Source: Scenedesmus sp. PABB004 (lineage: Eukaryota). Taken from it: DNA of 64,000 nucleotides. The stretch is taken from contig JABVCE010000023.1 in assembly GCA_014905635.1 (NCBI GenBank), positions 310,001 to 374,000 of the forward strand, read 5' to 3'. The notes below the pieces were generated by a model that made no database searches, was not told the origin of the DNA, and saw nothing but the letters and a program-made list of their open reading frames with translations. Shown here one piece after another: positions 1-64,000 of this stretch. The position numbers were made by a program, and so were the translations under genes. Numbering within the stretch: position 1 is the first letter of the stretch; every line of letters starts with the position of its first letter.

Positions 1-1589
1 CTTGAGCCCGTTGCGCTCCAGCAGCTTCGTCAGCGGCGCCTGGGCGGCGCGCGGCGGCGCGGCGCGGCGGTCAGGCGGCGCCCCCGCGGCAGGCGGCCGG
101 CGCAGCGCGGCGCGGCGCACCGCGGCGCGCGCCCAGAAGTCCTGTGCCATCGCCTCGAACGCCTCGCGCGTGACGGAGCTCTGGAAGTCGCGGCCGCCGA
201 GCAGCTCCTCGACGCTGAACGGCGCGGCGGTGTTGGCCGACAGCACCTCCTTGGTGCGCCGCACCTGGCGCGCCAGCTTGGCCATGGCCTTGGGGTGGGG
301 CCTGCGCGGAGGGCGCGGCCGCAGCGGAGGTCGGCGCCGGCTGCAGCGGCGGCCGTGCTGGCGGGGCGGGCCGCACGCGGCGCGGCGCACGGGCGGCGCG
401 GCGCGCCCGCGCCCGCGCCGCGCTCACCGCACGTCGCCGCCGCCCTTCTCCTGGAACTCAGCGGCAAAGTGCTCCGCGAGCGCGGCGTCGAGCGCGGCGC
501 TGCCGAGCGCGTGGTCCCACTCGACGTCGAGCACCTCAAACTGGTTGGTCCCGCCCTTGCCGCCCCGCCCGCCGTGCGTGCTGTACTTGACCAGCGCCGC
601 CTCGGTCGACCCGCTGCCCATGTCGTACAGGAGAACCTGCCACGCGCGCGCACAGGCGCGGCACGGGCGCAGCGGCGGCAGCGGCGGCGGCGTGGGCGCG
701 CTGGCGACACGGCTGCCGCCGCCGCACCGCCGACGCGGCCGCCGCCGCCGCAGCCGCCGCCGCCGCCGCACGCCGTGCCGCGCGGGGGCCGCACCGTCTG
801 CTCCTTCTTGCTGAAGTCGCGCTCGATGCCATACTGCAGCGCCGCGGCGGCGTGGCCGTTGACGAGGCCCAGCACGTTGAGCCCGGCGAGCGCCGCGGCG
901 TCGATGAGCGCGGTGCGCTGCGCGACGCCAAACCAGGCAGGCACGACGACGACCGCGTCGACCACCGGCTCGCCCGCCTGCGCGTCCGTGATCTGCTTCG
1001 CGTAATGGAACAGCCCCGCCTGGCGGGGCGGCGGTCCGGGGGCGGCGGCGGCGGCGGCGGCTCGGCGCGCGCCGGCGGGCCAACCGCCGCCAACCGCTCA
1101 ACCGCGCCGCGCCGCGCGGCGCGCTGCGCGGCACCGCTCGCCGCGCACCACGAGCTCCTCCACCAGGTAGGCGTGGGTCTCGTTGACCTGGAGCGCCGCC
1201 GTGCCGGTGCGGGGGTCGTCGACGACCTTGTAGGGCAGGCGGTGCTCCGACAGCAGCCGCGCCGTCTCGGCGTCCGCCGCGGAGCGGCCGAGCAGGTTGC
1301 GCAGCTGGCTGAAGATGAGCCCCGGGTAGCGCACGCCCAGGGAGAAGGCCTCCTCGCCCAGCACGCGCCCGCCCTCGACGAGGCCGACCAGCGCGGGGCT
1401 CCTGCGCCTGCTCATCTCGTTCACCACGATGCTGATGGGCGTGCGGCCGGGCTTGACGAGGCAGACCTTGAGGTACTCGCTGCCCAGGTCGATGGCCATC
1501 AGCGAGGCCGACGCGCCGAGCAGCGCGGCGCCGAGGAGCGCGCCAATCAGCAGCAGCCGGCAGCCCGGCGCACCACCACTGCGCGCCAT
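1..1589 (-). CDS. ER-lumenal HSP70-family chaperone/nucleotide exchange factor (HYOU1/GRP170/HSP70-17-like), multi-exon, 3' end runs off the window start
   Basis: ATG at 1589. Signal peptide (LLLIGALLGAALLGASA), then MAIDLGSEYLKVCLVKPGRTPISIVVNEMSRRRSP, DAVVVVPAWFGVAQR, AAALQYGIERDF, VLLYDMGSGST and KEVLSANTAAP, all typical of the GRP170/HYOU1 ATPase domain. GT-AG introns lie between the blocks. Confidence 0.9.
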
Positions 1590-2396
1590 CGCTGTCCCCT
1601 GCGCGTCGCTAGCTCAGCGGGTCATGACGCGTTCGCAGCCGGGGCGCGGCGGGTTGGTGTGGCGCGGGGGCGTCGCAGGGCGGGGGCTTGTGCAACCTGC
1701 ACTGCTGTCCAGAGCCCTCCAGACCCTGGGGCCTGACGGTCGCAAGGCCCCGATCAGCGCGCACGCAGGCCCTCCCAGCAGGCTCCCCAGCAGATGGAGC
1801 GCAGTCCCCGCGCGCCGCGCGGCCCTGGCTCGCCGCCGCGCCCCCCGCGCGGTGCCGGCGGCGGGCACGCGCGCGGCGGGCGGTTCGGCCGGGCGCCGGC
1901 GCGCGAGGCACGCAGGAGATCAGCACGCCGGCGCCCACGCACCACGGGAACGCGGCGCGTGCTGTGCCGAGCGTGGCGGCGGCGGCGCGGTGAGACGGCG
2001 TCTGCGCCCGCGCGCCCGCGCGCTGGCGTCAATGGGATGGCTCCTGGCCAGCCCCCGCGACCGGGGAGCGCCTGGGCGAGAGCGTAACCGGGGCCCTGTG
2101 CCCTGCTCGCGCCCGCTCAGCGTCCGTCGCTTGCCGCAGGCTGCGCACTGGCCACCAGGCATTCCGTAAACCACGTCCGTGGCGGTCCCGCAGGCTCGCT
2201 CGCGCGCTCGCCCGCGCCGACCTCGCGAGCCCGCCGGGACTGGCGACCCGTCGCCTCAGGCGCTCCCAGCTGCGCCCACGGCCCCGACGCCAGCTCTCCA
2301 CGCACCGCTCGGCCGGCGCGCCGTTTCCATGCCGGCGCGGGCGGCGGGCGCCGCGGGCAGCAGCCGCGGCGCAAACACTGCCTGAGCGGGGTCGGC

Positions 2397-5366
2397 ATGG
2401 CCGCTGTCGCGGCCGGCGGGGCCCACTGGGCCGGCGCGCCCGGCGCCGGGCGCGCGGGCGCGCTGCGGCGCCGCGCGGCGCCGTGGCTGGTGCCGCCGCT
2501 GCTGCTGCTGCTGATGATGATGATGATGCGCCTGGCGGCCGCGGCGCCGGCTGGCGGCGACGCCGCCGTCGCCTACATCGGCGGCGGCTCGCCGACGACG
2601 CTGGTGGAGGCGCTGCAGAACTCGACCGTGTCGCGCATCGAGCTGCTCGGCGACTATGACGCCGGGCCGGAGCTCGCGCCGTACCAGGGGCGCGCGGTCA
2701 ACATCACGCGGTGCGCGGCGCGGCGCGCGCGCGCAGCCGCGGCGGCGGCGACCGCGGCCGGCGCCGGCGCCGGCGGCGGCGCCCGCGCCTCACCCCGGAA
2801 CTCGCGCGCCGCCGCCGCCGCCCCCGCCCGCGCCGGCGCACCAGGAATGTGACCATCTCGGCCGCGCCCGGCGCCGTGTGGCCGCAGCTGGACCTCGGCT
2901 TTGCGTGGGAGGCGGTGGAGCTGTGCGCGCGCTGCGTGTTTGCCTTTGACGGCGCCTTTGCGGTCGCGAACGAGCGGCGGGGGACCAACCCGAGCTTCGA
3001 CCTTTTTGTGGGCCGCCCCGGCAGCGTGCTGCTCGCGCGCGACATGTACCGCCTGCGCCTCGCGTGCACGCCCGTGAGCGAGAGCGCCGAGACGCTGCTC
3101 CTGCTGCCGCGCAGCCCGCTGCTGCCGGGCGCGGCGGCGCGGCAGGACGTCGGCCGCGCCAACGTGAGCTACCGCGGCCGCGACTACCCGGACTCGCTGC
3201 TGCTGACCGACGTCACGTTCGACGTGGCCGCCACGCACGACGAGGGCCGAGGCATGCGGGGCGGGTACGCGCAGGGCCTCACCAACGTCGTGCGCCTCTG
3301 CCAGCGCACCGCGACGCCCGAGTGCCTGCTCTCGCGCGGCAGCGAGGTCTGCATCGTGGAGCTCATGGACGCGGCGCTCGCAGAGGCGGCCGCCGCCCCG
3401 CCGCCCCGCGGCCTGGCGCCGGGCGCGCTCGGCGCCGCGATCGCCGTGCCGCTCGCCGCCGGTGCGCGCGCCGCCGGCGCCCGCGCCCGCGCCCGCCCGC
3501 GCCCGCCTGCCGCCCGCCGGTGCGCTCACCCCGCGCACGCCCCCCGCGCCGCCCGCGCGCTGCAGTGGCGCTGCTGGGCGCGGCGCTGCTGGTCTGGCGC
3601 CGCCGCCGGCGGGCCGCGAGCCCCGAGCAGAAGCGCTCCGGCTTTGGCCCCATGCAGCGCGCGCGCAGCATGCCGGGGCGCACGAGCAGGGGCTCCAGCG
3701 GCCTGGGCCGCGACGACAGCGGCGGGTGAGGCCGCGCAGGGGCGCGCTGCCGCGCCAGGCCGCCCGCTCCAGCTGCTCACGCGCCGCGCCGCGCCGCGCC
3801 GCGCCGCCGTGCCCCGGCCCGCCAGCGACCTGACCTGGGCGGGCAAGGGCTGGGAGCTGTACGACAGCTTCTGCTCCCCGATGCTGCCGGAGGGCAGCGA
3901 GCGCTGCGACGTTGAGCTCGGTGCGCGGCGCGCCCGCGCGGGGCCGGGCCGGGCGAGCGCGATGCCGACGCACGCCCCCGCGCGCGCCGCAGCCCTCAAT
4001 CCCGCCCGCGCCCGCGCCGCGCTGCGCCGCAGGCGAGCTGATCGGCACCGGCGCGTACGGGCGCGTGTATCGCGCGCGCTGGCGTGGCGGCGACGTGGCG
4101 GTCAAGTGCATGGAGCACGACGCCGCGGCGGTGGCGAGCGTCGCGAACGAGGTGGGCGCGGCGCCCTCGCCGCGCGCGCGCACACGCGCCGGCAGCGCCC
4201 GCGCCGCGCCGCGCCCGTGCCCGCGGCGCTGCGCTGCGCGCCCTGCGCCGCGTCGACCGCGCCGCGCCGCGCGCGCGCCCCGCGCAACCCAGGTGCACAT
4301 CGTGATGAGCTTTGCCAGCCCCTACATCGTGCGCGCGTACGCGTGCTACACCTTTGTGCGCACCTGCGCCAACGACTCGAGCGGGGACGAGTACTCCATC
4401 CTCGCCGCGCCCGGGCCGCCGGGCGCGTACGGCGGCTACGGCGGCCTCGGCGGCGGCGCGCCGCTCGCGCCGCGGCTGTCCAGCTTCTCGGGCGCGCTCA
4501 ACCTGGGGCGCGTCATGGAGGGCGCGCTGGCGGGCGGCGCGGCGGCGCTGCCGCCCACGCGCAGCAGCGGCCCGGAGGCCGAGCTCGCGCGGCTGGGCAC
4601 GCTGTCGGGCAGCGGCGGGCTGGAGACCGCGAGCGGCATGCACAGCAGCCGCTCCTCGGGCGGCCGCGCCGCGGCGGCGGACGGGGTGAGCATGTACGCG
4701 ACGTGGCTGGTGCAGGAGCTGTGCGACCGGGGGACGCTGCGGGGCTACGTAGCGCGGTGAGCGCGCCGCCGCGCCGCGCGCGCGCACGGGCGACGCCCCG
4801 CGGCCGCCGCCCGACCGCCGCCGCCTGGCCGCCGCCGCCCGACCGCCGCCGCCGCCACGGCGCGCCGCGCGTCGCGCAGGTGCGACCTGCCCGCGCGCGT
4901 CGGCCACGAGCCCGCCGCGCAGCGCCAGCTGCTGCTGCTGCTGCTCGACACGGCGCGGGGGCTGGCGGCGCTGCACGCGCGCAACGTGGTGCACGGCGAC
5001 CTCTGCGGCCGCAACGTGCTCGTCACGTCGGACGCCGACGCGCCGTGGGGCGTGCGCGCGCTCATCAGCGACCTGGGGCTCAGCCGGGGCCTGCAGATCA
5101 ACAAGACCCACCACTCGACCGCCACGCTCGGCACGATCAGCCACCAGGCGCCCGAGCTGCTGCGCTACGGCCGCCTCGGCACCGCGGCGGACGTGTACGC
5201 GTGGGCCATCACCGCGTGGGAGCTCTGGACCGGGCTCGACGCGTTCAGCAAGCTCAGCTACGGCCAGTTCTTCCAGGTCGTGGTGCTGCAGGACATACGG
5301 CCGCTGCCGCCCGCAGACATGGCGCACGACTACGCCACACTCATCGCGCACGCATGGCAAGCCGCC

Positions 5367-5397
<31 letters not shown>

Positions 5398-5937
5398 GCA
5401 GCGCCGCGCCGCGCAGCGCCGCCGCCGCGCAGCGCCGCCGCCGCTGAGCGCCCGAACCGCGGCCGCCGCCGCAGGGCGACCGACCCCAGCGACCGGCCCA
5501 CCATGGTGGAGGTGATTGAGGCCCTGGAGCACTGCGTCCGCGTGCGCACCGGCGAGCCACAGGGCGGCGCGCCGCCCGCGCCGCCCGCGCTGCTGCTGCG
5601 CACGCCGCCGGCGCGGCACGCCTGGGCCGTGCGCGAGCAGGCGCCGCCGGCCGGGCCGCCGGCCGGGCGCGCGGTGCCGGCGGCTGCCGACGGCAGCACC
5701 CACAGCGCTGTGGGCGGCTACAGCAGCTCGCCGCCCCTGTCGTCCTACTTTGGCGCGCCTCCGGGGCCCCCTGCGGGCGCGGCGCCGGCGGCGGCAGACG
5801 CCGACGCCGCTGGCGGGCCAGGGCCCGCGTCGGACCAGGGCTCGCGCGAGCAGCTGCCCTGGCCCAGCCAAGGCGAGGGCGCCGCCGAGCAGTCCTGGAA
5901 CAGCCAGCTCGTCCAGCACGGCAACTGGTTTGTGTGA
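2397..5937 (+). CDS. Single-pass receptor-like protein kinase (TKL/MLK-like kinase domain, Cys-containing ectodomain), multi-exon
   Basis: N-terminal hydrophobic signal (LLLLLMMMMM), ectodomain, TM segment (GAAIAVPLAA..VALLGAALLVW RRRRR). Kinase motifs: GTGAYGRVY, VAVK, LVQELCDRG, HGDLCGRN, SDLGLS, HQAPE, DVYAWAI, W-ATDPSDRPTM. Stop TGA at 5935-5937. Confidence 0.85.
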
Positions 5938-6720
5938 CTTTGCTTCGTCTGCAGCGGCACGGCAGGGCAGCGGCGACTCGGCGCTTCCTGGGCGTGCCTT
6001 GAACTGCCGCCGCGCCCGCGCCCTACTGCGCGCCGGCGCCGCCGTCGGCGGTGTTTTGTGCCTCCACGCCCCTGCCTCCGCACCCACGGCACGCACTCTC
6101 TCCAGCTCGGGAAGCATTGGTGCGGCCAATCCCACCCTCCGGCCCGCTTTGGGCGGCTGGGAGGCGGGGCGCGTCTGTCGCACCGACAGGCGCACAACCT
6201 AAACCTCGGGGGCTGCATTCGTCGATGTTTTGTCGGTGGCGGCAGGCGCCCAGGCGCGTTGGCAGTTGCGGCGCGCTGGCCCGCGGCGCTTTTGCGCAGC
6301 TGCTGCTGCTCGCAGCGGCTGGCCTCTGAGGAAGGCAGCGGGGAAGGGAGTGCGCGGCGTCGCACCACAGGCCTTTCATTCTTGGCACTCACTCGGATCT
6401 GGGTGGCCCTGACACGCGCTGACCGCGGCCGCCAAGCTCGCGGCCACCAGAACCAAGGGCTGCCCTGCACTGCGGCGGCCCGGAACAGCGAGGGTGGCGG
6501 ACTGCGCGCTGCGCGCCGCGACAGGCCTGTCGCTCGGCCGACAATTCCTTCCCGTCGGGTGCAAATGCACCCGGCGCCACTCGGGGCGGCGGCGTCCCGA
6601 CGGGGGCGCCCTCGTCGCGTGCGCGAGGACTGAGCTCAGCATATGCATGCATGCAACATGACATGCACCCCCCCCCCCCCGTCACGGCCGCCCGCCCGCG
6701 CACGCCGTGCCGCGCCGCGC

Positions 6721-8439
6721 TCAAGCCGCGCCGCCGCCGCCGCGCACGGCCTCCAGCACCGCGCTGAAGTCGTCGTCGCCGCGCCCCGCGCCGCGCGCGC
6801 GGACGTAGAGGTCGTTTGCCGCGCCGATCACGCCGAGCGGCTGCCCCGCCGCGTCGGCCGCGGCGAGCGCGAGGCGCAGGTCCTTCTGCTGGTGCTTGAG
6901 CGGGAAGGCGGTCGGGTACTTGCCCGCCGCCATGGCGGGGCCCTTGAGCGCGTACATCGGACACCTGGCGCGGCGCGGCGCGGCGGGGCGTGGGCGGGGC
7001 GCGCACCAGGGCGCCTGGTGGGGCGCGCGCACGCGGCGCGCGGGGCCCGGTCGCGCGGCGCGGCGTGTGCTGCGCCGCGGGCTCACGCGATGGCACCGAG
7101 GCCGACGACGTCAATTACGTCCTTTGACTCCAGGCCCAGCTGCGCGCGGGGGCGCCGCGCGCGCCGGCACCGCGCGTGGGCGGCGCCGCGCCGGCCGGCC
7201 GGCTGCCGCGCGCCGCGCTGCGCGCCCGCGCCCCCCGCCGCGCCTTGTCCGCGAGCGCTAGGCCCTCGGCGAAGCCCGCCATCTGCGCGCCCATGATGGC
7301 GTTGACCACGAGCTTCATGCGCGCGCCCGCGCCCACGGGGCCGAGGAAGAAGCTCGCCTTGCCCATCACGCCCAGCGGGCCGCCCGCAGCGGCGTACAGC
7401 GCCTCGTCGCCTGGCGGCGCGGCCGGCGCGCGGCGCGCGGCGCGGTCAGTCGCCCCCTGCAGGGCGAGGGGGCGCGCGCCGCGCCGCGCGCAGGCCTGCA
7501 CGCCGCCTGCGCCGCGCCGCCGCGCAGGCCTGCGTGCTGTGCTGCCGCGCCGCACCGGCGGTGAGGAAGATGAGCGCGCCCTGCTCCGCGGGGCCCTTGC
7601 TGCCAGACACGGGCGCCTCGAGGTACTGCGCGCCCGCCGCCCGCACCGCGCCCGCCACGGCGCCCGCGGTCGCGGGGTCGATGGTCGACACGTCGACGTA
7701 GCCCTTGCCCGGCGACAGGCCTGCGCGGCGGGCGCGCGCGCACGGCGTGCGCCGCCGCGCGGCGTGGTCACGCCCGCAGCCGCCGCGGCCGCAGCGCGGC
7801 GCGGCGCCCCGCCGGCGGCGGCCGCCCGGCCGCGCCGGCGCGCGCGCGCACCCTCGCACACGCCCCCCGGGCCGGTGGCGACCTCAAGCGCGGCGGGCGG
7901 GTCTGAGAGCATCGCAAACGTGATGTCCGCCGCGCGCGCCACGTCGGCGGGGCTCGCCGCGACGGCCGCGCCCGCAGCCCGGAGCGGCTCGCACTTGTCC
8001 GCGGAGCGGTTCCACACCACCACCTTGTACCCCGCCTTGACAAGGTTCAGCGCCTGGCACCACCGCGCGCGGGGCGGCCGCGGTCGCCGGCCGAGCGCGG
8101 GCGCGCGGCGCGCCCGCGGTGCCCCCGGCACCGCTTGCAGCCGCGCCGGCGGCGGCGCACCATGGGGACGCCCATGATGCCCATGCCCACGAAGCCCAGC
8201 GTGGTGGACCCGGGCTCCGCCGTTGGCAGGGCGGCGCGGCAGGCGGTGCGGCGGGCGCGGCGCGCCGCGAGGCGTGGCAGCCCAGCGCCCGGCCGGGCCG
8301 GGGCGCGAGCGGTGGCGCCGCGGCCTGGTGGCATAGCCGCGCTGATCACGGAGCGGTGCAGCACAGGCCGAACGCCGGCCTGCCCGCGCCGCTGCGCAAG
8401 AGCAGTGCCGCGCCTGCTGGCCAAGCTGCTCGCCGCCAT
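6721..8439 (-). CDS. GLYR: Glyoxylate/succinic semialdehyde reductase (beta-hydroxyacid dehydrogenase family), probably organelle-targeted
   Basis: Exons give LGFVGMGIMG, VVVWNRS, FAMLSDP, YVDVSTID, LEAPVSGSKGPAEQG, GARMKLVVN and FPLKHQQKDLRLAL, which are GLYR hallmarks. The start at 8439 is inferred; an Ala/Arg/Ser-rich transit-like N-terminus follows it. Confidence 0.9.
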
Positions 8440-8467
8440 TCGCGCTGGCTGCGCGGGGTCTACAATT

Positions 8468-9023
8468 GCCGGGGCGCGGCCCTGTCGGCCGGGACGGCCA
8501 GCTGCGGCGCCCGCGCCGCGCGCTGGACGGACGGTGGTCGCGGCGGCGGCGCGGCGGCGGCGGCTGGCGATCGTGCGCGGCGGTGGTGCGCCGGGCGCGG
8601 CCGATGGCGCGGGAGAGAGGTCGGCGGGTGGTGGGCCGCCAGGCGGCGCGGCGGCGTGCCGTTAGCTGCCTGGACGGGGCGGGCGGCGTCGCTGTGTTGC
8701 GCCCGGGCGCACGCGCCCACGCGCGGGCGCACGTCCGCAGCGCACGCCACCGCCAGCCAGCCCGGGCGGCAGTCAACGGTCAAGCCCCGGGAGGCCCCGG
8801 CTCGGCGGCACCGCGCCCGGAGCCCGTCCCGGCACGCGCCCCGAGAGCGGCCGGCCGGCGCCGCGCGGCGCGGCGGCGGGCGGCGCGCACGTTGCCAGAA
8901 CGCCAGTGGGATCACAAACCGCGTCGCCTAAACCCCATCTGGCCTGTGACCACGCTGGCCGCGCCCAAAGGCACCCGCACCCCGCCGGACGAGCACCCCC
9001 CACCCCAGTTGTTGCCGTGAGGA
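8468..9023. repeat. Copy A of a ~550 bp direct segmental duplication (intergenic/promoter region)
   Basis: Near-identical to 11867-12412, e.g. GCCGGGGCGCGGCCCTGTCGG...GGGATCACAAACCGCGTCGCCTAAACCCCATCTGG...CCCCAGTTGTTGCCGTGAGGA in both copies, with a few substitutions and indels. Confidence 0.95.
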
Positions 9024-9067
9024 CTCTCCCGGCCCCCTCCCGGCCCCCTCCCCGCCTTGACACAACC

Positions 9068-11762
9068 ATGAGCTGAGCGCCGGGAGCTCCCGAGCGCCGG
9101 CGGGTGTCGCGCCGGCGAGCAGCGGCGCGCCGACTGACCGCCGCGCCGAGCTGCCGCCGCGCCGTCCGAGCTCCTCCGCCACGCGCCTGAGCCCCGAGCT
9201 GCTCACAGCGGTCTCCGCAGCTCGAGCGCACCCCTGCGTCGCCCAGCCAACACCGAGAGCGCGCCGAGCAGCGGGCGCCGCTGTCGGGTGCCGCCCGCGG
9301 CCGTGGTGCGGCTCGCCGCACAGCGCCCCGCAGGCAGCCACGGCGCAGCAGGCCGGGCGGCCGCTGTCCGCGGCGGGCGCGGGCGGTGGCGCGGCGGCGC
9401 CGTCGGCGTCGCGCGGCGGCGGCGAGGCGGGCAGCTGGGGCGCGCTCCAGCTCCAGCGGCTGCTGGAGGAGCAGCGACGGGCCGGCGGGCGCACTCGCCG
9501 GGGCAGCGATGCAGCGTCCGAGTCCAGCACGGCCGTGGAGGCGCGGCTGGGCGAGCTGCTCTCGGCGCCGCTGGCCGCGGCAGAGCGCGGCGCCGGCCCG
9601 GCGCCAGCTAGCAGCGGCGCCCTCGCCCTCACCGTGCGCAGGTGCGGGCTGCGGGGCGGCAGGGCTCCATGCGCAGCGCGGCTGCGGCACGCACACAGAG
9701 GCCACTGCGTGCCCAGCGCCCGCCGCGCCGCCGCAGGTTCAGGGGGTCTCCCAGCACCGGCGCTGGTGCCGTCGGGCGGCACGCCTCCCTCACCAGCCTT
9801 TGCGTGAGCGCTCAGGACGCCTCCGCGGCCGCGCCCCTGCGCGCCGGCGTCGACGGCGGCCCAGCGGGCGCTGGCGCCGCGCCTGCGCCTGTCGCTGGCG
9901 GCCGCGAGCGCAGCAGCAGCGGCACCGGCAGCTGGCCAGCACCAGCGCCCCTGGCGGCCAGCAGCAATGCCTCTGGTGGCCAGCCGCGGCGTGCCAGCCT
10001 GCTCGACAGCATGTGCGGCGCAGGAGCGGCACCGGCCGACCCCGACGGGCCAGCGGCCGGGCTGGCGGTGCAGCTGCCGCCGAGCCGCTTCCCGCAACAC
10101 AGCGGCACCGATGCGGCGATGCCGCCGCAGCCGGCAGCGGCCTGGGGGGCAACCGCGGGCCAGCAACAGGCCGCCGAGGCGCCGGCTCCCGAGCCGGCAG
10201 CACGGCGCGGCGGCGACGGCGCGGCGGCACGCGTGCTTGGGGCCTTGCGGCCGGCGGCAGCGCCCTGCAGCAGCCAGGCAGACGTTTTGAACGACGCGGA
10301 CATCCGGGACCTGCTCGGCGCGGTGGAGGCCTGCGTGGCGCGGCCCGCCGCAGGGCCCGGCCAGCCGCCGCCGCCGCCGCCGCCGCGCACGCCGCGCGTG
10401 CACTGGCACGACGTCAGCGCCGGCGGCGGCACGGCGAGCGACGCCGCAGCTGCGCCAGGGCTGCCCAGCAGCCCGCGCAAACGGCTGCCGGCACCGCTGC
10501 TCGAGGCGCACCGGCCGACGCAGCTGCTCGCCGCGGCGGGCGCAGGCCCACCTGCGGCGGCAGCTGGCGCGGCGGCGCCTGGCAGCGAGCGGCTGGCGCT
10601 GGCGGCGAGCGGCCTCGCCGCTGCAGCCGCCGCTGCCTGCGGCCTGCCCGAGCCCCTCACGGCGCTTCGCCGCGCAAGCATCAGCCTGCGCCCGAGCAGC
10701 AGCGACCCGCTGGGCGGCGAGGCGGCGGGCCCGGCCAGCGCCGCGGGGGTCGCGCCGGCGGCGTGTGCCCGCGCAGCCGGGGGCCAGACGACCGCCACGG
10801 GCCAGGCGCGGCTGTCCGGTTCTGGGGCATTTTGCTTCACCAGCGCCGTGGGCTTGCGGTGCAGCGCGGCGGCGACAGGCGCAGTGGCGCCGGCCGTAGC
10901 CCAGCCTCCCGTGGCGCCTGACGGCCAATCGGACGCCGCGTCCAGCTGCTGTGACGGCCAGTCGGACGTGTCAGCGCTCGCTCACCCAATGGCCTTCGCG
11001 GACACGCTACGCCGGCGCGTGGACCTGCACCTCGGGCCGGCGCCCGCTGCCAGCGCGCCGGCCGCGGAGGCGCCCGGCGGCGCCGACAGCCCCGTGACGC
11101 CGCGGCGCGCGGCGCAGGCGCTGGAGGAATTCTTTGCCGGCCGCGCGCCGCTGCAGCGGAAAGCAGGTGGGTGGCGCCCTGCGGCGCTGGCCCCGCAGCC
11201 GGGGTCGGGCCGAAGCGGGCGCGCGCGCGCTGGTCGCTGCGGCCGCCCGCCGAGCTCGGCCGCCGCTCCGCTGCGCTCCCTGCTTCCCTCGCCCCCACCA
11301 GCGCGCCTGAAGCAGAACCTGCAGCACCGCCAGCAGCAGCAGCTGTTTGAGCAGGCGAAGACCGCCTGCACCAGCGCGTGCGAGGCGGCGGCCGCTGCCG
11401 TCGGCGGCGGGCGCGCGCCAGCACCGGCGCCTGCCCGCGCGCCCCCGGCGGCCAGCCAAGGGCTCGGGCGGCGACTGCACGCGGCCGGCGCTGTGGGCGG
11501 CGGGCACCGCAGCAGCCTCAACGCGTCAGCGCCGCTGCGCCGCGCGCCGCTGCAGGCATCCGGCGGCGCCGCGCCGGGCTGGGGCACGCGCAGCCTGGGC
11601 AGCCAGCGCGCGGCGCCTGCGCCGGCAGGCGCAGCTCCCGCGACGAGCGAGGAGGGCGCCTGGTTTGTGGCGACGGTCAAGCACGACCTGGAGCGCGCGC
11701 TCACCCTCGCGCACGCCCCCCGGGCCACCGGCGGCGACCGCGAGCGCGGCGGGCGGGCCTGA
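9068..11762 (+). CDS. Orphan low-complexity (Ala/Pro/Ser/Gly-rich) protein, 2 exons; apparent 1-nt frameshift just after the ATG
   Basis: Open frame ~9070-9641 (ELSAGSS...LQRLLEEQRR...LTVRR), a GT..AG intron at ~9642-9736, then a long frame to TGA 11760-11762 (..DADIRDLLGAVEAC..ALEEFFAG..WFVATVKHDLERAL..). ACAACCATG at 9062-9070 is one base out of frame. No recognisable domain. Confidence 0.5.
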
Positions 11763-11792
11763 GGGCATCGCAAACGTGATGCCTGCTGCGCG
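11695..11792 (-). pseudogene. Diverged fragment of a GLYR exon (copy of ~7843-7936)
   Basis: CACCCTCGCGCACGCCCCCCGGGCC...GCATCGCAAACGTGATG aligns with GLYR 7849-7925 (ITFAMLSDPPAA..GGVCEG exon), with substitutions and a 3-nt insertion. Confidence 0.85.
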
Positions 11793-11866
11793 GCGGCGGG
11801 GCTGGCTGACGGCGCCGTGCCCGGGCCCTGAGCGGCCCGCACTCGGAGCACGCGCGGGCTGGGATC

Positions 11867-12412
11867 GCCGGGGCGCGGCCCTGTCGGCCGGGACGGCCAG
11901 CTGCGGCGCCCGCGGCGCGCGCTTGACGGACGGTGGTCGCGGCGGCGGCGGCTGGCGATCGTGCGCGGCGGTGGCGCGCCGGGCGCGGCCGATGGCGCGG
12001 GAGAGAGGTCGGCGGGTGGTGGGCCGCCAGGCGGCGCGGCGGCGTGCAAACCGTTAGCTGCCTGGACGGGGCGGGCGGCGTCGCTGTGTTGCGCCCGGGC
12101 GCACGCGCCCACGCGCGGGCGCACGTCCGCAGCGCACGCCACCGCCAGCCAGCCCGGGCGGCAGTCAACGGTCAAGCCCCGGGAGGCCGGCTCGGCACCG
12201 CGCGCCCGGAGCCCGTCCCGGCACGCGCCCCGAGAGCGGCCGGCCGGCGCCGCGCGGCGCGGCGGCGGGCGGCGCGCACGTTGCCAGAACGCCAGTGGGA
12301 TCACAAACCGCGTCGCCTAAACCCCATCTGGCCTGTGACCACGCTGGCCGCGCCCAAAGGCGCCCGCGCCCCGCCGGACGAGCACCCCCCACCCCAGTTG
12401 TTGCCGTGAGGA
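11867..12412. repeat. Copy B of the ~550 bp duplication; immediate upstream/promoter region of LHCBM
   Basis: Matches 8468-9023 and ends about 20 nt before the LHCBM ATG at 12434. Confidence 0.95.
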
Positions 12413-12433
12413 GTCACCCACCAGCCCATAACC

Positions 12434-13991
12434 ATGGCCTTCGCTCTCCGTGCGTCCCGCGCTGCCACCGTGCGCGTGGAGGCGAAGAAGACCGCCGCCA
12501 AGAAGGCCCCCGCCGTGAGTGGCCCAGTTCAGCGCCGCGGCGGCCCGCTGGGCGCCGTGGGGCGCGGGGCGAGCCGCGGCATGCTGCTGCCTTTGAACGC
12601 CCCGTGCGCAGCGCACGGGGCGCGCCGCGTGCTCGCGGCGCGCTCGCGGCTGCGCGACAGCGGCCTCGACGCCCACGCGGCGCGGCGGGGCTCGCCGAGC
12701 GCGCCACGCGCGGGCCGCGACCACTGCGCTCACGCGCCCGCAATCTCGCTCCGCAGAAGAAGGCCGCGTCCTCCGGCAAGGGCGTTGAGTGGTGAGCGCG
12801 ACGCCACGCGTCGGGGGCGCGCCGGATGCCGCTCGGGGGCGCCAGATCTTGAGCGCGCCTGGCGCCGAGCAGCTGCGATCGCCCGGCACCGCGCGGCGCC
12901 CGGCGCGGCCAGCGAGCGCGCGCGGGGCGTGATCAGCGACGCACCCAGCGCGCCGGACGCGCGCGCAGGCGCTCGGGCGGCGGCAGCAGCAGCCGTGGCG
13001 CGCAGCCCGCGCTGACCCACCCTCTCGTCGCCGCCGCCGCGCGCCGCGCCGCGCAGGTATGGCCCCAACCGCGCCAAGTGGCTGGGTCCCTTCTCCACCA
13101 ACACCCCCGCCTACCTGACCGGCGAGTTCGCCGGCGACTACGGCTGGGACACCGCCGGCCTCTCGGCCGACCCGGAGACCTTCCGCCGCTACCGCGAGCT
13201 GGAGCTCATCCACGCCCGCTGGGCCATGCTCGGTGCGCGCGCGGCGCAGCGGCTGCGGCGGCGTGGGGACGGGCGGGCGCGGCAGCACGGGCGGGCGCCC
13301 TGCGCGGCGCGGGCGTGGGCTGCGGGCTGCACGGCCGGGCAGCGGCGCGCTGACGCTGCGCCGCCGCCACCCGCAGGCGCGCTGGGCTGCGTCACCCCCG
13401 AGCTGCTGGCCAAGAACGGCGTGCCGTTCGGTGAGGCCGTGTGGTTCAAGGCCGGCGCCCAGATCTTCCAGGACGGCGGCCTGAACTACCTGGGCAACAG
13501 CAGCCTCATCCACGCCCAGTCCATCCTGGCCACCCTGGCCACCCAGGTGCGGCGCCGCGCCGCGCAACGGGCTGTGCCGTGCAGGGCTGCCGCGCGGCTG
13601 CAGCGGCGCCGCGCGCAGTACGCTGCGCGCAGCGCGTCGCGCGCGCGCGCCCACACGCCTCGCCCCACCCCGCGTGCGCGCGCAGGTCATCCTCATGGGC
13701 CTGGTCGAGGGCTACCGCGTGAACGGCGGCCCCGCCGGCGAGGGCCTCGACCCCCTCTACCCCGGTGAGGCGTTCGACCCCCTCGGCCTGGCCGACGACC
13801 CGGACACCTTCGCTGAGCTCAAGGTCAAGGAGATCAAGAACGGCCGCCTCGCCATGTTCAGCATGTTCGGCTTCTTCGTGCAGGCGATCGTGACCGGCCA
13901 GGGCCCCATCGCCAACCTCGACGCCCACCTGAGCGACCCCTCCGGCAACAACGCCTGGAACTTCGCCACCAAGTTCGTGCCCGGCAACTGA
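12434..13991 (+). CDS. LHCBM: Major light-harvesting chlorophyll a/b-binding protein of LHCII (5 exons)
   Basis: [19 protein letters not shown].., [103 protein letters not shown]. Intron donors at 12515, 12792, 13233 and 13547. Confidence 0.98.
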
Positions 13992-14630
13992 GCGCGCGCC
14001 GCAGCAGCAGCAGCAGCAGCGGAGAGAGTGCTGTCAGAGCATCGCGCCATTGCGCGCGTTGAGCCTGTCTGGTGCACCAATATTGAGGGCGCGGCTCCAG
14101 GAGCGGGCGGGGCGGGTAAACAAAACGGCCCGAACGTGTGTCGTTCGCGCGGCTGGAGCGCCGGGGCTCAGGGTTGAGCGCGCTGCGCCGCGCAACGGGC
14201 AGCGCCGCCGCTTCCCGGTCGCCCGCCCGGTCGCAGCACGCACAGCCCAGCGCGTCCGGCGACGACGGCTCCCCGCTCGCGCAGCTCGCAGCGCACGCAC
14301 GCCGCTGCCGCGCGCCCGCCGCCGCCGCACCTGCTCGCGTGCCGGCGCGCAGCTCATCTCGGCGATCGATCGCGCACGCGGCGCGGTCGGGCGCGATCAC
14401 CGCGCCGGGCGGGGCGGCGGTTGTGCGCTCACGGCGGGACATCAGCTGCGCCCGCGAGCGGACGCGGCGAGCGCGCCGGGCGGCGCGGGCCGGGAAGGAG
14501 CGGCGGGCTTTGATGCCGCAGGCACGCCGGCCGGTGGCAAGCGCGTGAGCCCCGTGCGGCGCAGCGGGCGCCCGGGCGGAGCAGCAGCCCGCGCCTTGCC
14601 TGCCGGCCTGCCCCGGCCGCCGTCGCTGCC

Positions 14631-17600
14631 ATGGAGGTGCAGCGCAAGGTGAGGAGCCGGCGGCAGGCGGGGCCGGGGGCAGGCCGCCAGGCAGCACCCA
14701 CGCGCCGGCGCGGCGCGGGCAGCAGCAGGCGCCGCTGCTGCGCGACGGGCGCCGGGCGCGCGCCCGCCGCGGGCGCGTGCCGCCGGCCCTCCCCTCCCCT
14801 CTCCGGCCGGGCGCCGCCGCGACGCAGCGCGCCCACGGCCGCCCCCGCCGCCCGGCCCGCGCGCCGCGCCCCGCGCTGCGCGCCCCCCGCGCCCCACGCT
14901 GCGCCAGGTGTCCTACTTTTACGACGCCGAGCTGGGCGACTTTTACTACGGCCCCACGCACCCCATGAAGCCGCACCGCGTGCGCATGGCGCACGACCTC
15001 ATCGTGCGATACGACCTCTACGCACACCTCCAGGCGCGGCGGCGGCGCCACGCGCGGCGCCACGCGCGGCGCCACGCGGCGGCGGCGGCTGGGGGCCGGG
15101 GAGCAGGCCGGGCCAGGGCGGCGGCACGGCGACGGCAGGGCGCGCGCCGGCGGGCCGGCGGGCCCGCGCCCGACGCGCGCGGCCGCGCCGCCGCGCCGCG
15201 CCGCGCCGCGCAGGTGTTTACGCCTGTGCCGTGCCCGCTGGACGACATGTGCACCTTCCACAGCCGCGACTACCTGGACGCCCTGCGCAGCGTGGACCAG
15301 CCAAAGGCGCGCCGCGCCGCGCGCACGCGCGCGCGCGGGCCGCAGCGCGCCGGCGGGGCGGCCGCGCGGCCGCGCGGCCGCCGCAGCGCGCGCCGCCCCC
15401 GGCGTGGGCGCGCCCCGGCCGTGCCGAACGCCGCCCGCGCCGCCGACCGCCGCGCCCGCGCCCGCGCCGTGCCGCGTGGCGCAGGGCGACAAGCGCGCCG
15501 AGCGCGCGCAGGCGGAGCGGCTGAAGGGCACGTTCAACCTGGGCGTGGCCGACTGCCCCGTGTTTGCAAACATATTCAAGTACTGCCAGGTGGGTGTGTG
15601 TGTGGGTGTGGGTGGGTGGGTGTGGGGGGGGGGGGGGGCTGGGCGCGCACGCGACAGCGCGGCGCGCGCAGGCGCGGCGGCGCGGCAGGGGCAGGGGCAG
15701 GCGCACGCGCACACGCGCAAACGCCGGCGCGGCGGGCGCGCGGCGCCTGCGCGCGGAACCAGCAGCCCCCCGCACGCGTCCCGCGCCGCGCCGCGCCGCG
15801 CCGCGCCGCGCAGGCCTACACGGGCGCCTCGATCGGTGCGGCGGTGCAGCTCAACTACGGCCAGGCCGACATTTGCATCAACTGGGCGGGCGGCCTGCAC
15901 CATGCGCGCAAGGGCCGGGTGCGCCCTCCGCGCGGCGCGCGGCGCGCGCGGGGCTGCGTCGCGCGCCGCCGCCGCCGCGGCCGCGCCCAGCCCTTCGTCC
16001 CTCCCCCGGCGCCCCGCTCAACCGCCCCGTCGCCCCTCCACACCCCTCTCCCTCCACACACACACCCTCCTGCCCTCCCCCCCCCCCCCACACACACACA
16101 CACACACACACGCCCGTGCCCCCCCTCCCCCCCCCCCACACACACACGCACGCACGCACACGCCCGTGCCCCTCCCCCCCCCCCCCAAGGCGAGCGGGTT
16201 CTGCTACATCAACGACATCGTGCTCGCCATACTCGAGCTGCTCAAGTACCACGCGCGGTGAGACACGCGGGGCGGGGCTGTGGGGCTGGCTGGGGCTGTG
16301 TGGGCGCGTGTGGGTGGCTGGCTGGCTGGGGGAGTGGGCGGGTTGTGGGCGCGTGGGCGTGTGTGCGTGTGGGCGTGGGTGTGAGGGTGTGGTGGGGTGT
16401 GGTGGTGTGAGGGTGTGTGTGTGTGGGGGAGAGGGGGGGGGGTCGTTGCTGGCCTGCGTCGGGGGCTGGCGACGCGGGCGGCGCGCGCCCGGCCGCGGCG
16501 CCCGCTCACGCGCCCGCCCGCCCACCGCCCCCGCCGCACCGCCCCTGTGTGCCCCGCCGCGCCGCAGCGTGCTGTACCTCGACATCGACGTCCACCACGG
16601 CGACGGCGTGGAGGAGGCCTTCTACACCACCGGTGGGGGGGGGGGGGGCGGCTGCTCGCTGCCTCGCTGCCTCGCCCTCTCCCTCTCCCTCACACCCCCT
16701 CTCTCTCCCTCACCCTCTCCTCTCCTTCACCCCTCTCCTTCCCTCCCTCGTTCGCCCCCACCCGCTCCTCCCTCTCCTCCCGCTCCTCTCCATCGCCCCT
16801 CTCCCTCGCTCTGAACCCTCACCCCGCCCCCCCTAAAACCCCGCGCCGCCCGCGTCGCGCCAGACCGCGTGCTGACGGTGTCGTTCCACAAGTACGACGG
16901 CGAGTTTTTCCCCGGCACGGGCGACCTCACCGAGGTCGGCGCCGGCCCCGGCACGCACTACGCGGTCAACGTGCCCCTCGCGGTGCGCGCCCGGGCGCGC
17001 CCCGCGCGGACGTGTGCACGCCCGCGCAAACGCGCGCACGCCACGCGCCGGCCCTCGTCCCCACACACCACACAGCACACCCACACGCCCACACACATCC
17101 CACACAACACGCCCACACACACCCACACACGCCCCCCCCCCCACACACACACACACCCCGACACCCCCCCACACACACACACACGCCCACCCACCCCCCA
17201 GGACGGCCTGGACGACGCGTCGTTTGCTGGGCTGTTCACGCCCATCATGGACGCGGTCATGGCCAACTACCAGCCAGACGCCATCGTGCTGCAGAGCGGT
17301 GCGGGGACAGAAGGGGGGGGGGCAGAGAGGGGGGCGCGGCGCAGGGGGGGCTGCAGCCCAAGGGGGCCGCACGCGCGCCGCAGCGCGCAGGGGGCGGCGC
17401 GGCGCGGCGCGGGGCGGGGCGGGGCCGCGGCGCAGCGGCGCGCCGCCGCGTGCCGCCGCGTGCTGACGCGCGCCGCGCGCCGCGGCGCGGTGGCCAGGCG
17501 CCGACTCGCTGACGGGCGACCGGCTGGGCAAGTTCAACCTCACCATCCAGGGCCACGCCATGGTGCGCGCGCACGCGCGCGTGCTCACGCGCCCGCCCCC

Positions 17601-18758
17601 TCCGCCGCCACCTCCCCTCGGCCGCGCGGCGCCGTCGCACGGGGGGCCGCGCAGCACGCCCCGCTCTCGGTCCCTCCCCCCAACACACACACACGACCCA
17701 TGCCCCCCCCCCCACACACACACACGTGCGCAGGTCCACGAGTACATGATGCGCTTTGGCAAGCCCCTGCTCGTGCTCGGCGGCGGCGGCTACAAGATCG
17801 TCAACGTCGCGCGCTGCTGGACCTACGAGACCGCAGTCCTCGCAGGCGCGCCGCGCCGCGCTCCCGCCCCTCCGCCACGCTCGCGCGCGCCGACCCTCCC
17901 GCCCTTGCCCGCACGCTCCCGCGCCCTCCCGCGCCCTCCCGCGCCCAGCCGACCCCTCCCCCGCGTGCCCCGCGCGCGCGCAGGCCAGGCGGGCGGGCTG
18001 TCGTCGGCGCTGCCGCCGAACGAGTACTATGAGCTGTTCAAGCCCGCGCACAGCCTCTTCATCAGCAAGGACGAGGCCCTGCGCAACGAAAACACGGCGT
18101 CCGCGCTCGACCAGGCGCGCGTGAAGGGGGCTCGGGGGGAGGGGAGGGCAGGGGAGGGGAGGGGAGGGGAGGGGAGGGGAGGGGAGGGGAGGGGAGGGGA
18201 GGGGGGAGGGGAGGGGAGGGGAGGGGAGGGGAGGGGAGGGGAGGGGAGGGAGGGAGGGGAGGGGGGGGAGAAGGGCGCGGCCGCGCGGGACGGGGCTGAC
18301 GGCGCGCCCGCCCGCCCGCCCGCGGCGCGGCGCGTAGCTGCGGTCGGCGATCCTCGAGAACCTGCGCCACGTGCGGCCGGTGCCGGGGGACAACAAGGTC
18401 AACCTCAACCTCCCGCCCGGCGGCCAGGCCAAGCTCGCGGCGGCGCAGGCGCGCGCGGGGCTGCGCCCGCGGCCGCACGCGCCGCCGCCGCGCCGCGCAG
18501 CACACAGCGCGGGCGCCCGCCGACGCGCGCCGCCCGCCGCCCTGCCCCCGCCTTGCCGCCCTGCCCGCGCAGCGCGGCGCGCGGCCGCGCTTCCAGCCCG
18601 CGTCGTCGCCGAGCGACGAGGAGCGCGCCGAGCGCCGGCACGGCGGCGGCGCCGGCGGCGGCGGCTGCGTGCGCTGGGGCGACGACGACGACGAGCCCGA
18701 CCAGGGGCGCCGCTCGGGCAGCGAGTCGGACGACGAGGACGAGGACATGAGCGCCTGA
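14631..18758 (+). CDS. Class I (RPD3-type) histone deacetylase, ~14 exons
   Basis: [98 protein letters not shown], then an acidic C-terminus. Stop TGA at 18756-18758. Catalytic His/Asp/Tyr residues are present. Confidence 0.95.
18141..18260. repeat. (GGGGA)n purine microsatellite in an HDAC intron
   Basis: About 20 imperfect GGGGA units are directly visible. Confidence 0.9.
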
Positions 18759-19002
18759 GGCGGCGGACCGCGGGCGCGGCGCGCGCGTTGCAACGCGCGC
18801 ACGCGGCGGCGGTTGCAGGGCGCAGCGCCGCGGCGCAGGCAGTTGCCGCGGCCCCCGGCACGCACGCCACAGCCCGCCCCCGCGCCCCCGCACGCACACC
18901 GGATCCGTCGCCGTCGCCCCCGGCGCCCCGCGCAGCCTCAGCACGCACTCGGGCAGCGGGGATCGGCTTCACGCGAGGCCGCCGCGGCAGCCAGCGGCAG
19001 CC

Positions 19003-19473
19003 ATGACGCTGGACATGTCGGTCCTGGAGGGCCGGCTGGCGAGCAGCGCCGCGGCGGAGGCTGCGCACGCGCCGGGCGGGGCGGGCGTGGCAGCTGCTGC
19101 TGATGCAGCTGCCTCCTTTGCCCTGCCCGCCGTGAAGGACGTGAGCGCCGCCGATCGCGGGCAGCCCTCCCCCAGGCTGATCCCGTCGAGGCCCCGCCCT
19201 GACGCCCGCCCGCCCTCACGCCCGCCCCCCGCAGCTGGACTGCTTTGAGCGCGAGGTGGTGGAGATGGTCAAGCCCGCGCACGGCACGACGACGCTGGGC
19301 TTCATCTTCAAGCACGGCGTCATCATCGCCGTGGACTCCCGGGCCACCATGGGCTCCTACATCTGTGAGGCGCACGCACGCGCGCGCAGCGCGGTTGGCC
19401 GCGGCCCGCGCGTGCGCTGCTGCCGCCGGCGCCGCCGCCGCCGCGGCATGCGGCAGCAGCGACGACGGCGGCA

Positions 19474-19510
<37 letters not shown>

Positions 19511-20636
19511 GCACCAGGGGCGGCAGCGGCCGAAGCTGCGGCGGGGACGACGCGCGTGCGCCAGCGTCCGGCCCGCCCGCCGACCCGGCGCTGTGACCCG
19601 CCCACTGACCTGCCCCGCGCCGCTCCCTCCCCCCCTCTCCCTCTCCCTCCCTCCCTCCCTCCCTCCCTCCCTCCCTCCCTCCCTCCCTCCCTCCCTCCCT
19701 CCCTCCCCCCGCCAGCCTCGCAGACGGTGAAGAAGGTCATCGAGATCAACAGGTACCTCCTCGGCACCATGGCCGGCGGCGCGGCAGACTGCCAGTTCTG
19801 GCAGCGCAACCTCGGCACGCAGGTGGGGAGGGCCCGCGGCGGTTGGGGCGGTTGGGGGCCGCCACGCCCCGCACGCACGCGCGCCCTCTGCCCCGCGGCC
19901 GACACCGCGCCGCCCCCCGCGCGCCGCCGCAGTGCCGGCTGTACGAGCTGAACAACGGCAAGCGCATCACCGTGCGCGCCGCGTCCAAGCTGCTGGCCAA
20001 CACCATGTTCAGCTACCGGGGCATGGGCCTCTCCATGGTGAGTGACGCGCCGCCCGCACGCCCGGCACACACGCCGGCCCGTGGCAGACGCCCGCCGGCC
20101 AGGCAGCAGCAGCACGTGCGCGCGCCGCGCCGCGCGCGGCTCGCGCCACGCACCCCGCGCGCCGCGCGCCGCGTCAGGGCACGATGGTTGCCGGGTGGGA
20201 CCCGAGCGGTCCGGGGCTGTACTACGTCGACAGCGACGGCCAGCGCACCAAGGGCAAGGTCTTCAGCGTCGGCAGCGGCAGCCTCTACGCCTACGGCGTG
20301 CTCGACGCGGGCTACTCCTGGTGCGGCGCGGCACACGACACGGCGCACGCGGCGCGGCGGGGCGCGAGCCGCCCCTCGTGGAGCGAGCCCATCGCTGACC
20401 GAATGCCCCTGCCGCCGCCGCGCCGCCCCTGCGTCTGCGCCCCCAGGGACATGAGCGTGGACGACGCGGTGGAGCTGGGGCGCCGCGCGATCTACCACGC
20501 GACGTTCAGGGACTGCGCGAGCGGCGGCACCGTCAGCGGTGCGCGGCCGCGCGCCCGCGCCGCCGTCCACCGCCGCCCGCCCGCCATCTCACGCCCGCCC
20601 ACCGCCCGCCTCACTGCCCCTCACCCCACCCACACA

Positions 20637-20701
<65 letters not shown>

Positions 20702-20835
20702 GCGCGCGCGCAGTGTACCACGTGACGGAGGACGGGTGGAAGAAGGTCCGCGGCGACGACGTCACGGAGTGCCACTTCGAGTACTACCCAGACGCCGCCA
20801 GCCACCCCAGCACCGGCACGCCCGTGCTCGGCTGA
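19003..20835 (+). CDS. PBE1: 20S proteasome subunit beta type-5 (PSMB5/PRE2-like)
   Basis: Propeptide followed by [25 protein letters not shown] (catalytic Thr), [39 protein letters not shown] and [10 protein letters not shown]. Stop at 20833-20835. Confidence 0.97.
19645..19704. repeat. (CCCT)n microsatellite in a PBE1 intron
   Basis: Tandem CCCT units are directly visible. Confidence 0.9.
20654..20699. repeat. (CA)n microsatellite in the last PBE1 intron
   Basis: More than 20 CA units. Similar CA/TG and poly-C/G tracts recur in HDAC, channel, cyclase and dynein introns. Confidence 0.9.
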
Positions 20836-20869
20836 GCGCGCGCGGCGCGGCGCGGGCGCCGCCGCCGGC

Positions 20870-20874
20870 TGTAA
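20870..20874 (+). terminator. TGTAA chlorophyte polyadenylation signal of PBE1
   Basis: TGTAA lies about 35 nt after the PBE1 stop. UGUAA is the established near-upstream poly(A) element in Chlamydomonas. Confidence 0.7.
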
Positions 20875-21027
20875 CATATGCGGAGACGCGGCCGCGGCGC
20901 GGCAGGGCGCGCAGGCAGCCCCGCTGGTCGGCGCGCGCGCACACACACACACGGGCGGCAGCGGCGGGGGGCACGGCCGGTGGCTGGCCGGCCGGGCCGG
21001 GTGAGCAACAGGAGTTGCACCGCCCGC

Positions 21028-22216
21028 TCACGCGCCGCCCGGCCGCGGGCGCTTGGCCGCGCCGCCGCCGCCGCCGCCGACGAGCATGCTCAGCACGTCC
21101 TCCCCGATCGCCGCCGCGCCCGGCTGCGAGGGGTCGGCCTTGACCTTGCGCTGACCGTACGAGCGCTTCACCGGCGCCGTCGCAGCCGCCGCGCCGGGTG
21201 CTGCCACGCTGGGCGCGCTGGGCGCGCCGCCGCCCGGCGCCGCGCCGCCGTCGGCGCCGCCGGCGGCGGCGGCGCGCGCGCGCGCGCGCGGCCATCGCGT
21301 CGGCGGCCTTGGCGCGGTCCACCGCGGCGAGGTACGCGTCGCGCTCGCGCCGCGCGGCGCCGAGCTCGGCGGCGAGGCGCTGCTCGCGCACGGCGCGCTC
21401 GTAGGTCACCTCCTCGGTGAGGTGGTCCCACTTGAACTTGGGCAGGTAGCGCAGCGCCCAGAGGTCGTAGTGGTACGCGCTGCGCCGGCTGCCGCCCATG
21501 GGCTGGCCGTTGAGCGCGCCGGCGACGCGCTTCGCGACCGCCTTGTCCTCAAACTCCACCCAGCCCTCCGTGAAGTTCTTGCCTGCCGACGCGGGCCGGA
21601 CCCGACCGGCGCGCGCGCGTGGGGAGTGGGCGGGGCGTGCGCGGCGGCTGCGCGGCGGCCGCGCGGCGGCCGCGGCGCGCGGTGCGCGCGCAGCCGGCGC
21701 CCAGCGGGCGCCCAGCGCGCGCCCGCGCGGCGGCGCACCCGAGTTGCCGCCGTTCTTCTTGCGCTGCTTGCGCGCGGCCGCGTCCTCGGGCGTGCAGTAG
21801 ATGCGCCCGACCTCGCCGTACGGCGACAGCAGCTGGCGCAGCTTGGCGGGCTTCATGTGCGGCGGCAGCCGGCTCACGTACACGATGCCGCGCCGCGCGG
21901 TCGCCTCCTTGAGCCGGCGCAGCTTCTCCTCCGACAGCAGCTTGCGCTTCTTCTTCGGCCTGGGCGGCGCGCCCAGGCCGGCGGCGCCGGGGGCCTGCTC
22001 CGGCTCCGGCGCCGGCTCGCCGGCGGCGCCGCCGCCAGCGCCGCCGCCGCGCCGCCGCGGCTGGCTGGGCGCGGGCGCCGGCGCTGCGTCGGGCGCGCAG
22101 GGCTGCTGAGGCTCCGCCCCCGAGCCCCCGGGGCCAGCTGCCGCCGGCGCGGGCGCCGGCTGCTGCTGCTGCTCGCCGCCCGCGGCGGCCGCCGACCGCT
22201 TGCCGGGCCGCCCCAT
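21028..22216 (-). CDS. ESF2: Pre-rRNA processing protein ESF2/ABT1 (RRM-like); apparent frameshift in a (CG)n tract near 21275-21290
   Basis: [64 protein letters not shown]. The C-terminal [13 protein letters not shown]...[10 protein letters not shown] (stop 21028-21030) is in another frame. Confidence 0.9.
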
Positions 22217-22687
22217 GGCAGCGCGGTGGCGCTCTGTCGGCGCCCGCACTGCGCGTGGCCGGCTGCGCTGGCCGCGCCTGGCCCCGCAGGCGCGCGTGCC
22301 GGGCGGCGGCGGCCGACGGCGCCGATGCGGGTGCGCCCTGGCGCGTGGGTGTGCCGGAGGCGGCGGCCGACGGGCGCGTCGGGTCCTGAGACCGGCAAGG
22401 CGTCCGGGATTGCGCCGAGCGCGCAGTGCGGCACGCGCGGCGAGGCGAGCGGCGCCGCTGCTGCGGGGCGACGAGAGGCGCGGCGGCTGCTCCGGGTGCT
22501 GCGGCGCTGCTCGGGGGCGGTGCTGCTGCACAGAAAGCACACGTCACTGGCTCACCGCTTTCGGGGCCGGGGCGCCGCAGAACCGCCGCCGGTCAAGAGC
22601 GCGTCTCGGCCGCCGTCACACGGCCGTGCGTCTCGACGGCCGTCACCACCAGCGGCCACCCGCTGGTGCTGCTGCTGCTGCTAGCTC

Positions 22688-25600
22688 CTACGGCGGCCGC
22701 GCCTGCGGCTGCTCCCTGCCCCGCCACTGCTCTGCGGCGGCCTCCAGCTCGCGCACGAGGCGCGCCAGCCGCGCGACCTGCGCGCGCAGCGCGTCCGCGC
22801 CCTCGCCGCCGCCGGGCTGGGCGGCGCGGGCGGCGGCTGCTGCCCCGCCGGCGTGCTGACCGCGCTGCCGCCGCCCGTGCCGCCGCCCTCCGCCTGCGCC
22901 GCCAGCTGCTCGTCGGCCGGCCGCAGCAGCGGGTGCTCCTGCGCGGGTGCGTGGGCAGGCGGGAGCTCCGCAGCCACGCACGCGCCCCCCTGCGCGCGCC
23001 CCCTGCGTGTGCAGCCGCCCCGCCCAGCCCGCCGCCCGCACCTTGACGCCGGGCGGGGCGTGCGCGCCCAGCGGCAGCGCGCCGGGGCTGGTGCCGCCCG
23101 GCGGGCCGCGCGCCAGGTCGGCCATGCTGCTGCCGGCGGTGGTCGGCGGCGAGGGACCGTCGAGCGCGCCGCTCGAGCCGCGCAGCGCGGGGATCGTGTC
23201 GCCCGGGGCCTGCGCGCCGTCGCCGCCGCCGCCGCCGCCGGCCTTCTGAGCCAGCCTGCGGCGTGGCGGCGCAGTGGCGCGCGCCGCGCGCGGCTTGGCA
23301 GCGGCGCCCGCCGCCGCCGCACAGCGCGCCGCGCAGCGCGCCGCCGGCGCCGCCACGCGCGCCGCGCGCTGGCCGCGCACCGCCGGCGGTCCCTGTGTCG
23401 ATCGCGGTGCAGCGCGCGCAGCGTGTCTGTGAGGCTCGGGTAGCTCTCCAGCAGGTCGGCCATGTCCTCCTGCGCGAGGCGCAGCATGTAGCACGCAGTC
23501 TTGCACCACAGGTTCTCAGACCGCTTCGCACGCACACCGCCCTGCGCCGCCGACCGCGCGAGACGGGCGGGCGGCGGAGGCTCGCCGGGCGGCGGCAGCG
23601 GCGGCGGCGGCGGCGGCGGGGGGGGGGGCAGCCGCGGCGCGCAGGGGGCGCCGTGCTGCGCCGCGTGCCGCGCCTCCATGTGTCGCAGCACGGTGCCCTC
23701 GCCGAAGACGGAGCCCTCGGGGATCTTGGCCAGGCAGGTGGTGGCGTCGAGGTCGAGCACGTGCAGCTCGCCGCGCAGCAGGATGAACACGTCGCCCCCA
23801 GACTCGCCTGACAGGCGGGCGGGTGGTGGGCGGGTGGGCGGGTGGGCGGGTGTGTGGGTGTGTGCGGTTCTGTGGGTGTGGGGGTGGAGGGCTGATCAGC
23901 CCTCCTCACGAGGAGCAGGGCTCGGCGCCGCGCGGCCGCTGGGCGGCGCGGCGGCCCCGCGTCACGCTAAACCCTAAGCCCTAAGCCTCTACCCCCTGGC
24001 CCCACCGCACCACGCTGGTAGACGTAGGTCTCCGCCGAGCAGTTGTACGGCTGCAGGCGGCTGCAGGCGTCGCTGAGGAAGAGCTCGTCGTGCGACAGCG
24101 CGCGCAGCAGCGGCACGCTCGCGATCGCGCCGGCGTAGAGGTGGCGCAGCACCTTGGCGCGCAGCTCAAACGGCAGCGCCGCGAGCACCGCGCCGCGGTC
24201 GTAGGGCTTGATCTTCTGCTTGCGGAACATGTCCAGCACGCTGCGTGGGTGGGTGTGGTGGGTGTGGGTGTGGGTGTGTTAAGGGGGGGGGGGTCAAAGG
24301 CGGCGGCGGTGCAGGGGCGCAGGGGGCGCAGGGCGGCGACGCGTCGCGCGCCGTCTCAGCGCGCGCGGCGCATCGCACCGCCGCGCGAGGTGCCGTGGCA
24401 GCTCCACGTCCTTGAGGAACGTGGTGACGACCTCGAGCTTCTCGTTGACCGCGGTGCGGTGGCTGTCGAGCTTGGCGACGAGGCTGGCCATGCGCCCCAC
24501 GACAAAGGAGAAGAAGAAGCCGCTCACGATCATGGTCGTGATGGCCCACAGCTTCTCAGCGAGCGTCGTGGAGCTGTGCAGCAGCAGCGGCGGCGGCGGG
24601 CGCGGCCGCCCTCACGCTCGGCGGCGCAGCGGCAGCCCTGCCCCCGCTCGACGGTCGCCGCCGCCTGTCCCTGCTCTCTCCCGCCAGCCGCCGCGGCCCA
24701 CAGCGCGCCTGATGTCGCCGTACCCCACGGTGGTCATGGTCGTATAGGCCCAGTACATGCTGGTCACGTAGCGGAAGGCCAGGCCGTAGTGGCTCGCGCA
24801 GCGCAGCCGCGGGCCCGCGCACCCGGGGCAGGGCGTGGCGGCGTAGCCCCAGTCGGGGCAGAGCCACCAGCGCCCCGTCGCGGCGTCGAGCGCGGCGCCG
24901 CGCGGCGGCGGCGCGCCGGCGGGCGGCGGCGGCTCCAGCGGGGTGGGCATCATGAGCACCTTGTCCCCGCCAAAGGCGTGACTCATCCAGGTCGTCATCT
25001 CGCCGCTCGCGATCAGCGCCTGCTCGTCTGCCGGGCCGCGCGCGGGCGCGACGCGCCGCGCAGGCGCGCGGGTCAGGGCGCGCGCCCGGCGGCGGCGGCG
25101 GCCGCGGCGACGCACCCGCGCGTGCGCGTGCGCCTCCCGCGTCCCGCGCGCGCACGCTTGGTCTGCCAGGGCGGCGTTGAGAGGAGGTAGAAGAAGCAGC
25201 CGCTGACGTGGCCGAGGTAGAGGAGTATGATGACCAGCTCCAGGATGCTCAGCAGCGGCAGGATGGCGTACAGGTCGTCCTGCAGGCCGGCGCGGCGCGG
25301 CGCGGCGAGGTGCGCAGGCGCGCAGGCGGGGCGGTGCGGTGGGCCGCGGCGCACGGGCCTGCGCGGCTGCGCGCGCCGCATCGTGCCGCCCGCGCGCCGC
25401 CCGTGCCCGCACCGCAAAGTCTCCCAGCACGACGCTGAAGTGCATGAACTTGACGTGCTTCAGGATCCACACGACGCGGAAGAAGCGCAGCAGGCGCAGC
25501 AGGCCGACCACGCTCACGCTGCCGTCGCCGACGACGCTCCAGCTGCAGTCGCCGCGCAGCGAGCAGGCCCACGTGCCCTGCGCCGCGCGCGCGCGTGGCC

Positions 25601-26651
25601 GGGCGCGTGAGCGCGCCCCGACCGCGCCCCGCGGCGGCACCCCGGCGGCGCGCCGCGGCGTCACCTCGACCGCGCGCACGACGTAGTCCACGGGCAGCGT
25701 GGCGAGCAGGTCGATAGCGAACCAGCCGCACAGGTAGCGCCGCGCGATGGACCGGTGGTCGGTCACGATGTCGCCCGTCAGCGCGTCCTGCGCGCGGTGC
25801 GTGGCGCGGCGGCGGCGTGCGCGGCGGCGGCGTGCGCAGCGCGGCGTGGCGAGGCTGCTGCGCAGCCGCAGCGGGGCGCTGGACCAGCGCGGCGGTGCAG
25901 TGGCCGGCGCGCCTCGTATGCAGTGAAGAAGTTGAGTGCGAGGTCGGCGTAGAAAAAGAGGTCGATCATGCCCTCAAACCAGAACCACAGGCCCTCGCTG
26001 GGGATGTTGAAGCCCTGCGAGGCGCGCCGGCGCCGGCGGCGGCGCGTCGGGCGAGCCCCGCGCGGTGCAGCCTGCTGGGCGGCCGGGCGCCGCCGCACCA
26101 CGCGCACGGGCGTGACCCACACGATGTACATGGCCACCGCCAGCTGGACCTGCATCCACCTGCGGCAGCGAGGCAGCGGCGCCGCGCGCCGGCGGGGCGG
26201 CGGCGCGGTCAGCCGCTGGTCGTCGCGCCGCCAGCCGTGGTCGCGGCGCTGCCCCGCTGGCTGGCCGCTCACGCGGTGCGGAAGGCGCCATCAGGGAGGA
26301 TGATGAGCTTGCCGTCGAGGCTGGGCGCCGGGCCGTCCGCGTCGGGCGCGCCGCCGAGGTCGAAGCCCGACGCCTGCCGCCCGAACGGCGAGTCGGCAGC
26401 AAAGCGCGGGGAGTCCAGGAAGCGCGGGGTGGACGGCCTGGGCGTGGGGCCGGCGGCCGGCTGTGGGCGCGCAGCGGCCGCCGCCGACAGCAGCGCGCCC
26501 GCCGCGCGCCGCACCGCTGCGGCTCCAGCGGCGCGCGGCCCGCCAGCAGCGCCGCCTCAGAGCCCTCTCCGGCCGTGAGACCGTCATCCGCGGCCTCCTG
26601 GGCGCCGAAGCGGCCGAAGGCGCTCCACCTGCCCCCTGACCGCAGGTCCAT
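22688..26651 (-). CDS. Voltage-gated K+ channel with C-terminal cyclic-nucleotide-binding domain (EAG/HCN/Shaker-like), multi-exon
   Basis: S1-S6 helices (WFAIDLLATLP, S4 LLRLLRFFRVV), pore YVTSMYWAYTTMTTVGYGDI, C-linker VLAALPFELRAKV, CNBD MFILLRGEL..GSVFGE..KRSENL and a C-terminal coiled coil LRAQVARLARLVRELE. The start ATG at 26651 is inferred. Confidence 0.9.
23967..23987. repeat. Short interstitial telomere-like repeat in a channel intron
   Basis: CTAAACCCTAAGCCCTAAGCC is about 3 degenerate CCCTAAA units (plant/green-algal TTTAGGG type). Confidence 0.55.
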
Positions 26652-26976
26652 CTCCCGCCGCAGCGCGCCCCGGGGCGTGGTGGCGTCGGCGTGAGCGGCC
26701 CCGCGAGCGATTCGGGCGCGGGGCGCGGTCGCACGGGCGAGGCGAGCGCGGGGCGCGCCGGGGGTGCGCCGTCAAAGCGGGTTCAACGCGTCGGACCGCA
26801 CGCGCCGTCGCGGCGTCGGTCGTGCCAGGCGCCCCAGCGCAGCCCCTCGCCCCAGCACCGCTTCCCTGCGCATGCGCGCTGCCCGGCCCCAACCAAACAC
26901 GCACAAGAATGGCAGCCGGCGCCAGGCGGCGCCACACTTAACGCATCCCCGCCCCCGCGCTCCTGCCTCCTCTGTC

Positions 26977-27665
26977 CTACATGCACCCGCAGCCGCCGCC
27001 CGGCGCCTTGGCCGACGCAATGAGGTAGCTCTGCCACACCAGCGTGCGCACGCCGCCGTGCGCGGCCTCGTCGTACACGTCGCGCAGCGCCGCCGCCGTG
27101 GCGGCCGCGGCGGCGGCCACGGCGGCCGCCTGGCCCGGCTCCTCCGCCAGCAGCGCGATCGGCGCGCCGACCGGGACGGAGGCGCCCTCGGGCACCAGCA
27201 GCGCCGCGACGACCGCCTCCTCCTGCGCCTCCAGGCTAAGCACCACTTCGCCTGCAAATTCGTCGTTTCTGTAACCTTCCTCGACGAGCGACTCCGTCCC
27301 AACCTGTGTACGCGGCGGGCGGCACGCGGCGCTGTCGGCGGACCCCAGGCGACGGCGGCGGGCGCGCTCTCGCCCCCGGCGGCCGCCGCCGCTGCACTGC
27401 ACTGCTGCTGGCCGCTCGCCTCGAGCAGCAGGTCGTACTCGGCCACGCTGTCGCCGACAGCCTTCAGCCAGCGCGCCACGCGGCCGTGCGTCATGCTCGG
27501 CGACAGCGCCGGCATCGGCAGCACGATCGCGCCGTCCGGCAGCACCAGGCGGCGCGAACCCGGCGGCGCCGACGACGCCGCCGCTGTGCTGCCAGCGGCG
27601 GCGGAGCAGCGCCGCGCCAGCTGCCCGGCGGCAGCCGCCTGCCGCGCCGCCGCGCGCAGCAGCAT
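26977..27665 (-). CDS. Small protein with a single biotinyl/lipoyl-attachment-like domain and a probable mitochondrial presequence (2 exons)
   Basis: MLLRAAARQ.. presequence, then LPMPALSPSMTHGRVARWLKAVGDSVAEYDLLLE|VGTESL...EAQEEAVVAALLVPEGASVPVGAPIALLAEE, which matches the PDH E2 lipoyl-domain pattern. Stop at 26977-26979. Confidence 0.85.
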
Positions 27666-28018
27666 CGCTTCGCCGGGGGCGCTAGCGCCGCCGTGGCGGC
27701 CCCATCGCGTGGAAGCGGGCCTGTCTGCTGTGTGGCGGGCCTGTCTGCTGTGTGGATGTGTCGGAGCTGCTGGGCGGCGCGTGGGCTGAGAGGGAGACCG
27801 GCGGGCGCCGGCGCCGCAGCGCGCTTTTGCCTGATTGGGTGTGACAGGGTCGCGGCTGTCCCAGAGGAGAAGCGCCGGTCCTTCCGCTCACCGCCACAGT
27901 CGAAGCTGGGCGCTGCCGCGCGAGCTGGGCGCAGCAGCGCGTAGGCCCCGCGCCCGTGATGGCGGGAGGCGCCGCCCGAGCAGGCGCCGCGTGACCGTCA
28001 GTGGCCGGGCGGTCGCGC

Positions 28019-31000
28019 ATGGCGCGTGCGGCGGCGGCGGCGGCGCGGCGCCCGGCGCTGCTGCTGCCGCTGCTGCTGCTCGCGGCGGCGGGTGCCGCGG
28101 CGCAGGCGGCGCAGACGATGGACGCCTCCATCTTCCTGCCCGCGGACGACCTGCCCGGCCAGCGCGCGGCGCTGCTGGAGCTGCTGGCGACGGTCGGCAA
28201 CGCCAGCGACCTCGGCGACGGCGGCAGCACGCTGCGGCACGTCGGCTACCCCGGCCTGGCCGCGTGGGGCACGGCCAACGTGTCCTACTGCTGGTGGTGG
28301 GGCGTGTCGTGCTGCGGCCAGACGCTCACCAGCGAGCTCGCGGTGCGCGCCGGCGCGGGCGCCCAGCAGCAGCGGGCGCCGCGGCGCGCGCCGCGGCGCG
28401 CGCGCGCCGCGCTGTGCGGCGGCGGGCGCCGGCCCACGCGCCGCGCGCACGCCCGCCGCCGGCCGCCGCCCGCAGCTGTGCGACCAGGCCCTGGAGTCGG
28501 GGCAGTCGGTCAGCGGCCTGGAGCTGCCGGCGGTCGGGCTCAAGGGCACGCTGCCGGACCTCTTTGCCGCACTGCCAGACCTCCAGGTCCTTGACGTCAG
28601 CTACAACCGCGGTGAGCACGCGCCGCCGCGCGCGCCCCGGCGGCGGCACGGCGGCGCCGAGCCGCGGCCCGCTCACCCGCGGCGCACCGCCCGCCCCGCG
28701 CGCCCGCGGCGCGCGCGCCGCAGGCCTGCGCGGCACGCTGCCGCCGAGCCTGGGCGGGCTGCGCTCGCTGTGGCAGCTCAACATCGAGGGCACCGGCATG
28801 CAGTGCAACGACACGGCGCAGCGCCCGCCGCCGTGCCCGCTGCCGCCCTGGCTGACGCAGCGCAGCGCGGTCTACTACTACGACGGCTCGGGCCTCGAGT
28901 GCCCGACGATCACCTTCACCTCGCCGCGGCAGGGCGAGGAGAAGCTCGCGCGGGTGTACCGCGGCGCGCCCGCGCCAGAGGTGCGACGCGACGCGCGGCG
29001 CGGCGCGGCTTGCAAGCCGCCGCGGCCGCGGCCCGCCGCCGCGGCCGCCGCGGCGCGCCGAGCGCCGCGAAACCTGCGGCCGCCGGGGCGCAGGTGATCG
29101 TGTCGAGCCTCTACTACAGCGCGAGCGGCTGCATGCTCGCGGTGCCGGGGCAGCCGGGCGTGCTGGGCGAGAACGAGGCGACCAACCTGAGCCAGGCGGT
29201 GCTGGTGATTGTCATCCTCGTGCCCAGCCTCGCGGTGAGCGTGGGCCTCGTGCTGCTGAGTGTCGCGCTCATGCGCTACCTCCGCTACCTCAAGCGCTCC
29301 CACGACGCCATCCACCTCACCGAGGCCTGGAAGCGGCGCAACCCGCCCGGCATCATCAGCGACGGCAACGACCGGTGGGGGGCTCAGGCCGGCGGCGCCG
29401 CGCGCGCGCGCCGCGCGCGGCGCCTGGCGCTCCCGTGCGCCGCGCCGCACCGCGCCCCACGCGCGCGCCCCCGCGCGCGCCGCAGCGTGCTTCGCGAGGT
29501 CACGCTGGTGGTGACGGACGTGGAGGGCTCCACGGAGCTGTGGGAGTGGGACTACGGCACCATGACGCTCGCGCAGGAGATACACGACAGCGTCATGCGC
29601 AGCCTCATCGGCAGGCGCGCGCCGCGCCCCCGCGCTGCGCGCGCCGGCCTCGTGCCCCCGGCGCCGCGCGCCGCGCCGCGCCGCGCCCGCCCGCACAGCT
29701 TCCGCCGCCGCGCCCGCCGCCCGCCGCGCGCCGCGCGCCGCGCGCGCGCGCTGTGGCTAAACCGCACCGCCGCCCTCGTCCCTAAACCCCAGGTACTGCG
29801 GCTACGAGGTCACCACGGAGGGCGACTCGTTCACCATCGCCTTCCACGATGCCTTTGACGCGACGGCCTGGGCGCTCGCGATGCAGGCGGCGATGCTCGA
29901 GGCCGACTGGCCGCCCGCGCTGCTCGCGCACGCGCGCGCCGCGGTCGTCGTCAGCAGCACCGCCGACAGCAGCCGCCCCGGGCAGCTGCTCTTCAGGGGC
30001 CTGCGCGTGCGCGTGGCCATCAGCACGGGTGGGTGGGCGGGGCGCCACGCGCGCCGCGCGCGCCGCACAGTGGCGCAGGTCGCGCGGCACACGGCTGCAG
30101 CGCGCGACCCGCGCCCCGCGCCCCGCGCCGCCGCGTGCCGCCGCACGTGCGCCCGCAGGCATCCCGAGCGCCGTGTACGGCCACGAGCTCACCTCCGCCC
30201 TCATGTACGCCGGGCCGGTCACCGACCTCGTCGCGGCGCTCGCCGACCTGCCTGCCGGCGGACAGGTGCGCGGCGCGCGGGCGCCGGCGGCAGGGGGGGG
30301 GCACGGCCGCCGGCGGCGGCGCGCGCGGCCGCACACGCCGCGCGGCGCTGCGCTGCCGCGCCTGGCAGGTGCTGCTGGGGCCCACCACCTTCAGCGCCAT
30401 TGCCTCTCGCCTGGCGGAGCTGGGTGTGCGGCTGATGCTCACGGAGGGCGAGGCCGCGGCGGCGGAGCAGGCCGGCGGCGGCAGCGTCGGCCGCGGGGCG
30501 CTGGGGCGCGGCAGCCGGGGCAGCGCCGCCAGGGCGGCCGGGTCGGCGCGCGGCAACAGCGCCTCATCCTCCAGCGACAGCGCCGCGTTTGCGGAGCCGC
30601 GCAACGGCGAGCTGGCGCTGCCGCCCCCGCCGGCGCACGCGCCGCGGGCGACGCGGGGAAGCTGGGCGTGCTCGGCGGCGGCGCCGGCGGCGGCGGCGGC
30701 GGCGCGCAGGGCGGCGGCTGGCTCAGCTGGCTGCCACGTCGCGGCGGCCGCGGCGCCATGTCGCCACGTGCGTCATCGGGTGCGTGGCGGCTCGATCTGC
30801 GCGTGCTGGCGCGGTGCCGGGCGCGCTGCCCCCCCCCCCCCCATCTGCCTGCCTGACGCGCCGCGCCGCGCCGCGCCGCGCCGCGCCGCGCCCGCCAGGC
30901 GGCGTGCACAGCTCCGGCCGCCTCTTCTCCAGCAGCGCCGGCTCGCGCCGGCTCGCGAGCGCCGACCTCGAGGCGCCGCGCGGCGGCGCCGGCACGGGCG

Positions 31001-33225
31001 GCGGCGGCGGCGGCGCCGCCGCCGGCGCGGGCCCCGCCGCCGCGCGGCCGCAGCGGCGATGTCGGACAACGAGCACATTCCCATGGTCATGGACCTGGGC
31101 AGCCACTGGCTCGACGGCGCCGTCCCGGCGGCCGCGCCGCCCGGCAACCCGGGGCTCGCGCTCGCGGGCGTGCGCCTCGCGCAGATCGTCAGCCGTCGCC
31201 TCGCGCCGCGCACGGCGCACTTCCCGCCGCTACCGACGCCGCGCCAGGTGCGGCGCGCGCGGGGCGTGCGGGGCGCCGCGCCGCCGCCGCCGCCGTGCGC
31301 GCGCCTTGCCGTCCCCGCTGTCCCGCCGCACGCACCGTCACACCTCACCAACTCGCCATCTCACCATCTCACCATCTCACCGTCTCACCATCTCACCAAC
31401 TCACCATCACCCCCCCCCCCCCCACACACACACAAACACACACACCACACACACCGCACCACACCACCCACCCTCCCAGGTCTACCCCTCCTACTGGCAG
31501 GCCCCCGCCGCCAGCCTGTCGCTGCTGCCAGACGGCCTCGCCTTCAAGGGCGGATGCCTGCCCGCGGTGACGCAGCGCCTGGCGCACGCGCCCCGCGCGC
31601 GCGCGCGCCGCCGCCGTGCGTGCGCCGGCGCTGACCGCCGCCGCGCTGACCGCCGCCGCGCTGACCGCCGCGCTGACCGCCGCCCGCCGCGCTGACCGCG
31701 GCGCGGCGCGGGCCAGGTGACGATGGCCTTCTGTGCCCCCGACGGCATGCGCGCGCTCGAGGCGGCGGGCGGGCGCGCGGGCAAGCAGGCGCGCGAGATG
31801 TTTTGCTGCGCCGTGCGCACGACGCTGTCGGCGTGCCGCGGCTACGAGTGCCAGGAGACGGACGGCATCTTCATGGCCGCATTTGCGCACCCAGGTGGGT
31901 GTGTGGGTGTGTGGGTGTGTGTGTGTGGGGGGGGGGGGGGGTGTGCCGCGGCCAAAGCGCCGGGCCAGGGAGAGCCACTGGCCGCGCGGCGCGCGCCGCA
32001 CCGAGCGCGCGCGCCGCCGCGCGCCGCCGCTCGCCGCGCCGCAGGCGACGCGCTCGAGTGGGCGTGCGTGCTGCACCTCGCGCTCATGTGCGTGCACTGG
32101 GCGCCCGAGGTGCTGGCCTGCCCCGCCGCGCGCGAGGTGTACGGCCCCAGCGGCGAGCTGCTGTTCCGGGGCGTGCGCGCGCGCGTGGGAATCTACAAGG
32201 TGGGCGCCACGCAGCACACGCCGCGGGGCGGGGGCCCGCGCCCGCGGCGCCGTCGCCGCGCGCGGTGGCCCCACGCACCCGCCCCGCGCCGCGCGCCGCG
32301 CCGCGCCGTGGGTGGCTCGCCGCGCCGCGTGTCTCAACAGGGCGACATCACACGCATCATCCCTCACCGCGCCACGGGCCGCGCCGACTACTTTGGACCG
32401 CCGGTGCGCGCCGCGCCCGCATGTGCATGCGCGCACGCGCATGCGCGCGGCCCAGCGGCCGCGCCCAGGGCGCAGCGCCCGACCCCGAGTGCGCGCGCCC
32501 GCCGGCCCACGCGCGCGCGCGCCGCGCAGGTCAACCGCGCCGCGCGCTTCCTGGCCGCCAGCTCGCCGGGGCAGGTGCTGGCGGAGCGGGGGCTGGTCGA
32601 GAGCTACGTGCAGGCCTGGAGCCGACCCGAGCAGGCGCGCGGGGCAACGGGCGGGGCGCCGGGCGCGCCGGGGCTGCGTGCGCCGCGCGGGCGCGGCGCC
32701 TCGCGCGCCCCTGAGCCGCCGACACCCCCCCCCCTGCCCCGCCCCGTCCCCCTCCTCGCCTCTGCGCGCGAGCGCAGCAAGCGTCGCTGTCGCTGCGCGC
32801 GGCGCAGCTGCTGGCGTCCTTCAACGGCAGCGTCGCGTCGCGCCGCCTCAGCAGCAGTCTGCACGGCGCCACCGCGACAGCAGCCGCGGCGGCGGCCGCC
32901 GTGGCCGCCGCCGACACTGCAGAAGCAGCCGAGGGCGCCGCCGCGGCGCAGGGCGGCGGGCCGCCTGGCTCGCCGCCGCAGCAGCGGGCGGTGCCCAGGA
33001 GCGGCAGCGGCCGCTCCGGCGAGGACGGCAGCCCCCGCCAGCAGGCAGAGCAGCAGCAGCCAGGCGCAGCGGGCTCGCAGCCGCAGCCGGACAGCACGCA
33101 GGGGGCGCGGCAGCTGGGCCGGCGGGGGCAGCAGCCTCAGGCCAGCAGCTTTTCGTTTGCAGCCTCGTCTGCTCCGTTCGGCGGCGACACGCGGCAGGAG
33201 TCGTGCACGCTGCTGCCGTTGGCGA

Positions 33226-33256
<31 letters not shown>

Positions 33257-34482
33257 GCAGCCGCAGCTGGGCTTGCCCGGCGTGTCGAGCTTTGCTGCGG
33301 CGGCGCACGCGCCGGTCTCGCCGGGCAACAGCGCGGACGAGCTGACGTCGGTGCACAGCTTTGGCCGCGTGCCGACGCTGTCGGGCGGGCTCCCGAGCTC
33401 AGCCAGCAGGGACCACAGCGCCACGGCGAGCCGGCGCAGCAGCAGCGGCGCCGACAGCTGCGAGGCGCCCCCCGCCGACGCGGGCGAGGCGGCGGCGCCG
33501 ACGCAGCAGGCCAAGTGCGCGCGCGGCGCGCCGGTGCCGCTGGGGCTGCCCACGCTCTACGAGGGCGGCGGCGAGCCCGCGGGCCAGCAGCAGCAGCAGC
33601 AGCAGCAGGAGCAGGAGCAGCAGCAGCAGGAGCAGCCGGCGCAGCGCGCCAGCAGCGACAGCCAGGCCGAACTCCTCAGGGCCGCCGGCGAGCAGCTGGC
33701 CGGCGGCGCCGGCGGCGCGGGGCTGGGAATGCAGCGCAGCGCCACGTTTGCGCGTGAGCTGTTTGCGGGCTTTGACGCGACGTCGGGGGAGCTCGACGAC
33801 GCCGACCCGGACGCCGACGAGCCAGGCGCGCCGGCGGCGCCCCCTGCGGGCCCGGGGCGGCGCCTGGCGAGCTTCCTCGGCCGCGCCGGCTCGCTCGGCT
33901 ACTCGCCGCCCGCCGCCGGCGGCGCCGGCAGCGCCGAGGCGGAGGGCCTCGCGGCGCCTGCGCTGTCCGGCTCGGGGCACCCCGGCCGCCTGCGCGGCGT
34001 GCGCAGCTTCATCTCAAGCCTGGGCGCCGCGCATGGCGCGGCGGCGCCGCACCACGCGCGCGCCGGCTCGTCGTCGGGCGGGCACGAGCTGCTGCTCTGG
34101 GGCGGCGAGGTCGGCGGCGGGCAGGCGCCGCCCTACGTGGGCAGGGGCGGCGCGCTGCGCAACGGCAGCTGGAGCGGGCCGGCGACGCTGGGCGGCGGCG
34201 CGCCCGTGGCGCGGCAGCCGCGCGGCCCGAGCTTCAGCGGCCGGCGGCCGGAGCTGCAGCAGCTGCTGCAGCAGAAGCGGGCCGCGGCGGAGCAGCTGTC
34301 GGTGGAGGCCGGCGCGGCGGGCGCGGCGCGCCTGCCCGAGCACGGCAGCGTGCCGCACACGCCCTACGCCGACGCCAGCCTCAGCCACGAGGGCCTGCGC
34401 GTGAGCAGTAGCAAGGCGCACCGCGACTCGCCGGCCAGCCCCGGCAGCTCGGCGGCCGCGCCGGGGCTGCACTGCAACACGC

Positions 34483-34517
<35 letters not shown>

Positions 34518-35151
34518 TCCGCCGTGGCCAGCCCGCACGCCGCCGCCAGCCCGCGCATCTCTGGCGGCAGCGCGTCGCCCGCGGCGGGCGGCAGCCCGCG
34601 CCTCGCGCTCGGCGGCGGTGCCGGGCCGCTCGGCGAGGCGCTCACGGGCGCGGTGCCGCTGGAGGCGCTGACGGGGCTGCGCCTGACCAAGCTGGGCAAG
34701 CACCAGAGCTTCATCCTGCAGGCCCTCAAGGACCAGGCGCGCGGCGGCGAGGGGGGCGCCGGGCGCGGCGCGGGGCGCTGCTGGCCGCGTGCGCGCGCCG
34801 TGCTGAGCGCCGCCACCACCACGCCGCCGCCGCCGCCGCGCGCCGCCGCCGCCGCGCCGCCGCCGCCGCAGGCGAGCCGCTCGCCCGCGCCGGCGCGCGT
34901 GCCGCTGCGCGTGCAGGTGCACGACACGGGTACGTGGACGTTCAAGGGCATCGCCGGCGCGCACCCGGTCGTGCTGGTGCTGCCGAGCCGCCTCGCGGGG
35001 CGGCTCGAGGCGACGCCGCCCAAGCGGTCGAGCAAGGCCACGTGCGTCGCGCCCGGCGCGGGGCTGCTGGCCGAGCTGTGGGTTGAGGCGGTCAACCTCG
35101 ACACCCTGCTGCTCGACCCCACGCTCCTCGTCGCCGGCGCCGGCGCGCCGC

Positions 35152-35221
<70 letters not shown>

Positions 35222-35369
35222 GGCGGCTGGCACCGCTGGCCCGAGCGCCGGCGGCGGCGGGCCCGTGCTGGGCGGGTCGGGGCGCGAGCACGCTGGCGGG
35301 GGGTCGGGGCACAGAGAGCTGGCGCTGCCTGCCGCGGCGATCGTGCTGGGCCCAAGCGGGGCGTACTGA
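28019..35369 (+). CDS. Receptor-type class III adenylate/guanylate cyclase: signal peptide, LRR ectodomain, one TM, two cyclase domains
   Basis: Signal peptide; LRR N-cap (SYCWWWGVSCC); LRRs (LKGTLPDLFAALPDLQVLDVSYNR, LRGTLPPSLGGLRSLWQLNI); TM (VLVIVILVPSLAVSVGLVLLSVALM). Cyclase 1: VTLVVTDVEGSTELWE, YEVTTEGDSF, FRGLRVRVAI. Cyclase 2: YECQETDG, FRGVRARVGI, ADYFGPPVNRAAR, TFKG. Stop at 35367-35369. Confidence 0.88.
35153..35220 (+). repeat. (GGC)n coding trinucleotide repeat (poly-Gly, ~23 residues) in the cyclase C-terminus
   Basis: Uninterrupted GGC run, in frame with the last cyclase exon. Confidence 0.9.
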
Positions 35370-35569
35370 CTGAGAGGAGAGCCCTGGTGACCGTGCAAGA
35401 ACTCATGCTGCGCCAGTGCCGGCGGTGGGCGGCGGCGGCGGCGCCGGGTCGGGGCGCGGCGAGGGCCGGCGGCGCACCGCTCTCGCTGTCCGCGCCGCGC
35501 CGCCGCGCCGGCACTCTCGGCCTCGCCCCCCAGCTCCGTAGCAGCTGCGGCAGCTGGCAGCGCGCCACG

Positions 35570-37724
35570 ATGCTGGTTCGCAGCTCACGGCACGCGCGCG
35601 GGGCCGGCGCCCTCCGGGCGGCTCCCGTGGTCGGCCAGCTCGTCGTGATCAGGCCGCGAGTGGCGAGCAGGGCCTGCGCCGTGGCCTCCAGCAGCGCAGG
35701 TGCGCACCCGCACACCCGCGCCCCGGCGGGCCGCGGGGCGTTTCCAGCGCGGCGGCGGGAGGATCTGGTCGCGGCGCGCGTGGGCTGGACGCCTGGCAGC
35801 GCCCGAGCGAGGGCGGCGAGCGGGATGCGAAAGCCTGCAGGCCCGCCCTGGGCGGAGCAGGTCCCGCATGGCGCTCGGGCACAGCGCTGCGGCACCGGGG
35901 GGCCTGGCACAGTGCTCAGCCCGCGCTGCCACGCAATGCGCGCGCCGGCGGCGGCGGCAGCGCCGGCAGCAGCGCCGCCGCTGCTCGCGCGCCGGCCGCG
36001 CGCCGCCCGCGCCGCCGCCGCCACCATCATCGCCCCGACGACGCCCCTGCTGCCGTCGCCGCCGCCCGCAGCGGCCGCCGTGGTGGTCACGGCCAAGCCG
36101 TCCGACGGAGGCGCCGCGCCCGCCGCGCCGGCGCCCGCGGGCGGCGCGCCCGCTGCGCAGCAGGCGGCGGCGCGCGCGCCCGCGAAGCAGCTGCGCCTGC
36201 GCAGCGCGGCGGCGTACTTGCCGCACCCAGACAAGGTGGGCGGGGGTGCTCGCCGGCTCAGCCCAGGGCCGCGCCGCCTGGCGCGCGCGCGGCGGCGGTC
36301 GGCCGACGTCCGGCTGCCACGCCGCGCGCCGCAGGAGCACTATGGCGGCGAGGACGCGCACTTTGTGAGCACGCTCAGCGGCGGCGCCATCGGCGTGGCA
36401 GACGGTGCGGCGCAGCCGCGGCGCGGCGCGGCGGGGCGCTCGCTCCGCCGCCTGCGCCGCCTCGCCGCTGCCTCGGCGCCGCCGCCTCAGCGCCGCCCGC
36501 CGCCTCAGCGCCGCCGCCGCCTCACCCCCCCCCCCCCACGACAAACGCCCAGGCGTGGGCGGGTGGGCCGAGTCTGGCGTGAACCCGGCCGAGTACAGCC
36601 GCACGCTCATGCGCGTCGCGGCGGCGTACATCGAGGGCGCCGACACGCGCGCCGTCGCGGCGGCGAGCATGTCGGGCAGCGCCGAGAGCAGCCCCTGCGC
36701 GAGCCTGAGCAGCGTCGACTTCTGGGGCGGCCCGCTCGGCAGCGGCGACGCGGGCGGCGCGTGCTGCGTGGTCGACCCGCGCGGCGCGCTCGACGCGGCG
36801 CACCGCCTGACCAAGCTCCCCGGCAGCGCGACCGCGTGCGTGCTGCAGCTCGACCCCGGGGCGCAGGCGCTGATCGCGGCCAACCTCGGGGACAGCGGCT
36901 TTGTCGTCGTGCGCGACGGCGCGGTCGTGCTGCGCAGCAGCCCCAAGCAGCACTTTTTCGACTGCCCGCTGCAGTTTGGCGCCTTCCCGGAGCACGTCGA
37001 CGGCACCGACACCGCCGACGACGCCGAGCTCTACACCCTGCCCGTGCAGGCCGGCGACGTGATCGTCGCGGGTGCGCGGCATGCGCAGCGGGGCGCCGCC
37101 GCCGCGCTCGCGCCGGCGCCGGCGCCGGCTGCGAGCCCGCGTCTGACACCGCGCCGCCGTCGCCGCGTCACCAATGCCAGGCTCGGACGGCCTGTGGGAC
37201 AACGCGTACGCGCACGAGATCCTGGCCCTGCTGCCGCGCGCGCCGGAGGGCGTCGACGCGGCGGCCGACGCGATCGCGCAGCTCGCGCGGCGCCACGCGT
37301 CCGACCCCGACTTTGCGAGCCCGTACACCGAGGAGGCCAAGGCCCAGGGGTGCGCCCGCGCCGCCGCGCCCGGGGCCGGGGCTGCGGCCGCGCGCGCTCC
37401 ACGCGCGCGCCTGCACGCGCACCTGCTCGCACGCACGCCCGCCGTGCCCGCCCGCGCCCGCCCACGCCTCCGCCCCCCGCCGCCGCCCCGCCCGTGCCCG
37501 CCAGGCTTGACTGGCCGCTGTGGATGAAGGTGGTCAACACCCGCCTCGTGGGCGGGCGGCTGGCACTGGGGGAGCTCACGGGCGGCAAGATGGACGACAT
37601 CACAGTCCTGGTCGCGGTCGTTGAGGAGGTGGAGGTGGCGGCAGCGGCAGAGGCAGAGGCAGAGGCAGGGGACGCCGCGCAGGCGGGGGCGGGCGCCGAG
37701 ACGGCGGCGGGCGCGAGCGCGTGA
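35570..37724 (+). CDS. PP2C phosphatase of the PTC7 group, PBCP-like (photosystem II core phosphatase), likely plastid-targeted
   Basis: AAYLPHPDK..GGEDAHF, GVADGVGGWAESGVNPA, GSATAC, ANLGDSGF, HFFDCPLQ, GSDGLWDN, SPYTEEAKAQGLDWPLW and GGKMDDITVLVA. The SPY..A...G.D.P.W segment resembles PBCP. The start at 35570 (transit-like MLVRSSR..) is inferred; 35936 is an alternative. Confidence 0.85.
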
Positions 37725-38215
37725 GCGCGGGGCAGGGTGTGGAGGGGGAGCAGGGGGCCAGCGGGCGGCCGCGCGTCGATTGCAAGACATGGACGGCGGC
37801 GAGCGGCGGGCGGGCGCGGCGAGCGCTCTCTGTTGGCGCGCGGGCGCGGGCGGCGCGCCGCTGCCCGCGCCCGGCGCCCTGCTGCGGGGCAGCGCGCTGC
37901 GCGCGCCGCGGCGTGGTTTTGGGCAGCGATGTCGTGCACAGGCATGCGGCCTCGAGGAGTTGGCGCGGCAGGGGGCGGGCGGCGATTGCCTTTTGCGTTT
38001 TGCTGACGGCGAGCCGTGTACACTAGGCGAGGCGACGGGCGGCGCGCAGCTCCCTGCGGAGCACACCCGCCGGCGGGGCGAGGACGAGGACGAGGGCGAC
38101 GAGCGGCGGCGCGAGAGAGCACGAACTGTGGCCAGCAGCTGGCCGGCGTCGAGTAAGGGCTGAGCGACTGCACGGCGCGGGGTCACACGATTGCGCGGCG
38201 CGGCGTCAGGCGCGG

Positions 38216-41200
38216 TCAGTCGTCGAGCGCGCACAGCGCGGCCGCGCCCCGCAGCGCCCACGCCTCCGCGTCGCCGGCGGCGCGCACGGGCAGCTCCAGG
38301 TGCAGCAGCGCGCCCCCGCGCGCCGGCGTGCGGAAGAGCGGGCAGGCGTACGTGGGCGCGGGCGCGCCGCCGCCGAGCTGCGATAGCCGCCGCGCGCGCG
38401 CGACCGCCGCCGCCGCGGCGCCGGCGCCGGGCGCCGCCGCGCCGCCCTCGGGCTCGGGCGCGGTGTCGCGCGGCAGGAGGTGCAGCACCGGCAGCGCGCT
38501 GGACATCTCGCCCGGCGCGGGGTCGGCAAGGCAGCCGGCGGCCCCGTCAAGCCTGCGCCGGCATCGCAGCGCGCGGGAGGCGTGGGCGAGGCGCCCGCGC
38601 CCGTGCCCGCGCGCCCGCGCCGGCGCGCCCGCGCAGGCGCACCTGGCGGCCTCCAGCAGCAGGCCGTGCACGTACACGCCCGCCGCCGGCGGCGCGGCGA
38701 CGTCGGCGGGCCCCGCCGCGTCCGGCAGCAGCCGGAAGCCAAACGCCAGCCGGTCGACGGGCGTGCCGCTGCCGCGCGCCGCCGCCTGCAGCACGCCAGT
38801 GAGGAAGGCCTGCGGGAAGAACAAGCCTGCCGGGGTGAGGCAGCAGGGCGGCAGCCGCGGGCGGGCGGGCATCAGTCTGGTTGCCGCGCGCGCGCGCGCG
38901 CGCGCGCGCCGGGGCCAATGCCAGCGAGGCCGCAGACGCGCCGCCGCCGCCGCCGCCGCCCCAGCGAGCCGCGCCGCGCCGCGCACCCGGCAGCCAGAAC
39001 GAGGCGGGCTGGCCCGTCGTGAGCCACGCGCGCACGAAGGCGACGCGCCGCGCCAGATCGGCGAGCCAGCTCGCGAGCGGCTTGCCGCTCGGGTAGGCGG
39101 CGGCAGCCCAAGCGGGCGGCACCTGCGCGCGGCGCAGCCGGTGAGGCGTGCGGGCGGGGGCCGGGCCGCTGCCGCCGGCGCCGCGAGCGCGGCGCACCTT
39201 GTGATCGGTGATCGCCGCCAGGCTGGCCTCCGCCTCGCCGCCCAGCACGGCGCGGCCCGCCAGCGCCGCCTGCAGGCCCGCCAGGCTGCCCCGCACCACG
39301 CCCAGCAGCGCGTTGTACCTGCGACGGCGACGGCGAGGCTGGGCCGCCGGCGAGGCGGCGGCCGCAGCAGCCGGAGCTCCGGCTGCGCCGCGCCGCGCCG
39401 CCGCCGCACCGGTGCATCTCCTGGAGCAGCACCACGCCCAGCGAGTTGACGCGGCCGCCGGGGAGCGCACCAAACGGGTCGCGCAGCACCGAGGCGTCGC
39501 GCCGCGCCAGCGGCGCGGGCAGGCCCGCCAGCATCTCCGCCGCGCGGCCGGCCGCGACCGCCTCGGCCGAGGGCGCCGACGCCGCCGCGGCCGCGGCTGC
39601 CGCAGCCGGCTCGCCGCCCGGCTCTGCGGCAGGCCCGCCCGGCGCCGCGCCGGCGCGGGCGCCGCTGTCGCAGAGGCGCGGCGCCATGGCCAGCACCTCC
39701 TCCACCAGCGCCCGCCCCTCCTGGCGGCGCAGCGCGATGCTGGCATTGGGGTGCAGCCCAAACAGGCGCGGGTCGTCGTCGCTGATCGGAAGCGCCGCGA
39801 GCGCCGCGAGCGCGGACGGCACGCTGTCGCACAGCGGGGCCACGAGCGGCGGCGCGCCTGCGGCGGCGGTTGGGCCGGTGGGCGCGGCCCGGGGGCGCGG
39901 CCTGCCAGGCGCGGCCCGCGCGCAGCCTGCGTCCAGCCCGTGCGCAGCCGGCGCGGCGCACCCGTGGCGCCGCCGCCGAGCAGGCCGGCGTCGCGCAGCG
40001 CGTCGGGGCCGAGCAGGCGCGCCGTGATGATGCCCAGCAGGCGGCGGTCGCTGGCGTCGGTAACGCGCCCGCCGTAGCAGGCCTGGGCCACCAGGAAGCG
40101 AAGCCCCCGCCACCCGCCACCGTCCGCGTCGCCGTCCCCGTCCAGGTCGCCGGCCTGCAGCAGCGCCTGCACGTGCGCCAGCGCGCAGCCCAGGTCGGCC
40201 TGCACGAACTCGTACGGACTGCTCCAGCCGAGCGCGCCAAAGCGCCGCCGCTCCTGCAGCAGGCCGTGCAGCAGCGCGCCGGCAAAGACGAGGAGCTGCC
40301 ACGCGCGCGCCCGCCCGCCCAGCGCGCCCGCGGCGAGGCAGCCCGGCGGCAGCGCCGCGTAGCTGGCCGCCAGGCTCGCCCGCAGCCCGCGCGGCGGCTC
40401 CAGCGCCGCCACCACCGAGCGCTGCAGCACGGACGCGGGGAAGCAGTCGGCCGGCGCGCTGGTGAGCCACAGGCGAAAGTCTGGATGCACGGCGGCGTCG
40501 GCGGCGCCCGCAGCGGCCTCCAGCGACTCCACCAGCGCCGCCAGCGCGGGCATCCACGACGGCGCGAGGTGGCAGTTCTGGCGCGGCAGGGCGCGCGCGT
40601 GAGCCTGCGCAGCCGTGCGCCGCCGCCCGCTCGCCCGCGCGGCGCGCGCGCACCTGCACGCACACCCAGTCCCCGCTGCGCATCGCGGCGCGCACGAGCG
40701 CCGCCGCAACAGGGCCCTGCCCCTGGCCGAGGCTGACGGTGGCGAGGCCGCGCCCGAGCGCGCGGCCGTGCTCCGCCGACGCAAAGCGTGCGAGCTCGGC
40801 CAGGGCGTCCGCCCCGGGCGCGAGCACCAGGACGACGGGCGTGCCCGGCCCGCTCTCGCTGTGCAGCTCGGCCAGGCCGCCCGTCGGCGGGCTGACAAAG
40901 CCCGCGCCCAGCGCGCCCGCCACAAACTCGGCCATCGCGCCACCTAGCAGCTCCTCGCGCGCCACCTTGACCAGTAGCAGGCGCTGGAAGGGGGTCAGCC
41001 GCGCGTGCGCCGCCGCTCCCCGCGCGCTGGCCTGCGCCGCCGGCTCCGCCACCGGCTGCTGGCCGCCCAGCCCCGCCGCCGCTGCGAGCCGGTCCAGCAG
41101 GCCGCCGGCGCCAGCAAAGTCCTCGACGCCGCCCGCCAGCAGGAGCTGGCGCCAGCTGTCGACGCTGCCGGGGGCGTCGCCGTCGCCCGCGACGGCCGCG

Positions 41201-44200
41201 CACAGCCCCCCAAGCGCGCCCGGCAGCGCCGCCTCCGCGCCCGCCAGCCCCGCCCACACGGGCGCGGGCACCAGGCGGGCCGCTGCGGCGCGCCGGGCCC
41301 GCCGGCGGGCGGTGACGCCGCCGCCACGGCCGCCCTGCTGCCGCGCAGCAGGAAGTCCCACTCGGCGACGGGCAGGCGCCCCTCGTCGCGCTGCGTGGCG
41401 GCGGCGAGGGCAAAGGCAAAGGCGAGGCGGTGCTGCGAGAAGAGGCGCCGCGCCACGGACCGGTGGATGCGGGCGACCGCGTACGCCGACAGCGCGCCCA
41501 TGCGCGCCTCCAGCGTCGGCGCGGCCGGCGCGGCGGCGACGCAGCGCCGGAACGTGGCCGCGACCGTGGCCAGGCTGGTGGCGTACATCGGGCTCAGCGC
41601 GGGCAGGTCGGCGACCACAAACCACGACCGCGCCACGGCGGCGGGCGGGCCGGTGTACTGCCGCCGCGCCGCGTGTATCGCCGCCTCGGTCGCCTCAGCC
41701 TCGCGCACGCGGCCCGCGATGACGCCTGCGCGGCGCGGGGCGGGGCGGGGCGGGCGGGCGGCGCGCGGGAGCGCGGTGGGTGACAGGGGCGGCACAGGGC
41801 GGGGCGCGGCCGCTGGCGCGCTGGCAGGCGCGCGGCGGGCGCGGTGGGCGTGCGGCGCCGCGCACCCGCGGTCGCCTTTGCGGCGCTGAGCGCCCCGATC
41901 AGGGCCTCGTCGTCCAGCAGGCTGCCGCTCGCCTCGCGCAGCAGGCGCAGCGTGCGGGCCTCCGCCTCGTCCAGGGCGCGCGTGTCGTCGGCAATGCTCC
42001 GCGTGAGTGACACCCGCGCCTCCTCGAGCTCGGGGCGCTCCGCGCGCACGAGGTCGGCCAGGAGCTGCTCCTCGAGCGCCTCGCGCGTGACGCCAAAGTT
42101 GACCACGTTGACGCGCGCCGCCACCTCGGGCAGGAGGTGCGGGTTGGGCAGGGCGCAGCATGCCATGTACAGGCGGAACCCAGGCCCGTACTCCACCTCG
42201 CGCTCACCCAGGACCACCACGCTGCGCCCAACTGCGCGCGCAGGCGCGCGCGCAGGCGCGCCGGCGGCGTTGCACGGGCCGCCCTGCGGCGGGCGCAGCC
42301 GGGCAGGCCTCTCGCGGCGCCGTGGGTGCGAGCCGCGCTCACCCTGCGTGTCGACCTGGCGCAGCAGCAGTGCCTCCAGCCCCGGCGGCGGGCCGGCCTC
42401 GCCGATGCCCTCCAGCAGCACCGGCTGCCCCAGGCGCACAGCGACCTCGAGCTGCCGAAGCAGCGTGGGGTCGCCGGCGCGCACCACCACCAGCCCCGCG
42501 CCCGCCTCCTTGGCGCGGACCCACCTGCCACGCGCAGTCGGTGCGTGGCGGTCGTCGCCGTGCTGTGTGCTGCGCGGCGCTGCGCGACGCCACGCGCGGC
42601 CCCGCCGGCGCACCTGCTGGCCTGGTGCTGTGGGTCGATCATGAGCGGCCAGCGGCGGCCGCGCGTGGCGATGAGCGCGCTGTCGACGCTCGTGGCGTCG
42701 CGCGGCAGGCCATGGGCGCCCCACTCCAGCAGCTCCACGGGGCTCGATAGCACGGCCGGGAGGCTGAAGCCCGGCGCCGTCACGGGCAGCGCAACCGCCT
42801 GGCAGCGGGCGTGCCAGCGGGCCACCAGCTCGGCGCGGAAGGGGCCTGCGGCGGGGCGGCGCGGGGCGGGGCGGGCGGATGGGGCGGCGGCCCCCCGGCG
42901 GCGGCGGCCGCGAGCCCGCGCCCGCCGGTGCCGCCTGGGCGGCGGCGGGGCCGGCGCAGCGGGGGCTGTCACCGGTGAAGGGTCCCAGGTAGTTGACCGC
43001 CGCCGCCGCCAGCAGCGTGTCGCCGAGCAGCAGGCCCAGCCGCGCGCCGAGGCCGTCCGCGGCGGCGCCCCAGCGCACGAGCTCGTCGCCGAGCAGGCTG
43101 GTCAGCCGGCCCGCGCGCCCGAGGCGCTTGCCGCACAGGTCGGCCTGGAACTGCAGCGACGCGAGCTCGCGCTGCGTCTCGGCGAGCTGGCCCTGCAGGC
43201 CCGACACCTTGGCGCGCGTCGCCGACAGCTGCGCGCGCTTGTCGGCGAGCGCGGCGTTGCTCGCGTCCAGCGCCGCCTGCGCGGCTGCGAGCGCCTGGCG
43301 CTTTGGCTCGACAACGCGGAACACGCCCGCATACGTGTCCATCGCCCGCACCCACAGGCACATGCTCTGCGCCGCGCGGCTCTGGCGCCCGACCTGCACG
43401 TCAGCGGCGCGGCGCGGCCGGGGTTGAGCGCCGCCGCCGCCGCGCGCCTGACGCCCTGCCTGCTGGCCCGCCGCGCCGCCGCCTCGCCGCGCCGCCGCCG
43501 CCGCCGCGCCGCGCCTGCTCGGGCGTGAACGCGGGGTCGGCGGTGATGCGGCGCAGCTCGCGGCGCACGCGGTCGCTGATGCGGTCCTTGTCGTAGCACG
43601 TGAGGCGCGCCACAAAGCCGTCGCTGCCGAGCACGCGCTTCGCGGCGTCCCAGTCGGTCTTCTCCTGCAGCAGCGTGCACACGCCCTCCATGGTCAGCTG
43701 CACGAGCGGGGGCGGCTTGATGAAGGTCCGCATCTCGATGATGTCCGCCTTGTTCAGCGCGTCCAGCGCGGCGACCGCCGACTCCAGCGCGGGCAGCACC
43801 GCGGCCTGTGGCGCGCGGCGCGTCAGCCGCAGCGCCGCGGCGGCGGCCGCGCGGCCGTGCGGCGAGCGCGGCGCACGCGCGCGCGCCCGCAGCCCGCACC
43901 AGCTCCGCGGCGGCGCCGTCCTTGAGCGCCGCGCACTCGGCCGCCTGGGCCGCAACCTCCGCCTCCTCCGCGCTCACCACCGTCGCGACGCGCTCCGCCT
44001 CGTCCTGCTCCGCGCGCACCTGAGCGCGCGCGCGTGCGTGCGCGTCGGCGCCGGCGAGCGGCGGGGCGCGTCAGGCGACGCCCGACTGGCCCGCGCGCCG
44101 CCGCGCGTCCCGATCGCGCCGCGCGCCTGCTTGAGCAGCGCCGACGTGGCGGCTGTCTTGTCGGTGAGGAGGGGCTGCAGCCCCGCGAGCTGCGCCCGCA

Positions 44201-47200
44201 TCTGGTCCAGCGAGGCGTTGGCCTCCGCCAGCTTGGCGATGCCGCTGAGCAGGCGCCGCCGGCGGTCGCCCAGCTCCTCGCGCGCCGCGGCGAGCAGGGA
44301 GCCAAACTGGGACAGCAGGTCGAGGTACAGCTTGGGCGTCACGTAGACGCTGCGGGCGTGCGCGGCGGCGGCGGCGTGCGGCGCGCGCAGGTCGGGGCTG
44401 CCGGCTGGCCGCAGCAGCCTGACCGGCCGACAGAGGCGCCGCCACTGCCGCCGCTGCCGCCCTCCCCGGCACGCACCGGCGCTTGAGCTGGGCGTGGAAG
44501 CGCTCCGCCGCCGCCTCCACCGAGCGGTGCACCTCGACGCACAGCGCCGCGACGCACCCCACGAGGCAGGGCGCCGGCGCCGCCGGGGCATCGCCCCCGC
44601 CCGGCCGCACCGCAGCGGGCGCGGCGGGCGCGGCGGGCGCCGGGGCGACGCCGGGCGGCGGCGCTGCGACGGCTGGCTGCTGCTCGAGGCCGAGCTCCAG
44701 GAAGCGCACGCCCATGCCCAGCAGCGCCTCCTCGGGCCAGGGGTCGAACCAGTCGACCGTCGTGCAGGCCACGAGCGCCGGGAAGTCGCGGCACCTGCGC
44801 CGGCGGGACACGGCGGCGCACCGAGGCAGCTCGGCGCGCCGGCCGCCGCGTCCCGCTGCGTCCCGCAGGCAGGCGCGGGCGGGCGCACCTGACGCGGAAG
44901 GCATCGCCCACGGGGCTGGTGGCGAAGACGAGGTGCAGGTGGTGCCGCACGCGGCCGACGAGCGCCGCCCACGCCGCCTGGCGGCCCTCGCCCAGCTCCG
45001 GCAGCCCCGCCAGCCAGGGGCGCGCCTGGTCCAGCAGCGCCGCCTGCTCGTCGGGCGTGAACAGCCCTGGCGCCGGGCGCAGGGGCGGTGCGGGCGCGGT
45101 CGGTGCTGCGCGGCGCCGCAACGAGCCCTGGCGCCCCGCGCGCGCGCGCGCGCACCGCTGATCTCCCCCGTGCTGAGCAGCGTGGCGACGTCCCCAGCAT
45201 CGCCTCGTCCACCAGCTGCGCGTCCGTGAGCAGCAGCACCACGTGCCGCCCCTCCGCGCCAGCAACCTGCCGCGGGCGCGCGTGAGCGAGGGCCGCCGCC
45301 CGGGCCACAGCGCGGCGCCCGGGCCCGCCCATGCGCAGCGCCGGGCCCCTGCACGCCGTGCCAGGGGATAGGGGGGAGGGCTCACCCGGTAGAGTCCCTT
45401 GACCTCCTCCCTGAACGCCGCGAGGCCGTAGCCGGCGCCCGCGGCGGGCGTGAAGACCTCGCAGTCCGCGAGCCGCGCGGTGAAGCGCATGAGGCTCTGC
45501 TTGCCGCTGCCGCCCACGCCGACAAGCAGCGCGCTGCCCCTGCGGCGGGGCGTGAGGGCGGCCGGCGGAGCCTCAGCGCCACACCGTCACGGCGCCCCGC
45601 CGCGCCGCGTGCTGCGCGCGCCGTGCCGCCGACCTTGGCCGCCGCAGCACGCGCGCCAGCCGCACGACGTGCAGCACCGCGTCCCTGAAGAACACCAGGT
45701 CCAGCCTGCAGCACCCGCCGACGGGCGCCGCCGCGGCCGCCGCGCCGGCGGCGCCGCCGGGCCGCCGCCCCGCCGCGGCCGCGGCGGCGGCGGCGAGCGC
45801 GGCGCTGGCGGCGGTGCCGCGGGCGGCGTTGTACTCCTCCTGGCAGCGCGCCAGCAGCGCCGCGAGCTGCGGCACGCCCGGGAGCTGCTCGTACGCACGC
45901 TCGCGCCGCGGCACGCCGGGGCGGCCAAAGTCGCCAAACAGCAGCGGCGCGTCGCCGCCAAACAGGCCCGCGCTTGCGACGCCGTCGGCGCCGGGTGGCG
46001 GCGCCGCCGCGCCGTCTGCGGCGCCGTCCGCCGGCGGCGGCTGCCAGCCAAACTGGGACACGAGGAGGCGCTGCTGCTGGCCGGCGAGCCAGTCGCGGTC
46101 GTCGCGGCAGACGAGGCGGTCGCCAAACACGCGCTGCACCTCGTGCGCCCACAGGCGCGTGAGCACGGCCGTCGGGCAGCCGCCGCACTGCGCGGGCCGG
46201 ATGCTCAGCACGCCCTGCGGGCGGACGCGGCGGCGAGCGGGGGTGTGTGACACGGGCCGGCGCGCAGCACGCACAGCAGGCAGGGTAAAAAGGTCCGACG
46301 CCTGCCCGCGCGCGCGGCCGCCGCGCCACGCGCCTGCATGACCGCGGCGACGTCCCTGAACGAGAACAGGTAGTGGCTGCGCGACGGCGTCGGCAGCAGC
46401 GCCGCGCTGGCGGCGCCGTACAGCTCGACGGTGGCCTCCACCAGCGGCCGCAGCAGCCGGCTGCGCACGTCTGCGGGCGCGGCGCGAGGCGCCGCGCAGC
46501 ACGTGCGCGGGTCGAGGCCGGCGACGGCTGGCTCGCGCGCGAGCTTGCTCAGGCCGCAGCGCGCGTTTGCGCGCCCCACCTGGCGTGAAGTGGGCGTCCA
46601 GGAAGCCGCCCAGCACGGCGGTGCAGATGCGCCGCAGCCCGACCTCGCTCGGCGGCGGCACCGCCAGCGTCAGCATGTGCCGCGTGAGCCGGCCGCTCAT
46701 CTCATGCCGCCCGCTGCCGGGCGGGCCGCACGCGCCGACCAGCACCGTGTCGACCACCTCCCGCCACTCCAGCGACCGCCTGGAGAGCGGGCGGCGGCCA
46801 CGCCGTGTGGGCGGGCGGCGCGCGCGCGCGTCGCGCGCGCGCGCGGCGCCGCCACGCACCCGGCAAACATCCCGCCGCGGTCGAGCAGCAGGCGCAGCAT
46901 CTCCAGCGGCGGCTGCGCGCCCGTTGCCTGCCGCTGCGGGAGGTTGAGGTCGTCCACAAACACCACCAGCGCCTGCCCCGCGGGCGGGCCCAGCTGCCTG
47001 GCGGCCGCAGGCGCGGCGGCGGCGGAGGAAGGGGGCGTTTGGCACGTAGCTCCGGCCTGCGCAGCTGCTCCCCTGAGCGTGCGCGGCCCGCCGACGCGCG
47101 CGCGCGCGCGCCCCACCTCGCCCCGCGCCGTGCCAGCGCGCCCTCGAGCAGCCCCTGCGCCGCCGCCGCGCTGGTGTGCGCGCAGCAGTGCAGCGTGACG

Positions 47201-50200
47201 CACTCGACCCGCCCGCCACGCGCGGCGCGCAGCGCCTCCACGCGCGCCTGCGGGGCCAGCGAGCGCGCAGCGCCGTGAGCGGGGCGGCCGCCGCCGGTCG
47301 CTGCCCCCCCCCCCCCCCCCGGCGTAGGGGGTGGCCGCGCACCTTGACAATGGCGGTCTTGCCCACGCCGCCGCCGCCCACGAGCAGCGCGGGCCGGCCT
47401 GCCGCCATGGCCGCCTGCAGCAGCGTGCCGTAGCGCACGGTGTCGGCGGTCGGCACCATGATGTCGTGGCTGGGCTCGGCCGGCCGGAAGGTGAACGCCG
47501 GCACGCGGCGCTCCCAGGGCACGAAGCACACCGACGACCTGCCGGCGGGCGCGGCATGCCCGGCGGTGGTGCCGTTGCGCGGCGGTGCCAGCACCGCGTC
47601 ACGCCCGGCCGCGCGGCGCGGGGCCGCAAGGGCGCGGCGCGCACCCGTCTGGGGCCGGGTCCAGGCAGTAGTCAAACACGCTGCCGGCGCCGGCCGGGAA
47701 GTTGGCGATGCCGTCAAACGCGGCCCGCACCGCGCCGTCCCAGCCGTCCCAGCAGCCCGCCGCCAGGCCGCCGCCGACGCCCCAGACCGCCGCGTGGGCA
47801 AAGACGTACTGCAGCAGCACGCGCTGGCGCTCGTCCAGGGCGGGGTCAAACAGCCCCGCGCCCCTGCGCGCGCGCCCGCGGGCGTCAGCGGCAGCGGCAG
47901 CGGCGGCGAGCCTCGGCCGAGGGCTGCGCGCATGCCGGCGCACCTCAGCGCGTCCGCCTGCGACTCGAACAGCGTCGTCACTGCCGCGAGCTGCGCGACG
48001 GGCACCGCCGGCAGCAGCGTCGTGCCGCGCTCCGCCACCCACTCCAGCAGGGGCGGCACGTGTGCCTCAAACAGACCCCAAAAGAAGTCGCGCACGTGCG
48101 CGAGCGCCTCGGGGCACTGCACAGGCAGCTGTTGCTGCGTGCTGCCTCCGACGCTGGCCGGCTCAAGCCCCACCGCCACCTCGGGCGCCAGGCTCGGCCC
48201 TGGCGCCGCCGCCGCTGCGCTGCCATCCCCGTCGGCTGCAGCGCCCGCCGCGCGCGCGAGCAGGCGGTCCAGCCAGGAGCGGACGAACGGGCGCCACCCG
48301 ACTGTGTGGGCCGGCACGTAGACCATCCCACACCTACGGTCACGCCCGCGGCGCTCAGCGTCTGCGCGGCGCGCGCCGCCCGCTGCCCCCCGCGCCCGCG
48401 CGCCGCCGCCGCGCCTGCTGACGGTCGCGGGCGAGGCGTGGGCCAGGTCCTCCACCTCGAACAGCACCCTCAGCCGCCGCCCGTCCAGCTTGATGCGCTC
48501 GCCGTTGGGCAGACAGAGCATGCGGTTGTCATCGAGCACTGCCCGGCGGCAGGCGTGGGCGGCCACGCCGCGGCGGTCAGCGACGCCGACGGCGCGGCGC
48601 GGGCGCGCGGTGGCCCCCGCGTCGCCGCGTCCCGCGACCCCCGCGTCCCCGCGTCCCGCGCGCACCGGTGTTGAGGTTTTCCACCCACAGCGAGTCCACG
48701 GGGCCGTCGCAGACGAGCCAGTGCACGTCGGGGGACACGTCCGCGACCGCGCCGCGCACGAGGCGCGGCAGCAGGCCGTCGGCCCAGTCGTGCGTGACGG
48801 CGCTGTACGCGCCAAAGAGCTGCGCGAGGGTGATGCTCTTGGGGTTGAGCACGTGCTCGTGCACACTATACCCTGGCATGCCGCCGCCGTCAGCGGCTTG
48901 GTTGGGTGCGCCGCCCGGCGCCGCGGCCCGCCCGAGCGCGGTCTCCGCGGCGCGCAGGCAGCTGCGGCACGCGCTCTTGCCGCCGCCTGCGCGCGCCGCG
49001 GCGGCCGGGGCGGGGTGGGGCCGGGCGCGCCGCCGCCGCCGCATAGCGCGCCGCGGCCGGCGCGGGGCCGCACCCGGCGGGCCGACCAGCATCACGCCGA
49101 AGCGCGCGCCCAGCGTGTCGTGCAGCTCCACCGCCTTGCCCAGGAGCGCGGGGTGCGCCTGCAGGCCCAGCGCGCCCGCCGCGCCAGCGAGCGCGGCGCG
49201 CAGGCCCGCCTGGTCGCGGCGCGGCGGCTGCGCGCCGGGGAAGAGGTCGCCCAGGATGGCCTCGAACAGCGCCGCGTCCTCGCTCAGCAGCTTGGGCAGG
49301 TTTGCGCCGCGCAGCGCGTCGAGAATGACGTGTTCCTCAGCCGCGCCGCGCGCGCCGCGCCGCGCCTCGCCCGCCATGGCCAGCACCGCCTTGAGCGCGC
49401 GCATGCCAAAGTCGTAGTGCGCCTGCTGCGAGAGCTGCTCGCCCGCGAGGCCGTAGGCCGCGACCACCTTGCGCGCCAGCCACGGCGCGGCGGTGAAGCC
49501 CTCGGCGAAGAGCAGCACCTCGGCGATGAGCGCGTGGTCGGGCAGCATCATCGCGACCGGGCGCAGCAGCACGCGCAGGTTGTCGGGCAGGTCGTGCCGC
49601 CCGCCGTACGCGCCGCCGCCGGGGTTCATCGTCACAAACACCCCCGCGCCGCGCTGCAGCGGCATCTCGCGCCCCTCGAACAGCAGACGGCCGAGCCCGC
49701 CCCGCAGCGCCGCCTGCAGCGCCGACAGCTGCTGCGCGACGACGCTCAGCACCTGCGCGGCCGGCCCCGTGGCGGCGTCGGCGGCGGCGGCGCGGGTGTG
49801 GGCGCCGCCCCCGCGCGCATGGGGCGCAGAGCGCGAGTGCGCCGCCCGCCATGCCCGCCGCCGCGCGCTTGCGCGTCCGCACCTCGAGCTCGAGGCGGTT
49901 GAACTCGTCCAGGCAGGCCCACGCGCCGCACTGGGCAAGGCCGGAGAAGACCCTGGCCGTGAACTGCCGGGCGGGGCGGCCAGGCGGGCGGCAACGCAGC
50001 GCGTGAGCCGCGCGAGCGCCGGGGCCTGAGCTGGGGGCGGCGCACGCGCGGCGGGCGGCGTGCGCGCGTCAAGGCGCACCCGGTGGTCGAGCCCCTCGCC
50101 GCAGTTGAAGACCACGCACTGCACGCCCAGCGCCTTGCCCAGGTCCTTCACGGTCTCGGTCTTGCCCGTGCCTGGCGGCGCGCGGCGGGTCGGGGCGCGG

Positions 50201-53200
50201 GCCCCCCGGGGCGCGGCCGCCGCCGGCGGCAGCGCCGCGCGCGGCGCCCCCCCCCCCCCCCCCGCGCGCGCGCACCCGCCGGCCCCGCCGGCGCGCCGCC
50301 GAGGCGCATGTGCAGCGCGCCGGTGAGCGTGACAAACGCGCGCTCCGTCACGGGCGTGATGACGAGGCGCGGCGCGGCGCCGAGGTACTCGTAGCCGTAG
50401 TCAAACCTGGCGGCGCCGGGCCGTAGGGTTTAGGCGGCAGCGGCGGCGGCGGCGGGGGCAGCGGCGGCGGTGATCAGCCGACCCTCGGCCCGCGGCGGCG
50501 CGGGAGCGGCTGTGCGTTTGCCCCCTGGCTGCCGGCGCGGCGGCAGCGCGCGCGCGTGCACACACGCACCTCGCTGAGAGCTGGCGCACGTGCACGGTGT
50601 CGGCGTCGGCGTCGTACTCGAATCGCAGCTGCAGCTGCCAGTCAAACTCGGAGGCGGCCGCCACGCGCGCGGCCATGAGCGCGGCGACGACGTCGCGCGC
50701 GTGCACGTCCGACGTGATGAGCCCGACCACCGACTGCGCACGCGGCCAGCCGGCCGGCCGGCGGCGGCGGCGGCGGCGGGGTTTGAGAGCTCTCGCGCGG
50801 CGCGGGAGCGTGGCGAGCGGGCCGCAGCGGCAGCGCAGCTGGCAGCCCCGCCCCGCGCGGGAGCCCACCTTGCGCTCCAGGTCGGTCAGCGGCCCGCGCA
50901 CGAGCTCCGTCAGCTCCTCCAGCTGCACCACGCAGCGCGCCGCGAGCGCCTGCAGCTGCGCCGCGGCGCCGGCGCCGCCGGGCGCGCCCGGCGCGCCGCC
51001 GCCCAGCGCCGCCTCGACCGCGGCGCACCAGTGGACGTTTGCGGCCAGCACTGCGAGCTGTGCGGGCTGCGCGAGCGCCCACCCGGCGCGCCCCGCGGCG
51101 CCGTAGTCGTGCAGGGCGCGCTTCGTGGCGGCCCTGAGCGTCAGCCGCATGTTGGCCTCCACGCTCGCCAGCCAGCTCTCCACCAGGCCCCGCGCCTGCG
51201 CGCGTGCGTGCGCGGGCGGCGCGGCTGCGTGCGCCGGGGCGGCGGCGCACGGCGGCCCGCCGGCGCGCCCCGCCATGGCCGGCGCGCCCGGCCGGCGCAC
51301 CTTGACGGGCCGGCTGAACGGCACGCGCTCGCCCTCCGCCGAGAGCATCGCGACGACGTCGTGCGGCGCCGCGGGCGCGCCGCCGGGCGGGTCGCCGAGC
51401 TCGAGGCGCGCGAGGCCGTCGAAGCACTTTGGCAGGTGGGGCTGCACCGCGGCGGGCGCCTTGGCCTGGCGCAGGATGTCGAGGAGCTCCTGGTTTGACA
51501 GGAAGTAGAAGCTGCGGGCGGCGCCAGACACACACACGGGTGGTGGTGGTGGTGGTGGTGGTGGTGTTGGTGGTGGTGGTGGTGGTGGTGGTGTGTGTAT
51601 GTGGGGGGGGGGGGGTGTTGAGAGGGGACGGGGGACGGGACGGCTCGGCGGCCCCCTGCTGGCGAGGCCGCCGCCGGCACGGCCGCTCGCGGCGCGTGGG
51701 CGCACAGAGAGCACACACGCACCGCGGCCACGCGGCGCGCTTGCTGTCCAGGTAGTCCTCCAGGCCCTTTGCCACCGCCTCCAGCGTGCCCGCGCACGCG
51801 GTCAGCGCCTCCAGCCGCCCGGGCGTGGTGCCGCACTGCGCACGCACGCGCGGCGCGGCCGCTCGGGCTGTGCTGCCCGCGCGCTGCGCGCGGCGCAGCC
51901 GGCGGCGCGCTCGCGCTCGGCGCGGCGCGGCGCCTCGCTCTCAGCCCGGCGCGGCGCGCCTGCAGGGCGTGTGGTCGGTCGTGCGCGGCGCGCATGACGT
52001 CTTTGAAGGTGCGGTCGACGCCGGCAAACGCGGCCGCCTCGCCGGGGAGCTGGCGCGTGATGTCGGGCGCCGACAGGACCGGCTCGAGCGACAGCCAGCC
52101 CGCCTGCACCGCCAGCCAGGCCTCCAGCGTCGCGCTGAAGAGGCGCAGCTGGCGGTCGAGGCGGTCCACCTCCGGCCTGGCGGCGTGGCGCGGGGGCAGC
52201 GCGGGCGGCAGCGCGGGCGGCAGCGCGGGGGCAGCGCGGGGGCAGCGTGGGCGGCAGCGCGGGGGTAGCGCGGGCGGCAGCGTGGGCGGCAGCGCGGGGG
52301 CAGCGTGGGCGGGGCGGGGGCCGCCGCGGCGGTGCGCGCGTGGGGCGGCACAGCGCGCAGCGCGCAGCACGCAGGGCATGGCGCGGTCGCGCGGCGCACT
52401 TGATGCCGCCGACGTAGCGCGAGGAGGCGATCGTGGCCAGCGTGATGCGGCTGTCCTCAGCGACCTGGCCGCGCGGGCGCGCGCGGCGCGCGCGGGCACG
52501 CGCGGGCGCGCAGGGCGGCGGCGGCCGGGCGCGCGCTCTGCGGAGGGCGCCCGCGCGGCGCGGGGGCGCGCGCCGGGCGGGCCGGCCACCGCTGAGCACA
52601 CGTGCTGCAGGTGCCGCAGGTCGCACACACACCTGCAGCACGTCATCCACCTCGCCCAGGATGAAGGTGTCCTTGAGCCCCCTGAACTGCCGCACGCTGA
52701 GCTCCACGCCGCGCCACTTGTCCGCGACCTGCGCCAGCAGCGCCTCGAGCGCCGCCTCCTGCGTGGCCTCGTTGCTGATGGCGGCGATTCGCTCGGTGTG
52801 GTCCAACACCTGGCGGCGGTCGTGCAGGGGGGGGGGGATCAGGCGCACTCGCGGCGCCCCGCCCCTCCCAACAGGCCAGGCGGCAGCGCTGGCCCGCCCA
52901 CCTGCATGTCCAGCAGCGTGGCGACGCTGGTCGCAGCGCCCGGCGATCGGTCGACGTGGCGGCCCAGCAGGTCCGCGACCGCCGCCCAGTGGCGCTCGCG
53001 CAGCTGCGGGTTGTGCAGGTGCATCACGGGGCCCAGCATGGCCTGCGCGCGCCAGGCGGACGAGGAGGAGCCAGGGTGGGTGAGCGACGTGGGCGGGCGC
53101 CAGGGGCAGGGGCGGCTGCCTCGGACGCGCGGCGGCCGGCGGCGCAGCCAGCCGGCGGCGCGCCTGCCACTGCGCGACGCTCTCGCGCAGGCGCGGCACC

Positions 53201-56200
53201 AGCGCGTTGGGCGGCAGCCCGCGCTCCAAGCGGTGCGCCTGGCGGCTGAGCCGGTCGACCTGCGGCGGGCGGGCGGGCGCGCGGCGCGGCGCGCGGCTCG
53301 CGCGCGGCTCGCGCGCGGCTGCGGTGGCGGGGCTGCCGCCGCACGCCTGCCGTGTGCCCCAGCGCCGCACCGTGTCCTGCATGGCCAGCACGTCCAGCTC
53401 GAAGAACGGCGCGGCCAGCCAGTCGGCCGTGGCGGCCGCCCAGTCGCGCTGCGCGGACCAGAGCAGGTGCTTGAGCTCGACGTCCTCCGCCAGCGCTTCC
53501 AGCTCGGCGAGCGCGAGCGGCGCGCCGCCGCAGCGCACGGCGAGCCCGCTGATGCGTGCCGCGGTCGCCTGGTGCGCGGCGACCTGCGCCATCAGCGCGC
53601 CCGTGGCGGCGATGACGGCGTCAACGTCGGCCGCCTCCCGCAGCAGGCCCTCGTCCTGCTCCGCCAGGCGCAGCGCCGACACCTCCCTGGCCAGCGCGTC
53701 GCCCTGCGCCTGCAGCTGCGAGAGGAACGCGGCCGCGTGCCGGTCGCGCGCCGCGTCGGCCGCCCACGCCGCGTCGCGCAGCGCGGCGTAGTCCAGCTCC
53801 ACGCAGCGCGCCGCCGCGACCTCCTCCTCGGGCGCGGGGACGCCAAACTCGGCCAGCAGGTCGTAGTGCGCCGACACCTGGCGCGACGCGGCGGCGGCGG
53901 CGGCAGGCTTTCAGCCCGGAGCACACCCCGCCCGCCCGCCCGCCCCGCGTCGGGCGCACCGCATCAAACTCTGCGTCCAGGCCCGGCCGCGCCGCCTCGA
54001 CCTCGGCAAGCAGCGATACGTGCGCCACAAACTCGTCGGGGCTGCCCGGCGGCGCGGCGATCGCCTCGCGCAGGCCCCGCACGCGGGCGACAAAGCGCGT
54101 GCACGCGCCCGCCGCCAGGCGCGGCAGCAGGCGCGCCAGCTCCTCCAGGCAGCGCGCCGGCGACGGCCGCAGCGCCGCGGCGAGCTGGCCCAGGCCCACC
54201 TCCAGAACGCCCACCGACCTGCGGGCGTGCGCGGCGGCGGCGGCGGCGGCGGCGGTGAGGCGCGCCCGCGCGACGGCCAGGCGCCCAGCCGCACGGCGGG
54301 GCTGACATTGTGGGCGGGATGGCCTCGACGTCCGCGAGCTGCTGCCGGCTCGACACCAGCAGCCCGCGCAGGCCCTCCAGCCCCAGCCGCCCCGCCGCCA
54401 CGTCGGCCGCCACCGCGTCGGCGCTGAAGCCCCGGCTGGCGGCGACCATGGCCCTGAAGCGCTCAAAGCCACCGGCGCACCGCTCGGCGGCCGCCAGGCC
54501 GCGCGCGAGCGCAGACGCGAGCGCGTCGCCGGCGGCCTCAAAGTCGGCGCCCAGCAGGGACGGCAGCCGGCCCTCGGCAGCGCCGCGGCCGCCGTCGGGC
54601 GGCGCCTCGATGAGGCCGCGCAGCGCTGGGTGCGCCGTCAGGCACGGCACGCCCCGCGCCAGCGCGACGACGCCGCGCAGCCAGGCGGCCAGCGCGTCGT
54701 CAAATGCGCGCGGCGCCGGCGACAGCAGCAGCGCATCGCGCCGCGGCTCCAGCAGCACCTCCAGCTGCAGCACCGCGTGCGCGCCGCTCGCGCCGCCGGC
54801 GGGCGCCGCCGCCGGCTCGGCCGCGCCCGTGCCCGCGCCGCCGCCGGCGGGCGCGCAGCCGCTGAGCGCGGCGTGCATCACGCGCAGGGAGCCCGCCACT
54901 GCGCTGTGCACCGCGTCTGCCAGCATGCAGTCCAGCAGCCCCACAAAGGCCGCCAGGCGCCGCCGCTCGCTGCGCTTCGCGGCCTGCATCGTGAAGGAGT
55001 CGGTGCCTGGGCGGATCGCCCCGCCGCCGCCGCCGGCCGCGGCCGCGCCGGCCCGGCGCGCCGGCGTGGCCGCGCGGGCGTCTGCATCGCTGGCGGCGGA
55101 CGTGCGGCGCAGGCTGCGCCGCGGGCGCACGGCGGTGGCGGCGGCGCGGCGTCAGCGTGTGCGCAGATGCGGTGCTGCGTGTGCGGTGCCTCGCTGGGGC
55201 CGCGCGTCTCGGCGGCGCACCTCGCCAGCGCCGCGTCAGGGCCGGCCGCCGGCGCTGCACCGACGAGCTGCTGCTCCAGCGCCGCCACCGCGCCCTCGCA
55301 CGCCGCCGTGGCCGTGGCAACGACGCGGGCGGCCACGCCCACGAGCTGCTCCTGCGCCGCCGCGAGCCGCGCCGTGTGTGCCTCCGCAAAGCCCTCCAGG
55401 GTGGTCGGCCGGCCCGCCTCGAGGCAGCACAGCTGCTGGCCCTCCACCTCCAGGCACGCAGCCCTGCGCGCGCACGGCCGGCGGGGGCACGGCGGCGTGA
55501 CGCCGGCGGCGCGCCGCCGAGCGGCGGCGGCGCAGCACCCGCGGCGGCCCCCCACGCACCGCACGCTGCGCAGCGCGTCCGCCAGCACCGGCTGCAGCGC
55601 GAACAGCCCCGCCTGCAGGCGCGCCGCGCTGTCGCTGGTCCGGGCGCTGCGCACGGCCCTGCGCCAGACCGCCAGCGCCTTCCACCGCCTGCGCGGGCGG
55701 CGGCGGCCGGCGCGTGCGGGCGGCGCCGGCGAGGCGGGCGCCGCCGCGGCGGCGGGGCTGCGCCCCGGCGCGCTGCGCCCTCGCTCCGCCCGCCCGCCCG
55801 CCCGCCCGCCCGCCCGCCCGCCCGCCGCCCGCCCGCCCGCCCGCCCGCCGCCCGCCCGCCCGGCCCGCGCACGCACCTGAAGTTCCGGAACACCGGCAGC
55901 CGCACGAGCTGCGTGTGCAGCAGCCACTCGCGCTGGAATGTCTCGAGGCTCACAAACTCGGGCGGCGCGCCGTCGGCCGCGTACTCGGTCACGCCGGCGG
56001 GGCTCATCGTCAGGTGCCGGCCCGCCGCCGCCGCCTGCGCGTGGCTGCAGACCGCGAGGTCAAACGGCTCCGGCGGCACCGCGCCCAGCGCCGCGGGGCG
56101 GAGGTAGACAAACTCGGCCGCCTCCGGGTGCGCCCGCATCGACGACACCAGCGCCGCCAGCACCTCGGCGCGCGCGCCCGCCGCCCCGCCAGGCGCGCCG

Positions 56201-56783
56201 GGCGGCGGCGGCGGCGGCGCTACGGCGGCCGCGGGCGCCGCGGCGGCGGGCGCGGCGCTGCTGGCGATGCCGGCGAGCAGCGCCGCCGGCGGCCGCTGCT
56301 GCTCCCGCGCGCGGATCTCCCGGGGCTGGGACGCGTGCTGGAACAGCTGCTGTGGCGCGCGCCCCGCGGCCAGGCCGGCCTGCAGCAGCCGCTGCGGCTG
56401 CTGCGGCGCGGCCGGCGCGGCAGCGTGCGCGGGCTCGACCAGCGCCGGCGGCCGCGCCAGCCGCAGCGCGCCGGGGAGCAGCGCCGGCTGCTGCTGCTGC
56501 CCCTGCTGCCGCTGCTGCGTGACCAGCCGTGGCTGGCCATCGCCGTCTTGCGGGGGCGTCTGCGAGCGCGCAGCGCGCGGGTCGCGTGGGCGCTCCGGAG
56601 CGGCGCGCTGCCCGGCGGCTGGTGGAAGGGCCGCTCCCGGGCAGCGGCGCCACACAGGCTGGGCGGCGGCGCTCCGCCGGCCGGCCGCGGCGACAGCGCG
56701 GCAGCGCGCGCGTGCCGCCGCACCTTCGTGCGCTGCAGGTACAGCCCCCTGCGCAGCGCCGCGCCGTCCACGCCATCCGGCAT
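38216..56783 (-). CDS. Axonemal dynein heavy chain (single-headed inner-arm type, DNAH6/DNAH1-like), many exons; start uncertain
   Basis: P1 [37 protein letters not shown]2 [32 protein letters not shown]3 [10 protein letters not shown]4 [13 protein letters not shown], stalk/MTBD (VVEPKRQ), [42 protein letters not shown] and C-terminal [18 protein letters not shown]. Stop at 38216-38218. Confidence 0.93.
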
Positions 56784-57385
56784 GGCTGGGTGCTGCGGCT
56801 CACATGCTCTGCCGCAGGTCGCGGCCGCGGCGCGCGGCGCGGCGAGCTCGCTGACGACGGCGCCGCTGCTGCTGCTGTCGGGGCTGCGCGCGTTCCGAGC
56901 GTCCGCCGCGACCGCTGCGCGCACGACGCGCGACGATGGTGCTGCCGAGCACTGCTGCGGGTTCGCCAGGGGTCCGGGGTGGTGGGGCGCGCTTCGTTTG
57001 ACTGGCGGCGCCTCCTCTCACTGTGCGGACCCGCAAGCCGCCAGCGCCCGCCCGACGCGCAGTACTGACCGAGTCCTGGCCGCTCGGGGGGCCGCACCAC
57101 GTGCGGCGACCGCGCCGCCGCAGCGCCGTCCGCTCGCCTGCCCCGCTCGCGTGAATGACGCCGGGCGTCGTTCCGCGCCCTGCTGCCAGGTCCTCCCTGC
57201 CCGCCGGCGCCACATCCGTCCACCCCGCCGCCCCGCGCACGCGCTGCCGCAGCGCCCACCACACACCCAGCGCGCGCTGCCGCCGCCGTCCACACGCAGC
57301 GCCGCCGCCGGCCGTCGGCGCGACAGATCTGCCCGCCCGCCGTGCAGCCGCATCGCCAGCGCATCGTCCCCGGACGCGGCGGACA

Positions 57386-59227
57386 ATGCTGGCCAGCGGG
57401 CGAGCCACGGCGGCGGGCGCGATGCCGGGCAGCGGGTGCGCCCGGACGCTGCCCGCTGGCGGGCGCGCCGCGGCGCGCGCGCGCGCAGGGCCGACGCTGA
57501 CTGACTCGCCCGTGCCGCAGGCGCCGCGTGGGCGTCCTGGCGGGCGCGCGCGGCGCGGCGTGGCCACGCCCGGCAGGCCTGGCTCGCCACCACCACCAGG
57601 CGAGCGGCGGGGGCGGGCCGCCGTGCCGCGCGTCGGGCGCGCCTCACGGCTGCGGGCGCAATTGGCGGTCGCCCGCGCCGCACCGACGCCGCGGCCGCGC
57701 CGCCGCCGCTGCTCGCCCGCGCGCGCAGGCGCCGCCGCCGCAGCAGCAGCCGCATCTCGCGGCGCCGGCCCTGCCCGGCAGCAGCTGGAGCAGCAGCAGC
57801 AGCAGCAGTCTGAGCAGCAGCAGCTGCTGTAGCAGCAGCGGCAGCATCGGCAGCGGCGCCCCGCACCACCACCGCCCGGGCGCGCCGCAGGCGCGGCCGC
57901 AGCCGGCGCGGCGGCGCGCCGTCGCGGCGGGCGCGGCGTCGTCGTCGGCCGCGTTCCCCGGGCCCGACGGCTGGGCGGGCGAGCCCGGCGGCGGGCGGGG
58001 CGGCTTCCTGTCCGCGTTCTGGCGCTTCCTGCGCCCCCACACCATCCGCGGCACCATCCTCGGCACGAGCGCGGTCGTCGCCAAGGTGCTGTCGAGCAAC
58101 GCCGACGCCATCGACTGGGGCCTGCTCCCGCGCGCGCTGCTCGGCCTCGCCGCGCTGCTCGCGGGCAACGGCTACATCGTGGGCATCAACCAGATCTACG
58201 ACGTCGACATCGACGCCGTCAACAAGCCCTTCCTCCCCGTCGCGGCGGGTGCGCGGCGCGCGCGGCGGCGCCTGGCGGGCGGCGGCTGGGGGGGGGGGGG
58301 GGGGGGGGGGGGGGGGAGGGGGGGGGGCGACCCAGGGTGGCGTGCGGCGCGCGCCGCGCGGCGCCGAGCGAGGCGCGCCGCGTCCGCCCCACCAGCCCGC
58401 CCGCCGCCCCGCGCCCGCGCGCCGCGCGCCAGGCGACCTCTCGCCCGCCACGGCGTGGGTGCTCGTGCTCGGCCTCGCCGCGGGCGGGCTGTCGGTCGTG
58501 GCGGCCAACTTTGGCCCGCTCATCACGGGGCTCTACGCCTTTGGCCTGGCCCTGGGCACGGTGTACAGCGTGCCGCCGCTGCGGCTCAAGCGCTTCGCGG
58601 TGCCCGCGTTCCTCATCATCGCGACCGTGCGCGGCTTCCTGCTCAACTTTGGCGTCTACTACGCCACGCGCGCCGCGCTGCGCCTGCCGTTCGAGTGGAG
58701 CCCGCCCATCCTGTGCGCGCGCGGCCGCGCGCCGCGGCGGGCTGGGCGGCGGCCGCCCCCGGCGCGGCGCCGGCGCGCGGCGCGCGGCGCCGCGCCCACG
58801 CCCGCCGCCCGCCGCCCGCCGCGCGCCGCGTGCTGGCGCGGCTGCCGCGCGGCACAGGTTCATCACCGCGTTTGTGACGGTCTTTGCGACGGTCATTGCG
58901 ATCACCAAGGACCTGCCCGATGTGGAGGGTGACCGCGCGAACGACATCAGCACGTTTGCGACGCGCCTCGGCGTCAAAAACGTGTCCCTGCTCGGCGTCG
59001 GCATGCTGCTGGGCAACTACGTCATGGCCTGCGCCCTCGCGCTGCGCTTCTCGGCCGCGTTCAACGTCCCGCTCGTGCTCGCCGCGCACGGCGCGCTCGC
59101 GGGCGTGCTGCTGCTGCGCGCGGCCAAGCTGCACGCCGCGGGGTACACCCAGGCGGCGGTCAACTCGTTCTACCGCTGGATCTGGAACCTCTTCTACAGC
59201 GAGTACCTGCTCTTCCCCTTCCTCTGA
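57386..59227 (+). CDS. HST: Homogentisate solanesyltransferase (UbiA family; plastoquinone synthesis)
   Basis: Transit peptide, then [70 protein letters not shown] and [19 protein letters not shown]. Confidence 0.95.
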
Positions 59228-59974
59228 CACCCCACCAGGAGGGGCCGGAGCGGGGGAGCAGGCGCGCTCGACGGACGCGCGGCTGCTGTGGACGACCCGC
59301 GCGCGCGCGCGGCGCGGGCTCGGCAGCGCGCGGCGGCACGGGGTGCCGGGCGGTGGGGAGCGCGCCGGCGGCTGGCGAGGCTCGGAGAGCTGCGGCCGGC
59401 GGGCCGCCGCGCGCGTGCAACCCCGGCGCCGAAGGGGCCGGGCGTCGGGCGCGCGCGCTGTGCTGCCGGCGCGGCGGCAGCGCGCCGCTCGGCCCGCCGG
59501 CCCCGCCCGCCAGCGCTGCAGCGGCAGCTGTGAGCGGGCGATCCCGGGACGGCCACGGACCAGGGCTGCGCCATCGCACCGGGCCCTTCAACCGCCGGGC
59601 GCGCCTCCCCACTGCCCGCGCGCCGCCCCTGCCGCGTTCGCCCGCCGCGCGCCGGCGAGCAGTCCCAGGCACCGCGCGGGCACCAGGCGCACCGCGGGCC
59701 CCAGGCACGGGCAGCGTTTCCTGCAGCGGGCGGGCCGCGCGCACGCGCCTCGGGGGCGGGCCACGCGACCGCACCTGCACCATCGGGCTAGCCAGCGACC
59801 GGCCCGCTCAGCGGCGACGCGGGCGCGCCTCCGCGCCGGGCGGGCGGGCATCCCAGGCGCCTGCCAGCGCCTGCAGCAGCCCGCGCCGGGCCGCCCCGGG
59901 GCCAGGCGCCCGCCCCAGCTCGCGGCCAGGCGGCCGTGGGCGCGACACGGCCCGTGGGCGGGCCTCGCGCCACC

Positions 59975-61779
59975 ATGCGGGCGGCGCTCGCGCTGCTGCT
60001 CGCCGGCGGCGCGCTGCTGCTCGCGGCGGCGCCGCGGCCGGCGCGCGGCTACGAGTACGAGTACGACGGCGGCTACGACGGTGAGACGCCGGCGGCGAGA
60101 CGCCGGCGGCGAGACGCCGGTGGCCGCACGGGAGGGGCGCGGCGCCGGCGCGCGCGCTGCAGCGCCAACCGTCCGCGCGCCGCCGCCGCTGCTCCCCGCG
60201 CCGCCGCGCCGCCAGGGCTGTACGGCGATGACATGTACTACGACTACCTGGACGACTACGGCTACTACGGCGACGACGCAGACAGGCGCGCGCGCGGCGG
60301 CGGGCGGCGCAGCGGAGCGGCGGCGGGCGGCAGAGCCGAGCGGCGGCGGCACGCGCGCGCGACGGCGGTGCAGCGGAGCGGAGCGGGTCGGCAGTCGCCT
60401 GGGCAGCTGTCCCGCGGGCAGCTGTCCCGCGGGCAGCTGTCCCGAGGGCGCCAGCCCTGCCGGCAGCGCCTGCAGCGCGCGCGAGGGCGCGCCCGCGCTC
60501 ACGCCCTGCTCGCCCTCCCTCTCCTCCCCTCCTGCCGCGCCGCGCAGCTACTACGAGGAGTACGGCTACTACGCCGACGACGACTTCTTCGGATACGACG
60601 GTGAGCGGGCAGCGCCCACCGGGCGGCGGCGCGGGCGCGGCCGCGGCCGCGCCGCAGCGCGGGGCGTGGGGGCGGTCGCGCCGCAGCGGGGGGCGCGCGG
60701 GCGGCAGCGCGGACGGGGGCGGCAGTGCGGGGGGCGTGGGCGGCTGCGCGCGCCGCCCGCGGCGCCGGCAGCGGCTCACCCCGCCCGCCCGCCCGCGCGC
60801 CCCGCCCGCCCGCGCCCGCGCCCGCGCGTGTGCAGACTACTACGACGAGTACTACGGTGACCCGCCGCGCGCGCGCTCGCGGTCGGGCGGCCAGCTGCTG
60901 CAGCAGCAGCAGCAGCGGCAGCGGCAGCAGCAGCCCGCCCGCCCGGCGGCCGCTCACGCCGCCGCCCGCCCCTGCCCCCGCCCCGCGCCGCCGGCCCCAC
61001 CCCCCGCAGACTACTACGACGACGTCGACGCGCCCGCCGACTGCAGCGTGGAGAAGGACGGGCGCGTGAAGCTCGCCAACGGCACCGCGCCGTGCGACAT
61101 CCGCATCACCGGCGTGGACAAGCAGGCCGACAAGCTCCCGGGCGGCCTCGACGGCGTGTACAAGCTCACCGGCTGCCACGACGGCCGGCCGAGCTACAAG
61201 CGCGCGGGGTCGCCGCCGGGCGAGGACCGCGTGCTGTGGTACAGCCGCGGCTTTGGCGACTGGGACGTGAGCAAGGGCCCCGAGCCGACCGAGGCCGACA
61301 TCCTCATGTACGGCGGCGACATCGAGCACCACCCGGTGCCGCTCTTCGTCAAGGCCTGGCACCTCGGCGGCGACCTCAAGTCGGGCGGCGGCGCCAACGC
61401 CAGCGCCGGCGGCAGCGACGACGTGTACGTCCCCGTGGCCGCGCGGCTGGCGTGCGCCGACGGCACGGTCGTCAAGCCGCCGCCGGTCAACCCCGCGGTG
61501 CAAAAGGCGGGCCCGATCCTAACCGACGCGGAGATCGAGGCCAAGTACAAGCTCATCTACGAAAAGTACGGCCGCCGCCCGGAGCCCAACCCGAGCCTCA
61601 ACTTTAGCTTTGTCATCATGCTCGTCATGGTCGGCCTCGCCATCGTGCTCGCCATCCCCTACGCCCTCGTGCGCAAGCGCGGCGGCGCGCCCGGGGCCAA
61701 GGGCTACCAGCCCGTCGCGACGAGCTTCGCGGCGGTCATCCAGCAGAGCAAGAAGAAGCAGAGCGGCCACGCGCACTGA
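59975..61779 (+). CDS. Type I membrane protein with a Tyr/Asp-rich N-terminus (5 exons), unknown function
   Basis: Exons 59975-60080, 60216-60285, 60548-60600, 60836-60856 and 61010-61779 splice in frame. They give a signal peptide, a Y/D-rich tract, a globular Cys-containing domain, a TM (FSFVIMLVMVGLAIVLAIPYALV) and a basic tail ending KKKQSGHAH*. Confidence 0.8.
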
Positions 61780-62234
61780 GGCCGCGCGGCGGCGGCGCGC
61801 CGCGCGGCGCGGCGCGCGCTGCAGCAGCAGCAGCGCGGGCGCGGCGGCGACGGCGGCGGCCGAGGCCTGCGCGCTGGCCGACTGGGGAGCTGTGGCGGGG
61901 CGCGGCTGCCGGCAGCCGCGGCGCCGCCGAGCGTGGGGGGCTGTAGCCTAGGCGGGCGGCGGGGGCGGGCGGGCAGAGCGGCGGCGCGTGTGCAACGGCG
62001 AGACGGCGAGGCCCTGCGCGCGCGACAACCCAGTTGCCTGCCAGCCGCCGCCAACGCACGAGTCCGCTCGGCCCCAAAACTGCCCCGGCCGCGCGCGCCC
62101 CCGCGCCGCGCCGCACGAGAGCGCCCGCCGCCCCGCCTGGCTAGCCCCCGTCCGCCAACCCCTGCTGCTGCTGCTGCTGCTGACGCCGCCGCGCCGCTGC
62201 CGCTGCAGCGGCGCGCGCCGGCCGCCGCGCCGCG

Positions 62235-63085
62235 TCACCGCTGGCGCGGCGTCGTGCGCGGCGTGGTCTTGGGCGTGCTGCGGCCGCGCGCCGCGCTGCC
62301 GCCGCGCCGCGCGCCCGGGGCGCAGCCGCGGCGCTTGGGCTTTTTCTGGCGCAGCCGGCTGCTCAGCAGGTGCGCCAGCTTCAGCACGCCCGCGCCCAGC
62401 GCCAGCCCCACGCCGCCCGCCACGGTGGTCACCGTCACGCGCCGCGCGCGGCCGGGCAGCGCCGGCAGCGCCCCGGCGCCGCCGCCGCGGGCCGGCGGCC
62501 CTGCGAGCGCGTCGTCGCCGCCGGCGCCCGGCTGCGGCAGGCCGTGCAGGTCGCGTGCCGCGCTGTAGGGGCTCATGAGGCGGCGGAAGGTGACGTCCTC
62601 CGTCTCCTCGTCCGAGTAGCCCGCAATGTGCTCGCGCATGCGCCGCCTGCGGCGGCCGGCGGCAGCAGCAGCAGCGGGCGGCCGTGCCGTCGGCGCGCCC
62701 GCCCGCCCGCGCCGGGCGCGCCGGGCGCCGCCGCTGCGGGATCGCGGCGCCCACGGGGCGGGCCGTGGCCTGGGCGCGCAGGGGGCGGCGGGGCGCGCCT
62801 GTAATAGGCGTAGGCCGCGTCCTCCAGCTCCTCCGACATCTTGTCCTCGTCCGCGATGCTCCGCTCCACGATCCGCTTGCGCGCCTGCCGGAACTCGCGC
62901 GGCAGGTGGGCGATGGCCGCCTCGTAGAGCTCCAGCTCCTGCTCCGGGCTCAGCGGGCGCAGGTAGTCGTGCACGGCATCGAACACGCGCGTGCAGGCCC
63001 CCAGCACCGCGTGCACCGCGCCCGGCAGCAGCTCCGCGATGCGCGGCTCGGGCAGGTCGATCTTGAGCAGCGGGACGTAGACCAT
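62235..63085 (-). CDS. Hypothetical protein (helical acidic N-half, hydrophobic segment, basic C-tail), 2 exons
   Basis: MVYVPLLKIDLPEPRIAELL..ELEDAAYAYYR|RMREHIAGYSDEETEDVTFRRL..VAGGVGLALGAGVLKL..KKPKRR. Composition is coding-like; intron at 62647-62798; CCAAT upstream on the minus strand at ~63206. Confidence 0.6.
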
Positions 63086-63254
63086 CGCGCCGGCGCGCCG
63101 CCGCGCGGCGCGGCGGCGGCTGCTGCTGCGCTCGCAGAGCGCGGGGGTCTGGTGCCCGGTCCAGAGAGGTGCCAAGCGCTAGGGGGCCCTAGGGGGCCGG
63201 GGGTGATTGGACAAGGGCGCGGCGGCGGCGCGGCCGCGGTTCCGGCGCCCCCCG

Positions 63255-64000
63255 TCACGACGGCGCCGCGCCGCCGCAGGGCACCTGCGCGGCGGCGCCG
63301 GCGGGTCGGTGCTGCCACCGCCGCCGCGGCCGGCGCCGGCGCGGGGCGCGCACCAGCGGCAGGAGCTGGCGGTACAGCGGCGCCAGCACGCTCAGCCCGG
63401 GCGACAGGCTCTGCGCGCGGGGGCAGGGGTCGGGCGGCGGCCGGCGTGCGGCGTGCGGCAAGCCCCGCCGCGAGCCGACCGGCGCGCGCGGCGCGCGAGC
63501 GGGCCGCAAAGCCGTGCGCGGCGGCGGCGCCGCCGCCGCACCGGAAAGGCGAGCGCGATCTCCTCGCCCGTGTGGAGCAGGAACGCGAGGTGCACGTGGA
63601 CGTTGGTGGTCGTCAGCGTCTGCGCGGGCCGGCCGCGCGCGGCGGCGGCGGCGGCGGCTGGGCCCCGGCGCGTGCGGGCGCCGGCGGCGGGCGGGCGCCG
63701 GTGCGTGCGGGCAAGCGCGGGCGGGCGCGGGGGCGCGGCGGCTCGCCTCGTGCACGAACGCGCTGTGCAGGTCCGCCATGTCCAGGAACCGCGCCGCCCG
63801 CCCGCCCCAGCGCCGCCGCGAGGCCAGCAGCACGCCCACGCCCGCGAGCACGACGACCGACTCTGCGCGCCGCGCGGCGCGGCGGCAGGCACGCTCCCCA
63901 GGTGGCGGCGCCGCAGGAGCGCGCCGAGCGCAGCAGGGCGTGCTGCCGCGTGCCGCACCCGACGTGACCTCGCGCGCGGCGGCCCAGCCCGCGAGCAGCG
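63255..64000 (-). CDS. GPI-GlcNAc transferase subunit H (PIG-H)-like, 5' part outside the window
   Basis: Spliced exons read ESVVVLAGVGVLL..RFLDMADLHSAFVHE|TLTTTNVHVHLAFLL..EEIALAFP|SLSPGLSVLAPLYRQL. This fits the PIG-H pattern ES.lvi.g.G.q...rFi......i.ne....yL.......vvFp.l.P. Confidence 0.65.
   Translation of the reverse strand, partial: LLAGWAAAREVTSGAARGSTPCCARRAPAAPPPGERACRRAARRAESVVVLAGVGVLLASRRRWGGRAARFLDMADLHSAFVHEASRRAPAPARACPHAPAPARRRRPHAPGPSRRRRRRARPARADADDHQRPRAPRVPAPHGRGDRARLSGAAAAPPPRTALRPARAPRAPVGSRRGLPHAARRPPPDPCPRAQSLSPGLSVLAPLYRQLLPLVRAPRRRRPRRRWQHRPAGAAAQVPCGGAAPS

Follow-up and report, generated by a model that had tools for sequence, protein, structure and literature searches.

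GC-AG introns account for about one fifth of predicted introns in a GC-rich nuclear window of a green alga

Gene content of the window

The window, a single stretch of 64 kb, comes from the nuclear genome of a green alga and has 79-80% G+C, and the best protein matches of its genes lead to the Sphaeropleales. Thymine makes up 7% of intron bases and codon third positions are 96% G+C, while on the plus strand GC dinucleotides outnumber GT sixfold (13473 vs 2266). The nuclear sequence of this alga is among the most GC-rich seen in any eukaryote.

Three genes were used for spliced alignment (Table 1): an axonemal dynein heavy chain gene, recognised by Pfam, by spliced alignments and by an ab initio model of 4300 aa, a class I histone deacetylase (HDAC) gene, which has 13 introns in all, and a gene for a cyclic-nucleotide-binding (cyclic-nucleotide-gated) K+ channel. 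Other genes encode a Ser/Thr-Tyr kinase, a beta-hydroxyacid dehydrogenase (GLYR/HIBADH-like), a lipoyl-domain protein, a PIG-H-like protein, HSP70, UbiA, LHC and a proteasome beta subunit; gene 28019-35369, which carries the donor at 29615, has no family match. All 17 gene models are open once spliced and their conserved domains are intact, and at least one GC donor is present in 12 of 16 gene models. An apparent frameshift of 1 nt lies in the dynein gene near 45203, and the assembly may hold errors. An Rfam scan of the 64-kb window at the gathering threshold gave no match, and no snRNA gene was found in the window.

Table 1. Aligned genes and GC-AG introns of the window. A slash marks the splice boundary; fractions are alignments or homologs supporting the intron, with junction scores of the GC donor vs the best GT donor.
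Feature	Position	Strand	Splice site	Homology	Ab initio (nats)
Dynein gene	38216..56783	-		~47 introns	
HDAC gene	14631..18758	+		7 GT + 4-5 GC introns	
K+ channel gene	22688..26651	-		3/10 homology-defined introns GC	
Kinase intron, phase 2	5357..5474	+	TG/GCAAGC ... GCAG/G		
HDAC intron	15034..15213	+	CAG/GCGCGG	14/14	18.4
HDAC intron	15307..15484	+	AAG/GCGCGC	8/14 (donor)	18.4
HDAC intron	17846..17983	+	CAG/GCGCGC	10/14	12.7
HDAC intron	18115..18337	+	CAG/GCGCGC, GTAG acceptor	11/14	
HDAC intron, probable (poorly conserved C-terminus)	18449..18572	+	CAG/GCGCGC	1/7	12.4
Probable intron	29615..29792	+	CAG/GCGCGC		20.4 over GT
Probable intron	32635..32777	+	CAG/GCGCGC		8.0
Intron ending 653-aa exon	34737..34916	+	CAG/GCGCGC		13.2
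Probable intron, gene 59975-61779	60286..60547	+	CAG/GCGCGC		15.7
Dehydrogenase intron	7140..7243	-	AAG/GCGCGG		26.5
Channel intron	23542..23673	-	GAG/GCGCGG	5/11	
Channel intron	24574..24708	-	CAG/GCGCGC	11/11; Ion_trans_2 match stops at exon end	
Channel intron	25788..25912	-	GAG/GCGCGC	11/11	45.4
Lipoyl-domain protein intron	27304..27419	-	GAG/GCGAGC		only 5.0 over GT at 27402
Dynein intron	43394..43514	-	CAG/GCGCGG	10/11; 186.0 vs 148.8	
Dynein intron	44020..44126	-	CAG/GCGCGC	11/12; 108.3 vs 72.2	35.2
Dynein intron	46215..46333	-	CAG/GCGCGT	11/13; 144.5 vs 124.9	
Dynein intron	48334..48414	-	CAG/GCGCGG, GTAG acceptor	13/13	
Dynein intron	51836..51959	-	CAG/GCGCGC	7/8; 128.1 vs 77.3	
Dynein intron	53043..53163	-	CAG/GCGCGC	4/6 spanning homologs; 90.2 vs 75.0	
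Probable intron, gene 62235-63085	62647..62798	-	CAG/GCGCGC		15.5
PIG-H-like gene intron	63620..63746	-	GAG/GCGAGC		7.2 over GT at 63755

Evidence for the GC donors

Splicing was inferred from protein homology and coding models in this one 64-kb window. Protein-guided spliced alignment was carried out as a full dynamic programme with BLOSUM62, an equal penalty for GT and GC donors and no knowledge of splice motifs, using 13 homologs for dynein, 15 for HDAC and 11 for the channel, which were 30-65% identical. This procedure superseded an earlier junction search that started from tblastn cores and overlooked introns within same-frame cores. For our own ab initio gene finder the dynein gene served as the only training set and the prior for GC donors was 1%; the finder reproduces the homology-derived structures of the HDAC and channel genes. 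In the models the acceptor was constrained to AG.

The initial annotation had listed 21 sites at which conserved protein motifs are restored by introns starting with GC. All 21 carry GC, within AG/GCGCG at 18 sites, AG/GCGAG at two and TG/GCAAG at 5357, and every one is recovered by the gene finder with its 1% prior, which added two good sites, 46333 (minus strand) and 32635 (plus strand). All 23 well-supported introns begin with GC and end with the AG to which the acceptor was constrained.

Support differs from site to site. A spliced-alignment majority was obtained for twelve of the listed sites, namely 15034, 15307, 17846 and 18115 in the HDAC gene, 43514, 44126, 48414, 51959 and 53163 in the dynein gene and 23673, 24708 and 25912 in the channel gene. 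Thirteen junctions give continuous conserved protein in spliced alignments with 11-15 homologs each, and 5357 does so by reading. A match to a Pfam profile or a homolog reaches precisely the exon end at 7243, 27419, 63746 and 34737, and the evidence for 18449, 29615, 32635, 60286 and 62798 is the coding potential of the ab initio model only. Protein homology shows where the exon ends of GC introns lie in the predicted coding sequence.

The kinase intron (5357-5474) and the first HDAC intron of Table 1 (15034-15213) had been singled out as containing no GT at all, and a direct count agrees. The kinase intron carries an in-frame TGA at 5445-5447, its removal joins ...LIAHAW to ATDPSDRPTM, the closest upstream GT is 74 nt back, the Pfam kinase profile (99-237 of 258) stops at the exon end, and the ab initio model favours the GC donor by 17.9 nats over any GT. 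A PDB search with the 92-aa downstream exon gave chance-level matches (E > 0.5); this exon holds about 20 kinase residues, which is too few. At 7243 the PDB alignment to 3doj_A reaches ...LADK at the donor, and the Pfam NAD_binding_11 profile (1-30) stops at the exon end. The Biotin_lipoyl profile stops at the last exon residue before 27419 (3-35) and continues in the next exon (43-72), and PIG-H profile positions 1-39 span exon residues 1-38, reaching the donor at 63746. For the 653-aa exon (32778-34736) a search of a representative library gave three weak matches, all of which run through the final residue of the exon (...HQSFILQALKDQ); since none crosses the intron, the homology support for the junction at 34737 consists only of matches stopping at the exon end.

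Some positions are less precise. At 15307 the alignments are split over four AG acceptor sites, of which the ab initio model picks 15484. At 23673 a further 5 of 11 homologs choose a GC donor at 23664, at a distance of 9 nt and with the same acceptor, and AG/GCGCG is found only at 23673. A GT alternative lies within 5-8 nats at 18115, 27419 and 63746; at 18115 the in-frame alternative is the poor donor CGC/GTGAAG at 18121, 6 nt downstream, over which GC is favoured ab initio by 4.6 nats despite the 1% prior.

Several candidates were rejected. In the dynein gene two GC donors picked by a majority were discarded, 45798 as a 93-nt in-frame Ala-rich insert and 45181 as an apparent frameshift whose real donor is probably GCG/GTGCGC at 45155. 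Five ab initio GC donors (5753, 30607, 35884, 41338 and 21287) were set aside for their poor motifs and less than 5 nats against alternatives, and an ab initio mini-gene lying antisense to UbiA (58659-58896, minus strand) was dropped as spurious.

Allowing GC donors raised the gene-finder score by 339 nats, compared with 234 for the best decoy dinucleotide, and with 5 of 5 homologs GT plus GC gave a better alignment score than GT only or GT plus GG, CG, CC or GA. In the alignment test 3-4 well-supported 'donors' go to the decoys, as do 2-33 introns ab initio, and all of these cluster at the same non-GT introns. Because decoys also win there, alignment alone leaves the boundary uncertain by a few bases, and it is the best score together with the common motif and the AG acceptor that makes GC preferable to an adjacent dinucleotide. 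The best GT alternatives to GC donors drop or insert conserved residues, and scores fall by 15-50.

Frequency and sequence context

The three aligned genes have 61 introns, 48 with GT and 13 with GC donors (21%, 95% CI 12-34%). Majority-supported introns are 34 GT and six GC in the dynein gene, seven GT and three GC, plus 15307, in the HDAC gene, and seven GT and three GC in the channel gene. With a true rate of 1.2%, at least 13 GC donors in 61 would be expected with P = 4e-13. The ab initio census of the window gives 23 of 133 to 28 of 138 introns, so that the double-digit percentage suggested in the initial annotation holds by either count. As far as splicing can be predicted from sequence, the excess is real: GC-AG introns are about one fifth of introns here, far above the normal 1%.

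The two donor classes have introns of the same length (median 126 for GC vs 127 for GT, p = 0.71), and six of the 28 GC introns of the ab initio set have no GT inside. The GC-AG introns of the window are not a repeat family; all-against-all blastn of the 138 predicted introns, within the window, gave one non-self match at E <= 1e-6. The LHC gene (four introns) and the proteasome beta gene (six introns) use GT only in the ab initio model, as had been proposed, and in both genes the Pfam coordinates of successive exons are contiguous. Taken together, the HSP70, UbiA, LHC and proteasome genes have GC donors at 0 of 17 introns vs 23 of 116 elsewhere (p = 0.04).

All 13 homology-defined GC donors read AG/GCGCG, although the aligner was blind to motifs. 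In the three aligned genes AG precedes only 182 of 5865 GC dinucleotides (3.1%) and the whole motif is found at only 24 of them. Among GC picks AG precedes 13 of 16 majority picks vs 4 of 85 minority (noise) picks, of which one has the full motif. The consensus of the GT donors is G/GTG(C/A)G and that of the GC donors (C)AG/GCGCG, i.e. a T to C change at +2. AG occupies positions -2/-1 in 13 of 13 GC donors vs 17 of 48 GT donors (35%; Fisher p = 1.8e-5), which points to the classical compensation for a U1 snRNA mismatch, as expected with a canonical U1 5' end. The U12 donor consensus is (A/G)TATCCTT-like; U12-like donors are absent here, every GC donor reading GCGCG, GCGAG or GCAAG.

Interpretation and comparison with other genomes

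These are in all likelihood ordinary U2-type spliceosomal introns with a GC donor, their frequency being a by-product of base composition and not a new mechanism. A canonical U1 snRNA 5' end would still recognise such donors: C at +2 would lose one base pair, and extra pairs at -2 and -3 could compensate. Since AG at -2/-1 would compensate the U1 mismatch, the ordinary spliceosome would be enough to explain the GC donors. Strong GC-biased mutation or fixation pressure, seen in the composition of introns and third codon positions, may turn GT into GC where the remaining site is strong enough, and the frequency would be a by-product of composition because of this conversion at strong sites.

An unlikely alternative, proposed in the initial annotation but not supported by the present data, is a retuned spliceosome, in which at least one U1 snRNA variant or a changed recognition by U1-C, U6 or Prp8 makes GC a native donor class. 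A GC-donor share 10-20 times the usual 1.2%, and a donor consensus, GTGCG, already different from GTAAGT at +3/+4, would fit such a change, but the AG present before every homology-defined GC donor would be needless for a U1 variant able to pair with C at +2, and GT is still 4-5 times commoner than GC in donors, though intron T is so scarce. A partial shift of 5' splice-site recognition in ordinary, non-repetitive introns towards a dual GT/GC code, with highly expressed genes kept on GT for efficiency, is similarly improbable; it would proceed via a U1 snRNA variant or via heavier reliance on the exon-side AG and on U6/U5 contacts.

It is very unlikely that the boundaries are artefacts, the true donors of real introns being neighbouring GT or other non-canonical dinucleotides, or some segments being in-frame low-complexity inserts. 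GC being six times commoner than GT, such errors would inflate the GC count; the two rejected dynein picks were of this kind, five ab initio GC donors had poor motifs and little support, and decoys regain much of the score gain. This reading is opposed by the motif common to all homology-defined donors, by the two introns without any GT, by the advantage of GT plus GC over every decoy and by the damage that GT alternatives do to conserved residues. Sequence error or decay (T-to-C assembly miscalls, or pseudogenes with dead splice sites) is scarcely credible, for beside the one apparent dynein frameshift more than 20 independent errors would be needed exactly at +2 and only where AG precedes, and the gene models are open with intact domains.

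Abundant GC donors, with double-digit shares, are already published for other GC-rich algae, and the phenomenon is not new. GC-AG introns are 1.2% across 121 plant genomes (PMC6310983) and about 1% in human (PMC3167603, in excerpt); these share the dinucleotides, the AG acceptor and a stronger exon-side consensus as compensation, and their frequency in the window is 15-20 times higher. According to excerpts of the report on Micromonas pusilla CCMP1545 (van Baren et al. 2016, PMC4815162), GC donors are 25.6%, were found only after aligners allowed GC, and lie to 79% in the introner element D-IE1, regular introns having 9.7%. Like Micromonas, the alga described here is a green alga with double-digit GC donors and an acceptor still AG; unlike the introner elements, the window introns are non-repeat, with a GC share of ordinary introns of about 17-21%, and the organism is closest to Sphaeropleales whereas Micromonas is a prasinophyte.

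In the haptophyte Emiliania huxleyi, with 65% genome G+C, 56-60% of donors are GC, and the shift from GT to GC is ascribed to genome composition (Feldmesser et al. 2014, PMC4028052, in excerpt). The acceptor is unchanged in this GC-rich alga as well, but its higher share at lower G+C, compared with about 20% at 79-80% in the window, means that the GC-donor share does not simply track G+C. Splice-site G+C is reported to correlate with genome G+C (PMC7072748, in excerpt). The pelagophytes Aureococcus anophagefferens and Pelagomonas calceolata, with about 14-17% predicted GC-AG introns ascribed to high G+C (bioRxiv 10.1101/2024.10.30.620910, in excerpt), are similar in magnitude, but they are stramenopiles with 0.2-0.9 introns per gene, against 13 in the HDAC gene and about 47 in the dynein gene. 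A search of the literature on GC-AG introns in Chlorophyta, Chlamydomonas and Sphaeropleales genera found no chlorophycean report, and in a 2025 comparative paper on Sphaeropleales neither 'splice' nor 'intron' occurs.

The abundance of GC donors by itself reveals no new mechanism. Predictors and aligners restricted to GT-AG would mis-model about one fifth of introns and thus most multi-intron genes of this alga, a problem documented for E. huxleyi, where GT-only predictors mis-annotate genes, and for M. pusilla (excerpts of PMC4028052 and PMC4815162). A chlorophycean-type alga with ordinary, not repeat-borne, introns would join the few lineages with double-digit GC donors, and its strict requirement for AG may offer a clean natural test of the U1 pairing needed by a 5' splice site.

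Base composition and gene content

The G+C content is 76-81% across all 4-kb bins of the 64-kb window, reaching 96% at third codon positions of coding sequence, and T makes up 7% of intron bases; if the whole genome were like the window, it would be at or near the eukaryotic record. On the plus strand 13473 GC dinucleotides stand against 2266 GT, so that an AG|GC (exon|intron) can turn up nearly anywhere, and the claim of abundant GC donors made in the initial annotation required proper testing.

To draw the gene map, the 577 stop-to-stop frames with a length of 50 aa or more were all scanned against Pfam. For the deacetylase and the channel, the top homologs are from Sphaeropleales and other Chlorophyceae. 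An Rfam scan of the 64-kb window gave no family at gathering score. About 4 kb (8200-12400) are without Pfam match or gene model on both strands, with long open frames in all six phases. The predicted gene at 28019-35369 (plus strand, 1634 aa, 15 introns) has no Pfam family, and its 653-aa exon has just three weak relatives among 1.8 billion library representatives.

Genes of the window and support for GC donors in the three genes aligned to homologs (window coordinates)
Feature	Position	Strand	Source or homolog support	Homologs aligned	GT introns	GC introns
HSP70	1-1613	minus	Pfam			
Ser/Thr-Tyr kinase		plus	Pfam			
Beta-hydroxyacid dehydrogenase		minus	Pfam			
LHC protein		plus	Pfam			
Class I histone deacetylase		plus	Pfam	15	7	3, plus 15307
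Proteasome beta subunit		plus	Pfam			
RRM protein		minus	Pfam			
Cyclic-nucleotide-binding K+ channel		minus	Pfam	11	7	3
Lipoyl-domain protein		minus	Pfam			
Axonemal dynein heavy chain	about 38.2-56.8 kb	minus	Pfam	13	34	6
UbiA prenyltransferase		plus	Pfam			
PIG-H-like protein		minus	Pfam			
Dynein GC donor	53163	minus	4/6 spanning homologs			
Dynein GC donor	51959	minus	7/8 spanning homologs			
Dynein GC donor	48414	minus	13/13 spanning homologs			
Dynein GC donor	46333	minus	11/13 spanning homologs			
Dynein GC donor	44126	minus	11/12 spanning homologs			
Dynein GC donor	43514	minus	10/11 spanning homologs			
Deacetylase GC donor	15034	plus	14/14			
Deacetylase GC donor	15307	plus	donor 8/14, acceptor split			
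Deacetylase GC donor	17846	plus	10/14			
Deacetylase GC donor	18115	plus	11/14			
Deacetylase GC donor	18449	plus	1/7 only			
Channel GC donor	25912	minus	11/11			
Channel GC donor	24708	minus	11/11			
Channel GC donor	23673	minus	5/11; rival GC donor 9 nt off (23664), a further 5/11			

GC donors in introns defined by homology

Homologs of 30-65% identity were aligned with a custom local protein-to-genome spliced aligner (BLOSUM62, gap costs 11/1, introns of at least 40 nt, AG acceptors exclusively), which is motif-blind and gives GT and GC donors an equal penalty. GC donors account for 13 of the 61 introns defined in this way (21%; Clopper-Pearson 12-34%, for three genes in one window), the probability of which is 4e-13 given a true rate of 1.2%. 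The dynein gene has 40 majority-supported introns after exclusion of two artefacts. The GC donor at 45798 (minus strand) was rejected, as 45706-45798 is a 93-nt in-frame Ala/Gly-rich low-complexity insert, absent from homologs, which aligners read as an intron. That at 45181 (minus strand) was rejected for an apparent 1-nt frameshift and a good GT donor at 45155. The conserved ...DEAMLG stretch at 45150-45270 needs a +1 frame change within a G run near 45203, which is a genuine frameshift or else an assembly error of 1 nt; once this is allowed, the dynein intron uses the normal GT donor at 45155.

The sense strands of the three gene regions contain 5865 GC dinucleotides, of which 182 follow AG and 24 form AG|GCGCG. 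This motif is present in 13 of the 16 majority GC picks of the aligner, the remaining three being the two dynein artefacts and the alternative 23664, while among 85 minority GC picks four are preceded by AG and one has the full motif. For five homologs, alignments allowing GT only were compared to those allowing GT plus GC, CG, GG, CC or GA. Scores were 4091/3932/4132/3849/3946 with GT only, highest of all sets with GC (4266/4172/4323/4023/4134), 4232/4106/4291/3999/4065 with CG, and lower still with GG, CC and GA. The decoys obtained three to four well-supported "donors" apiece, all at the same locations, which shows that these locations hold introns with no GT able to serve as donor, and also that alignment by itself cannot place the border more exactly than to a few bases.

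Two introns had been singled out in the initial annotation as free of any GT, and GT is indeed absent from both 5357-5474 (kinase) and 15034-15213 (deacetylase); the nearest upstream GT lies 74 and 30 nt before them, respectively, within conserved coding sequence. The in-frame stop proposed for the kinase intron is the TGA at 5445-5447.

Ab initio prediction and domain continuity

A custom semi-Markov gene finder combined three-periodic second-order coding, intron and background models with two splice-site matrices, one for donors, made from GT donors only, and one for acceptors (AG only). Only the dynein gene (34 exons, 40 introns) served for training, and the prior for GC donors was 1%, i.e. 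a 6.3-nat handicap against GT. Out of 17 gene models, sixteen match the Pfam map in position and strand; one of 238 nt, antisense to the UbiA gene, was spurious and was dropped. The homology-derived structures of deacetylase and channel were recovered donor for donor.

The raw set contains 29 GC donors in 140 introns. It includes all 21 sites listed in the initial annotation and two more with a good motif, 46333 and 32635. Five others (5753, 30607, 35884, 41338 and 21287) were set aside for poor motif and low support, and 45181 was dropped as an artefact. The share is 28/138 without 45181 and the spurious model, 23/133 (17%) also without the five weak donors, and 17/87 (20%) outside the dynein training gene. 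The double-digit share anticipated from the sequence thus holds in this single 64-kb window by both approaches. The Viterbi score gained 339 nats when GC donors were admitted, versus 37-234 nats for 14 decoy dinucleotides (CG 234, CA 195). Support for the listed sites against GT or no-intron alternatives within 300 nt lies between 5.0 nats, at 27419, and 45.4 nats, at 25912. The narrowest margins are those of 27419 (against GT at 27402) and 63746 (7.2 nats, against GT at 63755). Masking donor 18115 alone costs just 4.6 nats because of a poor in-frame GT 6 nt downstream.

In a Pfam scan of 54 predicted exons taken individually, profile coordinates are contiguous across the exons of all-GT genes, as in the proteasome subunit (3-30, 34-64, 68-102, 107-153, 156-184). 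Domain matches reach the final residue before the GC donors 7243, 27419, 63746, 24708, 23673 and 5357. The PDB alignment to 3doj_A stops at ...LADK, where the exon preceding donor 7243 is proposed to end, and all three homologs that the library yielded for the 653-aa exon match up to its final residue and no further, just ahead of 34737. In these homologs (P0256, P0257 and P0258, compared with 34500-34736) ...QAIK(D/H)Q is followed by V-R or V-G, which is the read-through expected into a GTGCG or GTGGG intron, so the relatives may have a GT donor where the window has CAG|GCGCGC. Lipoyl domains normally bear a lipoylated lysine; the predicted protein at 26977-27665 (minus strand) reads ...LLLE|VGTESLVEE at this place and may be a non-lipoylated domain protein.

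Donor anatomy, probable mechanism and comparison with other algae

The GT donor consensus is G|GTG(C/A)G(C/G), with G at -1 in 91%, at +3 in 96% and at +5 in 95%, and A at -2 in merely 31%. The GC donor consensus is (C)AG|GCGCG(C). In the motif-blind homology set AG is found at -2/-1 in 13/13 GC donors versus 17/48 GT donors (Fisher p = 1.8e-5). Both classes share the acceptor (C/G)CAG|G, and no difference was found between GC and GT introns in length (median 126 versus 127 nt) or G+C (88% versus 87%). Two GC-AG introns end in GTAG instead of the usual (C/G)CAG, at 18334-18337 and 48334-48337. All-against-all blastn of 138 predicted introns gave one non-self match, hence this is not a repeated intron family.

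U1 snRNA base-pairs with donor positions -3 to +6, and GC-AG introns elsewhere offset the +2 mismatch by a stronger remaining consensus. Such compensation is present here, strictly so, and on account of this pattern a U1 or spliceosome adapted to GC donors, as suggested in the initial annotation, is not favoured. Most likely, canonical U1 would instead recognise the GC donors; extreme GC-biased mutation or fixation pressure would have turned GT into GC where the other donor positions pair well enough, and T at +2 would still be held by selection in about 80% of introns, despite its rarity elsewhere in introns. Among 17 introns in the genes for LHC, proteasome, HSP70 and UbiA none has a GC donor, versus 23/116 elsewhere (p = 0.04; p = 0.13 excluding UbiA), a weak hint that GC donors are avoided in genes for which high expression is expected.

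GC-AG introns are reported at a mean of 1.2% over 121 plant genomes (PMC6310983), and genome G+C correlates with splice-site G+C (PMC7072748). GC donors are given as 56% of 241 curated junctions in E. huxleyi, with a GC/GT ratio of about 60/40 credited to 65% genome G+C (PMC4028052), as 25.6% overall in Micromonas pusilla CCMP1545, where introner elements reach 43.5% and regular introns 9.7% (PMC4815162), and as about 14-17% in Aureococcus and Pelagomonas (bioRxiv 10.1101/2024.10.30.620910). In the literature searched, no report of a high GC-donor share in a chlorophycean or Sphaeropleales alga was found. By its predicted splicing, this Scenedesmus joins the GC-rich algae in which GC-AG introns abound; the novelty lies in the lineage and in the GC-AG introns being ordinary instead of repeat-borne.
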